DNA of 64,000 nucleotides from an uncultured Anaerolineales bacterium (GTDB taxonomy: Bacteria; Chloroflexota; Anaerolineae; UBA7937). The notes under the pieces are model-generated. The model ran no database searches. It was not told the DNA's origin and was given only the letters and a program-made list of their open reading frames with translations. Below, piece after piece: positions 1 through 64,000 of the stretch. The position numbers were made by a program, and so were the translations under genes. The number at the start of each line of letters is the position of its first letter. Positions within the stretch are counted from its first letter, which is position 1. Location: positions 24,566 through 88,565 of the forward strand of contig CAYLIE010000005.1 in assembly GCA_964383935.1 (NCBI GenBank), given 5' to 3'.

Positions 1-1517
1 ATAGGGTATTCGATCTGGGGCTCTTTCACCCTGCCGAAGTCGTAAAACCCTTCTGGCAACTCCTGAGCATGGGAAAGGCCTCGTTGTAGGAGGATATACC
101 CCTCCTTGGCGGCCAAGATGCCGAACCCTTCCTCGCCGAGAAGGGTATCAAAGAGCCTCTTTTGATCGTTGGGATGGATGGGCCAAGAATCGGCGCTCAC
201 ATCGAAGAAGACGTACTCGGCGTCCTCCACCTTGGGGAACATATAGATCTTCGGCCTCCGGCTCAGATGGGGGTTCAACCTGGACTGGGCGGAGACGATA
301 GCTCCCTCTGGTATCAAGGCCATAAGCTCCTTGGCCAAGCGATGATGGGAGGTGACCCTTGGGATCTGGAAACCCGCGGCCAGGGGAGTGAAACCATGGC
401 CCCGGTGGTAAAGGAGGGTGGAGATGAGTACCAAGGCCGATGCTAGGTATAGAAGGGTTTGCCGCTTCACCCCCAGACGGGGGGATAGGTGCACCACCAA
501 ATAGTCAATCCCCAGGATAGCGGAGAGGACGACAAAAGGGACTAGAGGCGCCGCGTAATGGAACTTCTCCAAGGTGTAGAATTCGGACTTGGTGCTCAAA
601 AGGTTGATGGCCAAGGTGGGGGCAAAGAGGAGGAGAACCTGGGGGGCCAGGAGGGAAAAGAAGGCCACGGGGGCCAAAAGGCCCCACAGGTAGAGAGCCT
701 TATCCTTGATAAAGAGATTGGAGATGACCAGATCCGGCCTAGTCAGAAGGCCCTTCAATATCCCAAAGGGGCCTCCTCCTAAGTAGCCATAGGCCGCAAG
801 GTAGGGCGACTCCCCCTCAGGGTTATAATGAGGGATCATGATATAGACCGCTACGATAAACCAAGTCACCCCCAGGGAGATAGCGGTCAGCCCTACTCGC
901 CAGTCGTGCTGCACAACGAGGGCATATAGCCCCATCATTATCACCAGAAGTGGCATCTCCTCCTTACAAGCCATAACCAAGAAGGAGAAGAGGAAGAACC
1001 ACGGGTACTTCCTCTTCCATAGATAGTAGAAAGCGTAAAGGAGAAGAGGGGCCGCTATAGTGGTAGGGTGAAAGTCGAACATGTTGGCCGCCTCTAGGGC
1101 CGGGAAGAGGAGGTAAACTAGGGGGAAGACCAGGGTAACCAGACTCTCCCCGAACATCTCCTTGGCTAGCCAAAAAAGAGGCAAGGCCCCTAAGGCTACG
1201 ACCAGCGTCTGGAATACGAGAAGCGTCTTGGGGTCGCTATAGAGGAGATAGAGAGGGGAGATGAGAATTAAGATGGGGTCCACATGGTAGGCCAGACGAG
1301 TCCCCTCCTCCCCCCAGTTGGTGAAGGGCAAGAAGCGGCCTCGCAGGCTGTTCCAGACCGCCTGATCCATATTGCCCAGGTCGAAGGCGGTGGTCTGAAA
1401 AGCCTCGTGTTTGAGAATGGCAAGGGTGCTGAAAAGGGCTATATAGAGGAGCACCATCCCCCAAAAGAGACCCCTCACCAGCCGTCTGTGACCCAGCACC
1501 GATGACACCCTATCCAT
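1..1517 (-). CDS. DUF2079-like multi-pass membrane protein (GT-C superfamily), 3'-partial at window edge
   Basis: Not in the ORF track because it runs off the edge. Hand translation from ATG at 1517 (overlaps upstream TAG, SD GAGGTGG): MDRVSSVLGHRRLVRGLFWGMVLLYIALFSTLAILKHEAFQTTAFDLGNMDQAVWNSLRG...HVDPILILISPLY. The same frame reads LPEGFYDFGRVKEPQIEYP at the edge. The FDLG-x-x-DQA-W motif is typical of DUF2079. Confidence 0.8.
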   Translation of the reverse strand, partial: MDRVSSVLGHRRLVRGLFWGMVLLYIALFSTLAILKHEAFQTTAFDLGNMDQAVWNSLRGRFLPFTNWGEEGTRLAYHVDPILILISPLYLLYSDPKTLLVFQTLVVALGALPLFWLAKEMFGESLVTLVFPLVYLLFPALEAANMFDFHPTTIAAPLLLYAFYYLWKRKYPWFFLFSFLVMACKEEMPLLVIMMGLYALVVQHDWRVGLTAISLGVTWFIVAVYIMIPHYNPEGESPYLAAYGYLGGGPFGILKGLLTRPDLVISNLFIKDKALYLWGLLAPVAFFSLLAPQVLLLFAPTLAINLLSTKSEFYTLEKFHYAAPLVPFVVLSAILGIDYLVVHLSPRLGVKRQTLLYLASALVLISTLLYHRGHGFTPLAAGFQIPRVTSHHRLAKELMALIPEGAIVSAQSRLNPHLSRRPKIYMFPKVEDAEYVFFDVSADSWPIHPNDQKRLFDTLLGEEGFGILAAKEGYILLQRGLSHAQELPEGFYDFGRVKEPQIEYP

Positions 1518-4167
1518 CCACCACCTCTACTGTCCCCAATGAAACCCTATCACCTATCACCCAGCCGCCCTGGCCTACAATAGGCAGCCGCTCCCCGCTT
1601 ACGGGATCATACATCCCCACCACTAACTCATAGCTCCCAGAAAGCGTACCTTCACTCACCAATATCCCATACCTGTCCACTATCTCCTCGCCTATCTCCC
1701 ATCCCGTCGTCGGCTTAGAACCCCCCACTGGCTCGCTATCCCTCTGAGCCACCAACCTCCCTGCCCCATCCATCAGATGCACAAATACCTTATAGTCCTT
1801 GCTTACCTCTCCGCTAGCCTCCCAATATAGCGTCAACCTCATTACCTCTCCGACCTTCACCTCCTCATCCCACAGCCTATAACCCAGAAGCGTGACCTCT
1901 TCCCCCAAGTTCAACCGCAGGGGTTGCTCTGTGGCCACCCCTTCTCGCCCGAAAGATGTGCCATAGAGCACTAATCGCACCCCTCCATACCACCTCTCCC
2001 AAGCCCGATACCCATGCCGATTCAACCACCCCTCCACAGAATGCATCTCCTCTATCTCTCCCTCATCCCAAAACACGCCAAAAATACGACCATGCCGAGA
2101 GACGATCTCTTCTAACTCCCCCTCCATCTCCTCAGCTGATGCTCCCTCCCTAGGAAGGGGATAGATCCCTACATCTCCCCTCCAATATCGAGCCAATACC
2201 TCCACCTGCTCGGGAGGAACGATGATCATACCATCTCCTTCCCTGGCTAGGCTATCGACCCCCTCCCCTATGCCTCTATAATCGTCAGGGTTATATCCCC
2301 CAGCCAGGTGATACCTCTTCCGATAGAGATATACCGTCTCCCCATTCGGTAATGGATACTCCTCCGCCAACTGGAAGATCTCTTGGAAGAAGGCTGGACT
2401 CTCCCGCAACCGTTCCATGGCCTCTCTTGCATCTTCGTTTAGCCCAACGTATGAACCGCCTTTGAACACCACGTAGTCACACTCGAAAAGCTTGGGATAT
2501 ATGGGCGGTTCCTCCTGTCCTCGAGCCAAATTGCGAAGTTCTATCCCCGCATATTGCTCCTCGCTCATGATCAGGTACCCGAGAAGGATAGGGTTCAGAT
2601 AGCGGCGGCTTATAAGCACCCCCAATTCTACCCTCTCCCTTCCCTCTGTACCCATCTCCTCCTTTATCAAGTCTAAGATGCGGGGGGCGATCCAGTAGGC
2701 CTTATCGGTGGGTCCAGAGGCGGGAAGGACCCCTTCGACAAAGAGGTTCAGACGCCCAAAGAGCGGCAGATTTAAGATCGCCCCCTCGCGCAGCCCTTCG
2801 AAGCCGTCGTAGGAGAGAGCAAAGAATTCAACCATCCCCACCGAGATTAAAGCCACAATTAGCAACCCTTTCAGCATCGTTTTTCTCACTTTGAAAAAGC
2901 CCTGGGCGGCGACGATGGCTGCCGAGGGGAGAAGAGCCACATCGAAGCGGGGGTTCTTGGTCAGAGAGAAGGTGAAGATGAGGAAAGGAACCACAAACCA
3001 GAGAACGAGGATCCAACTGCTGTCGCTGATCCTCTGCAGCCCCTCCCTAAAAGAGCCTCCCTTCCAATAATAAAGGGATATAAGGAGGGCCACCAGGAGG
3101 GCAAAGAAGTAGAGGGGTGACATCTGCTCAAAAACCAGATAATGGAGATAGCGGGTATAGGCGTGGGACTCCAGAAAGGTGAACTCCCGCCCCTCTATAT
3201 TCACCCCCCCATAGGCCACGACAAAAAACCGACGGAGGTAGTCGATATTGGGCAACGACCAGATCGAGCCCACCACCATCCCTAAAAAGAGGGCACTCAA
3301 GAGGTTCGTCCCCTGGCTTGCTTTCCGAGAGAGGAGATAGAAGGTGGAGGCCACCAGCGCCCAGGAGATGGGAAGGAGCCAGGGACCCAAAAGGAAGCGA
3401 AGCACCTGATCCCAATTGGGCAGATACCAAACGGTAACCAGGATGAAGCCGACCACCATATGCACCCCAGGGGAACTCAAAAGGCAGATCAGGAGAGAGG
3501 ATTCTTTCCTCCTCTGCCTGAAAGATCTCAGGTCCCGTATGGCTCCTGATCTGACGATCACATACACCACTGGTCCGGCTACGAAGGCCAGAAACTGCCA
3601 CTTGATCAAAAGCCCCAACCCAAAGGTGAGCCCGAAAAGCAGGGAATGCAGCCGGTCCCGAAAGCGATCTGCCTTGAGTAGGAAGTAGATGTTTAGGGCC
3701 ACCATGGCCGTAAGGGGAAAGTCAGGGTAGAGGGTGCGGGAGAGGTGGAAGAGAAAAGGGTAGGTGGAAACCAAGAAGGCAGACAGCAGCCCCACTCCAG
3801 AGCCATAGAGCCTCTTCCCTATCCCATAGACTGAGAAAAGGAGAATGGCGATGTAGAAAGAGTTGCTCATCAGGGCCACATCGGTGGAGACGCCAAAGAG
3901 ACGGTACAAGAGCACGGCAGGAAGCCAGGGCAAGGGGGGGCGGTTCCAAGACCAAGTGAAGGCCTGAAAGAGACTCCGTATATCTATCTCCTTCAATATA
4001 TTATTGTAGACGATGGTCTTGCCCAGGTGGGAGATGGGATCCCAACCGAGAAGGGTCACGTTAGCCCGGAAATAGAACCAGTTGTTGACCCAGTGGAAGA
4101 CCACCAAGGACCCCACAATCAGGGGGTAGAGCCATCGAGGCTCGATAAATGGCCTATCCCGCTTCAT
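1510..4167 (-). CDS. GT-C fold (ArnT/PMT-like) membrane glycosyltransferase with C-terminal extracytoplasmic Ig-like domain
   Basis: 885 aa. Many TM segments, WD acidic motif in the first outer loop (LGWDPISHL), LIKWQF and NPRFDVALLP motifs. C-terminal LTLYW...DYKVFVHL...PTTGW..GE...D.Y...G.Y.LVVGMYD domain. Confidence 0.85.
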   Translation of the reverse strand: MKRDRPFIEPRWLYPLIVGSLVVFHWVNNWFYFRANVTLLGWDPISHLGKTIVYNNILKEIDIRSLFQAFTWSWNRPPLPWLPAVLLYRLFGVSTDVALMSNSFYIAILLFSVYGIGKRLYGSGVGLLSAFLVSTYPFLFHLSRTLYPDFPLTAMVALNIYFLLKADRFRDRLHSLLFGLTFGLGLLIKWQFLAFVAGPVVYVIVRSGAIRDLRSFRQRRKESSLLICLLSSPGVHMVVGFILVTVWYLPNWDQVLRFLLGPWLLPISWALVASTFYLLSRKASQGTNLLSALFLGMVVGSIWSLPNIDYLRRFFVVAYGGVNIEGREFTFLESHAYTRYLHYLVFEQMSPLYFFALLVALLISLYYWKGGSFREGLQRISDSSWILVLWFVVPFLIFTFSLTKNPRFDVALLPSAAIVAAQGFFKVRKTMLKGLLIVALISVGMVEFFALSYDGFEGLREGAILNLPLFGRLNLFVEGVLPASGPTDKAYWIAPRILDLIKEEMGTEGRERVELGVLISRRYLNPILLGYLIMSEEQYAGIELRNLARGQEEPPIYPKLFECDYVVFKGGSYVGLNEDAREAMERLRESPAFFQEIFQLAEEYPLPNGETVYLYRKRYHLAGGYNPDDYRGIGEGVDSLAREGDGMIIVPPEQVEVLARYWRGDVGIYPLPREGASAEEMEGELEEIVSRHGRIFGVFWDEGEIEEMHSVEGWLNRHGYRAWERWYGGVRLVLYGTSFGREGVATEQPLRLNLGEEVTLLGYRLWDEEVKVGEVMRLTLYWEASGEVSKDYKVFVHLMDGAGRLVAQRDSEPVGGSKPTTGWEIGEEIVDRYGILVSEGTLSGSYELVVGMYDPVSGERLPIVGQGGWVIGDRVSLGTVEVVDG

Positions 4168-4192
4168 AAGACCTACTCCCCACCTACGATCT

Positions 4193-4524
4193 CTAAGGTT
4201 TCGATACCATCACCCCCAGCCCCATACGAAAATCGTCTCCCACATCCCAAGGGGGGGGCTCCATCCTCACTATCTCGCCCACTTTCCATCTGCTAGCAGG
4301 ATACCAGAGAGCCTTAATCATCAGCCTAAAGGTAGTTCTTCGATGCCCCTCTTCATCATAGAAGAAAGGGTAATCGTAAAACACCTCTGGCAACTCCTGA
4401 GCATCGGAAAGGCCTCATTGTAGATCGCCAGCCAAAATACGCCGAAACCCTGGGCGATCAAGCCCCCGGCGCGCCCCATAACATCCGACCAACCTCTTCC
4501 CAAGATGCGCCGTGAAGCGTTCAT
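4193..4524 (-). pseudogene. Degenerate relic of the C-terminal part of the DUF2079-like gene
   Basis: 4375-4423 matches 41-89 at 45/49 nt. The codon CGA at 81-83 is TGA at 4415-4417, and there is an upstream frameshift (GFGV in one frame, LPEVFYDY in another). Confidence 0.75.
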
Positions 4525-4528
4525 CTCC

Positions 4529-6901
4529 CTACTCCCCACCCACCGGTATCTCTCCTAGAGAGATGAAATCGCTGATCACTTCTCCGGTTTCGTCCAAGAG
4601 GGGCAACCGTTCCATCGTGGAAAGGAGGTACATACCTGCCAGCAACCGGTACTCTCCCCACGGCGCATCGGGCTTTACTGAAACGGAATGCTCATCGACC
4701 ACCATATCTCCCAGGTCCCAGTAAGAGGTAGGATAGAAGCCATGCCGGGGCTGGCTATCCTCTTGACCCCAAATCAGATCATCATCCCCCGCCAGGTGAA
4801 CGAAGACGGTATAATCCTCATCGATGACCCCCTCGGCTCGCCAGTATAAAGTTAAGGGGAAAGCCTCGCCTGGTCGTACGTTCGACTGAGGCAAGTCATA
4901 TCCTAGAAGGGTAATTACCCCCCCCAGGTTGGCCTCCAGCCGATGACTGGGCTCAGCCACCACACCCCCAGAGAGGTGGATGAAATCGAGGGTCATCTTG
5001 TCCCCCACCACATCCCCTTTTGAGCCAAGGATGGAGAGGCGATCCTGGGTATCGGCCTCATAGAGGCCTAGATCCAGCCGGTATAGACCCGGCTGAGCGC
5101 TCTCGGGCAAGGAGAGCCGATGTCTATCCCGCACCACCTCCTCCGGTGGCCAGAAAGCCGGTGGGTAGAGGGCCTGCAAGGGCTCCTTGTCATCCTGGGC
5201 TACCCGCTCCCCGTCCTCGCCTACCAGATGCAAGAAGACCACGTACTCCTTTTGGGGGTCCAGCGCCTGCCAGAAGAGGGTCGCCTCCAACTCGTCACCG
5301 GGGTCGATCTCGTCGGCAAGTAGCTCATACCCTCGAAGCACCATCCGCCCCTCGAAATCAACCGCCAAAGGCTGACGCACCGCTGGAGCGGGCCGCCGTC
5401 GATACCCCTCGGAAAAGAAGACCATGGTGCCCCGTTCCTCGCAGACCAGATCCATCTGATCCAAAACCAACTCCACGAACTCCACATCATACCGAGATTG
5501 GAACCGCCAGCCATCGACTACCAACCAAAGCCGCTTCCCCTCCTTGAGGAGCCTCTCTAACTGAGTTGTGGTATTGAGGAGCTCAGCTCCCGTCCAGCGG
5601 TCAACCAGACGCCCTTCCTCCTCCATAACATAGAACTCGTAACCCCTCTGGATGGTGTAGTAGTCCGCCCGACCCAGGTAGAGCCGGCTGGCCGGCGGGA
5701 TGATGGTCAAAGCCAAGTCATCTGCTTTCCTACGTTCCTGTACATAGCGAAAGGCCAGGTCGTAGCCCCATTCCTGTCGGTAGGCCTCATCCCAGCCCAC
5801 TAGGGCGGTGAAGAGAACGACCAGAACCACGAGCAGAGGCATAACCCACAAGGATGGCCGAGGTGGCAACCCAGTTGGGAATCCAGAGAGCAATCGAACC
5901 ATCAACTCGTTCAATCCCGCCCCAGCCAGAAGAAAGAAGAGGGGCAACACCATAAAAGCGTAACGGGGATCCCGCCACGTGGCCCCGGTCAAAAAGATGA
6001 GCACCACCATGATGGAACCGAAGATGGCGAGAAGATAGCGGGTAGCCACTCCATGCCGTCGCAGGAGGAAAGGGAGACCCAAGATCAAGAGGATAGTCGC
6101 CGGAAGCCGCCAGGGCTCTAGGAAAAAGGGGGCGAAGGCGCGCAACCCTCCCCACCACTTCTGAGGCAGGAGAAGGAGGGGACGCTCTTCTTGGATGGTT
6201 TCCAGATGGCCCGGCTGACCCACCAGGTTCAGGAGAAAGATAGCCCCTATGGCTACCCCTCCCAAGAGGAAAAGCGATAGGTTCTCCCTTCTGACCAGCC
6301 AACGGAGGCCCCGCTCCAGGCCCAAGGCCAGTGCTAGAGCGGGCCACAACAGCGCCGCCTCAGCGTGAGCGAGGAGAGCGCCTACGAAAAGGGCTAGGCC
6401 CAGATATCGGTAACGGACCTTGTCCTGGGCCACGCCACCTTGGTAGAAAAGATATATAGCCGCCAAGGCCAAAAGTTGCAAAAGAGCGTACATCCGAGCC
6501 CGGCCGCTCCAGATTACAGCCTCGGGATCGGTGGCCAACCAGGCGGCCGCTAGAAGCCCCACTATGGGGGAGTAGAAACCACCACCCATCCGGTAGAGAA
6601 GAAGTATAGCCACCAGACCAAGGGCCACATTAGGGAGCCGAAGCAGGCCCTCCTGGAAACCAAAGAGACGAAGGAAAAGAGCCTCCAGGTAAGTGGAGAG
6701 GAGGCCATGACTATAGAGGTCCCCGGTGGGAAGGAGGGGAAGCCCTCGCTGGAGAACGTTCTTAGCCGCCCAGATGGTCATGAACTCGTCGAAGTAGAGG
6801 CTCACCTTGCCCACATAGAGGAGGCGTAAATAGAGACCCAAAATCACTAGGCCCAAAAGAAGGCAAACGAGGATGATCTGCTTCTTCCCTTCGCCTGACA
6901 T
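4529..6901 (-). CDS. GT-C fold membrane glycosyltransferase with two tandem C-terminal Ig-like domains
   Basis: ORF 4529..6925; likely ATG at 6901 (SD GAGGGG). SLYFDEF acidic loop motif, ARMYALL and DPRY motifs. Two copies of the LRGYEL/LLGYDL...LxW...YxVFxHL domain. Confidence 0.85.
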   Translation of the reverse strand: MSGEGKKQIILVCLLLGLVILGLYLRLLYVGKVSLYFDEFMTIWAAKNVLQRGLPLLPTGDLYSHGLLSTYLEALFLRLFGFQEGLLRLPNVALGLVAILLLYRMGGGFYSPIVGLLAAAWLATDPEAVIWSGRARMYALLQLLALAAIYLFYQGGVAQDKVRYRYLGLALFVGALLAHAEAALLWPALALALGLERGLRWLVRRENLSLFLLGGVAIGAIFLLNLVGQPGHLETIQEERPLLLLPQKWWGGLRAFAPFFLEPWRLPATILLILGLPFLLRRHGVATRYLLAIFGSIMVVLIFLTGATWRDPRYAFMVLPLFFLLAGAGLNELMVRLLSGFPTGLPPRPSLWVMPLLVVLVVLFTALVGWDEAYRQEWGYDLAFRYVQERRKADDLALTIIPPASRLYLGRADYYTIQRGYEFYVMEEEGRLVDRWTGAELLNTTTQLERLLKEGKRLWLVVDGWRFQSRYDVEFVELVLDQMDLVCEERGTMVFFSEGYRRRPAPAVRQPLAVDFEGRMVLRGYELLADEIDPGDELEATLFWQALDPQKEYVVFLHLVGEDGERVAQDDKEPLQALYPPAFWPPEEVVRDRHRLSLPESAQPGLYRLDLGLYEADTQDRLSILGSKGDVVGDKMTLDFIHLSGGVVAEPSHRLEANLGGVITLLGYDLPQSNVRPGEAFPLTLYWRAEGVIDEDYTVFVHLAGDDDLIWGQEDSQPRHGFYPTSYWDLGDMVVDEHSVSVKPDAPWGEYRLLAGMYLLSTMERLPLLDETGEVISDFISLGEIPVGGE

Positions 6902-6911
6902 CTCTATCCCC

Positions 6912-9599
6912 TCACTGGCTGACAACCCGAACCCTCCCTAATAACAGACTATCGCCCACTGCTCGCTCTCCACCATCCGATATGGAAAGACGTTCTCCGC
7001 TCTCTGGATCATAGACCCCCACTACTAGACTATACTCCCCTGGTGGGATCTCTGGCAAAAGAACACCGTGATGATCCTCTACCCTCTCACCAATCCGCCA
7101 ACCGCTTGTGGGCCGCACTCCCCCCATCGGCTGGCCATCATGCTGGGCCAGAATAGAACCATCCTCATCCCAGAGGTGAACGAAGACCTTGTAGTCAGTT
7201 GACACCCCACTTTCCACTTCCCAAAATAGGGTCAAAAGTAGGATGTCCCCTCCCTCCACCTCCTCCCTTGCCAGGTGGTACCCGGTAAGGAGTATCTCTT
7301 CCCCGAATTTGGCGCTGAGCGTCTCTTGACCGACCTCCGTAGAGGCTCCATAGAGCAGTAGACGCACATCTCCATACCAGGCCTCTAGAGCAGGGTAAGC
7401 GTTCTTCTTCAGCCACTCCTCCACATAGTGGCTAGAACCCTCCTCGCCCCAAAAGATAACGTAGATTCTATGGTGCCGGGCCACTATCTCCTCTAAGTTC
7501 TCCGCCACCTCTTCCTCATCAAAGGGCTGACTACTGGGCAACGGGTAAAAGGTGGCTCCCCCCTCATAGTAACGACCGAAGATCTCTATCTGACTCGGGC
7601 TGTCCAAAACGATAGCATCACCTTCCCTCTCTTCGCTTCCTAACTCCCGCATCAGGGCCTGATAGGCCTCTGGATCGTACCCCAGAGCCAACCGCCCCAC
7701 CTTCCGATAGAGGTAAACGATCTCTTTGCTGGGGAGTTCATACCACTGGGCCACTCGGAAGACCTGGTGGAAATAGTCCCCCTGGTCATGGAGCACCTTC
7801 TGAATAACCCTTTGGGTTTCGGCGCTGACTCGAGGGTTGGAGCCATCTTTCATCACCAGATAGTCACAGGCGAAAAGGCGAGGGTAGACCGGGAGGTCGT
7901 CTTTGGCCTGATTGATCTCCCATAGTTCCATCCCCTGGTATCCTCCGTACATAAGATAGTGGAGGGTGCTCTCATTCAGTTGGATCTCTCTGGCCAATAG
8001 CCCCAAGATAACTGGCTTCCCCTCCCGATCTTGGTCTACGAAATCCAAGATCTGTGGGGCTATCCAGTAGCCTGGATCCCTCACCCCTGAACTGGGGCGT
8101 TGAATGTGCACCCCTTGCGCCAAGAGGTTTAATCGCCCCACCCCCGGCACCTGTAGCATCACCTTTTCGTCCACCCAGGCCAGGGCATCGTAGGAGAGGA
8201 CAAAGTATTGAGCCAGGCCGGCCAGGGCAAAAAAGGAGATAAGCGCCACCCTAAGACCAAGACCCCTCAACCGTAGAAGGCCATGGGCGGTAATGATAGC
8301 CACGGGTGGTAGAAGTGCCACATCGAAGCGGGAGTTCATAGTGCGGGAGAAGGTAAATATCAGATAAGGAACAACCAACCAAAGGAGAAGAACCCACGCT
8401 TCTCCCTTCCTCCCCTGCAGCGAAAAGTTCCTTGCGCGGGAAAAGGCCAGGATGAGAAGAGCGATCAGGAAGGCAGCGAAGAAAAGGGGCGAAAGTTGCT
8501 CCCTGATCATAGCCTCTAGGTAGCGAGTATAAGTAGAAACATCCAGAAAGTCCAAACGCTCCCCTTTTAAATTGACCCCGCTATAGGCGGTAAAGAGAAA
8601 GCGGCGGAGGAATCCGATATTGGGTAGGGACCAAATGGAAGCGACGGTTACCCCCAAGGCTAGGGCGCTCAAGAGGTTCACCCCCTGACCAGGCCGTCGG
8701 GTGAGCACAAAAAAGGTGCTAGTCAGGAGAAACAAGGATAAAACGAAAAGCCACTGCCCGACCAGTAATTGTGACACCTGATCCCGATTCGGCAAGTACC
8801 AAGCGAGCGTCAGAAGGAAGGCCACCATGAGGTGAATTAAGGGAGAGGCCAACCAACGATCAACGGCTGAGGAGACCTTCGCTCTTAGTAACCCCCGCCC
8901 AAGATCACGAATGGCGCCCGAACTGAAGATCACGAAGGCTATCGGGCCTCCCGCGAAGGCAATGAAAGGCCATTTGGTGAGCATCCCTAAGCCTACACTC
9001 AAACCGAAGAGCAAAGAGAATTTGCGATTACGGAAGCCATCGCTGCATACCAAGAGATAGATGCTCAGGGCCACCATGGCTGTCAGAGCGTAGTCCGGAT
9101 AGGAGGTGCGAGAGAGGTTGAAGAGGATGGGAAAGAGAGAAACGAAGAAGGTCGCAAGAAGGCCCACCCCCTCATTGTAGATTCGATGACCCAGACCGTA
9201 GATGGCGAGAGTCAAGATGATTACAAAGACGGCGTTGCTCATCAACGCCACATCGGTGGATACTCCAAACAGCCTATAGAAAAGCGCCCCGGTAAGGAAG
9301 GGCAGGAGGGGCCTGTTCTGTTGCCAGGTCATGGCGGTGAAGATAGTTCGAGCATCGATCCGTTCAAGAAGATCGTAGTAGATCCGCATCTTCAGCAGGT
9401 GGGAAGGCCTGTCCCAGCCCAAGATAGTGACGCTGGTAGAGACCCAAAGCCAGTTGTTCACCACTTGGAAGGCCAAGAGGAGTAGGAGGGCTCCCCAATA
9501 GACCCCCACGCTCCGCAACCATCTTCTTACTTTGCCGCTCGAGGCGTTCAGTTCACTCCTCCCTAGCCGTGACTTGCAGAGGGCCGATGAAGATACCAT
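6912..9599 (-). CDS. GT-C fold membrane glycosyltransferase, close paralog of 1510..4167
   Basis: 895 aa ORF; true start probably near 9510-9550. LGWDRPSHL, GVSTDVALMSN, YPDYALTAMVAL and NSRFDVALLP align with the 1510 protein. One C-terminal Ig-like domain. Confidence 0.85.
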   Translation of the reverse strand: MVSSSALCKSRLGRSELNASSGKVRRWLRSVGVYWGALLLLLAFQVVNNWLWVSTSVTILGWDRPSHLLKMRIYYDLLERIDARTIFTAMTWQQNRPLLPFLTGALFYRLFGVSTDVALMSNAVFVIILTLAIYGLGHRIYNEGVGLLATFFVSLFPILFNLSRTSYPDYALTAMVALSIYLLVCSDGFRNRKFSLLFGLSVGLGMLTKWPFIAFAGGPIAFVIFSSGAIRDLGRGLLRAKVSSAVDRWLASPLIHLMVAFLLTLAWYLPNRDQVSQLLVGQWLFVLSLFLLTSTFFVLTRRPGQGVNLLSALALGVTVASIWSLPNIGFLRRFLFTAYSGVNLKGERLDFLDVSTYTRYLEAMIREQLSPLFFAAFLIALLILAFSRARNFSLQGRKGEAWVLLLWLVVPYLIFTFSRTMNSRFDVALLPPVAIITAHGLLRLRGLGLRVALISFFALAGLAQYFVLSYDALAWVDEKVMLQVPGVGRLNLLAQGVHIQRPSSGVRDPGYWIAPQILDFVDQDREGKPVILGLLAREIQLNESTLHYLMYGGYQGMELWEINQAKDDLPVYPRLFACDYLVMKDGSNPRVSAETQRVIQKVLHDQGDYFHQVFRVAQWYELPSKEIVYLYRKVGRLALGYDPEAYQALMRELGSEEREGDAIVLDSPSQIEIFGRYYEGGATFYPLPSSQPFDEEEVAENLEEIVARHHRIYVIFWGEEGSSHYVEEWLKKNAYPALEAWYGDVRLLLYGASTEVGQETLSAKFGEEILLTGYHLAREEVEGGDILLLTLFWEVESGVSTDYKVFVHLWDEDGSILAQHDGQPMGGVRPTSGWRIGERVEDHHGVLLPEIPPGEYSLVVGVYDPESGERLSISDGGERAVGDSLLLGRVRVVSQ

Positions 9600-11721
9600 C
9601 TTCTCCCAGAGAGGGTATGGGCTGGCCGCTCTCCGGGTCCAACATCCCCACCATCAACCGATACTCGCCAGGAGGCAGATCGGGGGGAAGGGAAACCCTG
9701 TGGCGATCCGCCATCACCTCACCTGCCGTCCAAAGGGTGGTGGGATAGAAGCCATCGAAAGGTTGAGCACTCTCCTCCACCCATACCTTTCCCCCCTCAT
9801 CCCTCAGACGGACAAGGACATCATACTTCCTGTCCAAAGGCCTCTCAACCCGCCAATGTAAAGTGAGTTGGAGGTCGCTTCCTGGGAAGAGAGAGGAAGC
9901 CCCTAGGTCGTAGCTCAAAAGGGTCACCACCCCGCCCAAGTCGGCCTCCAGGGTCCGACTGATAGCGGGGGGCTCTCCCCCTAGAAGGAGAGGGGTCTTA
10001 TAGACCCAGGCGTATGCGATGCCGTTGATTCGGGCTACATACTCCGGCTCTAGGGAGCGGAAGAATTCGACCACCAGAGGGTCCGGCCACCCCCTCTGCA
10101 CTTGACTAATGTAGAAGATCACGTAATCGGCCAGCGTCCATACCCCCGTCCAACCCCTCCATTGGAGGGGCATGGTCTCACCCCGAAAATATAAAGCCAC
10201 GCTGCTGGGCCCCCAAGTGGCAACCACCAGATTGGGGGCCTCCTCCTTCCCGTCCAAGTAGCGACCCGCCACATCCAACCCCTCCCCTCCCCCAAAGGCA
10301 AAGAGGCGAGGTGCTAACTCCGCCCCCCCCACCAAGGGGTTAAAGAAGGCCGTATAGTAGGGGGCCAAACGCAACCAGGAGAGGGCTAAGAGGAAGGCCG
10401 CCACCCCAGCCAAGGCTACGTAGGCTCCAAAGGGCCAACGGAACCTCTTGGCTAGCCGAGCCCGCAACCAGGCAAGGAAAGCCACCAAGGTGAGGGCCGC
10501 CAAGATATCCATCACTGGAAAAGCAGGAAGGAAATAGCGGATCAGTTTCTTGCTGCTCAGGGACAACATCACCCCATAAATGATTATATACCCCCAAAGG
10601 AGAGAGAAAGGCTCAAGCAGAGAGGAGCAACCCTCTTGAAGGGAAGAAGATTCTCCCCCTCCTGGCATTAGTCTTCCTCGCCCCATTATCGCCACCCCCA
10701 AGCGATCCTGCGCTCGTTGGCCCTGAGAAGCCTTGAAGGCTAGGAGGCCCAAGATAGCCAAAGACCCCAGGAAGAAAGGGAGGCTCAAGGGGGTCAACTT
10801 GAAGGCGGTGAAGAGGGGGTAGTAGAGCCAGCCAGGGTCATCCACGGGCTGGCCCAGGAAGAAGTTCCCTATCTCATGGGGTTCTAGGACGCCCCAGCGA
10901 GCCACCCGAAACAACTTCCAGATCACAAAGAGGGGCTCTACCCACAAAGCGGGAAAGAGGAGGATGAAGGTGAAAAGCGCCACCCCACACCAGAAGAGGA
11001 AAGCTCCGGCCCATCTCTTAACCTCTCTCTTCTTCCCCAGGAGCCAAAAGTGGCTTCCCAGGGCAAAAGCCACCAAAAGCAGAAGGGAGAGAGCAGGCAG
11101 TTTGGCCAACACCGCTAAGCCTCCACAAATGGCTGAGCCTACGAGATAAGGCTTCCGCCCCTTAACATCTTGCATATAGGCTATAAGGAAGAGTAAGGAT
11201 AAGATCATCCAACTGGCCTGGTGAGCGTCCACGTGCACCACCCTGGAGTGGGCCAGGTAAACAGGGTCCAAGGCCAAAAGCAGACCCCCCAGAAGAGCCG
11301 CCGAGGAGGAGAAGGTGCGCCTCAGGAGCAGGTAAGCAACTACCACTGTAAAGGTGGTGACCAGGACGGTAAAGGTGGCGGCTGCGGGGATCATGGAGAG
11401 TACCTCGTACTGCCCTGTCTCCACCATTCGATAGAAATGGTCCAGGTCGCCGGCCAGAAAGTAGCGAAGCCAGAGAGAGAGCCCGTACCCCCACATGGGG
11501 GAGACCCCGGGATGGTTGATCTGATAGGTGGCCGCCAAATCGCCATGGGCCAGCCCGTAGATGAAGCGGCTGGAGCGCTCCAGCCAACGCATCTCATCGC
11601 CGCTGGCGAAGGCCCCTAACCGCCAAATCCGAGGCAGAAGGGCAGTCAAGAAGAGCAAGGTGGAGATAACCTTCTCTCCCCCAACTTTCCTCTCATCGCC
11701 GAGATAGATATGCCCTTTCAC
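9553..11721 (-). CDS. GT-C fold membrane glycosyltransferase with C-terminal Ig-like domain
   Basis: ORF 9553..11775; likely GTG at 11721. SGDEMRW loop motif, HPGV, AHSRVVHVDA, KKLIRYFLP, GGGEGLD, then a C-terminal LTLHW...PTTLW..GE domain. Confidence 0.85.
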   Translation of the reverse strand: MKGHIYLGDERKVGGEKVISTLLFLTALLPRIWRLGAFASGDEMRWLERSSRFIYGLAHGDLAATYQINHPGVSPMWGYGLSLWLRYFLAGDLDHFYRMVETGQYEVLSMIPAAATFTVLVTTFTVVVAYLLLRRTFSSSAALLGGLLLALDPVYLAHSRVVHVDAHQASWMILSLLFLIAYMQDVKGRKPYLVGSAICGGLAVLAKLPALSLLLLVAFALGSHFWLLGKKREVKRWAGAFLFWCGVALFTFILLFPALWVEPLFVIWKLFRVARWGVLEPHEIGNFFLGQPVDDPGWLYYPLFTAFKLTPLSLPFFLGSLAILGLLAFKASQGQRAQDRLGVAIMGRGRLMPGGGESSSLQEGCSSLLEPFSLLWGYIIIYGVMLSLSSKKLIRYFLPAFPVMDILAALTLVAFLAWLRARLAKRFRWPFGAYVALAGVAAFLLALSWLRLAPYYTAFFNPLVGGAELAPRLFAFGGGEGLDVAGRYLDGKEEAPNLVVATWGPSSVALYFRGETMPLQWRGWTGVWTLADYVIFYISQVQRGWPDPLVVEFFRSLEPEYVARINGIAYAWVYKTPLLLGGEPPAISRTLEADLGGVVTLLSYDLGASSLFPGSDLQLTLHWRVERPLDRKYDVLVRLRDEGGKVWVEESAQPFDGFYPTTLWTAGEVMADRHRVSLPPDLPPGEYRLMVGMLDPESGQPIPSLGEDGIFIGPLQVTAREE

Positions 11722-11740
11722 TTTTTCTTCCCTGTGCCGA

Positions 11741-13279
11741 TCACCCTTTGGTTTGGAAAACGAAGACCCCCTCATCCTGAAAAACTATCATCATCTCCTC
11801 CTCCACCAAAGCCTCAAAATCTTCATCATAACGGGTCTGGAACCTCCCCTCATCAACCACAAACCAGACCCGTGACCCCTCCGAGAGGAGCACCTCTAAC
11901 CCTTCCCTGGAATCGAGCAGCCGACTGCCTACCCAACGATCGATCCACTCACCTCCCCTCTCCCTCATGACGTAGGGTTCATACCCTTTCTGGATGGCGA
12001 AGAAATCGCAACGGGGAAGATAGACCCCACACGCGGCGGGAGCGACCGTCATCACCATATCCTCCTCCCGCCACCTCTCCCTCACATACCTAAAAGCCTG
12101 CTCATAGCCCAACTCTTGTTCAGAGCTCGCTTCTAGGGCGCCTGGCACAGAGAAGAGGGAGAGAGACACCAACGCTATGAGGGTCAACCAACCCTGGCCT
12201 ACCCTGGAAGAGTTTATGCCCCTTCTAGCCCAAGTGGACCTCCCCACCAAGAGAAGCCTGTCCAGAGCCCAGGCCGATACCAGAAACAAGAAAGGCAAGA
12301 GCATAAAGATATACCGCGGATGTTGCCAAGACCTACCTATGAGGGTAGCCACCTCTAAGAGGGCAACGGCCAGGATGAGGTATAGGTACAAAGAAGGCTT
12401 GACCTCCCCTCCCCCTCTCCCCTCGACAACTAAGAAGAATAGCCCCCCCAGGGCGAGGAGGGTGGGAAGAAGGCGGGCCGGCGTGAGGAAGAAAGGTGCC
12501 AAAGGCCTCAGCCCCGCCACCAAGTCCATGGAAGGCCCTAAGGGGGGACGGGAACGGTAGATGGTCTCGAACTGCCCTCCCATGCCGGAAGCGCTATACT
12601 CCTGCAAAAGAAAACGGATTAGCACCCCCAGGCCACAGAGGAGAACAACCAGAGCCACCTCTAATCGCCACGCTCCGCGACGATACAAAAGAAGGAAGAG
12701 ACCCAAGAGCATGGCGGGGAGAAGGAGAGCCACCTCGGCGTGGGAGAAAAGCGCGGCCAAAAAGACGGTGCCCCCTGCCCAGAGGTGGCGAGAACCATCC
12801 TCTTTTAAGCCCGCCTCATAAAAAAGGAAGACCGCCAGGAGGGCTAGAAACTGCTCCCAGGCGTAGGGCCTAGCCCGGGCGGCCCAGAGGATGGCCTCCC
12901 CGTCCAAAGCAAGAAGGAGAGCCGCCATCAAGCCAGCCCGAGGCGCAAAGATCCGCTTTCCCACAAGATAGGCTAGGGGAATGATGAGCAAGCCCGCTAC
13001 TAGGCTGGGGATCCTAGCCATTAAGGGGTCGAGACCGAAGAGATATATAAAGGGGAGATCTAAGTAGGAGAAGAGAAGTCCGGGGCCATAAAAGTTTCCC
13101 GAGGGCAGGATAGGGATTCCCCACCTCCATATCCCCTGAGCAGCAAGTAAGGTGGCGAACTCATCCACAAAGGGGCCCGACCGTAGTAGATAGGAGAAGC
13201 GAAAATAGGAACCCAACAGAAGAACGAGAAGAGGGATGAGTCTTGAAGTGGCTAAGGAACTAAGGAACCTCCTGATCAT
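11741..13279 (-). CDS. GT-C fold membrane glycosyltransferase, paralog of 4529..6901 lacking the Ig-like domains
   Basis: 512 aa. PFVDEF motif, ARPYAW, HPRY. Its IDRWVG/RFQTRY segment matches VDRWTG/RFQSRY in the 4529 protein. Confidence 0.85.
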   Translation of the reverse strand: MIRRFLSSLATSRLIPLLVLLLGSYFRFSYLLRSGPFVDEFATLLAAQGIWRWGIPILPSGNFYGPGLLFSYLDLPFIYLFGLDPLMARIPSLVAGLLIIPLAYLVGKRIFAPRAGLMAALLLALDGEAILWAARARPYAWEQFLALLAVFLFYEAGLKEDGSRHLWAGGTVFLAALFSHAEVALLLPAMLLGLFLLLYRRGAWRLEVALVVLLCGLGVLIRFLLQEYSASGMGGQFETIYRSRPPLGPSMDLVAGLRPLAPFFLTPARLLPTLLALGGLFFLVVEGRGGGEVKPSLYLYLILAVALLEVATLIGRSWQHPRYIFMLLPFLFLVSAWALDRLLLVGRSTWARRGINSSRVGQGWLTLIALVSLSLFSVPGALEASSEQELGYEQAFRYVRERWREEDMVMTVAPAACGVYLPRCDFFAIQKGYEPYVMRERGGEWIDRWVGSRLLDSREGLEVLLSEGSRVWFVVDEGRFQTRYDEDFEALVEEEMMIVFQDEGVFVFQTKG

Positions 13280-14235
13280 CTTACCCGGTCGCCATCGAAC
13301 GATGCTATGGAGAGTACCGAGCCTCCTGAAGGCGCTACCTTTTCCGCCACCACCGTGATGCGGCTGCCCTGGCCCAAAGCCCCCAAGAAAAGGGTTAAGG
13401 GCGCGAAGAGGAAGAGGCAGAAAGGGTTCTCTATTCTCAACCGCTCAGTCAGAAATCCAGGCGTCCCCTTCTCTTGGAGGACATAACGTAGACTCCCAAT
13501 CCAGATATTGGGGGTATAACTATGACCGATGCGACGAACCCGAAAGCGGTGCTTGGCTAGCAAGTTGAAGAGGGTCTTTTTTGTGAAGTGATAAAGATGG
13601 CGCGGCAGGTCGAGATCGTACCAGAACCGGCCCATGAGTTTGGCCTCCCAGGAACCTATGTCTGGGAGGGTCAAAAAGCAGAGCCCACCATCCGCTAGGA
13701 GACGACGAACCTCCCCTAGAGTGTGAGAGGGGCTGGGTAGATGCTCCAAAACATGTCGTAGGATGATTAAGTCGAAAGCCTCGTCGGCCAACCCTGCCTC
13801 CTCCAAGGTTCCGGTGACTACCTCCAAACCCCGCTCTTTTGCTACCTGGGCCGCGTAAGGGCTCGGCTCCAACCCCATGACCGACCATCCCCTCACCTGT
13901 TGCAAGGCAGCCAGATACTCCCCTGTCCCACACCCTACCTCCAATACCCGTCCCACCTCGCCTATCAAACCCCTCATCCTCCTTACTTCCCTTTCCAGCA
14001 AGGTTCGCCGCAGAAGGCCCGTCAGCCCTCCTTGGATAAAGGCAAAGGCTGAGTATTGGGAAGGGTAATAGCGGGAGACCCCCTCTGGGGTGGGACGAGG
14101 GTTAGTATAGATCAGCCCGCAATTTCGACAGCGAACGACCCCGAACTCCTCCTCTCCACCCAATAACCGGTCCTTGCCGCTTAGGAGAGACTCCACATTG
14201 TCCAGCCCGCAGAGGTCACACTTCGCCCACTCCAT
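13276..14235 (-). CDS. Class I SAM-dependent methyltransferase with N-terminal Cys cluster
   Basis: VLEVGCGTG motif I, LRHVLEHL, N-terminal CDLC...CRNC, and WYDLDLPRHLYHF typical of polysaccharide-locus methyltransferases. Confidence 0.85.
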   Translation of the reverse strand: MEWAKCDLCGLDNVESLLSGKDRLLGGEEEFGVVRCRNCGLIYTNPRPTPEGVSRYYPSQYSAFAFIQGGLTGLLRRTLLEREVRRMRGLIGEVGRVLEVGCGTGEYLAALQQVRGWSVMGLEPSPYAAQVAKERGLEVVTGTLEEAGLADEAFDLIILRHVLEHLPSPSHTLGEVRRLLADGGLCFLTLPDIGSWEAKLMGRFWYDLDLPRHLYHFTKKTLFNLLAKHRFRVRRIGHSYTPNIWIGSLRYVLQEKGTPGFLTERLRIENPFCLFLFAPLTLFLGALGQGSRITVVAEKVAPSGGSVLSIASFDGDRVR

Positions 14236-15395
14236 CAGGCAACCAAGGCTCTATAGCATTCCATCAACTCGCGCGCCGTATTGTCCCAGGATAACCGCTC
14301 CACAGCCCTTTCTCTCAAACGTGCACCTAACTCCTTAGCCCAAGCCTCGTCGTTCAGGGCCTTCAGCAATGCTTTCGCCAAAGAGGCTGGATCGCCCAGC
14401 CTGGCGTACACCCCCCACTGGCCCAAAATCTCTCGGTTAACCGGGGTGTCAAAGGCTACCGTGGCCAAACCGCTGGCCATGTAGTTGCAAAGTTTGCCGT
14501 TCGACTCCGTCTCGGCCAATTTGGGAGAGACAGCCACATCCCCTAGGGCTAGATAGCGGGGGGCCAAGCGATAGTCGATCCTTCCCGTGAAGGTCACGCT
14601 CTCAGCGATCCCCAGATCCTCAGCCCTCCTCTTATACCATTCCACGTTGGGATAACCCATGATCAAAAAATGAGCCTTCTGAAACCCCTCCAGCACCAAA
14701 GGGATGGTCTCCAAAAGACAATCGAGCCCTTGATACCTGGTCAAGAGTCCTAGGTATACCACCACCCTTCTCCCTTTCGGTATTCTGAGGGGTAGATCAT
14801 CGTATGATAGACCAGGCCGGAACTCCTCGGTGTCTACTCCGTCCAAGGCCACCACCGCCTCTTTGACCCCGAACCTCTCGCGCAACTCGTCCGCCACCCG
14901 ACTGGAGGAAGCCACCGCTACATCAGCCAGGCTGTCTATGGTCCCTTCTGCTCGGTGCAGAAAAGAATACAGATAGCGGTTCCCCCTCAAAAACCCATGA
15001 GCCCGCAGTTCACCCGTGAGGCTCCCCTGGAAATCGCCCAGCAAGGGGAGGCCCAGGAGCCAGCCTAGGACATAGCCGATAACCACCCCTTCGTGGAGAT
15101 GGGCATGGATCAGGTGGGGCTTGAACCGCCGGGCTACGGATAGGGATTTGAAAAGGAGGAGAAGGTCGAGGTAAAGTTTATGAAGGGAGGGACCCGCTTC
15201 TAATTTTCCATACCAGGGTACATTTATGGTGCGATGGATCTCCAGGCCAGGGAGATCGCGACCCAGATGATAGGTGCAAATAGCCACCCTGTTTCCCAGT
15301 TCTTGGAGAGCCCTCGTCTCCTCAAAGATGCGCACATGAGCGCCACGGTCGGCGAAGAAAGGCGTGGGGGCAATCATCAGGATCCGGTACATCAC
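14235..15395 (-). CDS. Glycosyltransferase family 4 (GT-B)
   Basis: 386 aa. GLLTRYQGLD, ESNGKLCNYMASG and a C-terminal SWD..A pattern. Confidence 0.9.
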   Translation of the reverse strand: MMYRILMIAPTPFFADRGAHVRIFEETRALQELGNRVAICTYHLGRDLPGLEIHRTINVPWYGKLEAGPSLHKLYLDLLLLFKSLSVARRFKPHLIHAHLHEGVVIGYVLGWLLGLPLLGDFQGSLTGELRAHGFLRGNRYLYSFLHRAEGTIDSLADVAVASSSRVADELRERFGVKEAVVALDGVDTEEFRPGLSYDDLPLRIPKGRRVVVYLGLLTRYQGLDCLLETIPLVLEGFQKAHFLIMGYPNVEWYKRRAEDLGIAESVTFTGRIDYRLAPRYLALGDVAVSPKLAETESNGKLCNYMASGLATVAFDTPVNREILGQWGVYARLGDPASLAKALLKALNDEAWAKELGARLRERAVERLSWDNTARELMECYRALVA

Positions 15396-16345
15396 TCCCC
15401 ATCCAATATCTCGCGCACGGCGTAGATCGGCTTCCCTTGAGATTCGTGATAGGTACGTACTACCAACTCCCCCAAGAGCCCCATGGTCACCAGTTGCACC
15501 CCCACCATAGTCAAAAGGATGGCTAAAAGCACCAGGGGCCTATCGGCGATGGGCTGTTGCAATACAACCCTTACAAAGCCCAGATAGGCCAGAAGCACCC
15601 CCCCGATTAAGAAAGAGAGGAAACCCAGAAGCCCAAAGATCTGCACCGGTCGGGTAGAGTAACTCAGGAGAAACCTCACGGTCAGAAGGTCTAGAAGCAC
15701 TCTGATGGTGCGGGAGAGGCCATATTTGGTCCGCCCGGAGCCCCGAGGGCGATGGTTCACCGGTACCTCCGTCACCCGTACCCCCATCCAGGAAGCCAGA
15801 GCGGGGATGAAACGGTGGAGTTCGCCATAAAGCCTGATGTTCTTCACCACCTCGCGGCGATAAGCCTTTAGAGAACAGCCATAGTCATGGAGCCGGACGC
15901 CGGTGATCTCGGAGATGAGCCAATTGGCGAGCATGGAGGGGAAGCGGCGCGTCAAGAAGGGGTCGTGACGATCTACCCGCCAGCCGCTTACCACATCGTA
16001 CCCCTCCTCAAGTTTTGCCAGGAGCCGTGGTATATCCGCTGGATCGTTTTGTAGGTCGGCATCTAAAGTGACGATCATCTCTCCCCGGGCCACATCGAAC
16101 CCCGCGGCGAAGGCTGCCGTCTGGCCGAAGTTGCGCCTAAACCGGATCACCCTCACCCGGGGCTCCTCCTCGTGAACTCTCTTGAGAACGGTGAAGCTAT
16201 CATCGGTACTGCCGTCGTCAACGGCCAGGATCTCATATTCCACCTCCAAGCCCTGCAGAGCCTCTCTTATCTCCCGATAGAGGGGCTCGATGTTCCCTTC
16301 TTCGTTGTAGATGGGGATGACTATAGATAGGGCAACGTCCTTCAT
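15392..16345 (-). CDS. GT2 polyprenol-phosphate glycosyltransferase (ArnC/GtrB/DPM-like)
   Basis: SIVIPIYNEE, DDGSTD, RRNFGQTAA, LDADLQNDP, GELHRFIP, two C-terminal TM helices. Confidence 0.92.
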   Translation of the reverse strand: MKDVALSIVIPIYNEEGNIEPLYREIREALQGLEVEYEILAVDDGSTDDSFTVLKRVHEEEPRVRVIRFRRNFGQTAAFAAGFDVARGEMIVTLDADLQNDPADIPRLLAKLEEGYDVVSGWRVDRHDPFLTRRFPSMLANWLISEITGVRLHDYGCSLKAYRREVVKNIRLYGELHRFIPALASWMGVRVTEVPVNHRPRGSGRTKYGLSRTIRVLLDLLTVRFLLSYSTRPVQIFGLLGFLSFLIGGVLLAYLGFVRVVLQQPIADRPLVLLAILLTMVGVQLVTMGLLGELVVRTYHESQGKPIYAVREILDGE

Positions 16346-16383
16346 GGAGATGGCATCCTCCCTAAAGCAGAAGCCTGATACCC

Positions 16384-16412
16384 ATTATACCCCTACCCCC
16401 GCCTCCTGACAA
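16384..16412 (-). promoter_or_regulatory. sigma70/sigmaA promoter for the GT2-GT4-MTase-GT-C operon
   Basis: Minus strand TTGTCA (16412-16407), 17 nt spacer, TATAAT (16389-16384). Confidence 0.8.
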
Positions 16413-16449
16413 GCCATAAAAACACCCTCGGCTTATCAAGCCGAGGGTG
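16413..16449 (-). terminator. Rho-independent terminator of the DUF1080-like gene
   Basis: Perfect 12-bp stem CACCCTCGGCTT/AAGCCGAGGGTG (16423-16449) followed by TTTTT on the minus strand. Confidence 0.85.
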
Positions 16450-16486
16450 GATCTCCTCAAAAGAGGGGCGGTATGCCCTGGGGACT

Positions 16487-17326
16487 TCATGGTAAGGGCG
16501 TTACCAGCACATCGTCAAAGACCACATTGGCGCATTTATAGGTCTTAAAGCCCACCGTCCCTTCTAGGAAAACGGTGTCGTTCTTGAGCCCGTCATCCGG
16601 GATGGGGCTATCATCGTAGTCTATGAGCAATTGACCATCGAGATAGCATTTAATCCTAGCCCCCTGTACCTCCACTTTAAGCGTATGCCACTGGCTTTTG
16701 TCGATGGTCATGGATGCGGAAGCCAACGACCGGGGGTTGTTGAAATCCCAAAGGTTCCAGGTATTGACACAAGCCGCCCCCACGCAGTCATCCTCGGTCT
16801 GCATCTGCAAGAGGGAGGCCTCGCTGCCGCTCATTATGAAATAGTAGCCCCCTACATTCCCGGCAGCGGCGTCATCTTCAGAATAGGTCCCCCTGAACCA
16901 GAGGCCAGCCTTCGACCCACTCCTGATGATCACCTTGGCTTCGAAACTGTAGTCGGTCCACTCCTGACTGCCCTCTTGGATGTACATGCTTAAGGCATCG
17001 TGAGCTTCGGCGCCTCCCAGATTCTTGTTATGTCGATAGCCACCACCGACATAGCCCGTCCCCGCCTCCCAGAACCATTGCTCAGATTTCAGCCGCCAAT
17101 AGTTCAGGAAAGGCGTCCAATTATCAGCGTCGGTATCGAAATGATCTTCCAGTGAGGCCGGGCTAGGGGTCGAATACTCCTTCATCACCAGAGGCAAGAA
17201 AACCTCGGTGGTCTCCTGTGCTAAGCTACTGCCGCCTCCTCCCCAAAGAAACAAGACGATTATAGCCATACTTCCCAGAGCCACTGCTACTCCTGGCATC
17301 CCTCTGCCTAGTACCCATTTCCCCAC
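16487..17326 (-). CDS. Secreted DUF1080-like (3-keto-disaccharide hydrolase / concanavalin-like beta-sandwich) protein
   Basis: ORF 16487..17389; likely GTG at 17326 (SD GAGGAGG). Signal peptide ending SSLA-Q, EVFLPLVMKEY motif, WTDYSFEAKV...GLWFR...WHTLKVEVQG..IKCYLDG...GTVGFK..FDDV pattern. Confidence 0.75.
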   Translation of the reverse strand: MGKWVLGRGMPGVAVALGSMAIIVLFLWGGGGSSLAQETTEVFLPLVMKEYSTPSPASLEDHFDTDADNWTPFLNYWRLKSEQWFWEAGTGYVGGGYRHNKNLGGAEAHDALSMYIQEGSQEWTDYSFEAKVIIRSGSKAGLWFRGTYSEDDAAAGNVGGYYFIMSGSEASLLQMQTEDDCVGAACVNTWNLWDFNNPRSLASASMTIDKSQWHTLKVEVQGARIKCYLDGQLLIDYDDSPIPDDGLKNDTVFLEGTVGFKTYKCANVVFDDVLVTPLP

Positions 17327-17401
17327 CCGAACCTCCTCTCCTCTATCTAGGCTAATTCTCCCTCTGGGGTATAAACTGTGGATCTGCAACCAGTGACGGC
17401 C

Positions 17402-17430
17402 ATTGTACCATCGAGAAAAGAGGATGTCAA
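17402..17430 (-). promoter_or_regulatory. sigma70/sigmaA promoter of the DUF1080-like gene
   Basis: TTGACA (17430-17425), 17 nt spacer, TACAAT (17407-17402). Confidence 0.8.
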
Positions 17431-17458
17431 AACAAGAGCCCAGTGTAAACTGATCTCT

Positions 17459-18208
17459 CTAACCCCGCTGGCCCACGATGGTGGCCGGCACTCCACGGGC
17501 TATGCCGTAACCGGGTATATCTTTGGTCACCACCGCACCGGCCGCCACCACCGCGCCCTTCCCTATCGTGACCCCTCCTAAAACGATGGTCGAGGCCCCC
17601 AGCCACACATCCTCCCCGATCTCGATCCTCTCTTCTATCGCTCCCTGGAGGCGGATGGGGACATGGGGGTCGGTGAAGACATGGCTTCCACAGATCAGTT
17701 GGACATCGTTGGCGATGAGAGCATCCTTGCCGATGGTGATACCAGCGTGGCCATAGAGAAGGGCCCTAGGCCCCAGATAGGTGTGTTCGCCCACCACTAC
17801 CTCATGCCCCTCTCCGGCCACGATGATACAATCGCGCGAGGCCCAAGCCTCGTCCCCCAACTCTATCCGACCTTCCAACGAGGAAGCGTCCAGAAGGCTA
17901 TTCTCCCCGATGAAGACGCGATCCCCCAGGAAAACCCTTCGAGGGACTAGAAAGCGGACATTTTGCTCTATGAGGCAGGTCTTCCCCACGCTCCCTAAGA
18001 CGGGCCTATAAACCAAACCCCGCAGGTACGTAGCCCCGATGGTGGGCAAAGGGCCTAAGAGAGAGAGGACAAAACCTTGCCAGAGGAAAGGCAAAAGGGA
18101 AGGCTGACCCGTAACCCTTTGGACGTAACGCCTGAAATTCCCTCCCAACCCTTCGTAGGAGATCCCTTTGGGCGACTTCCTCCTTATACCCCTTTCCTTT
18201 CTGGTCAT
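17459..18208 (-). CDS. Hexapeptide-repeat (LbH) acyltransferase
   Basis: Repeated [IV]G-x-x-x-x hexads; IGEDVWLGASTIVLGGVTIGKGAVVAAGAVVTKDIP...GVPA. Confidence 0.9.
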   Translation of the reverse strand: MTRKERGIRRKSPKGISYEGLGGNFRRYVQRVTGQPSLLPFLWQGFVLSLLGPLPTIGATYLRGLVYRPVLGSVGKTCLIEQNVRFLVPRRVFLGDRVFIGENSLLDASSLEGRIELGDEAWASRDCIIVAGEGHEVVVGEHTYLGPRALLYGHAGITIGKDALIANDVQLICGSHVFTDPHVPIRLQGAIEERIEIGEDVWLGASTIVLGGVTIGKGAVVAAGAVVTKDIPGYGIARGVPATIVGQRG

Positions 18209-18247
18209 CTCCCTACAAGGCCTGACTAACCTTTTGAATAAGGATAC

Positions 18248-19198
18248 CTACTCCAAGATGCGGCGGACGGAATACTCTTCCTCCGGTTGATAGGCGAAAT
18301 TTCTGATCATCTCGCCCAAGAGCCCGATGGAGATCAGTTGCACACCCACGATCATAAAGAGGATCCCCAGGAAGAGCAAGGGCCGCCAACCGATCCCCTG
18401 ACCAGCGAACCAAAGCACCGTTAAGTAGAGACCGATGGCAAACCCTGCGGTAAAGAGAAGAGCACCGATGGTCCCGAAAAGTTGTAATGGCCTCCTAAGA
18501 TAGTAGGTCAGGAAAAGGACCACCAGAAAGTCCACGAAGCCTCGGCCCAAGCGGCTGAGGCCATATTTGGACTGGCCATACCTTCGGGGATGGTGAACTA
18601 CCTCCACCTCCGCCACTCGATAGCCCCGCCAATGGGCGAGGACGGGGATGAAACGGTGGAGCTCTCCGTATATCTTGACCCCTTGGGCCACCTCCCGTCG
18701 ATAGGCCTTGAAGCCGCTGTTCAGGTCATGCAACTTCACCCCAGTGAGGGTGCAGACCACTCCGTTGAAGATACGGGAGGGCAGGGTCTTAGAGAGAGGG
18801 TCCTTGCGATATCGCCGCCAGGCAGAGACCAGGTCATAACCCTCTTCTAAAGGTCCTAGAAGTTTGGGGATCTCGCCAGGGTCGTCCTGAAGATCGGCGT
18901 CTAGGGTAACGATTACCTCACCCCTCGCCTGGTTGAAGCCGGAGGCTAGAGCCGCCGTCTTTCCGAAATTACGCCGGAATTGGATAACCCGCACATGTTC
19001 TTGGCCCTCGGCATGCAACCGCTCTAGAATCTCATAGGAGTTGTCGGTACTTCCATCGTCAATGAATACGATCTCGTACCCCTTATCCAGACCTTCCAGA
19101 GTCTCCCGGAGAGCCTGGTAGAGAGGCTCGATGTTCTCCTCCTCATTAAAGAGGGGCACCACTACAGAGATCTCAAGAGAACAACCTTGTTTAACCAT
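18248..19198 (-). CDS. GT2 polyprenol-phosphate glycosyltransferase, paralog of 15392..16345
   Basis: ORF to 19225; likely ATG at 19198. SVVVPLFNEE, DDGSTD, RRNFGKTAA, LDADLQDDP, GELHRFIP, two C-terminal TMs. Confidence 0.92.
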   Translation of the reverse strand: MVKQGCSLEISVVVPLFNEEENIEPLYQALRETLEGLDKGYEIVFIDDGSTDNSYEILERLHAEGQEHVRVIQFRRNFGKTAALASGFNQARGEVIVTLDADLQDDPGEIPKLLGPLEEGYDLVSAWRRYRKDPLSKTLPSRIFNGVVCTLTGVKLHDLNSGFKAYRREVAQGVKIYGELHRFIPVLAHWRGYRVAEVEVVHHPRRYGQSKYGLSRLGRGFVDFLVVLFLTYYLRRPLQLFGTIGALLFTAGFAIGLYLTVLWFAGQGIGWRPLLFLGILFMIVGVQLISIGLLGEMIRNFAYQPEEEYSVRRILE

Positions 19199-19221
19199 TT
19201 CGACCCCCCGGATAGATACAA

Positions 19222-22026
19222 TCAATACTCCTTCATGATCAAGGACAGGAAGACCACCTCTGGGGCCTGACCCGCGCTGCCCAGGCTTATCTCATCTAGA
19301 TAAGCGTAAGCAGGGGTGGCTCCCTCTTGATGAAGGACGAAAGAGAGATCGACCGTCTGCCCCAGGTAAGCGCTCAGATCTAGGTAGGTATGAGCCCAAT
19401 CTGCAATAGGCGTCGCGCTCCAAACCGAACTGCCGTTCACCCGAACATCAAAGTAATCGCTAGAGTTCGTGGAACTATAGATGTACATAAAGGAGAGGGT
19501 GGGGGAATATATGGTGGTAGGAGTGAGGGTCACCGTTTGCGAGATAGAGGAATTACCCTCCGAACTACCCAGTTTCACCGCGTAAATCCCGGTATGTACC
19601 GTGTCAGTCACTGCAATTGTCATTCCAACTGGTGCCCATTCTCCAGGGAGATCTCCACTCTCAAATTGTCCATTTCTCATCACGTCATCGGGAGGCGGGA
19701 GCCAAAAATCGACCCCTGTGGTTTCATCCTCGACCGCCTCTACTCCATACATGGGGGGCAGAGCACCGAAATTGCTTTGGCTCACCATCACGGTCACAGT
19801 ACCCGTCAAAGGCAAAGTGTACTTTCCCAGGTGGGTGGTATAGACATCAAAGCAACCATAGGGGGAACCGCTCACCTTGGCTACAACCACCGGCAACTCC
19901 CGGTTCCCCCGCACCTGGCCGGAGAATGTGTAAGCGATCAAGGTATAGGTGTCGCCATCTGGAGAGACGGGCCAACTCTCCTCATTGCCCGCTATATCTT
20001 CGGCTCGAGAGCGGAAATAGTAGGTGTGACCCCGTTGGCCCCCGGTGAAGGTCGCCAGGGTGCTCGCAGTGTCCGTGAGCCACCCTGTCCATCCTCCCTC
20101 CCCATCCTTATACTGGATATCATAACTCACAATTCCCGTCCCGTCACCATCCTCACCCCACCAGGAAACAGGGAAATTAACATTTGTCTGGCAGGTCGAA
20201 AGATCATTCACTTGTGAGGAGGGGGGGGCGTCGTCTTCATAGACGTAGGGCCAATCTACCATAGCGTCATAGAAAGCCTGGGCTATCACCTCCATCAAGG
20301 GGCCGGTGGGGTGTATCCCATCAGGGAGATAATAGTCCTCCCAATTCGGATAACCCTCGATAGCCGGCCAGACATCGGCCACCGGTATCCCCTTCATGGG
20401 GGCCAGATAATTCTCTATCCTTTGGTTGACCTTCTCCGTCTCGTACTCCTTATCGGGGTCATCCAAGCGGGGCGGGATGGTGGCTATGACCGGCTTCCCT
20501 CCTCTTTCCTTGACCCGATCTATGATATTGCCCAGGTGGCCGATGATCTCATTACGGGGTCTATTGCTAGATAGATCGTTGGTCCCCTCCATAACTAGCA
20601 CGAACTCCGGACTATAGGTGTTCATCACCTCTATGATCCGAACCTTACCAGCTGTGGTCCGCTCCCCCGGCCATCCGGAGTTGATCACCTCTGAGGGAGC
20701 GATATTAGCATCCAAGAACCCTTCCTCGTAAACGGGATAGGGGGTTAGAGCATAGCCTCCCCAGGTGATACTATCTCCGAAGGCCACATACCGATCTGAG
20801 ACGAGGGTCGCGATCCCCAGCGCACCTTCGGGGAGCGCCCCCTCTAAGAGTCTAAGAGGGGCCTCCACCCGTTGCCCTAAAAGGGCTTCCTCACCAGGGG
20901 CGCTCCTTACCCAGAGGATATAAGGCGTTTCTTCCCCATCCACCATCAGGGCTGGTGAGATAGGGAGCCCCTCCCTCGTTATCTCCCATGGTCTACCCCA
21001 GCCACTACCTTCCCATTGGCTATAGGCTATATATGAGCCCTGCCTATCATAGGCGGTCCAAGCCAGCCGGGGTTCCCCCCTGGGCCCTATAGCCAAGGCT
21101 GGCTCGCCGCCTCCGAGAAGAGAGGAGGGTATGCCTACCAAACTCTCTGAGCTCCAACCGTCCCCCTCCCAACGAGAGTATAGAACCCCGCTCTTCCCAT
21201 CGTACTCTCCACTCCAAGCGGCCCAGGGTCGCCCCCTCCCATCGATGGCTAGGGTGGGCATCAGATCAGAAGAGGAATCATCGGCGCTCACTAACCCTTC
21301 CTCGCTCCAACCCTCACCCTCCCAGCGAGCGTAGAAGATCTCATCGTCTAGACCTTCCCCATCTCCCACCCAAAGCAGCCAAGGCTGGCCATCTCCCCCG
21401 ATCGCCAAATAGGGGCTTCCATCATAAAGATCGGGGGAAGCGTCATCTCTATTCACTCGTTGAGCCTTCTCCCAATCACCCTCCCCCCACCGGCTGAAGA
21501 ATATCTCCTCATCGGTTCCATCGAAGCCGCTCCAAGCCAGCCAAAGGACCCCCTGGGGGTCAACAGCCAAGGAGGGAGAACGGTCCCTGGTCGAGAGGCT
21601 AGTATCTATCTCCCTCTTAGGGCTCCAAGCATCGCCACCTTGACGACTGTAGAAGAGGCCCCCATCCTCGTTCCATACCAGCCAGCCTCCCCCCAAACCA
21701 TCGAAGGCGATGGCCGGGGCATGGCCTCCCGAGGCGGAAGTCACCAATTGGGGCACACTCCAACCTCGGCCATCCCAGAAAGCGAAGTGGATCTCGCTAT
21801 CCACCTCGTCTGGGCCCCACTCCTCCCATACCGCCCAAGGTTTTCCTTCACCATCAAGGGCCACCGACATAGAGACTATGGCTCCTCTTCTGATCTCCTG
21901 GCCTTCTGCTGAGAGCCTTACGGGTCTCAGGGGAAGGAACAGGCTTCCTTCAACCGCTGGCGCCAATAGTAGGAAGGAGATAAGCCCTATAGAGATAAAA
22001 CGCAGCAAACGATGAATGCCTACCAT
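19222..22026 (-). CDS. Secreted multidomain SGNH/GDSL hydrolase (repeat/propeller-like N-terminus, SGNH core, FN3-like and beta-sandwich C-terminus)
   Basis: Signal peptide; repeats of P.LA.D..G.PW..W; SGNH blocks FGDSITWG, GWPG, EGTND and DGIHP; YYFRSRAEDIAGN FN3-like segment; ends VFLSLIMKEY. Confidence 0.8.
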   Translation of the reverse strand: MVGIHRLLRFISIGLISFLLLAPAVEGSLFLPLRPVRLSAEGQEIRRGAIVSMSVALDGEGKPWAVWEEWGPDEVDSEIHFAFWDGRGWSVPQLVTSASGGHAPAIAFDGLGGGWLVWNEDGGLFYSRQGGDAWSPKREIDTSLSTRDRSPSLAVDPQGVLWLAWSGFDGTDEEIFFSRWGEGDWEKAQRVNRDDASPDLYDGSPYLAIGGDGQPWLLWVGDGEGLDDEIFYARWEGEGWSEEGLVSADDSSSDLMPTLAIDGRGRPWAAWSGEYDGKSGVLYSRWEGDGWSSESLVGIPSSLLGGGEPALAIGPRGEPRLAWTAYDRQGSYIAYSQWEGSGWGRPWEITREGLPISPALMVDGEETPYILWVRSAPGEEALLGQRVEAPLRLLEGALPEGALGIATLVSDRYVAFGDSITWGGYALTPYPVYEEGFLDANIAPSEVINSGWPGERTTAGKVRIIEVMNTYSPEFVLVMEGTNDLSSNRPRNEIIGHLGNIIDRVKERGGKPVIATIPPRLDDPDKEYETEKVNQRIENYLAPMKGIPVADVWPAIEGYPNWEDYYLPDGIHPTGPLMEVIAQAFYDAMVDWPYVYEDDAPPSSQVNDLSTCQTNVNFPVSWWGEDGDGTGIVSYDIQYKDGEGGWTGWLTDTASTLATFTGGQRGHTYYFRSRAEDIAGNEESWPVSPDGDTYTLIAYTFSGQVRGNRELPVVVAKVSGSPYGCFDVYTTHLGKYTLPLTGTVTVMVSQSNFGALPPMYGVEAVEDETTGVDFWLPPPDDVMRNGQFESGDLPGEWAPVGMTIAVTDTVHTGIYAVKLGSSEGNSSISQTVTLTPTTIYSPTLSFMYIYSSTNSSDYFDVRVNGSSVWSATPIADWAHTYLDLSAYLGQTVDLSFVLHQEGATPAYAYLDEISLGSAGQAPEVVFLSLIMKEY

Positions 22027-22076
22027 TCTAATAAGTGTTCACGATTCCGCGGTCTAATGGCCCGTTCCCGAACGGT

Positions 22077-23753
22077 TCACAAGTAGCCTAGACCCTTCAG
22101 CCTCTCTTCGATCTCGGCTACCTCTTCCTCCGAATATGTCGCTTCGCTTTCTCCCTCTCGTTCAGTGACCTTCACATCTTCGTATCTTATGGACTGGGCC
22201 TCTCTATACTGGGGAGCGAACGTCTCTAACAGCACCTTGCCGTCCATATCCTTGGGGATAGGCAAACCCATAGCGTAAAGGATGGTGGGGGCCACATCGA
22301 TGATCCTTGCCCTTTCGATGGTGCCTCCCTCTCGGATAGTAGCCCCCAGGGCCAAGAAGACCCCATCTGGTTTATGTCTCCCCCCCAGATGCTTCGGTGG
22401 TATCCTCTCTAAGACCGGCCCGGCTGAAGCATCGTCACTAGCCAGGAAGGGCTGACCATCTAAGGAGAAAACCACATCGGGCAACTGGGAAAGGAAGGAG
22501 CCGCTATATATCTCCTCCTTACGATAGGCTCTCTCGATCACCGGTATTCCGGTATCTGGATCCCTGAGTCTAGATAGTTCGCTAATAATAAAGTCTCTTA
22601 CCTCCTCATACTCTCGGCCCGGCTCAACGATACCACCCGGTTCTCGACCCTGCAAGTTTATGTAGATGCCCTGGGTAGCAGGGCTTCCCGAATAGGCTTT
22701 GGTCCTACTCCAATCTATAGGCCAGGTGAGCAGGCCCCCTACCCTCTTTGAGAAGCCTATTCGAGCCCCCCTTCCCATCACCCGGCGACGGAAGCCGAAA
22801 ACATCGCCTCGGCGCACTATCTCCTTCACTTTTTGGGAGGTAAGCCCGCTCCTCCGTAGGAGGGCACTAAAGAGGCTGCCACCTCGCTCTTGGAAGACCA
22901 ACAAGCCTAGATGGGCCAGAAAGCGGTTGACGTGGAACCACTTGTGGGCTGGACCAAACCCATGATCGGAAATGACGAAAAGGGTAGTCCTCCCATCCAA
23001 CATCTTCAGACGCTCACCCACGATGACGTCCGCCAGATGATAGCATTCCGTGATAAGAGGCGCATATCTCTTCACTTCCCTGGGGTTATGATAGGGGTGG
23101 CGGAGGTCCAAGTGGTGCCAAAACAGGTGTTGTAGATGGTCTAGCGCCTGTATGACGTTGATAAAGAAATCCCAAGGGTACTTTTGAAGCAAGTATCTAT
23201 TGGCCTCTTCCCTCTTCCGCATCCAGTAGAGAAACTCCCTCAGGAGTCTTTTGTTAGGGGATAACGGGTCGTAGGGGTCGGCCGCATAATCTCCCACCGC
23301 ATCAAGGATCTCATCGCGTAGTTCCGCTGGGTAAGTGTAATCGACCTTGTTTCTGGGCGTCAGAAGGCCTGAGATCATGTAGCCGTTGACCTTTAGAGGG
23401 GGATAGGTTACCGGAACGTTGATTACCCCCACCATTTTTCCATGCCTACTAAGGATCTCCCAGAGTGTTTCCCCTTGAACAGAATTGGAACTGGCGAACT
23501 CTCGCTGCGACTTGTCCGCAGACGGATCCCAAAAGTCTGTCACTCCGTGCTTCGCTGGGTTCTTACCCGTGGCCATCGACACCCAGGCCTGGACACTGAA
23601 GGGAGGGATGGTAGATTCTAGTCTCCCCCAGACACCCTCACGCATCACCCTCGATAGGTTCGGTAGCTCCCCTCGCTCCATCATGGGGAGCAGAACCTCG
23701 AAGGTGGCTCCGTCTAACCCCAAAACAACGACTCTCTGCCCTCTCTTACCCAC
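22077..23753 (-). CDS. Alkaline phosphatase superfamily / type I phosphodiesterase-nucleotide pyrophosphatase family protein
   Basis: VVVLGLDGAT, STIPPFSVQAW..MATGKNP.KHG, LDHLQH, ISDHGFG, GRHKPDG, C-terminal ERLKGLGYL. Confidence 0.88.
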   Translation of the reverse strand: MGKRGQRVVVLGLDGATFEVLLPMMERGELPNLSRVMREGVWGRLESTIPPFSVQAWVSMATGKNPAKHGVTDFWDPSADKSQREFASSNSVQGETLWEILSRHGKMVGVINVPVTYPPLKVNGYMISGLLTPRNKVDYTYPAELRDEILDAVGDYAADPYDPLSPNKRLLREFLYWMRKREEANRYLLQKYPWDFFINVIQALDHLQHLFWHHLDLRHPYHNPREVKRYAPLITECYHLADVIVGERLKMLDGRTTLFVISDHGFGPAHKWFHVNRFLAHLGLLVFQERGGSLFSALLRRSGLTSQKVKEIVRRGDVFGFRRRVMGRGARIGFSKRVGGLLTWPIDWSRTKAYSGSPATQGIYINLQGREPGGIVEPGREYEEVRDFIISELSRLRDPDTGIPVIERAYRKEEIYSGSFLSQLPDVVFSLDGQPFLASDDASAGPVLERIPPKHLGGRHKPDGVFLALGATIREGGTIERARIIDVAPTILYAMGLPIPKDMDGKVLLETFAPQYREAQSIRYEDVKVTEREGESEATYSEEEVAEIEERLKGLGYL

Positions 23754-23755
23754 CC

Positions 23756-25285
23756 TTATCCTCTACCTCCAAAGCTCATCCGTGGAAGGGGGATTAGGCT
23801 CCTAATCGTTTGCCAATCCTCCAGACTTATCTCCCTTAGAAGATAGAGAAGCAAGATGTACATCGAGAAGAGGAACGCGTAATTTAGAAGAACTAGAACT
23901 CCGGAAACCGAATATCGACCGGCCAGAAGATAGACCGCCACGGAGGCGAGGACGATCTTGAGGAGCGATTTTGCCGGGAGCGGTATCCCAAACCTCCGAA
24001 TGGCGTAGATAGCCGCTAAAGAGAGGCCCAAGAAGGTGGTCAGGGCGGAGGCTAAGGCCGCACCGATGACCCCCAGGAGGGGTATCAACCTCCAGTTGGC
24101 TATAAGGGCTAGGGGAAGCAGGAAGATACCTACCCCGAAAGCCAAAAGGGGCCTATTCTCGGCCAACATAACGGTCACTAACACCATGTAGATACTGTAA
24201 AAGGCGGCGCTGAAGATCAAGATATTCAGAGTCGACGCCGCCCGCAAGTAGGAGGCAGAATAGATAAGGGTGACTAATTCCTCCGAGGTGGCAGCCACGA
24301 TCAGGGCGGCCGGAAGGAGGATCAGAATCAGGAACCGCCCCACCTGGCCCAGCCTCCTTCTCACCCCCTCATAGTCTCGGATGGCGATAGATTCGGAGAG
24401 GGAGGGGAGCAGGACGAAGGAAAAGGCCAAGAGGACGAAGCGAGGCGCGCTTGCCAAGTTCACCGCCGCAGCATAGAACCCCACGATGGTCTCGTCCGCG
24501 ATGAGGGCTTTCACGCTATAGAGATCGATATTGATTAAGAGGTTACTACTCAAAGTGAAAAGGATCACCGGAAGAGCGAACCTGAAGAGATAACCCCCCG
24601 ATACCCCTCCCCCCACCGCCGATAGACCAAAACCTCTTTCCAGGTTCATGACCCTATCTCTCCTATCCGTCAGGCGGTGTGAAAGAAAAAAAGCCAACAC
24701 CAAGGCCACCAAGGAGGCCAAGGCGTTCCCTACAAAGGCTCCGGCAAGGGCAAAGCCCAAATGCACCAAAAGAATGATACCCCCCACCCGGGCCAGAGAA
24801 TAAGCGACTACGGTGATAGCCTGTTGCCCAAAGGCCTGAAAACCGTTCAACATACCGCGAAAGAGAGCGTAGAAAGCCAAGATCGGGATGTCTAGGGCCG
24901 CCAGTCGAAGGTAGAAGTCCAGCCTTTTATCCTGAAGGAGAGCAGCGAGCAAGGGAGCTAGAGTTAGAAAGAGGAGGAAGGTAACACCAGCGTTGACCCC
25001 CTGCAATTTCAGAGCCGAGCCTTCGATAGCCGAGGCCATCCTCGTATCCTCAGCCAGGAACTTCTGAATCGCGGAAGGGATGCCAGTATTGACGGTGATC
25101 TCCACCCAAGTGAGGATGGTCATCACCACGCTGAAGAGGCCGTATTCCGCCGGTGTGAAGGCCCGAGCCAGGGTGGCATGCAAAAGATAAATAGAGAGCA
25201 CAAAGAAAGCCTGGGCCAGCAAAAGGTAGATGGTCCCACGGGCTAGCCGCTCCTTATCCCTGGAAACGACCTCCTCACCTATCAC
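23756..25285 (-). CDS. Oligosaccharide flippase (Wzx/MOP superfamily)
   Basis: 509 aa, densely hydrophobic with many predicted TM helices. EYGLFSVV, VGFYAAAVNL and LIPLLGVIGAALASA motifs. Confidence 0.88.
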   Translation of the reverse strand: MIGEEVVSRDKERLARGTIYLLLAQAFFVLSIYLLHATLARAFTPAEYGLFSVVMTILTWVEITVNTGIPSAIQKFLAEDTRMASAIEGSALKLQGVNAGVTFLLFLTLAPLLAALLQDKRLDFYLRLAALDIPILAFYALFRGMLNGFQAFGQQAITVVAYSLARVGGIILLVHLGFALAGAFVGNALASLVALVLAFFLSHRLTDRRDRVMNLERGFGLSAVGGGVSGGYLFRFALPVILFTLSSNLLINIDLYSVKALIADETIVGFYAAAVNLASAPRFVLLAFSFVLLPSLSESIAIRDYEGVRRRLGQVGRFLILILLPAALIVAATSEELVTLIYSASYLRAASTLNILIFSAAFYSIYMVLVTVMLAENRPLLAFGVGIFLLPLALIANWRLIPLLGVIGAALASALTTFLGLSLAAIYAIRRFGIPLPAKSLLKIVLASVAVYLLAGRYSVSGVLVLLNYAFLFSMYILLLYLLREISLEDWQTIRSLIPLPRMSFGGRG

Positions 25286-25288
25286 TTC

Positions 25289-25393
25289 TCAAGCTCCCTG
25301 GAAGAATAATATCCGATCCAGGATCGATTTGGCGCTCTTCAGAACCCGCCTTACATCCGTTAGAATTCGTATCGCGGTTACCTTGCCGGGCAT
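25289..25393 (-). CDS. 34-aa micro-ORF homologous to the C-terminal tail of the radical SAM protein (small protein or relic)
   Basis: AGGAG-ATG, MPGKVTAIRILTDVRRVLKSAKSILDRILFFQGA*. 28 identical nt at 25322-25349 and 26331-26358. Confidence 0.5.
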   Translation of the reverse strand: MPGKVTAIRILTDVRRVLKSAKSILDRILFFQGA

Positions 25394-25414
25394 CTCCTAA
25401 TTAATGAGTCCCTC

Positions 25415-26299
25415 TCAATCCTTGCGCAGCACCAACCCCAAATAGTAACCATCCCCTTCCCTGGCCCTATCCCCCAGATAAAGCCTCTTATATAGGGGCT
25501 TCTGCATCCAGCCCAGAAAGCCATTCCTGATCACCAAAGGCAGACGAAACCACCAGTTGGTGAAACGGCGGGTTTTTTTATCCTCGAAATAGAACTCAGC
25601 CTCCACCTCCAAACCGGAGGGTTTTATTATACGCTTCTCCAGTGCTTCCTCATCATAAGTTCGACAGAAGAGCCACTCCCATCGCCACTCCCGATACTCC
25701 TCACCGATGCCGAAGGACAAAAAGAGCCTGCCCCCTGGCCTGAGGATACGGTTTGCCTCCCTAACGAATTCGATATCCCCATCACCGGGGAAGTGTTCCA
25801 CCGCTGAGATATTGAGGATCAGGTCGAAGAACTCGTCCCAGAAGGAGGTGACTGTGGCATCCTGGACGGCTACATGCACCTGGCCCTCCAGGTCACCATC
25901 TTTCCTCAGATATCTTTCATACCTCTTCTGAATGGATACCTGGGGGTCTATATCTACCACATGCACCTCACAGCCTCGGGAAGCCAAAACCCAAGGGAAA
26001 ACCGACCTACATGCACCCACATCCAGGAGGCGAACTGTGTGATCTAGATGAAAGTAAGATAATATCAGCGGGAACTCCCAACAGCGATAGAAATTTATCC
26101 CCTGCAGGAGGTGTCTCAGGCCCAAAAGTAGACCCCCACGTTTGAGCGCTAGGAGGCCAAGCCTACGCTTAAAGCGGGAGAGCTCATCGATTAGAGCGTA
26201 ATCGCGCTCAATATCCTTTTGATGAAATGCTTTCCGTAAATCGCTGCCTACCATAGCCTTTACCTCCAATAACCCGAACGGTTCAATAGCCTCATCCAC
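25415..26299 (-). CDS. Class I SAM-dependent methyltransferase
   Basis: ORF to 26311; likely GTG at 26299. LLDVGACRS, FDLILNISAVEHF and RILRPGGRLFL motifs. Confidence 0.85.
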   Translation of the reverse strand: MDEAIEPFGLLEVKAMVGSDLRKAFHQKDIERDYALIDELSRFKRRLGLLALKRGGLLLGLRHLLQGINFYRCWEFPLILSYFHLDHTVRLLDVGACRSVFPWVLASRGCEVHVVDIDPQVSIQKRYERYLRKDGDLEGQVHVAVQDATVTSFWDEFFDLILNISAVEHFPGDGDIEFVREANRILRPGGRLFLSFGIGEEYREWRWEWLFCRTYDEEALEKRIIKPSGLEVEAEFYFEDKKTRRFTNWWFRLPLVIRNGFLGWMQKPLYKRLYLGDRAREGDGYYLGLVLRKD

Positions 26300-27737
26300 T
26301 TGAAGCACCAAAGAAGAATATCCGGTCCACGATCGATTTGGCGCTCTTCAGAACCCGCTTCACATCCTTCAGGCTGCGTATCTTGGCCGCAGTCTTGAGG
26401 ATGAAACTGGGACGGAAGTAGAACTCTCGATAGGCTCGCACCCGCGCGCGCTCCACCTCTTCCCGAGACAACTCCTCCGTCTCGATGAGGGAGTTCTTGG
26501 AGGCGAAGTCCGCCCAGGAATCGTAAACCAACCAGCCATTTCTCTCACATTGGGCGTAGAGTTGGGTCCCCGGATGGGGAATAGCCACCGCGAACTGAAC
26601 GCTATCGGGGTCCAATTCTTTGGCGAACTCAATGGTTTGGCTGATCGTCTCTTGGTCCTCCCCCGGGATACCGAAGAGGAAGAAGGCCTGGGCCCTTATC
26701 CCCAACCTCCGGCAGATGGCGAAGGTCTCCTTGGTCCGCGAAAGCGAAATCCCTTTCCGCATCAGTTTGAGCATCTTGGGCGAGCCCGACTCCACACCAA
26801 AATAGATATAGTGGCACCCCGCCTTTTTCATGGCCGTCAACATCTCTTCGTCCACGGTATCCACCCGGCTCTGGCAGATCCAACCTACCTGGATCCCCCT
26901 CTCTTGGATGAGGCGACATATCTCCAGCATCCGCTCTTTATCCAAAGTGAGGCAGTCGTCATCGAAATATATCTCGTCCACACCGTAATCCCGTATCAAC
27001 CGTTCCATCTCCTCCACCACATTGGCCGCGCTTCGAGCCCGGAACTTATGCCCGTAGAGAGTCTCCGGCCAGAGGCAATAGGTACAATGAGCCGGGCACC
27101 CTCGCGAACTGACCATGGTCATGGTCCTGTGGCCCGAGTAGACGGCAGAGTGGTACCCCTCGCATCTCACTATATGCCAAGCCGGGAAGGGGAGTCTGTC
27201 CAGATCCTCAAGGAGGAGACGCTCTCCGTTCACCTGGACCTGTCCATCGCTTCGGTACGACAGGCCTAATACTTGAGAGAGGTCACCACCATCGGCCAGC
27301 ACCCTGGCCAGATCCCTGGCCGTCAACTCAAACTCCCCACGACAGATGGCGTCCACTTCTGGGTTCGCCTCTAGGATCTCTCGGTGGAAGAAGGTGGCGT
27401 GAGAGCCAACTAGAGCCACGAAGGTATCCCTATCCTTCTCCTTGAGCGCCTTGGCGGCCTGGAGGTCGTACTCGATGGAGGGGGTGGAACACTCCATAAC
27501 CACCAGATCCGGCGCCTCCTTGACCACCGCCTCGGCGAACTCGGTGATGGACATCTCCTCCATCACCCCGTCCAGGAACCCCACTTCAAAGCCCGCCTCT
27601 TCCAACACCGCCACCGTATAGGCCAGATAGATGGGGTACTCCAGGTATTTATCGCTCCGCTTATGGGGCCAGCGCACATCGGAACGGGCTCCATACCCCG
27701 GGCCAGGCCAGGGGGGGTTGGTAACCAGAACCCTCAT
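26292..27737 (-). CDS. Cobalamin-binding (class B) radical SAM protein
   Basis: N-terminal B12-binding domain, SSRGCPAHCTYC (CX3CX2C), EIYFDDD, FGVESG; similar in style to HpnJ-type proteins. Confidence 0.92.
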   Translation of the reverse strand: MRVLVTNPPWPGPGYGARSDVRWPHKRSDKYLEYPIYLAYTVAVLEEAGFEVGFLDGVMEEMSITEFAEAVVKEAPDLVVMECSTPSIEYDLQAAKALKEKDRDTFVALVGSHATFFHREILEANPEVDAICRGEFELTARDLARVLADGGDLSQVLGLSYRSDGQVQVNGERLLLEDLDRLPFPAWHIVRCEGYHSAVYSGHRTMTMVSSRGCPAHCTYCLWPETLYGHKFRARSAANVVEEMERLIRDYGVDEIYFDDDCLTLDKERMLEICRLIQERGIQVGWICQSRVDTVDEEMLTAMKKAGCHYIYFGVESGSPKMLKLMRKGISLSRTKETFAICRRLGIRAQAFFLFGIPGEDQETISQTIEFAKELDPDSVQFAVAIPHPGTQLYAQCERNGWLVYDSWADFASKNSLIETEELSREEVERARVRAYREFYFRPSFILKTAAKIRSLKDVKRVLKSAKSIVDRIFFFGASSG

Positions 27738-28939
27738 GCCGCTCTATCCTCCTCTAGATAACCTTCACATAATTGCACGAACTTCTCAGCTAGACTTCGC
27801 CACTCGAACTTCTCTCTCACCTTCTGCAACCCTCGAGCACCTAACTCCTTACGCCAAACGTCGTTAGTCAGAAGAGAGCAGACCTTGTCGGCCAGATCTC
27901 GATGGTCTCCGGGGATGTAAAATAGTCCCTCTCCCCCCTCTTCCATCACCTCTTCCAGCGCTGGAAGACGGGGAAGGATAGAAGGGACCCCACAGGCCCA
28001 GTACTCGAACTCCTTGAGGGTAACGCGGCCTCGCGCCGATAGCACATCAGGGAGTATCACCAGCCCTAGGTCGCTGGCCGAGATATAGCGAGGTACCTCC
28101 TCTTGAGGCACCCAACCTGAGAAATGAAAGTGATCGTTCAAACCGTACCTAGCCACCCTCTCCTTGAGAGAGGGAACGGCAGCCCCACCCCCCACCATCC
28201 AGAAGGCTGTCATAGGGCACCTCTCTACCACCAAGCGGGCCGCCTCCACTAGAAGTTCTGGGTGATCCTGGGGGTCGATCACACCGTGGAAGATGAGAAC
28301 GTGATCCGCGCCCGGGGCGTACTTCTTTCGCAGATCATCACCGTTGACCGTCCTGAAGATATTAGTATCCACACCATCGGGCACTACATCGATATCCTGG
28401 GGACGGCCCCCAAACCGGCAGGCGATACCCGTCATAGCCTGGCTGATGGTGACGATTCTGTCTGAATCCCTGATGGTCGTTCTCTCCATTTGCCGGCCCA
28501 GGCCCACTATGGCCCGCAACCATCTGGAGCGGTAATCCTCTAGATACTCGAAGAGGAGATCGGTGAGGTCTAAGAGGGCCAAAGTTTGGGGGTGGAACCT
28601 CTTAGCCAGAAGGGCGCTGTAACCGGCGATGGAATTGTGGGAAACGATGAGATCGGGTTTCAACCGTCGAGCGTAGTTGGTCACCCACAAGATATTGAGG
28701 GGGAAAGCGACCATATATTTGGGCATCTTCCACCGGCCCAAACGGTTCACCCCCTGGATGGGCAACCAATGGGCACACCCGTATCGGTCGATCGCCTCCT
28801 CTCTGGAGACGGCGATGGAGGAAGCCACATATACCTCGTGCCCTCTGGCCACGAAAGCCTTTATCACGTTCGATGTGCGGGGAGTTCCTCCCCCACTGAT
28901 AGGCACCAATTTCTCGAAGATGGTGACTAGGACTCGCAA
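27734..28939 (-). CDS. Glycosyltransferase family 4
   Basis: GT-B pattern: VVPDGVD, LKEFEYWACGVP, KFEWRSLA. Confidence 0.88.
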   Translation of the reverse strand: MRVLVTIFEKLVPISGGGTPRTSNVIKAFVARGHEVYVASSIAVSREEAIDRYGCAHWLPIQGVNRLGRWKMPKYMVAFPLNILWVTNYARRLKPDLIVSHNSIAGYSALLAKRFHPQTLALLDLTDLLFEYLEDYRSRWLRAIVGLGRQMERTTIRDSDRIVTISQAMTGIACRFGGRPQDIDVVPDGVDTNIFRTVNGDDLRKKYAPGADHVLIFHGVIDPQDHPELLVEAARLVVERCPMTAFWMVGGGAAVPSLKERVARYGLNDHFHFSGWVPQEEVPRYISASDLGLVILPDVLSARGRVTLKEFEYWACGVPSILPRLPALEEVMEEGGEGLFYIPGDHRDLADKVCSLLTNDVWRKELGARGLQKVREKFEWRSLAEKFVQLCEGYLEEDRAA

Positions 28940-28955
28940 AGAGAGCCTCCCACTT

Positions 28956-30143
28956 CTATTTCTTCCTCAGTTGGGCATAGATCTCTTCGAACCTAGTCAT
29001 TACCCTGCCCCAGTCGTATGAGGTTCGTACCCGGCGCAAGGCCCCTTCCCCCAACCTCCCCCTCAACGATTCATCCTCCATCAACCTCAAAACCCCTCTC
29101 ACGAACTCTTCTCCTAACTCGTCGGTTAGGAAGATCTCCTCCCCAGATACGAAATCTTGCCCTTCAGCCCCCAGCCGTGTGGAAACGATGGCCCTCCCAC
29201 AAGCCGCCGCCTCCAAGATCTTCACTCGGGTGCCAGAGCCCGAATCGAGAGGCACAAGGACCAGATCCGAGGCGGAGAGATAATCGGCTAGGTTGGGGGC
29301 GAACTCCTTCCGGCCATCGACAAAACCGGTAAAAAGAAGATGCTCATCAGCATAGGGGGTAAGATCTTCATAACTCTGCCCGATGATCAGGAAGACCGCC
29401 TCTGGATGGCGGGACAACACCGCAGGACGGACCTCCTCGGCGATGTACCGCACCGCTCGTTCGTTGGGGATATAATCCAACTTGCCCACGAAGGTGAGAA
29501 TGAAGGCCTGTCCCAGGTTTAACTGTTCTCGCACCAGGGCTGCCCCCTCCTGTCGATAAGCGAAGGTCTCAAGATCTATGCAGTGGGGGATAACGGTGAC
29601 CTTCTCTGGCGAGATATCGTATAATTCAGCCATAAACCCCTTATCAACCTTTGAGAGGGCCACGATCTTATCGGCTCCACGACAGCCCCACCTTTCCAAA
29701 TGTCTAATAAGCGAGAGGAAAGGCTCTCCGAGCCCCATCCTTTTGAACTTGAGATATTCTACATTTTCTTGAACCAGGATCACGGGCTTGCCTAACGATC
29801 TCTTCAAATAGTAAGCGGTAGGTGCTGTCCAGAGGAGTTCGGCCTGGATGATATCTGGCCGGAAAGAAGCCGCGATCTGCCTCGCCGCCTTGAGGTAGAA
29901 GGGGTTAATAAGGAGCCCCTTATAGCCCAGCCGATCGAGGAGGCTCTCCCTTGCGTAGTGGATCGAGAGGTGGGGAGGGGTGAGATCTATCGGCCCTCGC
30001 TGCGAATAGAGCCGACAGAGGAGGGCTTCGATGCGGTGGCCCTGGGCCAGGTGCTTGATGGTATAATAGATGGCTGTGCTTGAGCCGTGAACGGGGGGGA
30101 AGATATCGCAAGGTGAGAGCAAAAAGATCTTGTACATCTTCAC
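28956..30143 (-). CDS. Glycosyltransferase family 4
   Basis: FVGKLDYIPN, GSGTRVKILEAAACG..VST..GAEG. Confidence 0.9.
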   Translation of the reverse strand: MKMYKIFLLSPCDIFPPVHGSSTAIYYTIKHLAQGHRIEALLCRLYSQRGPIDLTPPHLSIHYARESLLDRLGYKGLLINPFYLKAARQIAASFRPDIIQAELLWTAPTAYYLKRSLGKPVILVQENVEYLKFKRMGLGEPFLSLIRHLERWGCRGADKIVALSKVDKGFMAELYDISPEKVTVIPHCIDLETFAYRQEGAALVREQLNLGQAFILTFVGKLDYIPNERAVRYIAEEVRPAVLSRHPEAVFLIIGQSYEDLTPYADEHLLFTGFVDGRKEFAPNLADYLSASDLVLVPLDSGSGTRVKILEAAACGRAIVSTRLGAEGQDFVSGEEIFLTDELGEEFVRGVLRLMEDESLRGRLGEGALRRVRTSYDWGRVMTRFEEIYAQLRKK

Positions 30144-31265
30144 CTACACGACTAGGGATTTGGAGGCTAACTCCTCCTCCACCTCCTGGAACCTATCGAT
30201 CGCCTCCTCCTGACTCACCCAAGCGATAAGGTCCGAGATCCCCTCCTCGAACTTCACCTGGGGCTGAAAGCCCAACCTCTTTTGGATCTTGGTGATGTCG
30301 GCATAGCAATGACGAATATCGCCTCGCCGATATCGTCCCACTACTTGAGGCTTTAAGCCCTCTCCCCCCAGTTTCTCGATGAGGATGCGCGCCATCTCCA
30401 GGACGGTTAAAGGCCTCCCCGTTCCCACATTGAAAACCTCGCCATCAGCCTTTTCCATGGCCAAAAGGGTAGCCTCTACGACGTCTTGTACATGGACGAA
30501 ATCTCGACTCTGGAGCCCATCCTCATAGATAACCGGGGGACGACCGTTTAGGATTCGCGCCGAGAAGATGGCCGCCACGCCGGTATAGGGGTTGGAAAGG
30601 GCTTGCCGGGGCCCATAGACGTTGAAGTACCGGAGGGCTACGGTGGGTATCCCGTAAGCCCGACCAAAACAGAGAAACGACTCCTCTTGGCTCCGCTTGG
30701 TGATAGCGTAGATAGAAGAAGAGTAAAGAGGCTTATCTTCATCGGTGGCCTCCGGTTTCGCTTCCCCTCCACAATGGGGGCATCTCATCTCCCATCGCCG
30801 CTCCTTAAGCTGTTCATCGGAGCGCAGTTTAGGGTAGATGATCCCGCAATTAGGACAAAGGTATTTACCCTCCCCATAAATAGACATGGAGGAGGCCACC
30901 ACCAGTCTTTCCACCTTATGCTTCTCGTTGGCTAAGATATCCAGGAGGTTGGCACTCCCCAAAGTGTTGGTCTCTACATATCGCCGGATCTCGTACATAG
31001 ACTGCCCCACACCCACGGCAGCCGCGTGATGAAAGGCAACCTCCACCCCCTTTATAGCCCTGGTCAACGCCTCCCTATCCCGGACATCGCCCCTTATGAA
31101 CTCTGCCTCTCGGTTGAAGTAATCGGGCACCCTCCCTTCAGCGTGAACCTGGGGCTCCAGATTATCGAAGACCCGAACCCGATGCCCCCGCTCTAGAAGG
31201 GCATCCACCAAGTGGGAGCCTATGAACCCCGCTCCCCCCGTGACCAAGACGCTCTTAGCCGGCAT
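30144..31265 (-). CDS. NAD-dependent epimerase/dehydratase (extended SDR) with CxxC...CxxC insertion
   Basis: ORF to 31307; likely ATG at 31265. VTGGAGFIGSH, ASSMSIYG, YAITK, LRYFNVYGP. CPNC...CPHC insert as in WbiB-like 4-epimerases. Confidence 0.9.
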   Translation of the reverse strand: MPAKSVLVTGGAGFIGSHLVDALLERGHRVRVFDNLEPQVHAEGRVPDYFNREAEFIRGDVRDREALTRAIKGVEVAFHHAAAVGVGQSMYEIRRYVETNTLGSANLLDILANEKHKVERLVVASSMSIYGEGKYLCPNCGIIYPKLRSDEQLKERRWEMRCPHCGGEAKPEATDEDKPLYSSSIYAITKRSQEESFLCFGRAYGIPTVALRYFNVYGPRQALSNPYTGVAAIFSARILNGRPPVIYEDGLQSRDFVHVQDVVEATLLAMEKADGEVFNVGTGRPLTVLEMARILIEKLGGEGLKPQVVGRYRRGDIRHCYADITKIQKRLGFQPQVKFEEGISDLIAWVSQEEAIDRFQEVEEELASKSLVV

Positions 31266-31349
31266 CCTCTTCTCTCCCCCTGATAGATAGCGCCGGAATG
31301 GAGCCAAACATCTTCGCTCAGCGAAAGCAAAACTTCCGGCGACTCAAAT

Positions 31350-31378
31350 ATACTATCATATCTCCCCTAGCCTGACAA
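31350..31378 (-). promoter_or_regulatory. Putative internal promoter upstream of the epimerase
   Basis: TTGTCA (31378-31373), 17 nt spacer, TAGTAT (31355-31350) with an extended -10 TG. Confidence 0.55.
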
Positions 31379-32533
31379 CCGACCACCAGCCGACACCTCT
31401 CTATATACCTCTAGGGTTCTTTTGGCGATCTTCTCCCAGGAGAAATCCTGGGCCAGAGCGGCCGCCCCGCATCCTAGACGGCGGCGGAGCCCCTCTGAGG
31501 CGGTTAACTCCTGGATCTTGGCCGCCAGTGCCTCCACATCGTCGGGCGGCACCAGGACGATGTTCTCTCTCTCTATCAGTTCTTTCACCTGGATACTGGG
31601 CCGTGTGCTTATGATGGGCAGGCCATGAGCCAGAGCGGCCATGAGGCTCCCCCGCCGTAAGGAGGCCCCGTCCTTATAGGGGAGCACACATATATCGGAG
31701 GCCAAAAGGTTGGCCGAGACCTCCTCGTCGTCCACATACCCTGTCCAAAGGAGTTGGTCGGCGAGCCCCAACTCTCGCCACAGCGCCTCCATCCGGTGGG
31801 CGTAATCGGTGGTCGTGGGGTCGCTAGCCCCTATTTTACCCCCCACCATGAGAAGTTTGACCCTCTCCCCCCCTTCTAAAAGTCGCGCCAAGGCTCGAAA
31901 GAGGGTTTCTATCCCCTTGCTCTCATGGAGAAGACCGAAGTACGAGAGGAGGGTCTCCTCTTTAACGCCCCATCGGGCCCGCCACTCCTCACGATCGTAT
32001 CCCGGGGGAAGGCGAGGGCTGATATTGCTTCCGATGGGGATAAGATAAGGTTTCAGGCCATAACCTCTGGCCCCCGCCTCATCTCCTACATTGGTGACTA
32101 TGACTCCATCACACCCTCTAGCCAAGGCGGCTATCGCCCCACGGCGAACCGGCCCTGCTTTGGGGAAAAGATAGGGCACCCGGAGATCGTGAAAGGTGAC
32201 CAAGAGAAGAGGGCGATGGCGAACTACACGGAGACGCCAAGGGAGGAGGTTCATCGCTGGGTGCATCCCGTAAGCCGCGGCCTGATATTGAAGATGGAGG
32301 ATCTGGGGCTCTATCTCTTTTAAGAGACTGAGGATATCCTTCCAAGAGGAGAAGTCCCACTTGGAGACCCGGGGATACAAGGCAAAACTCTCACCTTCCT
32401 CCTGGCCCAGAACCGAGGTCAAGACGCTCACTCGGTTGCCAAACTTGGCCAGGGCTTTGGCCAACTCGCTTGCATAACCCCCCATCCCTCCCACCATGGG
32501 GGGGAACTCCCCTGAGATCAAGCAGACTTTCAT
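31367..32533 (-). CDS. Glycosyltransferase family 4
   Basis: EFPPMVGG, FGLLHESKG, RRGSLMAALAHGLP, FSWEKIA. Confidence 0.9.
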   Translation of the reverse strand: MKVCLISGEFPPMVGGMGGYASELAKALAKFGNRVSVLTSVLGQEEGESFALYPRVSKWDFSSWKDILSLLKEIEPQILHLQYQAAAYGMHPAMNLLPWRLRVVRHRPLLLVTFHDLRVPYLFPKAGPVRRGAIAALARGCDGVIVTNVGDEAGARGYGLKPYLIPIGSNISPRLPPGYDREEWRARWGVKEETLLSYFGLLHESKGIETLFRALARLLEGGERVKLLMVGGKIGASDPTTTDYAHRMEALWRELGLADQLLWTGYVDDEEVSANLLASDICVLPYKDGASLRRGSLMAALAHGLPIISTRPSIQVKELIERENIVLVPPDDVEALAAKIQELTASEGLRRRLGCGAAALAQDFSWEKIAKRTLEVYREVSAGGRLSG

Positions 32534-32536
32534 GGC

Positions 32537-33478
32537 CTACTTTAAGCCTGAACGGAGGAGCTGCCAGTAGGCAGCCACCCGCTCTCTCCGGAGGGGCCTC
32601 TTATGCCCCACCAGCCACTTGAGCCCCTCCAAAAGGAAAAGGTACAAGTAGGTGGAAAGGATGAACCAGCGCAAAACCTCCCCTCGCCACCCATAATACC
32701 TCTTGAAGAAAAGAACTTTGCTTCGCTGGAAATGGATATGGCGGGCAGAGAGCACCTGCTCGCTGCTTCTCCCCTCCTGGTGTACCACCTGGGCGGTGGG
32801 GAGATATATCACCTCCCATCCTTGGGCCTTGAGCCTATAGCACCAGTCTAGTTCTTCCGAATACATAAAGAACTCCTCATCCAGGGGCCCCACCTGATGG
32901 AGGGCCTCCCGACGAATGAGGAGAGCAGCCCCCACTACCCAGTCAACAGGTTGGATCTCATCGTCGGGCCTATCTAGAAGGTAATATCTCTCTAGGATCC
33001 TGCTTCCCTGAAACCAGGGTTGTAGCACTGTGCTCTCCAGGAAGGCGGTAGCCATAGTAGGGAAGCGTCGCCGGGAAGATTGGGTGGTTCCATCAGGGTT
33101 CAAAAGTTGAGGGCCCAGAGCCCCTGCCCGAGGATGGGCCTCCATGTAGGCCACCATGGTCCCTAAGGCATCACCCACTACCTCGGTGTCGGGGTTGAGG
33201 AGCAAGATATAACGCCCCTCGCTCTGGCTGATGGCTAGATTGTTCCCCTTAGTGAAGCCAAAATTAACTTCACTCTCCATCAAATGCACCCAGGCAAAAT
33301 CCTCCCGCACCATATCGGCACTGCCATCGGCGGAACCGTTATCGAAGACGATGGTCTCAACCAAGAAGCCTTTCCCCTTCTCCCCTTTTAGGCTCTCCTG
33401 GATGGAATCCAAGCAACATCGCAGAAGTTCTCTCACATTCCAACTGATGATCACTATCGAGAGATCGCAGCGGCTCAT
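32537..33478 (-). CDS. GT2 glycosyltransferase, WbbL-like (possible rhamnosyltransferase)
   Basis: ORF to 33493; likely ATG at 33478. IVIISWN, DNGSADGS, LLNPDTEV, GPLDEEFFMYSEELDWC. Confidence 0.85.
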   Translation of the reverse strand: MSRCDLSIVIISWNVRELLRCCLDSIQESLKGEKGKGFLVETIVFDNGSADGSADMVREDFAWVHLMESEVNFGFTKGNNLAISQSEGRYILLLNPDTEVVGDALGTMVAYMEAHPRAGALGPQLLNPDGTTQSSRRRFPTMATAFLESTVLQPWFQGSRILERYYLLDRPDDEIQPVDWVVGAALLIRREALHQVGPLDEEFFMYSEELDWCYRLKAQGWEVIYLPTAQVVHQEGRSSEQVLSARHIHFQRSKVLFFKRYYGWRGEVLRWFILSTYLYLFLLEGLKWLVGHKRPLRRERVAAYWQLLRSGLK

Positions 33479-33547
33479 ACCTTCCGTCTCCAAAGGCCTT
33501 CAGGGAAAAATATGAAGGAGGGCTTCTGAGGAGAACCGGGCGAGGGG

Positions 33548-34534
33548 TCAGGATCGGCGAATCATGAGGTAGTCAGCCAACTCCAGCATCACCTGCCGGT
33601 ACTCGTTGGCTGGTAGGACCGACAGCGCCTCCTTGGCTTTTTCCGTGAAACCCTGGGCCTCAGCCTGGGAGGATCGAATGGCCCCCGAACCCTTTATTCT
33701 GCTCACCAGAGAGTGGATATGCTCCTCTCTCTCCTCTCCACCTCTCAAGATCCTCTCCACGCTCCCCCAATCAGGGTTCTCTTCCAAGAAGTATAAGACC
33801 GGCAAGGTGATGACCCCTTGACGAAGATCGCTGCCGATGGGCTTGCCCAGTTCCTCCTCGTCGCCGGTGAAATCCAAGACATCGTCCATGATCTGGAAAG
33901 CCATCCCTAAGTTATAGCCATAACTTCTCAGGGCTTGAACTTCTTCCTCCACCGCCTCGCTCAAGAGAGCACCACCCTCTGTAGCAGCAGCGAAAAGGGA
34001 GGCCGTCTTCTTGGAGATGCGCCAGTAGTAATCCTCCCGGTTGGGTTTCGCTATACTCAACGCTTCCCTCAGTTCGCTGGAACAGATGAGCATGAGGGTC
34101 TTAGCGAAAAGGGAGATGATGCGCGGGTTCACCGTCTCCGCAGCTAGCGCCGCCGAGCGAGCAAAGAGGTAATCCCCCACCAAGACAACAACCCCGTCAT
34201 CCCAAGCCGCATTCAGAGTGGGATTGCCCCGCCGCATGAGCGAGTTGTCGATCATATCATCGTGGACCAGCGTAGCGGTATGGAGCATCTCCACCGCCGC
34301 GGCCAGGGCCACTACCTTATTCGCCCTTGACTGCCGAAACTTGGAGGCTAGAATCGTCAGAGCCGGCCGCAACCGCTTTCCTCCGCTAATGAAGAGGCCT
34401 CTCAATATGACGGTCAACGGCTCTTCGTCGGTGATGAGCGCTTCCCCCATCCTCGCCTCCACCTGGCGCAACTCCTCCCGAATAGGGCTGAGAATGGAAG
34501 AAAAAGGCTTAGAAGAGATGGTCTTTTCCCTCAT
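33548..34534 (-). CDS. Long-chain trans-polyprenyl diphosphate synthase (HepT/IspB-like)
   Basis: GGKRLRP, FARM LVHDDMIDNSLMRRG, KTASLF, SARM FQIMDDVLD, GKPIGSDL. Confidence 0.93.
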   Translation of the reverse strand: MREKTISSKPFSSILSPIREELRQVEARMGEALITDEEPLTVILRGLFISGGKRLRPALTILASKFRQSRANKVVALAAAVEMLHTATLVHDDMIDNSLMRRGNPTLNAAWDDGVVVLVGDYLFARSAALAAETVNPRIISLFAKTLMLICSSELREALSIAKPNREDYYWRISKKTASLFAAATEGGALLSEAVEEEVQALRSYGYNLGMAFQIMDDVLDFTGDEEELGKPIGSDLRQGVITLPVLYFLEENPDWGSVERILRGGEEREEHIHSLVSRIKGSGAIRSSQAEAQGFTEKAKEALSVLPANEYRQVMLELADYLMIRRS

Positions 34535-34544
34535 GTTGGCCTTT

Positions 34545-35312
34545 CTACAAGCCGAATAAGAACGCTGCGTTTTCCGTCGTCGTTCGGGCTACCTCTTCCC
34601 AAGAGACCTCTCTCACCTCGGCGATCCTTTGGGCCACGGCCCTCACATTGGCCGGCTCGTTCCTCCCCCCATAGGGGGAAAGGAAGGGGGAATCGGTCTC
34701 CAGAAGCAACCTCTCCAGGGGCAGAGTGCGAGCCAACTCCCGCAACCGATATGCCCCTCTGTATGTCACAGGGCCAGCGATGGAGATGTAAAACCCTATC
34801 TCTAAGCACTCTTCCGCCATCGCTAGGTCACCAGAGAAGCAATGGAAGACCCCCACGAGCCCCTCTCCATGCTCCTCTACCATGGCCAGTAGGTCGTCGT
34901 GGGCCTCTCGGTCGTGGAGAATCACGGGCTTCCTTAACTCCCTAGCCAAGGCTAACTGCTTTTTCAGAGCCTTCTTCTGCTTTTCACGAGGCGAACGGCG
35001 ACGGTAGTAATCCAAGCCCGTCTCTCCTATGGCTACCACACCAGGCTGGGACGCCAAACTCCGTAACTCCGCCCAGCTCTCCTGGGTCACCTTCCCCGCC
35101 TCATGAGGATGTACCCCTACAGCCGCATAGACCTGCGGGTATCTAGTAGCCAGGGCTATGGCCTCCTTATTCGATTCCAGATCGATCCCTACCTCAATGA
35201 TCTTCGTCACCCCACTCGCTTCGGCCCTAGCCATCACCTCTTCCCGGTCAGGGTCGAACTGGCGAAGATGAAGATGGCAGTGGGTGTCAGTCAACAACCT
35301 TCGACCTCTCAA
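34545..35312 (-). CDS. tatD: TatD family hydrolase
   Basis: DTHCHL, GVHPH, AIGETGLDY, LHDREA, HCFSG, LLETDSPFL, NEPANV. Confidence 0.93.
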   Translation of the reverse strand: MRGRRLLTDTHCHLHLRQFDPDREEVMARAEASGVTKIIEVGIDLESNKEAIALATRYPQVYAAVGVHPHEAGKVTQESWAELRSLASQPGVVAIGETGLDYYRRRSPREKQKKALKKQLALARELRKPVILHDREAHDDLLAMVEEHGEGLVGVFHCFSGDLAMAEECLEIGFYISIAGPVTYRGAYRLRELARTLPLERLLLETDSPFLSPYGGRNEPANVRAVAQRIAEVREVSWEEVARTTTENAAFLFGL

Positions 35313-36726
35313 GCCCTGCCAGCCGCATCCCCTCCTCCAGTATCTCCTTTAACCGCTCCTCGTTGGTCGCCTCCCCATAAATCCTGATCTTGGGTTCCGT
35401 GCCCGAGAAGCGGACCAGGAGCCAAGACCCCCCCTCCAGTTCGAATTTGAAGCCATCCATAGTGTTGATGCCAGTAACCTTTAGACCCCCGATCTCCTGG
35501 GGTTGGGCGGCCTCCAACCGTCGTTCCATCGCTTCCCGCTCTTCTGGAAGGATGAGGCTATCGCTCCGGTCATAGTAATGGGGACCCACTCTGGCATAGA
35601 GATAATCGACCAGTTCCGAGGGGCGCATACCCTTTTGGACCAGAAAGTCGAGGATAAAGAGACAGGCCAATATCCCATCCCGTTCCGGGATATGGCCCCT
35701 AAAGGCGAACCCACCACTCTCCTCCCCTCCTATCATCGCTTGAGTCTCCACCATCTTAGGGGCTACATACTTGAAGCCTACCCCGGTCTCATAGACGGGA
35801 ACACCATAGAGTTCTCCCAATCTATAGAGCATGGAGGTAGTGGAGAGGGTTTTGACGATGGGACCTCGCCAGCCACGAAGCTCAAGAAGGTAAAGGGCTA
35901 AAAGGGCGTACACCTGCAACTGGTTGATGAAACGCCCCCTCTCATCCACCAAGCCCAAACGATCGGCATCACCATCGGTGGCCAACCCTACATCTGCCCC
36001 TGAAGCCTCAACCCTCTCTTGGAGGAAACCTATGTTGGGCGGGATGGGCTCCGGACGAAGCATGCCCGGAAAGAGAGGGTGGCGTTTGTTGTGTATCTCC
36101 GTAACCTTGGTCTTACCCCCTTCCAAGATACCGTTCAGCCAACCGGCTCCCGCTCCCCACATGGAGTCCACAACCACCCTAAGCCCCGCCTCCTTGAGGG
36201 GTTCTATATCTATGAGATCTCCCAGATGGGCTAGGTAGGCTAGAGCGGGGTCAAACTCTTCGATGAGGCCCTGCCTCCTCCCCTCATCCAAGGGGATCCG
36301 CTCCACCCCTTTGAGTTTGGCGACCCTCCTCTCGATCTCGGCCAAGGTCTCCGGCCCCGCCGCCCCCCCATATTGGGACCGCACCTTGAGCCCGTTATCC
36401 CAAGGCGGGTTGTGGCTGGCGGTGATGATGATGTTCCCCGCCGTTCTTTTCTCCAAGATAGCATAGGTTACCACTGGGGTGGGCGCAGCCTTGTCGCAGA
36501 GATAAGCCTTTATCCCGTTTCCGGCCAAGACTTCCGCCACAGCAGCCGCGAAATGCTCTGAAGCGAAGCGGGTGTCGTAGCCCACTACCATGCCCTTGCC
36601 GGCCTGCCCCGAATCTATAAGGTACCGGGCCACCCCTTGGGCACAACGACGCACGTTCTGGAAGGTGAAATCCTCGGCGATGACCCCTCGCCAGCCATCG
36701 GTGCCGAATTTGATCTCCGCTGCCAC
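35287..36726 (-). CDS. Phosphoglucomutase/phosphomannomutase
   Basis: FGTDGWRG, TASHNP, DGDADR, GEESGG, RFSGTEP. Confidence 0.95.
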   Translation of the reverse strand: MAAEIKFGTDGWRGVIAEDFTFQNVRRCAQGVARYLIDSGQAGKGMVVGYDTRFASEHFAAAVAEVLAGNGIKAYLCDKAAPTPVVTYAILEKRTAGNIIITASHNPPWDNGLKVRSQYGGAAGPETLAEIERRVAKLKGVERIPLDEGRRQGLIEEFDPALAYLAHLGDLIDIEPLKEAGLRVVVDSMWGAGAGWLNGILEGGKTKVTEIHNKRHPLFPGMLRPEPIPPNIGFLQERVEASGADVGLATDGDADRLGLVDERGRFINQLQVYALLALYLLELRGWRGPIVKTLSTTSMLYRLGELYGVPVYETGVGFKYVAPKMVETQAMIGGEESGGFAFRGHIPERDGILACLFILDFLVQKGMRPSELVDYLYARVGPHYYDRSDSLILPEEREAMERRLEAAQPQEIGGLKVTGINTMDGFKFELEGGSWLLVRFSGTEPKIRIYGEATNEERLKEILEEGMRLAGLERSKVVD

Positions 36727-36727
36727 C

Positions 36728-37705
36728 CTAATCCTCTCCCCCCTCTTCTGAGAGCAGGGCTAAATCGGCATCCACCATCATCCGCACCAGTTCGGGAAAG
36801 GAGACCGTAGACTCCCAACCTAAAACCTCCTGAGCCTTGGTGGCGTCGCCCACCAAGTAGTCCACCTCCGCGGGACGCATAAAACGCTCATCTTGCATCA
36901 CATACTTCTGCCAATCGAGACCGGCGTAGCCGAAGGCCGCCTCGCACATCTCTTGCACCGAATGGGTTTCCCCAGTGGCAATCACGTAGTTGTCGGGCTC
37001 CTTTTGCTGCAACATCATCCACATCGCCTTCACGTAATCGCCAGCAAAGCCCAAGTCACGGCAGGCGTCGAGGTTGCCCAGGCGCAGTTCGTCGGCCAAT
37101 CCCAGTTTGATAAGGGCCACACCGTGGGTGATTTTGCGCAAGACGAACTCCAGCCCCTGGCGCGGGCTGGTGTGGTTGAAGAGAATGCCCGAGGTGGCGT
37201 GCAGCCCGTAGCTCTCCCGGTAGTTGACCGTGATCCAGTGGCCATAAACCTTGGCCACCCCGTAGGGGCTTCGGGGGTAGAAAGGGGTCTTCTCATTCTG
37301 TGGCGATTCCCTCACCTTCCCGAAGCATTCGCTAGAGGAAGCCTGATAGAACCGGATCGTCGGATCCACCAGCCGGATAGCATCCAGTATCCGGGTTACC
37401 CCTAAAGCGGTCACCTCGCCGGTGAAAACCGGTTGATTCCAAGAGGTAGGAACGAACGATTGAGCGGCTAAGTTGTACACCTCCTGGGGTCGATACTCCC
37501 GCAAGAGTTCGATCAAAGATACCTGGTCCAATAAGTCCCCGGGCACGATGGTAACCTTCTCCTGGATATGCTTGATGCGGTCGAAGTTCACGGTGCTGGT
37601 GCGCCGCACCATCCCTATCACCTCATAACCCTTCCCCAGCAAGAACTCCGCCAAGTATGAGCCATCCTGACCTGTAATCCCGGTGATCAAAGCCCTCTTC
37701 ACCAC
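36728..37705 (-). CDS. gmd: GDP-mannose 4,6-dehydratase, with atypical substitutions
   Basis: [40 protein letters not shown]. Canonical NHESPRRG/FVTRKI/RDWG appear as [18 protein letters not shown]. Confidence 0.9.
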
Positions 37706-38664
37706 TTCTCCTCCTTTTTAACCTTCCCTCGCCAGTAGTCGAGTATGTCGCGTAGGCTCTCCTCTAAAGAGATGCGTGCTTCCCAACCCGTACGCCCCCT
37801 GAACTTCCGAGAGTCGCAGGCTACGACAGGCACCTCAGAGCGCCGAAGACGGGTCGGGTCCTCCTGGACAATCAACTCGATCTTACTCTCCCCCAAGAGG
37901 ATATCCAAGATCTCCCCTATAGACCGAGCGATGCCGGAACCGATATTGTAGACCTCTCCCGGTTCCCCCTTGGAGAGGGCTAGATAGTAGGCGGCCACCA
38001 TATCCCTCACATCGGTGAAGTCCCGCTTGGCTTCCAGATTTCCCACCTTGATTACGGAGGGGGGTCTTCCTGCCTCCGCCTCAGCGATCTGTTTGGCGAA
38101 GGCGGCAGTCACGAAATCCGCCGACTGACGAGGCCCTATGTGGTTGAAGGGACGGACGCGGACTACATGAAGGCTGTGGCTGGCAAAATATTGATAGCCT
38201 AGCATATCCTGGACGACCTTGCTGACGGCGTAGGGGTTATAAGGGCGTAACGGGGTGTCCTCACCGATAGGCAACTCCCCAGGATGTACCATGCCGTACT
38301 CATCCGCAGAGCCCACCACCAAGATGCGGGGTTGTAACCCCAGACGGAGGACCCCCTGAAATAGATTCAGTTGTCCCCGTATATTATTGGCTAAGGTGCC
38401 CCAGGGATCCTCCCAGGATTGGGGAACGAAAGCCTGGGCCGCTAGGTGAAAGAGATATCGGGGATTAGCCTCCTCGAGGCTCGAAAGCACAAAGTCGAGA
38501 TCGCAGAGATCTCCCTGGCAAAGACGGAGTCTATCAGAGCGAGGAGCAGATGCGGGGAACCCCCTCAGATCTATCCCAAAGACCTCCAGTTCCGTGTGAG
38601 CCAAAAGATAATCCGCCAAATGGCTACCGGCGAAACCGGTGATGCCGGTGACCAGTGCTCTCAA
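37699..38664 (-). CDS. rmd: GDP-4-keto-6-deoxy-D-mannose reductase-like SDR (GDP-D-rhamnose synthesis)
   Basis: [47 protein letters not shown]; adjacent to gmd. Confidence 0.75.
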
Positions 38665-38699
38665 ATCCCCTCCTGGCAGTCCAAATCGATGTGTAGGCG

Positions 38700-38728
38700 A
38701 TTATAACCCACCTTCTTAACAAAGTAAA
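38700..38728 (-). promoter_or_regulatory. Promoter for the rmd-gmd-PMM-tatD-prenyl synthase-GT operon
   Basis: TTTACT (38728-38723), 17 nt spacer, TATAAT (38705-38700). Confidence 0.7.
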
Positions 38729-38734
38729 GCCAGA

Positions 38735-38777
38735 AAATGGGAAAGCGGAGGCACCTAACTACCTACAGTGCCCCCGC
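38735..38777 (-). terminator. Putative terminator ending the SAM-cycle operon
   Basis: Minus strand GCGGGGGCAC-13 nt-GTGCCTCCGC followed by TTTCCCATTTT. Confidence 0.65.
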
Positions 38778-38798
38778 CCAGAGGAGAGCGAGACTAGG

Positions 38799-40004
38799 CT
38801 ACCAGACGGGAAACTCCCCTTGTGCCAGGCGCTGGGTGAAGTCGTAGATGTTGGCCAACTCTCGCTCTATCACCGCCTTGACCTCATCGGATACGGAAGA
38901 TAGGAGGAGGTTAGGCCTCAAGACCAACTGTGCGGAGGCGATGAGGGGTTGGTCGATGGGCTGGCCGATCTGGCTGCAGAGCCAGATATACACCTCACGA
39001 ATCCCAGGCACCTCCTTATAGACCTCATCGGCGATGCAGTGAGTCAAGAGGTTGTAGATCTTCCCCACATGGCTTATGGGGTTCTTCCCCGCTGCCGCCT
39101 CTGTGCTCATGGGGCGGTTGAGGGCGATCACCCCGTTCACCTTGTTCCCCCGCCCCACCTGGCCCCCATCGGCACCCTCGGCGGAGGTCCCCAACACGGT
39201 AAGATACATCCCCGCCTCGCCTCGACCAGGTTGATCCAAGGTGTTTACGTCCACCCGCACATCTTTAAAGCGGAGATCCATGCCCTTGACGAAGTCGCGG
39301 ACCGCGGCTTCTATCTCTCTCTTTTGGGCAAAATACCTCTTTTCGCTCTCTACGAAGCGGTCTACGAAGGCCAGGGCTACGGTGAGGACCAGCCGGCGGT
39401 CGAAGCGGTAACCCATCACCTTGATATCCTCCCCAGCGACGGGGAACTCCTTTTTGAATTCTGGGGAGTTGAGCCGCTTTTCCGTGGCCAGGACGATCTT
39501 TTCCATCTCGGTCATGGGAGCATAGCCCACCGCTGCCGAGGTATCGTTGGCGCCGATGGTCTTCCGCTCGAAGATGTCGGTCAGCTCAGGAGATCCAGGC
39601 TTGATCTCGTTTTGGAAGATGATATGCTCCTCTGGATCCACAAAGCGTAAATTCTCTCGCAGCCACTTCTTGGCTGTCTCTGTGGCGATCTCCCCCACGG
39701 GGATCTTCTTCCCCTCCCACTCGTAGACCGCCCGGTCGCCGAACACCAGGCGCATAGGCTCCTCCATTGTACCGCCGCCGATGCGAGGAGATGTGCGACC
39801 AGCCACCAGCAGGCTTTTATCTATGTTGTGGTGGAGGATGCGACCGAAGGTCCTCATATACTCCCGGGAGAGGGCTACGGAGATCGCCTCCATGATGGCG
39901 TCGCAGATGGAATCGGGATGTCCCAAGCCTTTGCGCTCCACTAACTCCACCTGCTGCTCCTCTACAGGGACTCTGTCCAGGCTCTCAAGTAAAATGTTTC
40001 GCAT
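38799..40004 (-). CDS. mat: S-adenosylmethionine synthetase, archaeal type
   Basis: ORF to 40055; likely ATG at 40004. VELVERKGLGHPDSICD, LHHNIDK, ANDTS, GEDIKVMG, GQVGRGN and EAAAGKNP..HVGKIYN are archaeal-type MAT motifs, not MetK motifs. Confidence 0.93.
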   Translation of the reverse strand: MRNILLESLDRVPVEEQQVELVERKGLGHPDSICDAIMEAISVALSREYMRTFGRILHHNIDKSLLVAGRTSPRIGGGTMEEPMRLVFGDRAVYEWEGKKIPVGEIATETAKKWLRENLRFVDPEEHIIFQNEIKPGSPELTDIFERKTIGANDTSAAVGYAPMTEMEKIVLATEKRLNSPEFKKEFPVAGEDIKVMGYRFDRRLVLTVALAFVDRFVESEKRYFAQKREIEAAVRDFVKGMDLRFKDVRVDVNTLDQPGRGEAGMYLTVLGTSAEGADGGQVGRGNKVNGVIALNRPMSTEAAAGKNPISHVGKIYNLLTHCIADEVYKEVPGIREVYIWLCSQIGQPIDQPLIASAQLVLRPNLLLSSVSDEVKAVIERELANIYDFTQRLAQGEFPVW

Positions 40005-40036
40005 CTTTAACCCCTTTGCTTGTTTTGAGCTATCAG

Positions 40037-41946
<1,910 letters not shown>

Positions 41947-41953
41947 GACTTGA

Positions 41954-42757
41954 TCAAACCTTTGATCGCTTCTTAGACCACCCTGAAGAGCCCTTTCTAC
42001 GCACCCCCAAGGCCTCGATGAAAGGACAATATTCCCTGAAACCAAGCCTCTTGTAAAGCCTGAGGGCTACTTCGTTGCTTTGAGCCACGTTGAGGACGAT
42101 CTCCAGAGAACGGCTCAACAGTTCCTCAGCCACAGCGCTAGTGCAAGCGGTAGCGTACCCTTGGCCTCGGTGGTTAGGATGGGTGAAGATATTCCCCATC
42201 GCCGCTATCCGGTAGGTGGGAGAGACGAGATGGGTGCCGGCTACGGAGACCAGTTCACCTCCCACCTCTACGCCGTAGTAAATCCCCGAATCTAACTGAT
42301 AGGAAGCGAAGACCCCCTCCCCTCTATATAGCCGCTGCAAGGAGGGCAGATGTCGTGGTGATAACCTGATCACCCGCCCATCGTGGGGACGGAAATCTCC
42401 TGGCTCTAAGACCATGCGCAGCATATCCCCTAGCGGTCCTAAGGAGAAGGCTTCTTGAAAGAGGGAAAGGTACGCCGGTCGACCGGTGAGGTAGGCCCGT
42501 TCCGGCAGCGTCCCCTCTCCAAGGAGAGGGACGAGACCCTCGCTGGAGCCCATAGCGAAGAGGGCGTGCGGCCTGAGCCCTCTGAACCGAAGGGTTAAAG
42601 CCGTCTTTCGGCCATCTTGCACGGAGACGTGCCAGGTGCATAACTCGAAGAGGCCAGGTTCCAAGTCGCCGATGGCGTATGCCGCATAGTGCCGGTCCTG
42701 AGCCAAGAAGGTATAGATATCCCTTTTGTCTTGGAGTTCCCTCACCTCTACACTCAC
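41954..42757 (-). CDS. GNAT family acetyltransferase (FR47-like C-terminal domain)
   Basis: GNIFTHPNHRGQGYAT motif A; N..ALRLYKRLGF. Confidence 0.88.
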   Translation of the reverse strand: MSVEVRELQDKRDIYTFLAQDRHYAAYAIGDLEPGLFELCTWHVSVQDGRKTALTLRFRGLRPHALFAMGSSEGLVPLLGEGTLPERAYLTGRPAYLSLFQEAFSLGPLGDMLRMVLEPGDFRPHDGRVIRLSPRHLPSLQRLYRGEGVFASYQLDSGIYYGVEVGGELVSVAGTHLVSPTYRIAAMGNIFTHPNHRGQGYATACTSAVAEELLSRSLEIVLNVAQSNEVALRLYKRLGFREYCPFIEALGVRRKGSSGWSKKRSKV

Positions 42758-42761
42758 CAGA

Positions 42762-43691
42762 TCAGGCCTCCAAAGGTTCGAAATGGGTAAAATGCTTAAA
42801 CTCTTGATACCGGCCCTCGATCTCCTCCCAAGTCAGGCGGCGCAAGCGATCTATGCTGAACTCTTCCACCGCAAAGGAGGCCACGACGCTACCATGGACG
42901 ATAGCCTGCTTGATGCATCCATCCGAGCAATCGCCCTGCCGGGCTAGGTGGCCGATGAAGCCGCCAGCGAAACTATCCCCCGCTCCTGTGGGGTCGCTTA
43001 TCTTCTCCAAGGGATAGGCGGGGACGAAGAAAAAAGCGTCGCGAGGGTCTTCATTGGCACAGAACATAGCCGCCCCGTACTCCCCCTTCTTGACCACCAC
43101 CACCCGAGGCCCCAGGCTCAAGATCTTCCGAGTGGCCCGGACGAGGCTAAAGGTGTTAGCGTACTGCCGGGCTTCATCTTCGTTGATCATCACGATGTCC
43201 ACAGCCGCCATAGCCTCGGCGAGGGCTCCCTTCTTATAGTTGATCCAGTAGTTCATGGTATCGAGAACCACGAGCCGGGGGGCCCTCACCTGCTCCAAGA
43301 CCTCCAGCTGAAGATGAGGGTCGATATTGGCCAGAAAGACGTACTTGGAGGCCCTATACTCCTCCGGCAACCGGGGATGGAAGGAGGCGAAGACGTTCAA
43401 TTGCGTATCTAGGGTCTCCGCGGCACCCAGATCGTAGTCGTACCGCGCCGACCAACGGAAGGTCTTCCCCCTCGCCACCTGTAACCCTTTCAGGTCCACT
43501 CCCCTCTCTTCGAGGAAGTCGATATGCTCCTGGGGAAAATCGGTGCCCACCACGGCCACCAGGTTCACCGGAGCATAAAGGCTGGCCGCGATAGAGAAAT
43601 AGGTGGCCGTGCCACCCAAAGCCTCCTTCACCCGACCAAAGGGGGTCTGGATCGAATCCAAGGCCACGGAGCCGACTACCAAGATGCTCAA
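42762..43691 (-). CDS. PfkB/ribokinase-family kinase (nucleoside-kinase-like)
   Basis: [34 protein letters not shown]. Confidence 0.92.
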
Positions 43692-44764
43692 GATGCTCCT
43701 CCTATTATCCGGGAAGCCTGTACCGCCTTTCGCAACCCCTCTTCAAAGGGCGGGCGTATCACTCCGTGTTCGGTGATGATGCCCGTGAGGTAACGATGAG
43801 GAGTGATATCGAAAGCCGGGTTGGCCACCGGTACCCCCTGGGGGGCGATCCTCTGTCCCCGAATATGGGTTACCTCGCTGGCATCCCTCTCCTCGATGGG
43901 GATCTGAGCCCCGGAGGGAAGCGAGAGGTCGATGGTCGGAGTGGGGACTACGGCGTAGAAGGGGACGCCGTTCTCCTTGGCTATCACGGCTAATTTATAA
44001 GTGCCGATCTTGTTGGCCACGTCTCCGCTGGCGGCCACCCGATCGGCTCCCACGAGGATGATATCCACCTTGCCCGTCTGGATGAAATACCCCGCCGCGT
44101 TGTCGGCGATTAGGGTCAGAGGGATCCCCTCACGCATCAGTTCCCAGGCCGTGAGCCTGGCCCCTTGAAGACGAGGACGGGTCTCATCCACGTAGACGTG
44201 AATCCGCTTTCCCTGAGCGTGAGCCATCCTTATAGGCGCTAGAGCGGTGCCGTAATCCACGGTGGCCAGGGCCCCGGCGTTACAGTGGGTTAGGATGTTA
44301 TCCCCATCGGAGATCAACTCCGCCCCGTGCTCTCCCATCCGTTTGTTGATCTCCACATCCTCAAAGGCCATAGCCTCCGCCTCGGCAACCAAAGCCTCCT
44401 GAATCTGGCCCACATCTTCCAACCTCTCATCTCTGGCCCCTCTCAACATCCTCTCCAAGGCCCAAAAGAGGTTCGAGGCTGTGGGCCGGGTCCGGCGCAG
44501 CGTCTCGGAGGCCTCCTCCAGGTCAGAGAGTAAAGCCTCCCGAGTTTTCGCCCTGCTTCTGGCAGCAGCGAGAGCCAAGCCATAGGCCGCGGCTGCACCT
44601 ATCGCCGGAGCCCCGCGGATATACATCTCTCGGATAGCCTGGGCTACACTTCTATAATCGTCGAACTCTACGATCAGGTACTCATCGGGGAGCCTCCGCT
44701 GGTCGATCATCCGTACCCGGCCATCTTTCCACTCGATGCTCCTCAGGGCTCCACCTCCACTCAA
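43688..44764 (-). CDS. mtnA: Methylthioribose-1-phosphate isomerase
   Basis: [50 protein letters not shown]. The track start at 44839 lies inside the riboswitch leader; the real start is TTG 44764 or CTG 44746 (SD GGAGG 7 nt upstream). Confidence 0.95.
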
Positions 44765-44792
44765 AAAATTAGGGCCGGTCTTGCTCCGGCCC
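44765..44792 (-). terminator. Second terminator-like hairpin in the mtnA leader
   Basis: GGGCCGG-AGCAAGA-CCGGCCC followed by TAATTTTTT. Confidence 0.5.
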
Positions 44793-44801
44793 AAACGCTT
44801 C

Positions 44802-44832
44802 AAAAAGGAACTCTCCCGCCCAGGGAGAGAAA
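44802..44832 (-). terminator. Riboswitch expression-platform terminator
   Basis: CTCTCCC-TGGGC-GGGAGAG followed by TTCCTTTTT. The 5' arm can alternatively pair with GAGAGAG from the P1 3' strand (antiterminator). Confidence 0.8.
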
Positions 44833-44843
44833 GCAACATGACT

Positions 44844-45042
44844 CTCTCATCTTCCAGATCCCAACCCTACATCTGGGAAACCACCATCGCTATTTGTTTC
44901 CCTGAGCATGAGACCTGTCGGAATTAGCACCGAAACTGCGGGTTGTGGCTTGAGCCTCAGTCGGGATGGGCGACTGCCGGCTCCCCCACAGAAGGTTGCC
45001 GGGGCTTCAGTGGGCCGGTCCCTCCACCCCTCTAGATAAGAG
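44844..45042 (-). ncRNA. SAM-I (S-box) riboswitch with long P3 and P4 insertions
   Basis: CTTATCTAGAG-GGGTGGAGGGACCGGCCCACTGAAGCCCC-GGCAACC...GGTGCTAATTCC..CAG...CTGGAAGATGAG: all core S-box motifs in order, upstream of mtnA/ahcY/mat. Confidence 0.93.
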
Positions 45043-45050
45043 ATGACGTC

Positions 45051-45079
45051 ATCTTAGCATAGTAGTGATTTTTTGTCAA
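45051..45079 (-). promoter_or_regulatory. Promoter of the SAM-I riboswitch operon
   Basis: TTGACA (45079-45074), 17 nt spacer, TG-extended TAAGAT (45056-45051); the predicted TSS falls just before the aptamer. Confidence 0.85.
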
Positions 45080-45453
45080 GCACGAGTAATCGAGAAATTG
45101 TATTCACCGGTTGGTTCCTGCACCTGGTATGTCTCGGATGCACGGTATCGGCGGGCTCACCTCTGCATTGCTCAGCGACTCATTATGGCTCCATTCATCT
45201 GCTCCCCGGCGCATCCAACCTAGCATATCCCCCCTGACCTCTTGGCGGGTCTTACAGCGGGTAGGAGAGAGTGAGGAAGCGAAAAGAAGCGCCTCAGCAC
45301 TCCTTACAGGATCCCATGGGAAAGGCAAGGATGGTGGCCTTAGATGGGGAAAGAGACAGTACACCCTGGCCGCCCAGGATGCAGAGCGAGGAGAGTGGCT
45401 AGCCATGAGGGGCAGCGAGAGCCGGGATGAGGAGGCCTCGGCCTGTGGCGACC

Positions 45454-45726
45454 CTATGGTTGAGGAGTCGCGATCACGACATAACTTGGGGCAGAAAGCC
45501 TCAAAGACCAACCCACGCATTGGGGGTTAGGGGGATAGCAATAGCCGCCTTGACGGCCAGACCGCGCCATCCGCCACATAGGCTCATCTACCTGGGTGGT
45601 TATCCAGGAAAAGCCATCTCTGCGGAAGCGGTCTTCAGGCCGGTTCTGGTAATACCTCTCGATTGCAGTTCTGAACTTGTCCAGCCAGGGAGGAGAAACT
45701 ACCGCGTTACAGGCGCTCTTCGTCAT
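45454..45726 (-). CDS. Hypothetical protein or pseudogene fragment downstream of the XRE regulator
   Basis: 90-aa ORF starting 9 nt after the XRE stop; no recognised motif. Confidence 0.3.
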   Translation of the reverse strand: MTKSACNAVVSPPWLDKFRTAIERYYQNRPEDRFRRDGFSWITTQVDEPMWRMARSGRQGGYCYPPNPQCVGWSLRLSAPSYVVIATPQP

Positions 45727-45734
45727 CTTGTTTC

Positions 45735-46040
45735 CTAATCCCCCTGTTTGCGCAGAGGCGCTTCCGTGAGTAAGGTTTGTAGAGGAGTAGTGGCAGGCAC
45801 GAAATAGACGGCCTTGGCGGGCTTATCGCTCTCATAACCAGCCACGTCTATCATCACGTATCCATGGAGATCGAGTTCCTCGAGGATCCTCTTGAGAGTT
45901 GGCATCCGGGGCAGGGCGCTTTTCCCCTTTTCTATATTTCCCACTTGACCAAGTGTCAAACCCACTCGACGGGCCAATTCTTCACGAGACAACCCCCTAA
46001 CCTCACGGGTAGTCCTAATACGCTTTCCTAGAACCATCAT
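45735..46040 (-). CDS. XRE-family helix-turn-helix regulator
   Basis: LGKRIRTTREVRGLSREELARRVGLTLGQVGNIEKGKS HTH_3 pattern; likely ATG at 46040; AT-rich upstream stretch at 46075-46110. Confidence 0.85.
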   Translation of the reverse strand: MMVLGKRIRTTREVRGLSREELARRVGLTLGQVGNIEKGKSALPRMPTLKRILEELDLHGYVMIDVAGYESDKPAKAVYFVPATTPLQTLLTEAPLRKQGD

Positions 46041-46640
46041 TCCACCCACGGAGACCTCCAAATCAGATGATAGCAATTAAGTTAGATGTAATTAAATTAT
46101 ATATTGCTTCTCCGAAAGGTCAAGTCCCAACCATACGTGATAGAGCCACTTGGATGTCGTCGCCTCCCATCTTGTGTCGTACTATGCTGACATAAGTGGA
46201 ACCATCTTCACATAATCTTAGAGGCTAATGCGGCTCACCTCGTTCGCCCAAATTGCCTTCGGCGACTTCGCAAATATACAAAGCGCTATGCGACATCACT
46301 CTTCCGCAGGGCTATCCATCTGGTGGCAGAGTGGGAGAAGGAATGTTGGGTGTGACCGCCCCATAACTGATCACTTGGCCGCCATGAGGACATCTCAGTA
46401 AGAACGGGCCCTTCCGAGCGAGGTAGACTATTTGCTCACTATCAGCGACCTGATCATCGATGTAGAGTGTGGCTGACAAACCTCGCCTCCCCTTAGCCAG
46501 GGAAGTGGCTTGCTTCAAGATAATGAAATAACACCTGGCTCACTATAAACCAGCCTTATTGGTGGTATAAAGTGGTGCTTGGGTACGCTCCGCAGCAGCC
46601 TAACGTGGTTTGCCCAAATGGCAGAGGTGAGGGCGCAACT

Positions 46641-49600
46641 TCACTTCACTCTAAGCATGGAGAGTTGGCAGAAGTCGTCGGGACTTAAGATGTCCATGTT
46701 GGGTTCCTGGGAGGGCGGATAGTCACTCAGTAGCCCCTCCTGGGTAGGGCTGGCGTCGATGGGCCAGGCTAGGTCGATGATCCGGGTATGATTGGTATCA
46801 CCCAGCCCGCCACCGATGCGCCACTGCTCCGCCTGCGGCTTCACGTCCCGCACTCGACGGACGCCGGTGGAAGGGAACCCATCCTGACTCAGCAGCAGGC
46901 CGACGTAGGCCCAGGTGGTGGGGTCCATCCCCTCACCGAAGATGCTCTTGGGTAGGCGGATGGTTGCCTGTCGGTTCGGCGCGTCCACGATCACCTTGAC
47001 CGGCGTGCCCGACATCTCCACTGGTTTCCCTTTCTCATCCGGGGTCAGCACCTTCTGGTGCCACCCTTCGACCCAGATGGCGTACTCCCAGCCGTCCCCT
47101 TGCTCCAGCGCCGCGTTGCGCCCTTCCAGCAGCAGCCGGGCACCAGTGCCCGCACCGGGATCGGTGTCGATATAGATGTCGAATGTCTGCACCGAGAGAT
47201 TGATGCCCGACCCCCAGACATTGTTGATGGGGCCGTGGAGCTTGAACTTGAAGATCAGGTTCTTCTCGTCGTGAGCGACGGTGAAGGTGTCAATGTCGAA
47301 GACGCCAGGCTCGAACACCTTGTCGGTGGGATAGGTGTAGGAGCCGGGGCCGTGGTCGTCGCCCGCAGGGTCAACGACTTCCAGGATCACCTCCGCCAGC
47401 CCCAGGTCGGGGATGACCACCTCGGCCGGGCCGGCGCTGGGCACGGTCGCCAGGTCACGGGCCGGCTCGCTGGCCACCGCCAGCATCTTCATGATGTCAC
47501 CCGGCTCCGCCTCGCCCAGCAGCTCCATCGGCAGCGCCAGCTCGATGACGTTACCCTCTGCTGCCACCATCTCCAGCGGTTGGACAGGTTCCCACGCGCC
47601 ATACCTGCCGACCTGCCAGAACTGGGCCGTGGGCACGTCACCCGTTAGCGTCGTTTCCACCAAGTAGCCAGCTCGGAAGCCGAGCAGCGTTTTCTGCTCC
47701 TGCTCAGCGCGCAGGCGGGTAAGAGCGTTGGCGTTCGGTTGGTGGGGCAGCGACAGGTAGACGCTGGCCATCGCCCCGTCGCCCAGGACCGCCCAATCTT
47801 GGCGGGCATCCAGGCGGAAGTAGAGGTTCTTGGCGTCGAAGCCGTAGTAGAAGGCGGCGATCACGTCCTCAGCCCTGGCCTGCGCCCCACCCCGCACCTC
47901 GTGATATCCGGCCATCACCCATTCCTCGGCCTCGGCCACGCCGTTAATGGTGGGGGTGAAAGGACCTGCGACCCCCCTGGTGGGCGGCACTGGCCGTCTG
48001 GGGATGATGGGCACCTGGAGTAAGTCGGGCACGGGCTCATCCAACGCCTTGTAGACCTCAGCCAGCAGGGCCCGATAGGCGGTGTCAAAGTACTCGTCCA
48101 CCCCCGAGTCCTGATCGGCCCCGTACCACCAGAACCAGTCGGAGCCCTCGGCCAGATAGATGAAGTCCAGCGCTTTGGCCAGCTTCTCCGGCGTGGTCTG
48201 CTTCTTCTTGTAGAAATCGTACTGAGCCAGGTCGTGGCGTGCCTTGCCCAGGTAATTCCAGGCCGTGGTCTCCTCCGGTTCGCCGATCCAGGTGCCGTAG
48301 TCGGAACTGAACCAGGCCCCCGGCCAGAGGTCTTCGATCTGGCGCTGGTCGGAGAACTTCTTCAGGTATTCGGAAGGGGTGATGGTCTGGATGGTCTTGC
48401 TCTCCGACAGCCTAGTGTACAGGGCGTGGAAGAAAGCTTTGCCGTCGTTGGAGTAATACTCCCAGGCGTTCTCGCCATCCAAGATGACGCTGACCAGGTG
48501 TGGCCCTTCGGCTCCTTGCGCCTTCAGGCGCTGCCGGATCGCCTCCAGCCGGTTCATGAAATCTTGGGTCGCCTCCTCCCCGGGTGTGCCGGAGTATTCG
48601 AAGCCGATGAGATCGGAGAGACGCAGGTCGCGGAAGACGACGCCCACCTTAGGGCCGTCTCGGAACTGTACGTAGTAGGGGCGGTAGAGAGCATCGGCCT
48701 CCTGCACGGTCTCGTTGCTATCGCGAGTGAAACCGTCCATCCCCAGCGATTTGGCCAGGACATGCTCGCCGGTGGCCATCCAGGTGTATCCCGCGTCGGC
48801 AACGAGATTAACGATGTCTTGGGCCACGGCACCCTCGGCCGGCCAGAGACCTCTCGGCTTGCGCCCGTAGTGGGTTTCATAAATCTCCACGCTCTTGGCC
48901 AAGTGAGCGATGGCATCTTGGGGATAGGAGAACCGCTCCGGTAGCTCCGCCCCCGGGTCGCCCACGCCCGCCAGGTCGCTGTTGTAGATCAACGGGAGGA
49001 TGGGATGGGCATAAGGGGTAGTTATGACCTCGATCTGTCCCTTATCCTGCAGCTCCTTGTGCTTGGGGATGACCGTTTTGATCACCTCCAGTACCTTATC
49101 GAAGATGATCTTCTTGTCAGCCTCACTGAAGTCGCGGCCCTTCTCCACCAGGCTCTTGAGCGGCTCTTCGACCAGGAAGTCGGGATCGAACCAAGCCAGG
49201 TTGAACCAGACCTGCAGGTCGCGGAAGTCCTGTTCGGAGAAAGCCTTCAATGCGGCTTCGATCTCTTCGTCGGAGCTCCCTTCTCGCTTGTTCAGCAACT
49301 CCTTGTAGCGGGGAAAGCGACCGATCATGTTGGTCCAGTTGGCGTCGAAGAAGCGGCGCAGGACGAACCGTTTATCGTCGTCGCTCAGTTGGTCGGCCGG
49401 CCTTTCCGCCAGCACCCAGTAAATGTCCTTGGCGCCGGCGGCGAAATCGTCCAGTTGCCGGATCAGCACTGGGGTCAGGTTGAAGGTCAGGTGCAGCTCG
49501 GGGTACTGCTCCAGTATGGCCACCATGTCGTAGTAGTCCTTGGTGGCGTGCACCCGCACCCAAGGTCGGGTGTAGATGCCTGTCTTGGGGTCTTTGTAGT

Positions 49601-49766
49601 ATAGCGGCTGATGCTGGTGCCAGATGATGGCTAGATAGAGAGGCTCCTCTTCCGCCACGGGCGTGGTCGTAGGGGTAGGTGAAGGGGTAGGTGATGGCAG
49701 GCAACCGATCAAAAGCGTGGAGAGAGAGAAGGCTCCCAAGAGAGCGATAAAGGTTATCCTTTTCAC
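46641..49766 (-). CDS. apu: GH57 amylopullulanase lipoprotein with C-terminal glucodextranase-like domain
   Basis: Likely GTG at 49766 (SD AAGGAGG). Lipobox LLIGC, Pro/Thr linker, WHQHQP, WPAEGAV (nucleophile Glu), ILDGENAWE (acid/base Asp), AEGSDWFWW; C-terminal DPAGDDHGPGSYTYPT domain. Confidence 0.92.
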   Translation of the reverse strand: MKRITFIALLGAFSLSTLLIGCLPSPTPSPTPTTTPVAEEEPLYLAIIWHQHQPLYYKDPKTGIYTRPWVRVHATKDYYDMVAILEQYPELHLTFNLTPVLIRQLDDFAAGAKDIYWVLAERPADQLSDDDKRFVLRRFFDANWTNMIGRFPRYKELLNKREGSSDEEIEAALKAFSEQDFRDLQVWFNLAWFDPDFLVEEPLKSLVEKGRDFSEADKKIIFDKVLEVIKTVIPKHKELQDKGQIEVITTPYAHPILPLIYNSDLAGVGDPGAELPERFSYPQDAIAHLAKSVEIYETHYGRKPRGLWPAEGAVAQDIVNLVADAGYTWMATGEHVLAKSLGMDGFTRDSNETVQEADALYRPYYVQFRDGPKVGVVFRDLRLSDLIGFEYSGTPGEEATQDFMNRLEAIRQRLKAQGAEGPHLVSVILDGENAWEYYSNDGKAFFHALYTRLSESKTIQTITPSEYLKKFSDQRQIEDLWPGAWFSSDYGTWIGEPEETTAWNYLGKARHDLAQYDFYKKKQTTPEKLAKALDFIYLAEGSDWFWWYGADQDSGVDEYFDTAYRALLAEVYKALDEPVPDLLQVPIIPRRPVPPTRGVAGPFTPTINGVAEAEEWVMAGYHEVRGGAQARAEDVIAAFYYGFDAKNLYFRLDARQDWAVLGDGAMASVYLSLPHQPNANALTRLRAEQEQKTLLGFRAGYLVETTLTGDVPTAQFWQVGRYGAWEPVQPLEMVAAEGNVIELALPMELLGEAEPGDIMKMLAVASEPARDLATVPSAGPAEVVIPDLGLAEVILEVVDPAGDDHGPGSYTYPTDKVFEPGVFDIDTFTVAHDEKNLIFKFKLHGPINNVWGSGINLSVQTFDIYIDTDPGAGTGARLLLEGRNAALEQGDGWEYAIWVEGWHQKVLTPDEKGKPVEMSGTPVKVIVDAPNRQATIRLPKSIFGEGMDPTTWAYVGLLLSQDGFPSTGVRRVRDVKPQAEQWRIGGGLGDTNHTRIIDLAWPIDASPTQEGLLSDYPPSQEPNMDILSPDDFCQLSMLRVK

Positions 49767-49871
49767 CTTCCCACCTCCTTTGGCAACCGGAGCATCGTCT
49801 CCCGCGACCGGCTCAAGCCAGTAGACAATGATCGATGTCATCACAACCAGACTACAGCGTTGAGGACAAAC

Positions 49872-52067
49872 TTATCCTTGTGCGGGTGCGAGGCGGAAAA
49901 AGTAGGGCAGAAACGGCTCCGGCGTCAACACGATCGACTCCAACTCAGAGCCTATCCAGGTTGTTTTTCCATCCTCCTCCCAGTCGCGGCCCGCTATCAA
50001 GTCATGCAGGCAGTAGGTCACCTCGGGCGCCAGGATGTCAAGTGGCACATCGAACCTGTGGCTGCATTTCTCCGGCCAAAAATTAACCAAGCCCCAGGCC
50101 AACTCATCCCTGTAACGGCGGACGACGCTGAACATCCATTCGTTCTGACAACGGATCACGTTGAACAACCTCTCGCCGCGCAGGATGGCTGGCGAGGTAT
50201 TACGAGCGGCGAAGAGGCGTCGGAGAAACTCTTCCTGACCTCTCTCCTGCCCGCTCCAGATCATGGGCACAAAGCCGGCCAACACCAGAGCCCCGAGCAG
50301 CGCCTGCTCACCGCGGGCTCCCCGCAGGGCGTAGGCTGGTGGGTGAAAGCCCCGAGTGTCATGGGTCTCCGTGAAGGCCACACGGACCGCGTCGCCGGGC
50401 ATCACCGCCCAGTAGTCATCCAGCCAGCGGCTGAAGGCGGCCGCGCTAAGGCGGCCAGAGAGGAGCTGATAGGCTTGGCTGACCACTATGTAGTCACAGG
50501 CTAGATCGTGGTTGTGGACGAACAAGGGGCCGAAGAGCTCGCACATGAGCGCCGCGTCGGGCGAGACCGCTTTCACGCCGTCCTGCAAGCGATCCAGGAA
50601 GGAGGTGATCCCCAGATTGGTATGACTGGCATGATAGGATATGGTTTGGTCCCAGTTCGGCTCCTTGCCATGGGGTGCATCCACTCGGAAGCCGTCAAAG
50701 CCGTATCGGCGCATGAGATCGAGACTCCACCTGAGCATGTATTCTTGATACTCAGGGTTGGCCCAGTCGAAGGAGTAGGTGTCGTTCCAGCCGTGGGACG
50801 AAACCAAGCTCCCCGCTTCATCGCGACAGAACCATTCCGGGTGCTCCCTTACATAGCGAGCATCGATAGCGCAGCCCTGGGCGACCAAATCGAGCAGCAC
50901 GCGCAGGCGGCAAGCGTGGGCTTTTTCCACCAGATAGCGAAAGTCGTCACCAGAGCCAAGGGTGGGCTCCAATTGCTCAAAGTCACGGATGGCATAGGGA
51001 CTGCCGCTGGCCTTCCAATTCTCGTCCCAAGCCCGACCGCTCCGGTTATCGTAGCACCAGATAGGCATCAGGTAGAGCACGGTCACTCCCATCGCCGCCA
51101 AAGAGGGCACCGCGTCAGCCAGCCCCCGAAACCCACCGAACTGGCCAGGATGCACTTCGTAGATAACAGCTTCCTGGACCCAGTCTGGTGGATCGCCGTA
51201 GCGAGTAGGTAGAACACCGGCGATGTGGTAATACGCTCGGTACGCCGCCAGAGCGCTGGCCCAATCCCCTTCATGCAGCAGGATGTACTGTGTACCCCCC
51301 TCCAGCGTCGCACCAGGCTTTAGCCAGCCGGCCAGATGACTGTCGTGCCACAAATCGAGGCCTGGGCCGTTGCCGGCCACTCGCGGACCTGCCTCTTCAA
51401 CATCACTGTGGTACCAGAGCATCAGGGTTTGCTGAAGCACGGGGTTATGAAGGGCCAATAGACCAGGTGTAGCGTCTGGTGCATCTTCCAGCGCCATCCC
51501 CCAGCGCGCCCGAGCTGCCGGCGCGAAGTCGTCGCTAGGGCCTATATCGAGATCCTCCTGGGCTGCAAGGGCCATCGGAATGCGGGGCCTCACTGCAGTG
51601 GCCGGGGCTTCAAATAAGCAGTCAGCCGGGTCGCCGATCAGCACACCGGGCAGGCAAAACCGTATGGCGGTCAATTGTAGCTCCAGATCGCCCTGGTTCT
51701 CGACCGTCATCCGGCGGGCGATGAGGTTCCCCATCACCTGATAGCGATCGTCCAGTCGCAGCGGGCCCAGGTCGATGAGGATGGAGAGGAGGTCATCACT
51801 AGCCAGATGATCGACATACAACCGCTGGTGCAGGCCCGAAAGCCACACATCCACCCCTTCCCAGCGCAGTCGAGCATCGACCGAGGCGACAGGAGCACCC
51901 CATCCCGCGACCGACTCACTCCAGCCAGCGCCGCGCAAGGTACGTAAGACACCGCTCAGCGACGAAAAGGCAAGTTCGATCCCACCAGCAGTCCAGTTTA
52001 CTACTGGGGTTGCCGTGGTGTCTCTCAAAGCAGGTCCTTCATCCGATGGGTTCATGCATACTGGCAC
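49872..52067 (-). CDS. GH13 alpha-amylase family protein with long N-terminal extension
   Basis: GVTVLYLMPI, SPYAIRDF, DGFRVDAPH (Asp), LMCELFG (Glu), FTETHD (Asp); about 290 extra N-terminal residues. Confidence 0.88.
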   Translation of the reverse strand: MPVCMNPSDEGPALRDTTATPVVNWTAGGIELAFSSLSGVLRTLRGAGWSESVAGWGAPVASVDARLRWEGVDVWLSGLHQRLYVDHLASDDLLSILIDLGPLRLDDRYQVMGNLIARRMTVENQGDLELQLTAIRFCLPGVLIGDPADCLFEAPATAVRPRIPMALAAQEDLDIGPSDDFAPAARARWGMALEDAPDATPGLLALHNPVLQQTLMLWYHSDVEEAGPRVAGNGPGLDLWHDSHLAGWLKPGATLEGGTQYILLHEGDWASALAAYRAYYHIAGVLPTRYGDPPDWVQEAVIYEVHPGQFGGFRGLADAVPSLAAMGVTVLYLMPIWCYDNRSGRAWDENWKASGSPYAIRDFEQLEPTLGSGDDFRYLVEKAHACRLRVLLDLVAQGCAIDARYVREHPEWFCRDEAGSLVSSHGWNDTYSFDWANPEYQEYMLRWSLDLMRRYGFDGFRVDAPHGKEPNWDQTISYHASHTNLGITSFLDRLQDGVKAVSPDAALMCELFGPLFVHNHDLACDYIVVSQAYQLLSGRLSAAAFSRWLDDYWAVMPGDAVRVAFTETHDTRGFHPPAYALRGARGEQALLGALVLAGFVPMIWSGQERGQEEFLRRLFAARNTSPAILRGERLFNVIRCQNEWMFSVVRRYRDELAWGLVNFWPEKCSHRFDVPLDILAPEVTYCLHDLIAGRDWEEDGKTTWIGSELESIVLTPEPFLPYFFRLAPAQG

Positions 52068-52361
52068 TCAACAAACGACTGCCGAACCATATCCGCTCCT
52101 CAGCGGCGGTGGTTGCCAATGCAGACCTGCCTACCAGGCCGAAGTTGCGGGGAGTGTAGACCTGCCGCCATCTCCTCATCCAACGCGCTCACACCATCGA
52201 GAGGCAGGCTCCTCAAACCCTCGCCATCACCAGCAGATAGGAAAGCCATTTTCAACAATTCCATTCTAGAGCCATCCCTCTCTCCCACAGAGAGAGGATC
52301 GGAGAGCCAAGGGCTGCAGCCTTTCTTCTTCCGATCCTCTTTCGTGGAAAGCACCAATGGC

Positions 52362-53282
52362 CTAGCCCTTCACGGCCCCCAGGGTCAGCCCGGAGATAAG
52401 CCACTTGGAGGAATAGAGGAACAGGGCCATGACGGGGATCATGATCAATATCGAGGCGGCGGCGAAATTGCCCCACTCCACACGGAACTGGCCCGCCAGG
52501 GTCCAGATCCCCAGCGTCCAAGTGAACATCTCCGCTTTCTGCAACATGATGCGGGCCAGCAAGTAGTCGTTCCAGGCCATCATGAAGTTGAAAAGGAAGA
52601 CGATGGCCAGGGCTGGGGTGGAGAGAGGCAGGATGACGCGGTAATAGGCCATTATCCTTGAGGCTCCGTCGATCAACGCCGCCTCTTCAAGGTCAATAGG
52701 AATGGTGTCGTAATAGCCCTTCAGGATCCAGATGCTGAAGGGCACCGAGCTCACAGAGTAGGCGATAGCCAGGCCCCGGTAGCTGTTGATCAGGCCCAGG
52801 CGAGCCGCCAGGATGTAGATGGGCACCATGAGCATGGCCGCCGGGATCATCTGGGTGGTGAGGAGGAAGAGCAGGCCCGGCCCCCGGCCGGGGAACTTCC
52901 AGCGGGAGAAGGCATAGGCCCCGGTGGCCGCCAGGATGACGCCGACGATGGCCGTGGTCACGGTGACGATTAGGCTGTTCCACAGCCACAGCAGAAAGTC
53001 CTTCTCGAAGATCACCGTGGAATAGGCCTGCAGGGTGGCGTCTGCAGGGATGATAGCCAACGAGGTGGACAGCAACCGGTCGCCAGGCCGTAGGGAGACG
53101 CTGATGACCCGCAGCACGGGGTAAACGGCGATGGCGCAGGAGAGGATCAGAACCAGGTGGATCAGGAGCCGCTTGAAGGGGCTATCTCCCCGACCGGCAC
53201 GGAAGAAGCGGGACAAAGCACTCCTTTGTCGGATTTGAGTCTGGGCCAGAGTTCTTTGCAGAGTTTCAACCGTGGTGCTCAT
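52362..53282 (-). CDS. malG: Maltose/maltodextrin ABC permease (MalG-like)
   Basis: KGYYDTIPIDLEEAALIDGAS EAA loop; TQMIPAAMLMVP. Confidence 0.9.
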   Translation of the reverse strand: MSTTVETLQRTLAQTQIRQRSALSRFFRAGRGDSPFKRLLIHLVLILSCAIAVYPVLRVISVSLRPGDRLLSTSLAIIPADATLQAYSTVIFEKDFLLWLWNSLIVTVTTAIVGVILAATGAYAFSRWKFPGRGPGLLFLLTTQMIPAAMLMVPIYILAARLGLINSYRGLAIAYSVSSVPFSIWILKGYYDTIPIDLEEAALIDGASRIMAYYRVILPLSTPALAIVFLFNFMMAWNDYLLARIMLQKAEMFTWTLGIWTLAGQFRVEWGNFAAASILIMIPVMALFLYSSKWLISGLTLGAVKG

Positions 53283-54298
53283 TCGTACACCCCCTTTAGC
53301 CCGCCTGTCACCCGGATGTACGCCACGGCGAAGGCGAAGAGGAACAGAAAAGTGACCAGCCCAAAGGCAGCCGAGAAGCCGTAGCGATTGTACTCAAAGG
53401 CCGCTCGGAACAGCGCTGTGACTAGGATGTCCGTGGTCTCCAGCTCGTTCCGGTTGATCAGGTAGGGGACGTTGAAGTTGTTGAAGGTCCAAATGACGCC
53501 CAGGATGATGGCTGGCGTGAGCACGGGCCGTAGCATGGGCAGGGTGATAGCCCGGAACTGTTGCACCGCTGAGGCACCGTCCATCTCCGCCGCCTCGTAG
53601 AACTCCGAGGGGATGCTCTGCAGCCCGCCCAGGATGATGACCATCATGAAGGGGATACCCAGCCAGATGTTGGTGATGCAGGCGGCGGCGAAATTCCAGA
53701 AGGGATCGGCCATCCATTGGATGGGTTGCAGCCCCACGCGTTGCAACATCACATTGATAAACCCGTACTCAAAGTGAAACTCCCCCCGCCAGGCCAGCAC
53801 GGCGATGATTTGCGGGATGGCCCAGGGGAAAATAATAAGGGTGCGATACAGGCCTCGTCCTCGCATGGGACGGTTGAGGAGCAGGGCCAGCCCCATCCCC
53901 CCTACTACGTGGAAGACCACGTTGATGGCCGTCCACAGAATCGTCCGCCCCAGGACGGGGAAAAATTTGGCCTGCTTCAACACAGGTTTGGTGAAGACCC
54001 AGCGCAAGTTGTCTATGCCCTGCGCCAGGCTCAGGGTGTACTCGCGGAAGTGGCGCAGGCTCATGTTGGTGAAGGCCAGCCGAACTTCGTAGCCGATGGG
54101 GTAGACGACCAGCAGGGCCAGGCCGACGGCGGCCGGTGCCAACAACATGTAGGGCAGCGTGTACTTGCTCTTAAGGGCCTTCCCCAAAACCAGATAGATG
54201 ATGACCTCGAGGACCAGGGTGCCAAGGAGGGTGAAGACGACCATGCTGCCCACCTGTCCCAGGCTCTGGGCGATGACCTCACCGGTTAACGGCCCCAT
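53279..54298 (-). CDS. malF: Maltose/maltodextrin ABC permease (MalF-like)
   Basis: LQSIPSEFYEAAEMDGA; TFNNFNVPYL. Confidence 0.9.
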   Translation of the reverse strand: MGPLTGEVIAQSLGQVGSMVVFTLLGTLVLEVIIYLVLGKALKSKYTLPYMLLAPAAVGLALLVVYPIGYEVRLAFTNMSLRHFREYTLSLAQGIDNLRWVFTKPVLKQAKFFPVLGRTILWTAINVVFHVVGGMGLALLLNRPMRGRGLYRTLIIFPWAIPQIIAVLAWRGEFHFEYGFINVMLQRVGLQPIQWMADPFWNFAAACITNIWLGIPFMMVIILGGLQSIPSEFYEAAEMDGASAVQQFRAITLPMLRPVLTPAIILGVIWTFNNFNVPYLINRNELETTDILVTALFRAAFEYNRYGFSAAFGLVTFLFLFAFAVAYIRVTGGLKGVYE

Positions 54299-54299
54299 A

Positions 54300-54333
54300 G
54301 CAGATCTCCCTTAAAAGCAGATCTCCCTTAAAA
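54300..54333 (+). repeat. Perfect 17-bp tandem duplication covering the malF ribosome-binding site
   Basis: GCAGATCTCCCTTAAAA at 54300-54316 and again at 54317-54333. Confidence 0.95.
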
Positions 54334-54339
54334 CGTATA

Positions 54340-54378
54340 GGTACGAGGAACGAGGGAACTCCCCCCGTTCCTCGTACC
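54340..54378 (-). other. Strong intercistronic stem-loop between malE and malF
   Basis: 13-bp perfect stem GGTACGAGGAACG/CGTTCCTCGTACC, extendable by GGGG/CCCT on the minus strand. Confidence 0.85.
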
Positions 54379-54393
54379 AGCTTGCATGGCTCT

Positions 54394-55638
54394 TTACTCC
54401 AGGGCCTCGATGCAGGCTTCAGCGGCTGCCTGCATGGCGGCCGCGGCGTCCTCCGCACTCCTGGTATCAGCCAACACCGCCTGCATCTCAGGCTTCATAG
54501 CGTCCCAGTTGCAGCGCATCTCCAGCACCGTGGGCATGGGCGTGCCGACCACCATCTGATCCGCCGAGCCCTTGAGGAGCGGGTCGCCGGTGATCAACGG
54601 GTCGTCCAGGGCTTCCTTCAGAGCCGGCAGGCGCTTCAGCAGCGTGACCTGCTCCAGCTGCTTCTCCTTGGTGGTCACGAAGTTGATGAACTCCTTGGCC
54701 GCCTCCAGCTTGTCGCCGGTAACCTCCTTAGCCAGCATGAAGTACACGCCGCTGGTGTAGGGCTTAGGCCACTCGCCCGTGGCCACGACCAGGGGGATGC
54801 GAGCCACGCCCAGGTCATCGCCCAGCACATCCTTGTAGCCGGTCAGCGACCAGTCACCGTTGATGATCATCGCCGCCTTACCCTCTTTGAAGAGGGTATC
54901 GGCGCCATCATAGTCGCTCTCCGGCGGGATGATCTGGGCGTCGTACTTCATATCGTGCAGGAACTGCAGCGTGGCGAGCATCTCCGGGGTGTCGAGGGTG
55001 GGAGTGACGCCATCCTCAGCGAAGACCTTGCCCTTGAAGCCCCCCAGCCAGGGCACCAGCCAGAAGGGCTCGGTCTGGTTCCAGACCAGGCCGTAGTTCT
55101 CGCCCGTGGTTTGCTCCTGGCCAATCGCGAATAGCTCGTCGGTGTCCTGGGGCGGCTCAGCGATGAGGCTCTTGTTGTAGAGAAGCATCAGGTGGTTGCC
55201 GTTGGAGATGGGCACCCCCCAGTGCTTGCCCTCCAGCTCCACCGCCGCCAAGGCCGAGTCCACGAACACACCCAGGTCGAAGAGATCGTCCACCGGCTGG
55301 ATGATATCTGCGGCGGTGAAGGGCCCGGCGTGGTCGTTGACGGTCCACAGCATCTCCGGCGCGGCGCCGGCCAGGCTGGCCGTCTGGAAGTCCTCTCGCA
55401 GGACCTCGACATTCTCTTTCTTGACCAGCTCGATGGTGATGCCGGGATGGGTGGCGTTGAACTCATCCACCAGGGCCTGGTTCCAGTCCAGGGCCTCCTC
55501 GCCCTCCTTGGTCCAGAGGGTCAAGGTCACAGGAGCCACCGCCTCGGTGGGCGTAGGAGTCGCGGCTGGGGCACAAGCAACCACCACCAAGGCTAGGATC
55601 GCTAAAGCGCCCATCGCTGCCCCAATCCTTCTAATCAT
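54394..55638 (-). CDS. malE: Maltodextrin-binding lipoprotein (MalE-like)
   Basis: Lipobox VVVAC, Pro/Thr linker, NHLMLLYNK, FKEGKAAMIINGDW, GTPMP..LEM...WDAM. Confidence 0.9.
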   Translation of the reverse strand: MIRRIGAAMGALAILALVVVACAPAATPTPTEAVAPVTLTLWTKEGEEALDWNQALVDEFNATHPGITIELVKKENVEVLREDFQTASLAGAAPEMLWTVNDHAGPFTAADIIQPVDDLFDLGVFVDSALAAVELEGKHWGVPISNGNHLMLLYNKSLIAEPPQDTDELFAIGQEQTTGENYGLVWNQTEPFWLVPWLGGFKGKVFAEDGVTPTLDTPEMLATLQFLHDMKYDAQIIPPESDYDGADTLFKEGKAAMIINGDWSLTGYKDVLGDDLGVARIPLVVATGEWPKPYTSGVYFMLAKEVTGDKLEAAKEFINFVTTKEKQLEQVTLLKRLPALKEALDDPLITGDPLLKGSADQMVVGTPMPTVLEMRCNWDAMKPEMQAVLADTRSAEDAAAAMQAAAEACIEALE

Positions 55639-55801
55639 CTTTCTCCTCCTCTTGACTCGATATTACGTCACTCGGAGATTGGGCTCTCGGATGAGCCCGA
55701 AAGTAGGCGATACTCTTCGTTTCCCGATCATCCCCCCTTTCGTCGAGAAAATCTGCTTCCTTGCAGGAAGCCTATCCCATCGCACCGGGTATTTGAAAAC
55801 C

Positions 55802-55830
55802 ATTATAGCACAGAAGGGAAGCGCTAGCAA
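55802..55830 (-). promoter_or_regulatory. Promoter of the mal operon, with a possible LacI/CcpA-type operator over the -35
   Basis: TTGCTA (55830-55825), 17 nt spacer, TATAAT (55807-55802). GGGAAGCGCTAGCA (55816-55829) matches TGWAAGCGCTTWCA at 10/14. Confidence 0.65.
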
Positions 55831-55949
55831 TAGTCAGGTATCTCTGAGGCTGTGTTCACCACTTGGCACCTGACTCACCCCGCATAAGGTTCTCCCCAGG
55901 CTACCCTCCCCTGGCCTGCCACGGGCCAGGGGGCAGACTAGGGATGATA

Positions 55950-56530
55950 GGCCAGAGGGCCAGGGCCCGGCTTATCTCTTTTTCCCTCCAGAACACTAAG
56001 GGGGCCTCTTTGAACTTCCTAGAGTATCTCTTCTCCCATCTGGAGAGCCATGGCGCTCCCTTCGAGGAGACCATCCACCTCTCCCACCGGGATCCTGTAA
56101 GAACAGACCGCTTGGGGAGCCGAATATGGAGGCCATCAGACGAGAAGCGCGAAGCGATATGGCCAAGAGCTCAATCAACTCAAATTGAGAAGAACTCCTC
56201 TCTTCACTCACCTTCGCACCAGGAAGGGGAAACCGGAGGATAACGGCTTCGTGGAGCGGTCTCATCGCACCGATGATGAGGAGTTCTATCGCTTGGAGAA
56301 GCAAGGGTTCAAAAACCTCAAAGACTTCATGCTCAAAGCCTCTGAGTGGATCTACTACTACAACTACGACCGCTCTCACGATGGTTTAGGAGGGCCTGTC
56401 CTGGCTGGGTTAGGCCAGGGAAGAGCCCTGCTGAGGCTCTGAGGGAGATAGACCCAAAGTTGCCATCCTTACAGGATCCCGAGGGAAAAGAGATCCTCTT
56501 CTTGTCTCCCATCATCTTATACGTAAAGTA
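55950..56530 (+). mobile_element. Decayed IS481-like (rve integrase core) transposase fragment
   Basis: GKPEDNGFVERSHRTDDEEFY...WIYYYNYDRSHDGLGG in 56185..56442, plus out-of-frame flanking pieces (LNFLEYLFSHLESHG; PAEALREIDPKLP). No intact ORF or N-terminal HTH. Confidence 0.8.
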
Positions 56531-56645
56531 TCCCTGTGGGAGACGATAGAATCACTCTCCTAGGGGGTGGTACCGAGGTCTATGGACATTAAAGGCTGGT
56601 TGTACCTGCTGCCTGCTGCCGGCTTGGGCTCTCAATGTATAGGCT

Positions 56646-56678
56646 GAGCCCTGAACTTAGTATTCAGGGCTCTTTGTT
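56646..56678 (+). terminator. Rho-independent terminator-like hairpin
   Basis: GAGCCCTGAA-CTTAGTA-TTCAGGGCTC followed by TTTGTT. Confidence 0.7.
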
Positions 56679-57091
56679 GCCCTCGCGCTGGTCTCTTTGA
56701 GGCTCGGCTGGACGTCTTTGTCTCCGCGATGGAGCTGGGCGAGACACCCTGATCGAAAGTCCGATGGTCTTGGGAAGCATGCAAATTTCGGGGATTACTT
56801 GTAAACTTATCTTTTGATAGTGACTACTACGGTCGGGCGCATTCCTGTAAAAAGACTGTTCTGCCTGGCTGGTTTTGGAGCATCCATCCCGACTGAAGTC
56901 AAAGCAAGGTGCCCTGCAAAAAGAGGAAAGACTTCGTGGCCTTCGAGATTGTCGAGAAGATGTATCACACACGTAACAGCATAGTTCACGAAGGTCCGTT
57001 GCACTACGGAGATGCTGGTCATATACTGCCGTATGTGGGAGCACCTGGGTCTGGTGGCATCATAGGCTAGGGTCTAGCGTCCGCTTTATGG

Positions 57092-58450
57092 TCAAAGCGG
57101 CAATGTGAAGGATAAGGTAGCCCCCTCACCCGTACCACCTTCGGCCCAGACCCTTCCCCCATGGGCCTCCACCAGTTGCTTGACGATGGCGAGGCCCAAC
57201 CCGACTCCCCCAGTGGTCCGGGAGCGGGCCTTATCGCCACGATAGAAACGCTCGAAGACCAGGGAGAGTTCATCGGGGGCCAGCCCCGGCCCCTGATCTA
57301 TCACGTCCACCCGTACCACTTCCTCCATTCTCCTGGCCCTCACCGTGATGGTGCCCCCTGCCGGGCTATATCGTAAAGCGTTGCCCAGTAGATTGGACAG
57401 CACCTGGCCTATCCGTTGAGGGTCTATGCTCACCAGGGGTAAATCGGCCGGCAGGTCCTTGACTACCGTGACATCGTTCTTCTCTGCTCGTGGGGCTACG
57501 CCAGTCACGGCCCGGTCTACTAGAGAGGCCAAGTCCGTTGGCTCCCGCTCGATCCTCAACTGACCGGCCTCGGCCAGAGCCAACTCCTGCAAGTCGTCCA
57601 CCAATCGGGACAGAAGCACCGCTTCTTTCTGAATGGACGCGATATTCTCCTTTGTGGGCTCGAACACTCCGTCCAAGATGGCTTCCAGGTTACCTCGCAT
57701 CACGGACAGCGGGTTGCGTAACTCATGCGCTATGTCGGTCACCATATTCTGACGCAACTTCTCTGCTCGTGCCAGGTTCTCGGCCATCTGGTTGAAAGCC
57801 TGACCCAGTTGCCCGAGCTCGTCTTTGGACCTTATGTCCACCCTCTGATTTAGGTCGCCTCCAGCGATGCCCTGCGCGGCGACCGTCAACTTGCGCAGCG
57901 GGCCGGTCAGTTGCCACGTGAGGAAAAGGCCTAAGAGGATGGCTATGGCGCAGGCCAGGATGCCCACCGGCACGATGGCTAGATTTACCCGCTCTAGAAA
58001 CGCTTGTTCGAGCACGCTGAAGTCGTCCATCATGGGACTCGGCAAGAGGAAACCGACCTTTCGCCCTTCCACTTCGACAGGTATGCTGGTGACCAACTCA
58101 TCCTGGGAGAGTTGCTGGCCAATCTCGCCAGTTCGTGAGGCAGCGATGACCACTCCATTCGTGTCGGCTAACTGGAAGGACCATGCTCGGCCAACCTCTG
58201 GCCCGGCCTCACGGCCTATGCGAATCGGAGGCCAGGGGCGGAGAGAATCCACCTCTTCCCAACTACCTTGGCTAGCATAGTAGGCAGCCAGGGTTTCAGC
58301 AAATCCAGACCTCTCCGCGGCTCGGCTGCTACGCACGAAGCCCTGAAACCTGCTAGCCGTCACAAATCTGGTCATCAGGACTGATAACCCAACTGCGATC
58401 AGGGTGACGAGCACCAGAGCGGCTGTCAATCTGAACCATAGCCTGTTCAT
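57092..58450 (-). CDS. Sensor histidine kinase (HAMP-HisKA-HATPase, BaeS-like)
   Basis: Likely ATG at 58450. Two TMs, DELGQLGQAFNQM HAMP, AHELRNP H-box, NLLGNALRY, DQGPG, FERFYRGD, GLGLAI. Confidence 0.95.
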   Translation of the reverse strand: MNRLWFRLTAALVLVTLIAVGLSVLMTRFVTASRFQGFVRSSRAAERSGFAETLAAYYASQGSWEEVDSLRPWPPIRIGREAGPEVGRAWSFQLADTNGVVIAASRTGEIGQQLSQDELVTSIPVEVEGRKVGFLLPSPMMDDFSVLEQAFLERVNLAIVPVGILACAIAILLGLFLTWQLTGPLRKLTVAAQGIAGGDLNQRVDIRSKDELGQLGQAFNQMAENLARAEKLRQNMVTDIAHELRNPLSVMRGNLEAILDGVFEPTKENIASIQKEAVLLSRLVDDLQELALAEAGQLRIEREPTDLASLVDRAVTGVAPRAEKNDVTVVKDLPADLPLVSIDPQRIGQVLSNLLGNALRYSPAGGTITVRARRMEEVVRVDVIDQGPGLAPDELSLVFERFYRGDKARSRTTGGVGLGLAIVKQLVEAHGGRVWAEGGTGEGATLSFTLPL

Positions 58451-58454
58451 GAGA

Positions 58455-59132
58455 TCACTCCTCAAACTTGTAGCCTACACCGTAAACAGTCACGATGTGT
58501 CGAGGGTTCCGAGGGTCGGCTTCGATCTTCTGACGCAGGTTCTTGATGTGCGCGTCAATAGTGCGCTCATAACCTTCGTACGCGTATCCCTGGACTTGTT
58601 CCAGCAGTTGTAAGCGGGTAAAACTCCTCCCCACATCTTGCATCAGCACCGCGAGCAGGTCAAACTCGGTTGGCGTCAAATCTACAGGCTCTCCTTTGAC
58701 TGTTACCATATGACGGGAGAGGTCCGCAGTGATTTCCCCGCGAGAGATCACCTTCGGCTTGGGGGGCATGCCCTGAACCCGGCGCAGGACAGCACGCACC
58801 CGGGCTACCAACTCCCGGGGAGAAAAGGGTTTAGTCACGTAGTCATCGGCTCCCAGTTCCAACCCGATCAGTTTATCTGTTTCCTCGACCCGCGCCGTCA
58901 ACATGATGATGGGCACATCGGATTCTTTACGCAAAACACGACATACGTCCCAACCGTCCATCTCCGGCAACATCAGGTCCAAGACCACCAAGTCTGGCTT
59001 ATCGTGGCGAGCAATATGTAGCGCCGTTTGTCCGTCGTAGGCCACCATGACCCCAAAGCCTGCTTGCTTCAGATAGGCCCGCACCACTTTTACGATCCCG
59101 GGATCGTCATCCACCACCAGGACTTTGCTCAT
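58455..59132 (-). CDS. OmpR/PhoB-family response regulator
   Basis: LVVDDD, LDLMLP, LGADDYVTKPF, RTIDAHIKNLRQK, TVYGVGYKF. Confidence 0.96.
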   Translation of the reverse strand: MSKVLVVDDDPGIVKVVRAYLKQAGFGVMVAYDGQTALHIARHDKPDLVVLDLMLPEMDGWDVCRVLRKESDVPIIMLTARVEETDKLIGLELGADDYVTKPFSPRELVARVRAVLRRVQGMPPKPKVISRGEITADLSRHMVTVKGEPVDLTPTEFDLLAVLMQDVGRSFTRLQLLEQVQGYAYEGYERTIDAHIKNLRQKIEADPRNPRHIVTVYGVGYKFEE

Positions 59133-59355
59133 CAACCACCTCTAAGACGTTCCGTACTACTTTCTCCCAAGACAAAGGGAGATTACTTCATCATCGCTAT
59201 CCTGTCAAAGCACAGGCGAACTCGTGGGGAATATGGTTTGTGCCCAGCAGTCATCTTTTGGGTTGAGGATGTGGTACAATTCCTTGTCAGCCATAGGCTC
59301 ACTGATCTGCATTGTAAACGAGGTCTCCGACGAGATCACATCGCGCCCCATGAAA

Positions 59356-59835
59356 TCACCCTTTGGTTGATCCTTGTACTGGATATTGAAGCGATCCTTG
59401 ACATTTTCCAGATTCTTCTTTTGAGCCATCGGCGTAGATGGCATCTATCCGCTCGGCATCTTCTACCACGTGGCTATTGGTGACGATATAGCCCTCTTCA
59501 TCGATGATGACCCCGGAGCCAGAGGCTTGGGGCTCCTTGAGCCCGAAGAAGGTCCACCTGGCCGGAAGGGTGTTGATTACCGTAACTACGGCAGGCTTCA
59601 CCTTGGCGATAGCTTCGATTAGGGCTGAATCTTGGGCGAGGGTTAGATAGGTGGCTTCTCCCGGCTGGCCTATGATCACTGGTGTGGGAAAGGAGAGGGT
59701 GAGCTGTGAGCGGGCAACCCAGTACCCAGCCGCGCCGCCAACGGCCCCCCCACAAATGATAGCGGCTACGATACCCAAGGCCACGGCAAGAACCACTACG
59801 AAGTATCTTGGCCTAGAACCCCTCTCTATCTTCAT
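59356..59835 (-). pseudogene. Truncated HtrA/DegP-like serine protease
   Basis: TM anchor, KVKPAVVTV, GSGVIIDEEGYIVTNSHVV (catalytic His). Similarity stops after ADGSKE; no Asp, GNSGG or PDZ. Confidence 0.8.
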
Positions 59836-59964
59836 TCCCCCTCAAATCATGCCTCATTTCGTCGTGCGGTGCAACTAAAACAGAGAAAGCAAGGAGTTGG
59901 GCCTGGGGCCGGACCCTAACAAAGCAGATGCTGTCCACCTACCCTTTATTAGCTGGGCTACGCG

Positions 59965-60546
59965 CTAGGAAGGCGGTGCCGAATCCACCAGGAGGCTAAG
60001 TCTCGGCTGTTCGAGATGACTCCGATCAAACCGTTGGGGTTGGAAGAACCGTCGGCGCTTAATGGACCAATAGCGAACCCCTAGGTAGGGGAGGGTTTTT
60101 CCTTCCTCGTCTGTGGTCTCTCCTAACGTCACCTGGATCTCTTTGCTTTCCTCCCAATGACTGAGGGTCAAGGTTATCTTCTCCCCTGGCTCATGCTCCA
60201 GAATGAGATCTCGAAGGGTGTGATCTTCGTCGATCTCCACGCCATCCACGGCGGCGATTATGTCACCTGCCTTGATTCCGGCTTCTTCGGCGGGGCTCCC
60301 CTCCTCCACCCAGGTCACCTGAGCGCCTGAAGCCAGGATCACAAATTCCCGTCTGATCTCCGGGAGAGGCTGGAAGAAAGGTGCCGGGAGGCGTTGCCGC
60401 TCATGCTGGTATGGGCCCCAGGGAAGGCGAAGGGCCAGGGATCTTTTGGCTACGAGGTAGCCGACGATGCCCCCCGCGGCGGCTATGGCTGCCGCCAGAA
60501 GAGCCGCTACTATAACCCCAATGACGATCACTCTGCGTTTAGTCAT
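59965..60546 (-). CDS. Membrane-anchored PDZ-domain protein
   Basis: N-terminal TM; GAQVTWVEEGSPAEEAGIKAGDIIAAVDG PDZ; PYLGVRY. Confidence 0.85.
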   Translation of the reverse strand: MTKRRVIVIGVIVAALLAAAIAAAGGIVGYLVAKRSLALRLPWGPYQHERQRLPAPFFQPLPEIRREFVILASGAQVTWVEEGSPAEEAGIKAGDIIAAVDGVEIDEDHTLRDLILEHEPGEKITLTLSHWEESKEIQVTLGETTDEEGKTLPYLGVRYWSIKRRRFFQPQRFDRSHLEQPRLSLLVDSAPPS

Positions 60547-60776
60547 CTCTCATACCCCCTAATTTGCCTCCTTCGTCTTCGAGATCTTGTGGCCCGAGGA
60601 CCACCTGCATCCCCGGAATCATGATGCGCAGGGTTTGAATAGTCACTGACCCCTCCCTTCTCTCCCTCCAGGCAAAGCGCATCCCTTCCTCCTCTGCGCT
60701 CTTCCAAGGCTCTCCAGCAATTATTACGAAAGTGATCGTCCCAGAAGTGGGCCTTACTCGGCTCCGATGATAACCC

Positions 60777-62006
60777 TCACTCATATCGTAGCGCCTCAAT
60801 GGGATGGAGGCTGGCCGCCCGACTGGCCGGGTAGGTGCCGAAGAAAAGGCCCATGCCGATGGAGACGCTCAGACCCATGACCACACTGCCCGAGGTAACC
60901 AGAGGCTGTGTGCCCCCCAGCAAGGGGGTAACCACCTGCGCAGCGCCGTAGCCTGCCAGGATACCGACAACTCCACCCAGGAGGCTGAGAACCACCGCCT
61001 CTGCGAGAAACTGAGCCAGGATGTCCCTGCGCTTGGCCCCCACCGCCTTGCGGATGCCTATCTCCCGCGTCCGCTCCGTCACGGACACCAGCATGATATT
61101 CATGATGCCGATGCCCCCTACCACTAGGGAGATGGCGGCGATGCTGCTTAAGAGTACGGTGAAGGTCTCCGTTACTTCCGTTACTGTCTCCACCATTTGG
61201 GTCTGGTCAAACACCGTGAAATCATCAGACTGACTCGCCGCCAGACCGTGGCTGGCCCGCAGGATGGCCATCAGTTCCGCCTTGGCCCATTCCATCTTAT
61301 CCGCCGAGACGACCTGCACGTTGATAGATTCCAAGGTGGTGGTGCCCGCTCCCCCGAACTTGATTTGGGCTGTGCTCAAGGGGATGAGCACCTGGTCGTC
61401 CGGGTTTTCGAAGCCACCGAGCCCCTTGCTGGCCAGGATGCCCACGATTTGATAGTTCTGGCGGTTGATCTTGATCGTCTTACCCAGGGGATCAACGAGG
61501 GTCTCGCCAAAGAGATCTTCGGCCACTGTGGCCCCCAAGACGGCCACCTTGTCCTGATTTGTGAGGTCGAGGTTGTTGATAAAGCGTCCTCGCTCCACCT
61601 GGAAATTGCGCACCGTCAGGTAGTCCGGGGTGGCCCCCACGACGCTGGTCTGGGTGTTCTGATTGCCATAGACCACCTGGGCGCTGGTAGAGTACTGGGG
61701 CGCGATGGCCGATACGGAAGTGGCCAGTTTGGCGATGGCCTCCACGTCATCGTTGGTCAGGGTCTGGGCGCTTGCTGCCCCCATGGACATACCACGAAAG
61801 GTCATGGCCCCTGATCTGATGGTCAGCAGGTTGGAGCCTAGACTCTCGAACTGAGCGGTGACTTGTGCCTGGGTGCCGGCGCCCGCGGCCACCAGGGCGA
61901 TGACGGCGGCCACGCCGATGACCATGCCCAGCATGGTGAGCCCTGAGCGCAACTTGTTGGCCGAGAGAGAGCGCACAGCCACCCGTGCAACTTCGATGAT
62001 GTTCAT
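60777..62006 (-). CDS. ABC exporter permease (MacB/FtsX family)
   Basis: NKLRSGLTMLGMVIGVAAVI, GGIGIMNIMLVSVTERTREIGIRKAVGA, PIEALRYE. Confidence 0.95.
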   Translation of the reverse strand: MNIIEVARVAVRSLSANKLRSGLTMLGMVIGVAAVIALVAAGAGTQAQVTAQFESLGSNLLTIRSGAMTFRGMSMGAASAQTLTNDDVEAIAKLATSVSAIAPQYSTSAQVVYGNQNTQTSVVGATPDYLTVRNFQVERGRFINNLDLTNQDKVAVLGATVAEDLFGETLVDPLGKTIKINRQNYQIVGILASKGLGGFENPDDQVLIPLSTAQIKFGGAGTTTLESINVQVVSADKMEWAKAELMAILRASHGLAASQSDDFTVFDQTQMVETVTEVTETFTVLLSSIAAISLVVGGIGIMNIMLVSVTERTREIGIRKAVGAKRRDILAQFLAEAVVLSLLGGVVGILAGYGAAQVVTPLLGGTQPLVTSGSVVMGLSVSIGMGLFFGTYPASRAASLHPIEALRYE

Positions 62007-63457
62007 GGTCGTCTCTGCTGCCCCCCGCCAGGGAAGATGCCCCCCATGCCATAGAACCCGCCCGTCTCCTGGGCTGGCTGGTACTCGATCACCACCTGAT
62101 CGCCCTCGTTCAACCCTCGTACCACCTCTACGTATAGTCCATCGCTCAACCCCACCTCTACCGGCGTCTGCATGGCAGGTCCCTGGGGGGAGTCCTGCAC
62201 CATCACCACGTTCCCTTCCTCCCCCTGCTGCACTGCCAGGGCCGGCACCAAGAGAACATTCTCCCGCCGGCCCACCACGATCTTGAGATTAGCGGTCATC
62301 CCTGTCTTCAGCGGCACGTCTTCTGGCCCCTCCAGACTCATGGGTACCTCATAGGTCATGACGTTCTGCGACAGAGTCCCCTGCAGCGGCACCTCCAGCA
62401 CCTGGCCCCGGAACTGTTTCCCCGGGAAGGCATCGAAGGTGATCTCCACCTCTTGGCCGATCTCCACCTGGCTGATATCGGTCTCATCCACGAAGGCCCG
62501 CACCCGCAGGTTCGAGAGGTCGGCCAGGGTAACCACGGTGGTGGTCGAATAGACGAGATCTCCTACCTCGGCGCCTGTGGAGATGACCGTTCCATCGAAG
62601 GGAGCCACCAGGGTGGCCGCTTCTAAGGCGGCCTGGGCATCCGCGAGAGCGGCTTGGGCGGTGGTAACCTTGGCCTGGGCCACCTCGATCTCCTTGGGGT
62701 CGGGGCCAGCCAGGATTTCGGCCAGAGAGTCCTGGGCCTTTTGTAGGTTGTACTCGGCCTGGGCCACCTGGTCTTGGGCGTTGGCGAGGTTGATCTCGCG
62801 ACTAAGGAGGGCCCTCTCCAGATTCTCCTTGGCGGTCACCAGGTTATTCCAATCTAGGTCGAGTCTCTCCTTAGTGATCCGACCGTTTTCATACTCTGTC
62901 AGTGACTCGCCGTAGTGGGTCTCATACCAGTTAACTTCGTACTGCAGGTCTCGGATCCTTTGGGCGTTGTCGGAATCGGTTTGGACGAGGATCAAATTCT
63001 TCTTGGCATTTTCCAGATCCACCTGGGCCTGGGTCACGGCCCGTTGGGCCCCAGCCAGGTCTAGATCGGTATAGGGGTTTTGGACCTTCTCCAGTGCGTC
63101 CTGGGCCACCGTGAGATCGGCCTCGGCTTGGGTCACGGCCCGCTCCAGAGTCGTGGGGTCGATGCGAGCCAGCAGATCCCCGGCCTTCACCTGCTGGCCC
63201 GGAACCACGTTCAGTTCGATCAATTCGATCTTATTGACGTCGAAGTATAACTCCGCCTGACGAGGGGCGTAGACCTCGCCGGTGGGCGCGATGGTCGCCA
63301 CGAGATTCCCTCGCTCCACCGTCACCACTTGGGTGAGGCTGGTGGTCTGGGGCGCTTGGTTTCGGGTCCAAAACCACCACGCAGCCGTCCCCGCCACCGC
63401 GACCACCAGAATCAGGGCTAGCCACTTCAATAAGCGCTTCAGCCGTTGCATCTTCAT
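62003..63457 (-). CDS. Membrane fusion / periplasmic adaptor protein (MacA/HlyD family)
   Basis: N-terminal TM, lipoyl halves GQQVKAGDLLA and APFDGTV, long coiled coil, VDETDISQV..GQ. Confidence 0.92.
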   Translation of the reverse strand: MKMQRLKRLLKWLALILVVAVAGTAAWWFWTRNQAPQTTSLTQVVTVERGNLVATIAPTGEVYAPRQAELYFDVNKIELIELNVVPGQQVKAGDLLARIDPTTLERAVTQAEADLTVAQDALEKVQNPYTDLDLAGAQRAVTQAQVDLENAKKNLILVQTDSDNAQRIRDLQYEVNWYETHYGESLTEYENGRITKERLDLDWNNLVTAKENLERALLSREINLANAQDQVAQAEYNLQKAQDSLAEILAGPDPKEIEVAQAKVTTAQAALADAQAALEAATLVAPFDGTVISTGAEVGDLVYSTTTVVTLADLSNLRVRAFVDETDISQVEIGQEVEITFDAFPGKQFRGQVLEVPLQGTLSQNVMTYEVPMSLEGPEDVPLKTGMTANLKIVVGRRENVLLVPALAVQQGEEGNVVMVQDSPQGPAMQTPVEVGLSDGLYVEVVRGLNEGDQVVIEYQPAQETGGFYGMGGIFPGGGQQRRP

Positions 63458-63471
63458 ACCTCCCTCAGGGT

Positions 63472-63903
63472 TTATGGGGCCGTGGAGATTCGGATGGAGC
63501 GGGCGGTGATGCTGCCATCATCGTTCCGCGAGCCCGCAACCACCACCTGCTCGCCTACATCCAGGTCCCCCACGCCCACCACCATGGACTTCTCGATGAG
63601 GGTGGTATCTGTGGTATGCACCTGGATCTCTCCCTCCTCGGAGCTCACGACCAGGGTACTCCCCTCGACCGCTTCGATGGTGCCCATGATGCCGCCACCA
63701 AATCGCTGGGCTTCTGCACCTGGCTGGGGCGTCCCGACCATCCCTGGGAACTGGCCACCCTGGCCTCTGATCCTCTCCTGGAAGAAACGGGCAGGATCCT
63801 GAATGACCCGGTTTTCCCCCACCCTCATCCCAGCCCAGAAGGAGCCACCTCCCACAGCCACGATGACCAGTAACACCCCTATGACGACCACGATCTTATT
63901 CAT
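63472..63903 (-). CDS. Membrane-anchored small OB-fold-like protein (DUF5666-like)
   Basis: TM with GGSFWAGM, Gly-rich linker, GTIEAVEGSTLVV...DLDVGEQVVVAG..NDDGSITARSI. Confidence 0.65.
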   Translation of the reverse strand: MNKIVVVIGVLLVIVAVGGGSFWAGMRVGENRVIQDPARFFQERIRGQGGQFPGMVGTPQPGAEAQRFGGGIMGTIEAVEGSTLVVSSEEGEIQVHTTDTTLIEKSMVVGVGDLDVGEQVVVAGSRNDDGSITARSIRISTAP

Positions 63904-64000
63904 CGTTGTCCTCCTCTAGTTTCATCACTCCCCTCCTGGCTGACCATACGCCCATCGAAGAGATGTACAATGCGGCCAGCGCGGGCGCCTATCTGGAGGT
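63900..64000 (-). CDS. 3' end of an ABC ATP-binding protein (LolD/MacB type), partial
   Basis: Translates as ...GARAGRIVHLFDGRMVSQEGSDETRGGQR*; its TGA overlaps the next ATG (ATGA). Confidence 0.7.
   Translation of the reverse strand, partial: LQIGARAGRIVHLFDGRMVSQEGSDETRGGQR

Follow-up and report, generated by a model that had tools for sequence, protein, structure and literature searches.

A glycosyltransferase gene array from Anaerolineae, most of whose GT-C-type enzymes carry a predicted C-terminal β-sandwich module

Nine minus-strand genes at the start of the window

The window, the whole stretch of DNA that was analysed, comprises 64,000 nt from a member of the Anaerolineae (Chloroflexota), and the array was read at its start, on the minus strand. 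Nine genes lie there, all on that strand: genes for a GT2 glycosyltransferase, a GT4 glycosyltransferase and a methyltransferase, five PMT_2 genes (C1-C5) and a DUF2079 gene (C6). From upstream to downstream, the features are:

18248..19225, minus strand: second ArnC/GtrB-like GT2 (325 aa) in the neighbouring unit, with two C-terminal membrane helices
16423..16449, minus strand: strong intrinsic terminator belonging to the gene upstream (stem of 12 bp with 8 G-C pairs, T-run), the upstream boundary of the unit
16384..16412, minus strand: promoter-like site TTGTCA-17-TATAAT, matching the consensus at 11/12 positions
15392..16345, minus strand: GT2 of the ArnC/GtrB/DPMS type (317 aa; Pfam Glycos_transf_2, 1.6e-33)
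14235..15395, minus strand: GT4, a cytoplasmic GT-B glycosyltransferase by Pfam (386 aa)
13276..14235, minus strand: SAM methyltransferase (319 aa; Pfam Methyltransf_23, 2.6e-27)
11741..13279, minus strand: C1 (512 aa), PMT_2 protein without module, D39-E40 in the first loop
9553..11775, minus strand: C2 (740 aa), predicted PMT_2/PMT GT-C protein, one module, D60-E61
6912..9599, minus strand: C3 (895 aa as listed), predicted PMT_2 GT-C protein, one module, W-D motif
4529..6925, minus strand: C4 (798 aa), predicted ArnT-like PMT_2 GT-C protein, two modules, D46-E47
4190..4430, minus strand: decayed, internally deleted DUF2079 3' remnant in the C4-C5 gap, the sole gap between genes in the array
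1510..4167, minus strand: C5 (885 aa), predicted PMT_2 GT-C protein, one module, W42-D43
1..1517, minus strand: C6, DUF2079 multi-pass membrane protein (Pfam DUF2079, 6.9e-73; first 505 aa in the window), D46

The promoter-like site follows directly after the T-run terminator (16449-16423), and downstream of it a GGGAGGA Shine-Dalgarno sequence is found about 8 nt before the GT2 ATG at 16345. An initial annotation had placed a promoter at 16384-16412 ahead of the GT2, GT4, methyltransferase and GT-C genes, and the stated place of the genes holds. Since promoter-like matches across the region show no excess over chance (11 found versus 8.4 ± 3.0 expected), the site is backed by its position and not by statistics. 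The gene junctions, described earlier as overlapping or near-abutting, overlap by 1-47 nt throughout, with the single exception of a 361-bp gap between C4 and C5, to which that description does not apply. The array is likely to be co-transcribed as one transcription unit. Judged by its similarities, the C4-C5 gap holds a pseudogene remnant: 50 nt are 92% identical to window positions 40-89, and the translation of the remnant matches residues 478-602 of the full-length DUF2079 protein of the relative L004 (E = 1e-25).

GT2 can be aligned over its whole length with ArnC (3.5e-65), GtrB sll0501 (3.5e-48) and Pyrococcus DPMS (9e-22), and has two C-terminal membrane helices (234-252 and 271-289). 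Its score against the NCBIfam ArnC model is 240.9 bits, with a cut-off of 529. By sequence, GT2 belongs with the polyprenyl-phosphate sugar synthases as a full-length relative, in agreement with the synthase first assigned to the array. The best solved relative of GT4 is PimA (6e-11, C-terminal half only). The methyltransferase combines an N-terminal CxxC...CxxC zinc ribbon with a C-terminal hydrophobic helix and is similar to the sugar C-methyltransferases TcaB9 and mycarose 3-C-MT.

The predicted GT-C proteins and their C-terminal module

HMM searches assign C1-C5 to PMT_2, above the Pfam threshold, and C6 to DUF2079; C2 also passes the Pfam PMT threshold (32.4 versus 22.7 bits). The six proteins form four sequence groups (C1/C4, C2, C3/C5 and DUF2079), with 40% identity between C1 and C4 and 48% between C3 and C5. 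C3 may start about 27 codons downstream of its listed start, as does its L004 orthologue. The predicted structure of C4 (pLDDT 93.4) consists of a membrane domain (11-381), an α/β periplasmic domain (388-505) and two modules. Among PDB entries, ArnT ranks first as its match (E = 2.7e-10; TM 0.60 on target), followed by EmbA/B/C, AglB, PglB, STT3, ALG9/12 and Pmt4, the latter ranking 34th. This argues for a GT-C fold, and the five PMT_2 proteins are predicted to be GT-C-type, with structure evidence covering C4. Of the six consecutive GT-C genes of the initial annotation, five therefore stand; the sixth, the DUF2079 gene, is incomplete in the window, and hhalign gives a probability of 5.8% for DUF2079 versus GT-C. 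The DUF2079 orthologues of C6 are 795 aa long and carry two modules at their end, one of them degenerate and the other complete.

Each of the six proteins has an acidic motif 10-20 residues past its first membrane helix, as had been noticed for every first outer loop, and the motif is invariant in the homologues examined: D46-E47 of C4 across 83 sequences, D60-E61 of C2 in 23/23, W42-D43 of C5 in 9/9 and D46 of the DUF2079 protein in 5/5.

C1 lacks the module of about 135 aa, which is present in five copies in the other four ArnT/PMT-like proteins, one or two per protein; both the earlier counts and the consensus were reproduced. Identity between copies is 32-50%. They are located as follows:

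9556..9954, minus strand: module in C2, aa 608-740
6915..7322, minus strand: module in C3, aa 760-895
4979..5386, minus strand: module copy 1 in C4, aa 514-649
4532..4942, minus strand: module copy 2 in C4, aa 662-798
1513..1923, minus strand: module in C5, aa 749-885, the copy used for the structure model

The C5 copy is modelled as an Ig-like β-sandwich (pLDDT 97.4), and the fold search agrees with the Ig-like character proposed at the outset. An extracytoplasmic location had been proposed as well, and is likely because the module follows the ArnT-like periplasmic domain without a further membrane helix between them. At the level of sequence the module has no match in Pfam, NCBIfam or PDB that would mark it as a characterised domain with a known acceptor; some copies give sporadic sub-threshold matches to Pfam Wzt_C (13-19 bits versus 30.4). 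Within the PDB, the fold comes closest to the carbohydrate-binding domain of Aquifex Wzt, bound to 3-O-methyl-mannose (E = 1.8e-5, TM 0.65), and next come the polysaccharide-binding biofilm scaffold RbmA, CARDB and GH3 FnIII-like domains. The likeness to carbohydrate-binding domains is moderate (TM 0.5-0.65, 12-16% identity), and generic Ig-like folds, among them RhoGDI, Der p 2, CARDB and arrestin, are nearly as good matches. Over 757 module copies W34 and W75 are 98-99% conserved, and Y44, D62, T72, D83, Y98 and Y105 each more than 80%. From the Wzt-like fold of the model and the conserved Trp, Tyr and Asp residues we infer a sugar-binding-like domain.

By sequence searches, the module appears abundant yet uncatalogued. 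It is found in about 28,500 protein clusters, and in all of the top 150 matches it occupies the extreme C-terminus. Nearly all of 48 sampled full-length carriers match a GT-C family, 12 of them PMT and 4 TMEM260-like. At least five different GT-C families carry the module, in one to four copies per protein, and every named carrier examined belongs to the Chloroflexota.

Neighbourhood and relatives

Around the array extends a glycan cluster of about 28 kb with sugar-nucleotide and Wzx genes. The upstream genes encode a phosphomannomutase, GDP-mannose dehydratase, epimerases, polyprenyl synthase, GT2, GT4 and a Wzx-type flippase. The second ArnC-like GT2 lies 2 kb upstream of the operon and, judging from its sequence, could possibly supply a second lipid-linked donor. 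No flippase gene was found in the operon within the window, and neither mobile-element genes nor a composition shift were found at the array.

Three close relatives have kept the array, and relatives at 41-46% identity have looser multi-GT-C arrays with the module, GT2 and LPG_synthase_TM. In relatives an LPG_synthase_TM (MprF-flippase-like) gene comes after the DUF2079 gene, and the arrays hold up to eight such GT-C-type genes. L001 and L004 have an extra YfhO/PTPS-like gene that is missing here despite about 89% protein identity, and L004 has a third C3/C5-type gene. The decayed DUF2079 remnant in the C4-C5 gap recurs in relatives.

A surface-glycan reading, its precedents and its alternatives

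We combined the observed gene families, folds of C4 and the module, membrane topology, motifs, synteny and distribution into a model, to which we give an even chance: the products of the transcription unit would assemble or branch a glycan of the cell surface, working on the outside of the cytoplasmic membrane. Inside, GT2, being of the ArnC/GtrB type, would move a sugar from a nucleotide sugar to polyprenyl phosphate; GT4 and the zinc-ribbon methyltransferase, also on the cytoplasmic side, would probably act on the acceptor or the sugar, by priming or modification. The lipid-linked donor would then be flipped by a flippase likely encoded outside this part of the operon. The GT-C groups C1/C4, C2, C3/C5 and DUF2079, each by means of its invariant acidic residue in the first loop, would transfer the sugar to different positions on an acceptor outside the cytoplasm. 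The modules, one to four copies, would serve as carbohydrate-binding modules that keep a shared polymer or wall feature beside the active site, comparable to the C-terminal carbohydrate-binding module of mycobacterial EmbC. The acceptor would most likely be the polysaccharide of the adjacent Wzx/sugar-nucleotide cluster, or a lipoglycan. Since gene content varies among relatives of about 89% identity, variable decoration would fit better than a fixed assembly line.

The initial claim that no characterised pathway has this layout was overstated, as a clear precedent in concept exists in three-component extracytoplasmic glycosylation (PMC11127046); the mycobacterial Emb and LM/LAM pathways are precedents as well. 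In the three-component systems GtrA/GtrB/Gtr* and Citrobacter ORF15/14/12 (PMC11127046), as here, the genes for extracytoplasmic GT-C transferases are accompanied by one for a GT2-type polyprenyl-phosphate sugar synthase. Here, however, a single synthase (plus the second 2 kb upstream) stands against not one but at least six GT-C genes, no GtrA, SMR or MATE flippase is encoded in the part of the operon that the window covers, and GT4 and the methyltransferase are added. Moreover, Gtr* enzymes lack the C-terminal β-sandwich module.

The mycobacterial and corynebacterial LM/LAM/arabinogalactan pathway comprises Ppm1, the GT4 enzymes PimA/PimB and the GT-C enzymes PimE, MptA-C, EmbA/B/C and AftA-D, and embCAB is a tandem GT-C array. 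There, too, many GT-C enzymes use polyprenyl-phosphate sugars to lengthen a glycolipid or glycan on the outer side of the membrane, and GT4 enzymes prime inside, which would parallel the PimA relationship of the operon's GT4; Emb proteins are also among the structural matches of C4. The pathway belongs to another phylum, and the families here are PMT_2 and DUF2079, not Emb. EmbC and AftD bear extracytoplasmic carbohydrate-binding modules (PMC3044687; bioRxiv 10.1101/2019.12.22.885152). The module here resembles no solved structure in sequence.

The match of C4 to ArnT (GT83; PDB 5f15, 5ezm) spans the membrane and α/β periplasmic domains, and the partner GT2 is ArnC-like. The likeness is structural, with no C4-ArnT match at sequence level, and ArnT, unlike C4, has no β-sandwich modules. 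ArnT transfers 4-amino-arabinose to lipid A. Chloroflexi, in contrast, are reported to be without lipopolysaccharide (PMC8871954). The Wzt C-terminal domain (Pfam PF14524; PDB 8dky, 6o14, 5hno), the best fold match of the module, is a β-sandwich of similar size that recognises the terminal methylated sugar of a polymer, and the operon here encodes a methyltransferase. Wzt is an O-antigen exporter; its domain is cytoplasmic, on an ABC-transporter ATPase, whereas the module is predicted to be extracytoplasmic, on GT-C enzymes. The two share 12% identity, and the Pfam scores of 13-19 bits are far under the threshold of 30.4.

More tentatively, the GT-C paralogues may be alternative or additive side-chain transferases of the Gtr-seroconversion type, which put the same lipid-linked sugar on different sites of a surface polysaccharide, and gene gain, loss and decay would diversify the surface, for example against phages. 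Three-component systems are a precedent (PMC11127046), and the pairs C1/C4 (40%) and C3/C5 (48%), the third C3/C5-type gene in L004, the DUF2079 remnant here and in relatives, the YfhO/PTPS-like gene present in L001/L004 and not here at about 89% protein identity, and the presence of a single GT2 beside at least six GT-C genes in the operon all fit. However, gene order is otherwise kept in three relatives, the array is without mobile-element genes or composition shift, and the great age and strong divergence of the four GT-C groups suggest that they catalyse distinct reactions and have not diversified recently.

It is rather unlikely, in our view, that the β-sandwiches leave the substrate untouched and instead join the enzymes into a multi-GT-C complex or anchor them to the wall or S-layer. 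The C4 tandem pair does resemble the tandem FnIII scaffold RbmA, and such a role would be consistent with a module that is common to at least five different GT-C families with presumably different acceptors, occurs in one to four copies per protein and is absent from C1 in the same array. But RbmA itself binds polysaccharide, the top fold match is a carbohydrate-binding domain, and the conserved Trp/Tyr/Asp/Thr pattern in 757 copies suggests a common small ligand, not varied protein partners.

Protein O-glycosylation is improbable: PMT_2/PMT-type enzymes would modify Ser/Thr of secreted or S-layer proteins, like actinobacterial Pmt with polyprenyl-phosphate mannose, and the modules would bind protein substrates, as do the TPR/MIR accessory domains of eukaryotic TMTC, TMEM260 and PMT. 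As a counterpoint to the glycan reading, the PMT-family enzymes of Actinobacteria, where Pmt is an established protein O-mannosyltransferase, glycosylate proteins and not glycans (PMC8698208), and TMEM260 O-mannosylates Ig-like IPT domains in a protein-specific manner (PMC10214176); C2 is over the Pfam PMT threshold (32.4 versus 22.7 bits), and 12/48 module carriers match PMT and 4/48 are TMEM260-like. Yet C4 is structurally closest to ArnT, which glycosylates lipid A, with Pmt4 only 34th, the operon has GT4 and a sugar-type methyltransferase and adjoins a polysaccharide cluster, and the nearest fold of the module is a glycan-binding domain. Moreover, we know of no other operon with as many as six different protein O-glycosyltransferases.

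In a phylum with a little-understood envelope, the array probably serves the construction or decoration of a surface glycan.

The nine-gene array and its donor synthase

Nine consecutive genes occupy positions 1-16412 of the minus strand, and the array reported in the initial annotation is real. Their families were assigned by Pfam.

Features of the array
16449-16423, minus strand: terminator with a 12-bp stem and a T-run, after the end of the preceding gene
16412-16384, minus strand: promoter-like TTGTCA-17-TATAAT, downstream of the terminator
16345-15392, minus strand: GT2 (Glycos_transf_2)
15395-14235, minus strand: GT4 (GT4/group 1 families)
14235-13276, minus strand: SAM methyltransferase (Methyltransf_23)
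following genes, minus strand: large membrane proteins C1 (512 aa), C2 (740 aa), C3 (895 aa), C4 (798 aa) and C5 (885 aa), all PMT_2
1517 to past the left window edge, minus strand: C6 (DUF2079, PF09852, 6.9e-73), cut after 505 aa

Seven of the eight gene junctions are overlaps of 1-47 nt, the exception being a 361-bp gap between C4 and C5, and this layout suggests that the array genes are co-transcribed. The gene upstream of GT2 ends at 16487, and a GGGAGGA motif lies about 8 nt ahead of the GT2 ATG. Since promoter-like matches in the region occur at chance level (11 vs 8.4 +/- 3.0), the array promoter is supported by its position, not by statistics. Over window positions 1-16000 the plus-strand AT skew is positive (0.13-0.28, vs about 0 elsewhere), which fits the T-rich coding strand expected of very hydrophobic membrane proteins.

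The operon GT2 aligns with ArnC over residues 6-314 of its 317 (3.5e-65), with the Synechocystis GtrB sll0501 over residues 4-313 (3.5e-48) and with the Pyrococcus dolichol-phosphate mannose synthase (DPMS; 9e-22). It has two C-terminal membrane helices (234-252 and 271-289) and so combines the GT-A domain, the C-terminal helices and the end-to-end alignment that characterize GT2 enzymes of the ArnC/GtrB/DPMS type. Its score against the NCBIfam ArnC equivalog NF007986 is 240.9 bits, with a cut-off of 529, which indicates that it is not ArnC proper, and it also stays well under the cut-off of the PgfS equivalog. Its sequence clearly places it in the polyprenyl-phosphate glycosyltransferase class, an assignment that concerns the class alone and not the sugar, and not as an ArnC orthologue. 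A second GT2 of the ArnC/GtrB type, likewise with two C-terminal membrane helices, is encoded 2 kb upstream in a neighbouring unit (18248-19225, minus strand; 1.3e-54 to ArnC), and two lipid-linked donors may therefore be available. This second gene adjoins a hexapeptide acyltransferase gene and overlaps the end of the gene for a secreted 934-aa GDSL-esterase protein.

For the operon GT4 the best solved relative is PimA, a weak match confined to the C-terminal half. The operon methyltransferase is similar to TcaB9 and mycarose 3-C-MT, which are zinc-ribbon sugar C-methyltransferases.

The GT-C enzymes and related arrays

HMM searches, as proposed in the initial annotation, found PMT_2 in C1-C5 (36.8-57.5 bits, cut-off 26.1) and DUF2079 in C6. 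C2 additionally exceeds the Pfam PMT cut-off (32.4 vs 22.7 bits). By pairwise comparison the six proteins fall into four sequence groups, namely C1/C4 (40% identity), C3/C5 (48% identity), C2 and the DUF2079 protein. Hydropathy analysis of C1, C2, C3 and C5 gives 8-11 hydrophobic segments.

C4 was modelled with AF2 from an alignment of 83 homologues (pLDDT 93.4, pTM 0.86). The model consists of a helical membrane domain (11-381), an α/β domain (388-505) and two β-sandwiches (516-651 and 661-795). Its top PDB match is ArnT (5f15; E 2.7e-10, TM 0.60 normalised to ArnT), followed by EmbA/B/C, AglB, PglB, STT3, ALG9/12 and Pmt4. C4, the one array GT-C modelled, thus has both a GT-C fold and an extracytoplasmic soluble domain. 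The link to ArnT comes from the fold search, as searching PDB sequences with C5 alone or with the C4 family profile gave no match.

All six array proteins carry an acidic motif in the first loop, 10-20 residues past the first membrane helix. D46-E47 of C4 is invariant in 83 sequences, D60-E61 of C2 is conserved in 23 of 23, W42-D43 of C5 in 9 of 9, and D46 of the DUF2079 protein is invariant in 5 of 5. The claim of such motifs in the initial annotation therefore holds for every member, with invariance in the homologue sets of C4, C2, C5 and DUF2079. Of the six GT-C genes it had listed, C1-C5 stand, scoring above the PMT_2 threshold and with an ArnT-like fold in C4; the sixth, encoding the DUF2079 protein, is a candidate GT-C. 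Profile-profile comparison of the N-terminal part of DUF2079 with the C4 family gave a probability of 5.8% from a shallow four-sequence alignment, and the full-length DUF2079 profile matched the C4 family only in the shared C-terminal modules. Candidate status is indirectly supported by features of the protein sequences: the same architecture, the invariant first-loop Asp and, in orthologues of full length, the same C-terminal module. A putative polyprenyl-phosphate-linked donor for the GT-Cs is supported by their genomic association with an ArnC/GtrB-like GT2.

The closest proteins, about 90% identical, come from Anaerolineae metagenome bins. A close relative of the array, L004 in JBHIDN010000001, has the following gene order.

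Gene order in L004
1-3: GT4, methyltransferase, C1
4: extra 741-aa YfhO/PTPS-like membrane protein
5-8: C2, C3, C4, C5
9: full-length DUF2079 protein, 795 aa, ending in one degenerate and one complete module
10: LPG_synthase_TM (MprF-flippase-like)
11: third C3/C5-type GT-C with a module

This gene order indicates that the array extends past the window and reaches eight GT-C-type genes. The extra multi-pass gene between C1 and C2 is found in two relatives at about 89% protein identity (L004 3390-5615 and L001 2981-5194) and is wholly absent from the window; its 741-aa product has no Pfam match and no module. In relatives at 41-46% identity, too, several GT-C genes form arrays, which include the module, a GT2, LPG_synthase_TM, DUF2079 and a GT87-like gene.

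At 4190-4430 (minus strand), within the gap between C4 and C5, lies what is left of the 3' end of a DUF2079 gene after decay and internal deletion. Translated, this remnant matches residues 478-602 of the L004 DUF2079 protein (E 1e-25), and a stretch of 50 nt in it shares 92% identity with window positions 40-89. L004 and L001 keep a shorter remnant at the corresponding position, so that it records an old duplication and its subsequent decay. The remnant and the paralogue pairs together show that duplication, loss and decay shape the evolution of the array.

The C-terminal β-sandwich module

The repeated module spans about 135 aa and is present in five copies in four proteins (32-50% identity among copies), which reproduce the consensus reported in the initial annotation. 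An HMM built from these copies found nothing further in the 64-kb window.

Copies of the module (residues)
C2: 608-740
C3: 760-895
C4: 514-649 and 662-798
C5: 749-885

Searches of three resources matched the module to no catalogued domain. Against Pfam-A (2025), allowing E values up to 10, the best value for the five copies was 0.024; NCBIfam r20 gave no relevant match; and PDB sequences, searched with profiles of 5 or 125 sequences, returned only noise (such as plectin, RbmA and CCDC105). Structure prediction and fold search recovered an Ig-like β-sandwich, as the initial annotation had correctly supposed. The model, based on a 125-sequence alignment, is an all-β sandwich (pLDDT 97.4), whose nearest solved folds lie at TM 0.5-0.65 and 12-16% identity. 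The top match is the Aquifex Wzt carbohydrate-binding domain with 3-O-methyl-mannose (E 1.8e-5, TM 0.65), and further matches are CARDB, the FnIII-like domain of GH3 enzymes, the Vibrio biofilm scaffold RbmA and Ig-like lipid binders. The corresponding Pfam family, Wzt_C (PF14524), reaches at best 13 bits on the window copies (E 0.1, cut-off 30.4). Judging from the modelled fold, a carbohydrate-binding role would be a reasonable lead rather than a result. In C4 the modules directly follow the ArnT-like periplasmic domain, and no hydrophobic segment lies past residue 381, which places them outside the cytoplasm. Across 757 copies of the module, W34 and W75 are 98-99% conserved, and L32, Y44, D62, P65, P71, T72, D83, G96, Y98 and Y105 are each more than 80% conserved.

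The mapping of the module's distribution that had been suggested at the outset was carried out as a complete HMMER search through 1.84 billion representative proteins, clustered at 50% identity. At E <= 1e-3 it yielded 28,543 clusters, and at E <= 1e-10 the number was 19,513. Among the best 150 of the 28,543 matches, proteins carry 2-4 tandem copies, and the last copy sits at the protein C-terminus (median 0 residues after it, maximum 24). All named sources, which are those of the top matches only, are Anaerolineae or Chloroflexi/Chloroflexota. We therefore regard the module as centred on Chloroflexota, a claim about these named top matches and not about the weak tail of the 28,543. In a tblastn search of 72,556 plasmids for occurrences outside the phylum, no match was found.

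Pfam analysis of 48 sampled full-length carriers detected PMT_2 (35), PMT (12), PTPS_related (9), TMEM260-like (4), STT3 (3, weak), DUF2079 (1) and YfhO (1); no family in these 48 proteins covers the module itself. Since the module is common to five or more GT-C families that differ in their catalytic cores, it more likely recognizes something that all of them share. Candidates for such a common target are a polymer backbone, the wall and a partner, and recognition of each enzyme's specific acceptor epitope is less likely.

Surroundings, proposed pathway and significance

The same-strand stretch continues up to 44.8 kb and reads as a glycan island. Upstream of the array it encodes, in order, a secreted concanavalin-like PF06439 protein, the hexapeptide acyltransferase, the second ArnC-like GT2, the secreted GDSL esterase protein, a phosphodiesterase, a Wzx-type flippase, a methyltransferase and a B12-radical SAM enzyme. 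Three GT4 genes, a further GT2 and sugar epimerases/dehydratases, including GDP-mannose 4,6-dehydratase, come next, and then phosphomannomutase and polyprenyl synthase.

Several observations concern these neighbours. The gene for the PF06439 ('3-keto-disaccharide hydrolase') protein (16487-17389, minus strand) is immediately upstream of the array, and such a gene also precedes the array in a 46%-identity relative (L002 1-1124), which suggests a recurring association. The 934-aa GDSL protein (19222-22026, minus strand) has a central esterase domain, and its N-terminal region of about 400 aa, with repeated W-rich units, and its C-terminal region of about 350 aa have no Pfam match. A SAM riboswitch (44891-45042, minus strand; 51.5 bits) heads a SAM-cycle/methionine-salvage operon (38799-44839, minus strand), which encodes an MtnA-like isomerase, a PfkB kinase, GNAT and NUDIX proteins, S-adenosylhomocysteine hydrolase and an archaeal-type SAM synthetase (PF01941, 1e-165), and which runs directly into the sugar-nucleotide genes of the glycan cluster. 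Finally, positions 46641-52067 (minus strand) hold a separate α-glucan utilisation locus. Its GH57 protein (1067 aa) carries an SLH-like glucodextranase binding module at the C-terminus, and genes for an α-amylase-family protein and a sugar ABC transporter follow. A mobile or foreign island was considered and rejected, as the window contains no tRNA genes, composition break or transposase.

No dedicated flippase gene of the GtrA/SMR/MATE type is present between 1 and 16412, and the sole flippase-like gene in the window, the Wzx-type Polysacc_synt gene (23756-25285), belongs to a different unit. An LPG_synthase_TM gene, resembling the MprF flippase domain, lies 3' of the GT-C array in both the close relative L004 (18140-19099) and the distant relative L002 (12474-13433). 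Its product is a candidate flippase for a lipid-linked donor, and in the genome studied here the gene probably lies just beyond position 1.

We propose that the GT2 would charge polyprenyl phosphate with a sugar at the inner face of the membrane and that the lipid-linked donor would then be flipped, possibly by the LPG_synthase_TM protein encoded just past the window in relatives. Each GT-C would add that sugar at a different position of an extracytoplasmic acceptor via its invariant first-loop acidic residue, while the β-sandwich modules would hold the polymer or the wall near the active site. As acceptor, a surface polysaccharide, for example one made by the neighbouring Wzx cluster, or a GT4-primed lipoglycan is most likely. 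With such an acceptor, we judge the mechanism as a whole to be about evenly poised between right and wrong. The other readings overlap with it and with one another. A variable, Gtr-like decoration island is conceivable and in our view doubtful, and a module that acts as a scaffold or wall anchor, and not as an acceptor binder, is unlikely. Protein O-glycosylation is distinctly improbable.

The mycobacterial LM/LAM/arabinogalactan pathway employs multiple GT-C enzymes and GT4 priming, and the array recalls it in both respects. Moreover, the C-terminus of mycobacterial EmbC is formed by a lectin-like CBM (PMC3044687), and CBMs are also present in AftD (bioRxiv 10.1101/2019.12.22.885152). Three-component extracytoplasmic glycosylation (PMC11127046) follows the same logic as the array. 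In view of these two precedents, the initial statement that no characterised pathway has this layout was too strong. The accompanying interpretation of the array is partly supported. The array differs from the known systems, however, in its phylum, in its GT-C families, in having six to eight GT-C genes behind one promoter and in lacking a flippase in the operon part within the window. The chief difference is an accessory domain that is very abundant and that Pfam, NCBIfam and PDB all lack. In the literature searched, we found no paper that treats DUF2079, GT-C arrays in Chloroflexota or PF03706 in the role of a lipid-sugar flippase, nor a published description of the module, which is nameless, so that one could be missed.

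Sediments, soils, hot springs and wastewater sludge are rich in Chloroflexota, and to our knowledge the cover of their cells is largely uncharacterised. The locus gains some weight because Chloroflexi are reported to lack LPS and because it is still debated whether they have one or two membranes (PMC8871954). Tentatively, and as a reading that we hold to be less likely than not, we suggest that the module may be a new carbohydrate- or wall-binding family that is widespread in Chloroflexota and dedicated to GT-Cs, and that the arrays may assemble a major undescribed envelope glycopolymer or lipoglycan of Chloroflexota. If true, this would be the functional counterpart of mycobacterial LM/LAM/arabinogalactan in an LPS-lacking phylum with a disputed envelope. 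As a candidate for an extracytoplasmic glycan-building line the locus is concrete and testable, and it points to a very abundant domain, about 28,500 clusters at 50% identity, that the domain databases do not cover. In practical terms, the module would provide a new Pfam-type family and, in isolation, a probe handle for Chloroflexota surface glycans. Once defined, its ligand would help to annotate these clusters and would establish a new type of accessory domain for GT-C enzymes, whose least understood step is the recognition of the acceptor.

Follow-up and report, generated by a model that had tools for sequence, protein, structure and literature searches.

Two unrelated secreted proteins encoded in the window (the whole stretch of 64,000 nucleotides analysed here) share a short peptide at opposite ends, as the preliminary description had claimed and the sequence confirms, and this peptide appears from its sequence to be a divergent variant of a tag that is very common in Chloroflexota, [IVL]-[YF]-L-P-[LV]-[VI]-x-[RK]-x-[YF]. 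The motif is already curated in NCBIfam as a "YLP-box putative sorting motif" by the models NF050076 ("sort_motif_YLP") and NF053834 ("ultrashort_CTERM"), and the idea of an undescribed system thus has to be given up. The tag has a definite motif identity, is restricted in taxon range, is biased towards protein termini, is conserved and lies outside predicted domains. We lean towards the reading that the YLP-box is a linear peptide docking on a shared envelope partner, and infer that such a partner exists, that the binding is non-covalent and that it sorts or retains exported proteins.

The first protein belongs to the DUF1080 family and is encoded by a minus-strand ORF (16487-17389) that contains GGGGSSLAQETTEVFLPLVMKEYSTPSPAS. 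Its start is likely the GTG at 17326, with GGAGG 6 nt upstream, and the start and putative cleavage site delimit a predicted signal peptide, MGKWVLGRGMPGVAVALGSMAIIVLFLWGGGGSSLAQ (17216-17326, minus strand), in line with the sequence and with ortholog starts, which read MGKRVLSRGIPG. Directly C-terminal to it stands the N-proximal tag TEVFLPLVMKEY (17174-17209, minus strand), in which EVFLPLVMKEY is coded by positions 17206-17174 and which corresponds to residues 42-51 numbered from the GTG; its core, F-L-P-L-V-M-K, fits [YF]-L-P-hydrophobic-hydrophobic-x-[RK]. A Pro/Ser/Thr linker, STPSPAS (17153-17173, minus strand), separates the tag from the passenger domain, a DUF1080 or 3-keto-disaccharide-hydrolase-like beta-sandwich (16487-17152, minus strand; PF06439, E=8.9e-13); among orthologs the linker varies in length and sequence while the tag is constant.

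The second protein is encoded by a minus-strand ORF (19222-22026) with the C-terminal end GSAGQAPEVVFLSLIMKEY followed by the stop. Its body (19261-22026, minus strand) comprises a signal peptide, BNR-like repeats, an SGNH/GDSL hydrolase (PF13472, 3.1e-23), fn3-like domains and a CBM-like jelly roll before the tag, with Foldseek matches to CBM61, CBM16 and CBM22 and weak matches to NTTRR-F1 and choice-of-anchor-J (NF038128). The last residues are EVVFLSLIMKEY (19225-19260, minus strand), directly followed by the stop codon (19222-19224). The peptide and its stop, together at 19260-19222, agree with the preliminary description, apart from the Pro it had counted in, which the next codon outwards encodes (19263-19261). 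Within this tag, which forms the last 9-12 residues, the core reads F-L-S-L-I-M-K, with Ser where Pro is usual; the orthologs P0038 and P0043 have F-L-P-L. Both window proteins bear signal-peptide-like N-termini.

The likeness of the two tags is not due to chance. The twelve identical nucleotides reported earlier, ATACTCCTTCAT, are found in exactly two copies in the window, at 17174-17185 and 19225-19236, with 0 expected from 100 shuffles. In the part N-terminal to MKEY, the Leu residues of the two tags are encoded by different synonymous codons, and Val in one tag stands opposite Ile in the other; the likeness is therefore one of protein sequence and did not arise by duplication of the DNA. 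When the window was scanned in six frames with the strict motif, three matches came up: the two tags, each at the end of a real gene, and one on the opposite strand at 39309-39332 within a longer minus-strand ORF. Moreover, the Pro of the tag is among only 20 invariant columns in 32 DUF1080 homologs and is conserved in at least 90% of 38 SGNH homologs.

The canonical YLPLVLRNY tails match both NF050076 and NF053834. Against NF053834, with a cutoff of 10, the N-terminal tag peptide reaches 13.3 bits, and against NF050076, whose cutoff is 15, it reaches 12.8 bits; the C-terminal FLSLIMKEY peptide matches neither model, and the full-length window proteins yield no YLP-box match in NCBIfam at E<=1, probably because of the HMMER filters acting on a 10-position model. 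A YLP-box is expected on exported proteins of Chloroflexota, where both window tags are found, and at the extreme C-terminus, where the tag of the SGNH protein lies and that of the DUF1080 protein does not. Literature searches with motif strings, names and Chloroflexota sorting signals retrieved no paper on the YLP-box and no experiment.

The suggestion that such tags recur on exported Chloroflexota proteins proved right: the tag is lineage-specific and sits on unrelated passenger domains. A DNA scan for YLPLVLRN over 185,579 species genomes found at least 120 loci, about 115 of which, among the matches listed, are labelled Chloroflexota, where our own arithmetic predicts about 17 chance matches across all phyla. 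Likewise, a strict 8-residue regular expression gave 135 matches per 336,000 residues in Chloroflexota loci versus 1 per 281,000 in control loci of Acidobacteriota, Aminicenantes and others. The enrichment near termini that the preliminary description proposed to look for is strong, since in 98 of 116 evaluable instances (84%, among the matches listed) the tag lies no more than 7 residues from the stop codon, on proteins that are otherwise unrelated, with short variable tails after it. The remaining 16% of these listed instances are internal; a Pro-rich linker and one further domain come after them, usually spanning another 170-290 residues. Position independence is upheld in part, by the conserved N-terminal tags and by internal tags, which are common, but goes too far given the predominance of the extreme C-terminus. 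The genes neighbouring YLP-box loci carry 21 further C-terminal tags versus 2.6 expected, a signal-peptide-like N-terminus is present in 48 of 65 complete ORFs among the matches listed, and one Thermoflexia MAG holds at least 11 loci detected from one exact 8-mer. The passengers include beta-helix, PKD, FG-GAP, DUF11, VWA and CBM domains, among others, and the tag consists of an [IVL][YF]LP[LV][VI] core (L 91%, P 95% in the consensus) framed by basic positions (-2 and +6) and aromatic ones (-3 and +8). The window variant FLPLVMKxY returned 60 matches, about 9 of them real and all from Chloroflexota, the others coming from other phyla, outside a tag context and mostly in short non-coding frames; because the real matches are so few, lineage-wide co-variation of the tag cannot be shown. 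Viral contigs gave a single match, which rules out a phage feature.

The loci closest to the window belong to Anaerolineae MAGs (80-85% identity). The peptide [IV]FLPLVMKxY follows the signal peptide in 11 complete DUF1080 orthologs of 56-81% identity; it is shared by P0002-P0012, with the exception of the N-terminally truncated P0005. SGNH orthologs end in FLPLVMKEY, FLPLIRKEY or YLPLVxR. The tag is retained down to 32% identity in SGNH orthologs and 35% in DUF1080 orthologs, with variable flanking linkers, and is lacking in SGNH homologs outside Chloroflexota. In other lineages the DUF1080 gene has the architecture SP-DUF11-DUF11-tag-DUF11-DUF1080, and the N-terminal tag descends from an internal tag through the loss of the upstream DUF11 domains. 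The extreme C-terminus is the preferred position and N-terminal placement a rare one, secondary to DUF11 loss in the DUF1080 family. The N-terminal and internal tags appear functional, given their conservation after the signal peptide and between domains; the C-terminal tag of the window, devoid of the 95%-conserved Pro and of any model match, may be weakened.

Structure predictions place both window tags outside folded domains. Specifically, AlphaFold models the N-terminal tag as coil with pLDDT of about 50 or lower, undocked on the domain, and a confident beta-sandwich from about residue 50 on; the C-terminal tag, behind the final strand of the CBM-like domain, is likewise modelled as coil, with pLDDT of about 72, a moderate value in view of which some packing on that domain may occur. 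The idea of the tag as part of the adjacent domain fold was rejected in view of the AlphaFold models and the DSSP coil assignment. Read from the consensus, an extended peptide would have residues -1, +1, +3 and +5 on a single hydrophobic face.

In the docking reading, Sec-exported proteins from many unrelated families would carry, on a flexible linker, a linear motif of about 10 residues, [IVL]-[YF]-L-P-[LVI]-[VI]-x-[RK]-x-[YFW]. The motif would act after export as a hydrophobic, strand-prone peptide that stays exposed beyond the folded passenger domains; a shared envelope partner would bind it in trans, so that the protein is retained or positioned at the cell surface. Non-covalent docking, for example by beta-strand addition to a receptor, is favoured over a sortase-style reaction because the tag is kept C-terminally, in inter-domain linkers and at the mature N-terminus. 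More tentatively, and with less than even confidence, the tag could be an ultrashort docking peptide at C-termini, N-termini and linkers that plugs, probably by beta-strand addition, into an envelope receptor of filamentous Anaerolineae-type Chloroflexota. A docking peptide has no need of the strong bias towards the extreme C-terminus, which resembles that of cleaved sorting signals. In a search for a sorting enzyme or receptor, neighbour clustering of 624 ORFs from 117 YLP-box loci (among the matches listed) revealed no recurrent untagged family, with the exceptions of a large regulator in 5 loci and the partner of small GGFW proteins. Should docking hold true, it would provide non-covalent surface display without a transmembrane segment, a sortase-like enzyme or a folded binding module, and the clearest evidence for it in nature would come from the N-terminal tags conserved in the DUF1080 subfamily of the window.

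The strongest competitor, though an unlikely one, is a cleaved sorting signal, according to which a protease or transpeptidase would cut at or after the YLP-box, whereupon either the protein upstream becomes covalently bound to the wall or to a glycan, or a downstream pro-domain is freed, in parallel with the sortase, exosortase and PorU systems. The crowding of tags at 0-7 residues from the stop codon, the short variable tails, the label chosen by the NCBIfam curators and the many tagged proteins per genome all suit cleavage, and the linker and domain after internal tags could be a removable C-terminal piece; however, no transmembrane segment or basic tail would hold the substrate at the membrane, cleavage at the N-terminal DUF1080 tags would retain only about 15 residues and throw away the enzyme domain, and no candidate enzyme recurs beside the tagged genes of the 117 loci listed. 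PDZ-type or tail-specific recognition of a free C-terminus was rejected in view of the 0 to 10 residues after the core and of the conserved internal and N-terminal tags. The composition of the tag also fits an interfacial membrane anchor, whose hydrophobic core of 7 residues, bordered by Arg/Lys and Tyr, would insert in the outer leaflet of the cytoplasmic membrane or in another lipid layer and would serve at either protein end. This is improbable, since the core is too short, its near-invariant central Pro breaks a helix, its sequence is constrained far beyond what a generic hydrophobic anchor requires and tags also occur between folded domains.

Recognition by glycosyltransferases, put forward in the preliminary description, has fared badly. 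The tag would serve the neighbouring GT-C (PMT_2-type) enzymes by marking the adjacent Ser/Thr/Pro linker for glycosylation, and both window genes do lie within a locus of five GT-C and two polyprenyl-phosphate-sugar GT2 genes, with P/S/T-rich linkers often following tags; but a relative of the window's GT-C proteins adjoins only 1 of the 117 YLP-box loci (among the matches listed), most tags stand at the very end of the protein without a linker behind them, and tagged genes occur in many unrelated contexts, all of which makes this role very improbable. Hardly any credence at all can be given to the absence of a common function, that is, to chance likeness or to each peptide simply forming an edge strand of the domain beside it. 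In its favour are the shortness of the motif and the moderate AlphaFold confidence for the C-terminal tag, but the twofold 12-mer against none in shuffles, the conservation of the tag over deep divergence in two unrelated families, the same motif on dozens of unrelated folds in Chloroflexota only and the coil assigned to both tags by DSSP speak against it; it is already refuted by passenger diversity, neighbour-gene tags, terminal bias and taxon restriction.

Chloroflexota are abundant filamentous bacteria of sludge, sediments and hot springs whose surface proteins are poorly understood, and a literature search found no protein-anchoring mechanism for them. As the YLP-box sits on many exported proteins per genome, the identity of its partner would explain envelope or sheath decoration and, once known, would offer a very small tag for surface display. 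The window contributes a tag kept at the mature N-terminus, a placement that limits the possible mechanisms and speaks against sortase-like cleavage, and a conserved tagged pair, an SGNH esterase and a DUF1080 lectin-like protein, within a GT-C/GT2 envelope-glycan locus, as natural first substrates.

The window tags resemble the catalogued YLP-box in their Y/F-L-P-L-V-x-R/K core, their phylum and their place at the end of exported multidomain proteins, and differ in the FLPLVMK-x-Y variant used by this lineage, in the copy after a signal peptide and in the Pro-to-Ser change of the C-terminal copy, which neither model detects. The YLP-box shares with the tripartite signals (LPXTG/sortase, PEP-CTERM/exosortase, PGF-CTERM/archaeosortase, GlyGly-CTERM/rhombosortase, MYXO-CTERM) a short, lineage-restricted C-terminal motif on many unrelated exported proteins per genome, and some of its passengers are of the "choice-of-anchor" type (NF041518; weak NF038128). 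A sortase signal consists of an LPXTG-like pentapeptide, a hydrophobic helix and a basic tail, and PEP-CTERM and related signals of a signature motif, a transmembrane helix and an Arg-rich tail at the C-terminus, whereas a YLP-box protein just ends, and the tag may also be internal or N-terminal. In agreement with the earlier exclusion of these signals and of a transmembrane anchor, the window tags have no T-G, transmembrane segment or basic cluster, the C-terminal tag is followed directly by the stop after MKEY, and no such NCBIfam model is matched; the YLP-box is not known to have a cognate sorting enzyme. The C-terminal domain of the T9SS is a folded beta-sandwich of about 70-100 residues, while the SGNH protein has a coil of 10-12 residues after its CBM-like domain and matches no CTD model. 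A donor-strand peptide completes the incomplete Ig-like fold of a partner subunit, and those of pili (chaperone-usher N-terminal extensions, type V C-terminal strands) are likewise terminal, strand-prone, hydrophobic peptides, about 10 residues long, that sit on a flexible linker; they have no sequence relationship to the YLP-box, whose passengers are enzymes and lectin-like domains, not pilins, and the resemblance, with which the hydrophobic periodicity is compatible, may serve as a lead. Lastly, the monoderm wall-binding modules SLH, LysM, CWB2 and GW offer a parallel for the proposed non-covalent envelope retention of Sec-exported proteins, but they are folded, glycan-binding domains of 40-80 residues, whereas the YLP-box is a linear peptide of 10.

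The DUF1080/3-keto-disaccharide-hydrolase-like protein (ORF 16487-17389, minus strand; PF06439, E=8.9e-13) carries the tag region ...LWGGGGSSLAQETTEVFLPLVMKEYSTPSPASLEDHF... in the window translation, and the 934-residue SGNH protein (ORF 19222-22026, minus strand; SGNH/GDSL hydrolase domain PF13472, 3.1e-23), which is composed of a signal peptide, BNR-like repeats, the SGNH/GDSL hydrolase, fn3-like modules, and a terminal jelly roll, ends in ...LGSAGQAPEVVFLSLIMKEY-stop. The tag peptides assigned to both proteins in the preliminary description are confirmed, with coordinates correct to within one codon. A six-frame scan of the window detects the strict motif at three sites, namely these two tags and a site at 39309-39332 that lies inside a longer minus-strand ORF but on the opposite strand. 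The 12-mer ATACTCCTTCAT occurs at 17174-17185 and 19225-19236 and at no other window site, with 0 occurrences expected in shuffles. Upstream of MKEY, the Leu codons of the two tags differ synonymously and a Val aligns with an Ile, indicating that selection on the protein accounts for their likeness. Judging from the sequence and from the orthologs, which begin with MGKRVLSRG, the most likely start codon of the DUF1080 gene is GTG 17326, which has a GGAGG 6 nt upstream; this start (region 17324-17337), the TTG 17389 of the ORF finder, and the ATG of the database protein P0001 are three different ones.

The tag is a YLP-box that recurs across Chloroflexota. A DNA pattern encoding YLPLVLRN followed by T, searched in 185,579 genomes, one per species, retrieves at least 120 loci, and about 115 of the matches listed are labelled Chloroflexota, comprising Anaerolineae/Anaerolineales, Thermoflexia/Thermoflexales, Caldilineae, Ardenticatenales-type, and some Chloroflexia members; an arithmetic estimate of the chance expectation is about 17 for all phyla together, and a single Thermoflexia MAG holds at least 11 such loci. 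A bias towards the C-terminus shows in this genome scan: among the matches listed, a stop codon follows within 7 residues of RN in 98 of the 116 evaluable instances (84%), with 0 residues after RN in 13, 1 in 50, 2 in 21, and 3 in 9. The other 18 (16%) are internal tags, followed by a Pro-rich linker and usually by one more domain of 170-290 residues. The extended consensus among the matches listed is [YF]-[RK]-[IVL]-Y-L-P-L-V-L-R-N-[YF], and 88 tags not selected by the pattern show [IVL] at -1, [YF] at 0, L at +1 (91%), P at +2 (95%), [LVFIA] at +3, [VI] at +4, [RK] at +6 (73%), and Y at +8. Moreover, genes beside the seed matches contain 21 more C-terminal tags versus 2.6 expected, as compared with 1 versus 2.1 expected in Acidobacteriota, Aminicenantes, and other control loci, and a strict 8-residue regular expression finds 135 matches in 336,000 residues of Chloroflexota loci versus 1 in 281,000 residues of control loci. 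The window variant FLPLVMKxY gives 60 matches, of which only about 9, all from Chloroflexota, fall in long ORFs with an appropriate context, spanning N-terminal, internal, and C-terminal positions; the remaining ones, from other phyla, lack the tag context and are mostly in short non-coding frames. One typical beta-helix YLP-box protein (locus L161) is found on a contig binned as a betaproteobacterium (label Methylobacillus), which is probably mis-binned Chloroflexota.

The passengers are extremely diverse, including right-handed beta-helix, PKD, FG-GAP, DUF11, VWA, thrombospondin-type repeats, CBM-like jelly rolls, and small 100-residue proteins, and a crude detector assigns a signal-peptide-like N-terminus to 48 of 65 complete tagged ORFs. 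A CBM-like jelly roll (NG[DQS]FE.G...) precedes the tag in the window SGNH protein (19225-19800) and follows it, in the order tag-linker-CBM, in six other loci, so that internal tags may originate from the C-terminal addition of a CBM to a tagged protein. In ten loci, small YLP-tagged proteins of 95-130 residues contain GGGYxLxGGFWxG, show a weak NCBIfam match to the CPR-type pilus protein PamT (E=0.0023), and always adjoin a signal-peptide protein that begins with GTAFTYQGQL, has YadA-head-like repeats, and ends in either a transmembrane segment plus RRKGGG or an endosialidase-chaperone-like tail.

Both window tags are conserved in orthologs. Among 35 homologs of the DUF1080 protein, [IV]FLPLVM[KN]xY is kept directly after the signal peptide in 11 complete close ones (56-81% identity; the N-terminally truncated P0005 is not counted), followed by a Pro/Ser/Thr linker that varies in length and sequence, and [IV]YLP[FI][VIA] is kept in remoter ones (35-40% identity); only 20 columns are invariant in the 32-sequence alignment, the tag Pro among them. 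As for the SGNH protein (64 homologs), nearly all full-length Chloroflexota/Anaerolineae homologs, at identities as low as about 32%, terminate in ...LDEVSLGSAxxGGxx[YFW][LM]Px[VIA]x[RK] plus 0-10 residues, with a tail consensus YLPLxxR and Pro conserved in at least 90%; homologs labelled Aminicenantes or Eisenbacteria and other distant unlabelled ones lack the tail. Codon 19243-19245 specifies Ser in the C-terminal window tag FLSLIMKEY, at a position that is Pro in 95% of tags; the Ser recurs in one close ortholog (P0039), and the orthologs P0038 and P0043 retain Pro. This tag may be weakened or degenerating.

Loci of other Anaerolineae carry, close to the SGNH gene, a DUF1080 gene with additional domains, arranged as SP-DUF11-DUF11-tag-DUF11-DUF1080 (L008, L010, L017) or SP-DUF11-tag-DUF1080 (L003, L014); the tags are VYIPLAMNNW, VFLPILARYW, AFLPLLVRNW, AFLPLAMKGF, and IYIPLALQNY, and a Pro-containing linker follows each of them. 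By sequence comparison, the window lineage has lost the upstream DUF11 domains and retained the tag, and the N-terminal position therefore derives from an internal one; the DUF1080 tag has been under purifying selection ever since the DUF11 loss.

The tagged genes lie mid-way along a long co-directional minus-strand stretch (1510-25285), within an envelope-glycan assembly locus that comprises five tandem PMT_2-type GT-C glycosyltransferases (1510-13279), a methyltransferase, a GT4, two ArnC/AglJ-like polyprenyl-phosphate-sugar GT2, a hexapeptide acetyltransferase, a type I phosphodiesterase, and a Wzx-like flippase, all on the minus strand. The proposal that the GT-C machinery recognizes the tag is not upheld, as relatives of the window GT-C proteins occur near only 1 of 117 YLP-box loci, indicating that the tag marks exported proteins in general rather than being specific to this locus. 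Beside the YLP-tagged gene of locus L093, a 984-residue protein (1321-4272) shares with four window GT-C proteins a module about 115 residues long (30-39% identity), which may be the extracytoplasmic "Ig-like module" of the preliminary description. Clustering of 624 ORFs from the 117 loci reveals no recurrent untagged family as an enzyme or receptor candidate. In Anaerolineae with identities as low as about 33% (L001, L003, L008, L010, L014, L017), no more than 10 kb separates the tagged SGNH and DUF1080 genes, and a GT2 gene usually lies between them or alongside; this persistent pairing suggests a functional link between the two proteins.

In AlphaFold2 models built with family alignments, neither tag lies within a folded domain. 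The DUF1080 model (mean pLDDT 81) shows its tag as a coil with pLDDT of about 50 or lower, and the beta-sandwich begins about 8 residues on. The model of the SGNH C-terminal fragment (mean pLDDT 88) has AYAYLDEISLG as its last strand and shows its tag as a coil with pLDDT of about 72, behind a domain that resembles the CBM61, CBM16, and CBM22 jelly rolls. The tag consists of a 7-residue hydrophobic core with basic and aromatic residues on its flanks and, if extended, would form one hydrophobic face from positions -1, +1, +3, and +5.

The most economical reading, we infer, is that of an exposed linear peptide on the exported protein, which a common envelope partner would recognize in trans, probably non-covalently, so that binding would retain the protein. 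A tripartite sortase- or exosortase-type signal is ruled out, in agreement with the preliminary description, as neither a transmembrane segment nor a basic tail follows the tag. Given the varying 0-10 residues past the core and the internal tags, recognition does not require a free carboxylate, which speaks against a PDZ-type or tail-specific mode. A cleaved sorting signal is a serious rival that draws on the strong C-terminal bias of the tags, but a reaction that cleaves the tag and attaches the upstream part would make the conserved N-terminal DUF1080 tag pointless.

Lastly, the preliminary description considered a possibly undescribed targeting system, but NCBIfam curators already list the tag in two models, the 11-position NF050076.1 "sort_motif_YLP" and the 10-position NF053834.1 "ultrashort_CTERM", which share the product name "YLP-box putative sorting motif-containing protein" and both match YLPLVLRNY tails. 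Full-text searches turned up neither papers nor experiments on the YLP-box within the library covered. Against NF053834, the N-terminal window peptide reaches 13.3 bits, above the cutoff of 10, and against NF050076 it reaches 12.8 bits, below the cutoff of 15; a peptide search with the Ser-containing C-terminal tag matches neither. The window motif is a real and biologically meaningful, diverged local form of the catalogued YLP-box, to which the window contributes new members, among them a copy in the unusual N-terminal position and a C-terminal copy with a Pro-to-Ser change.
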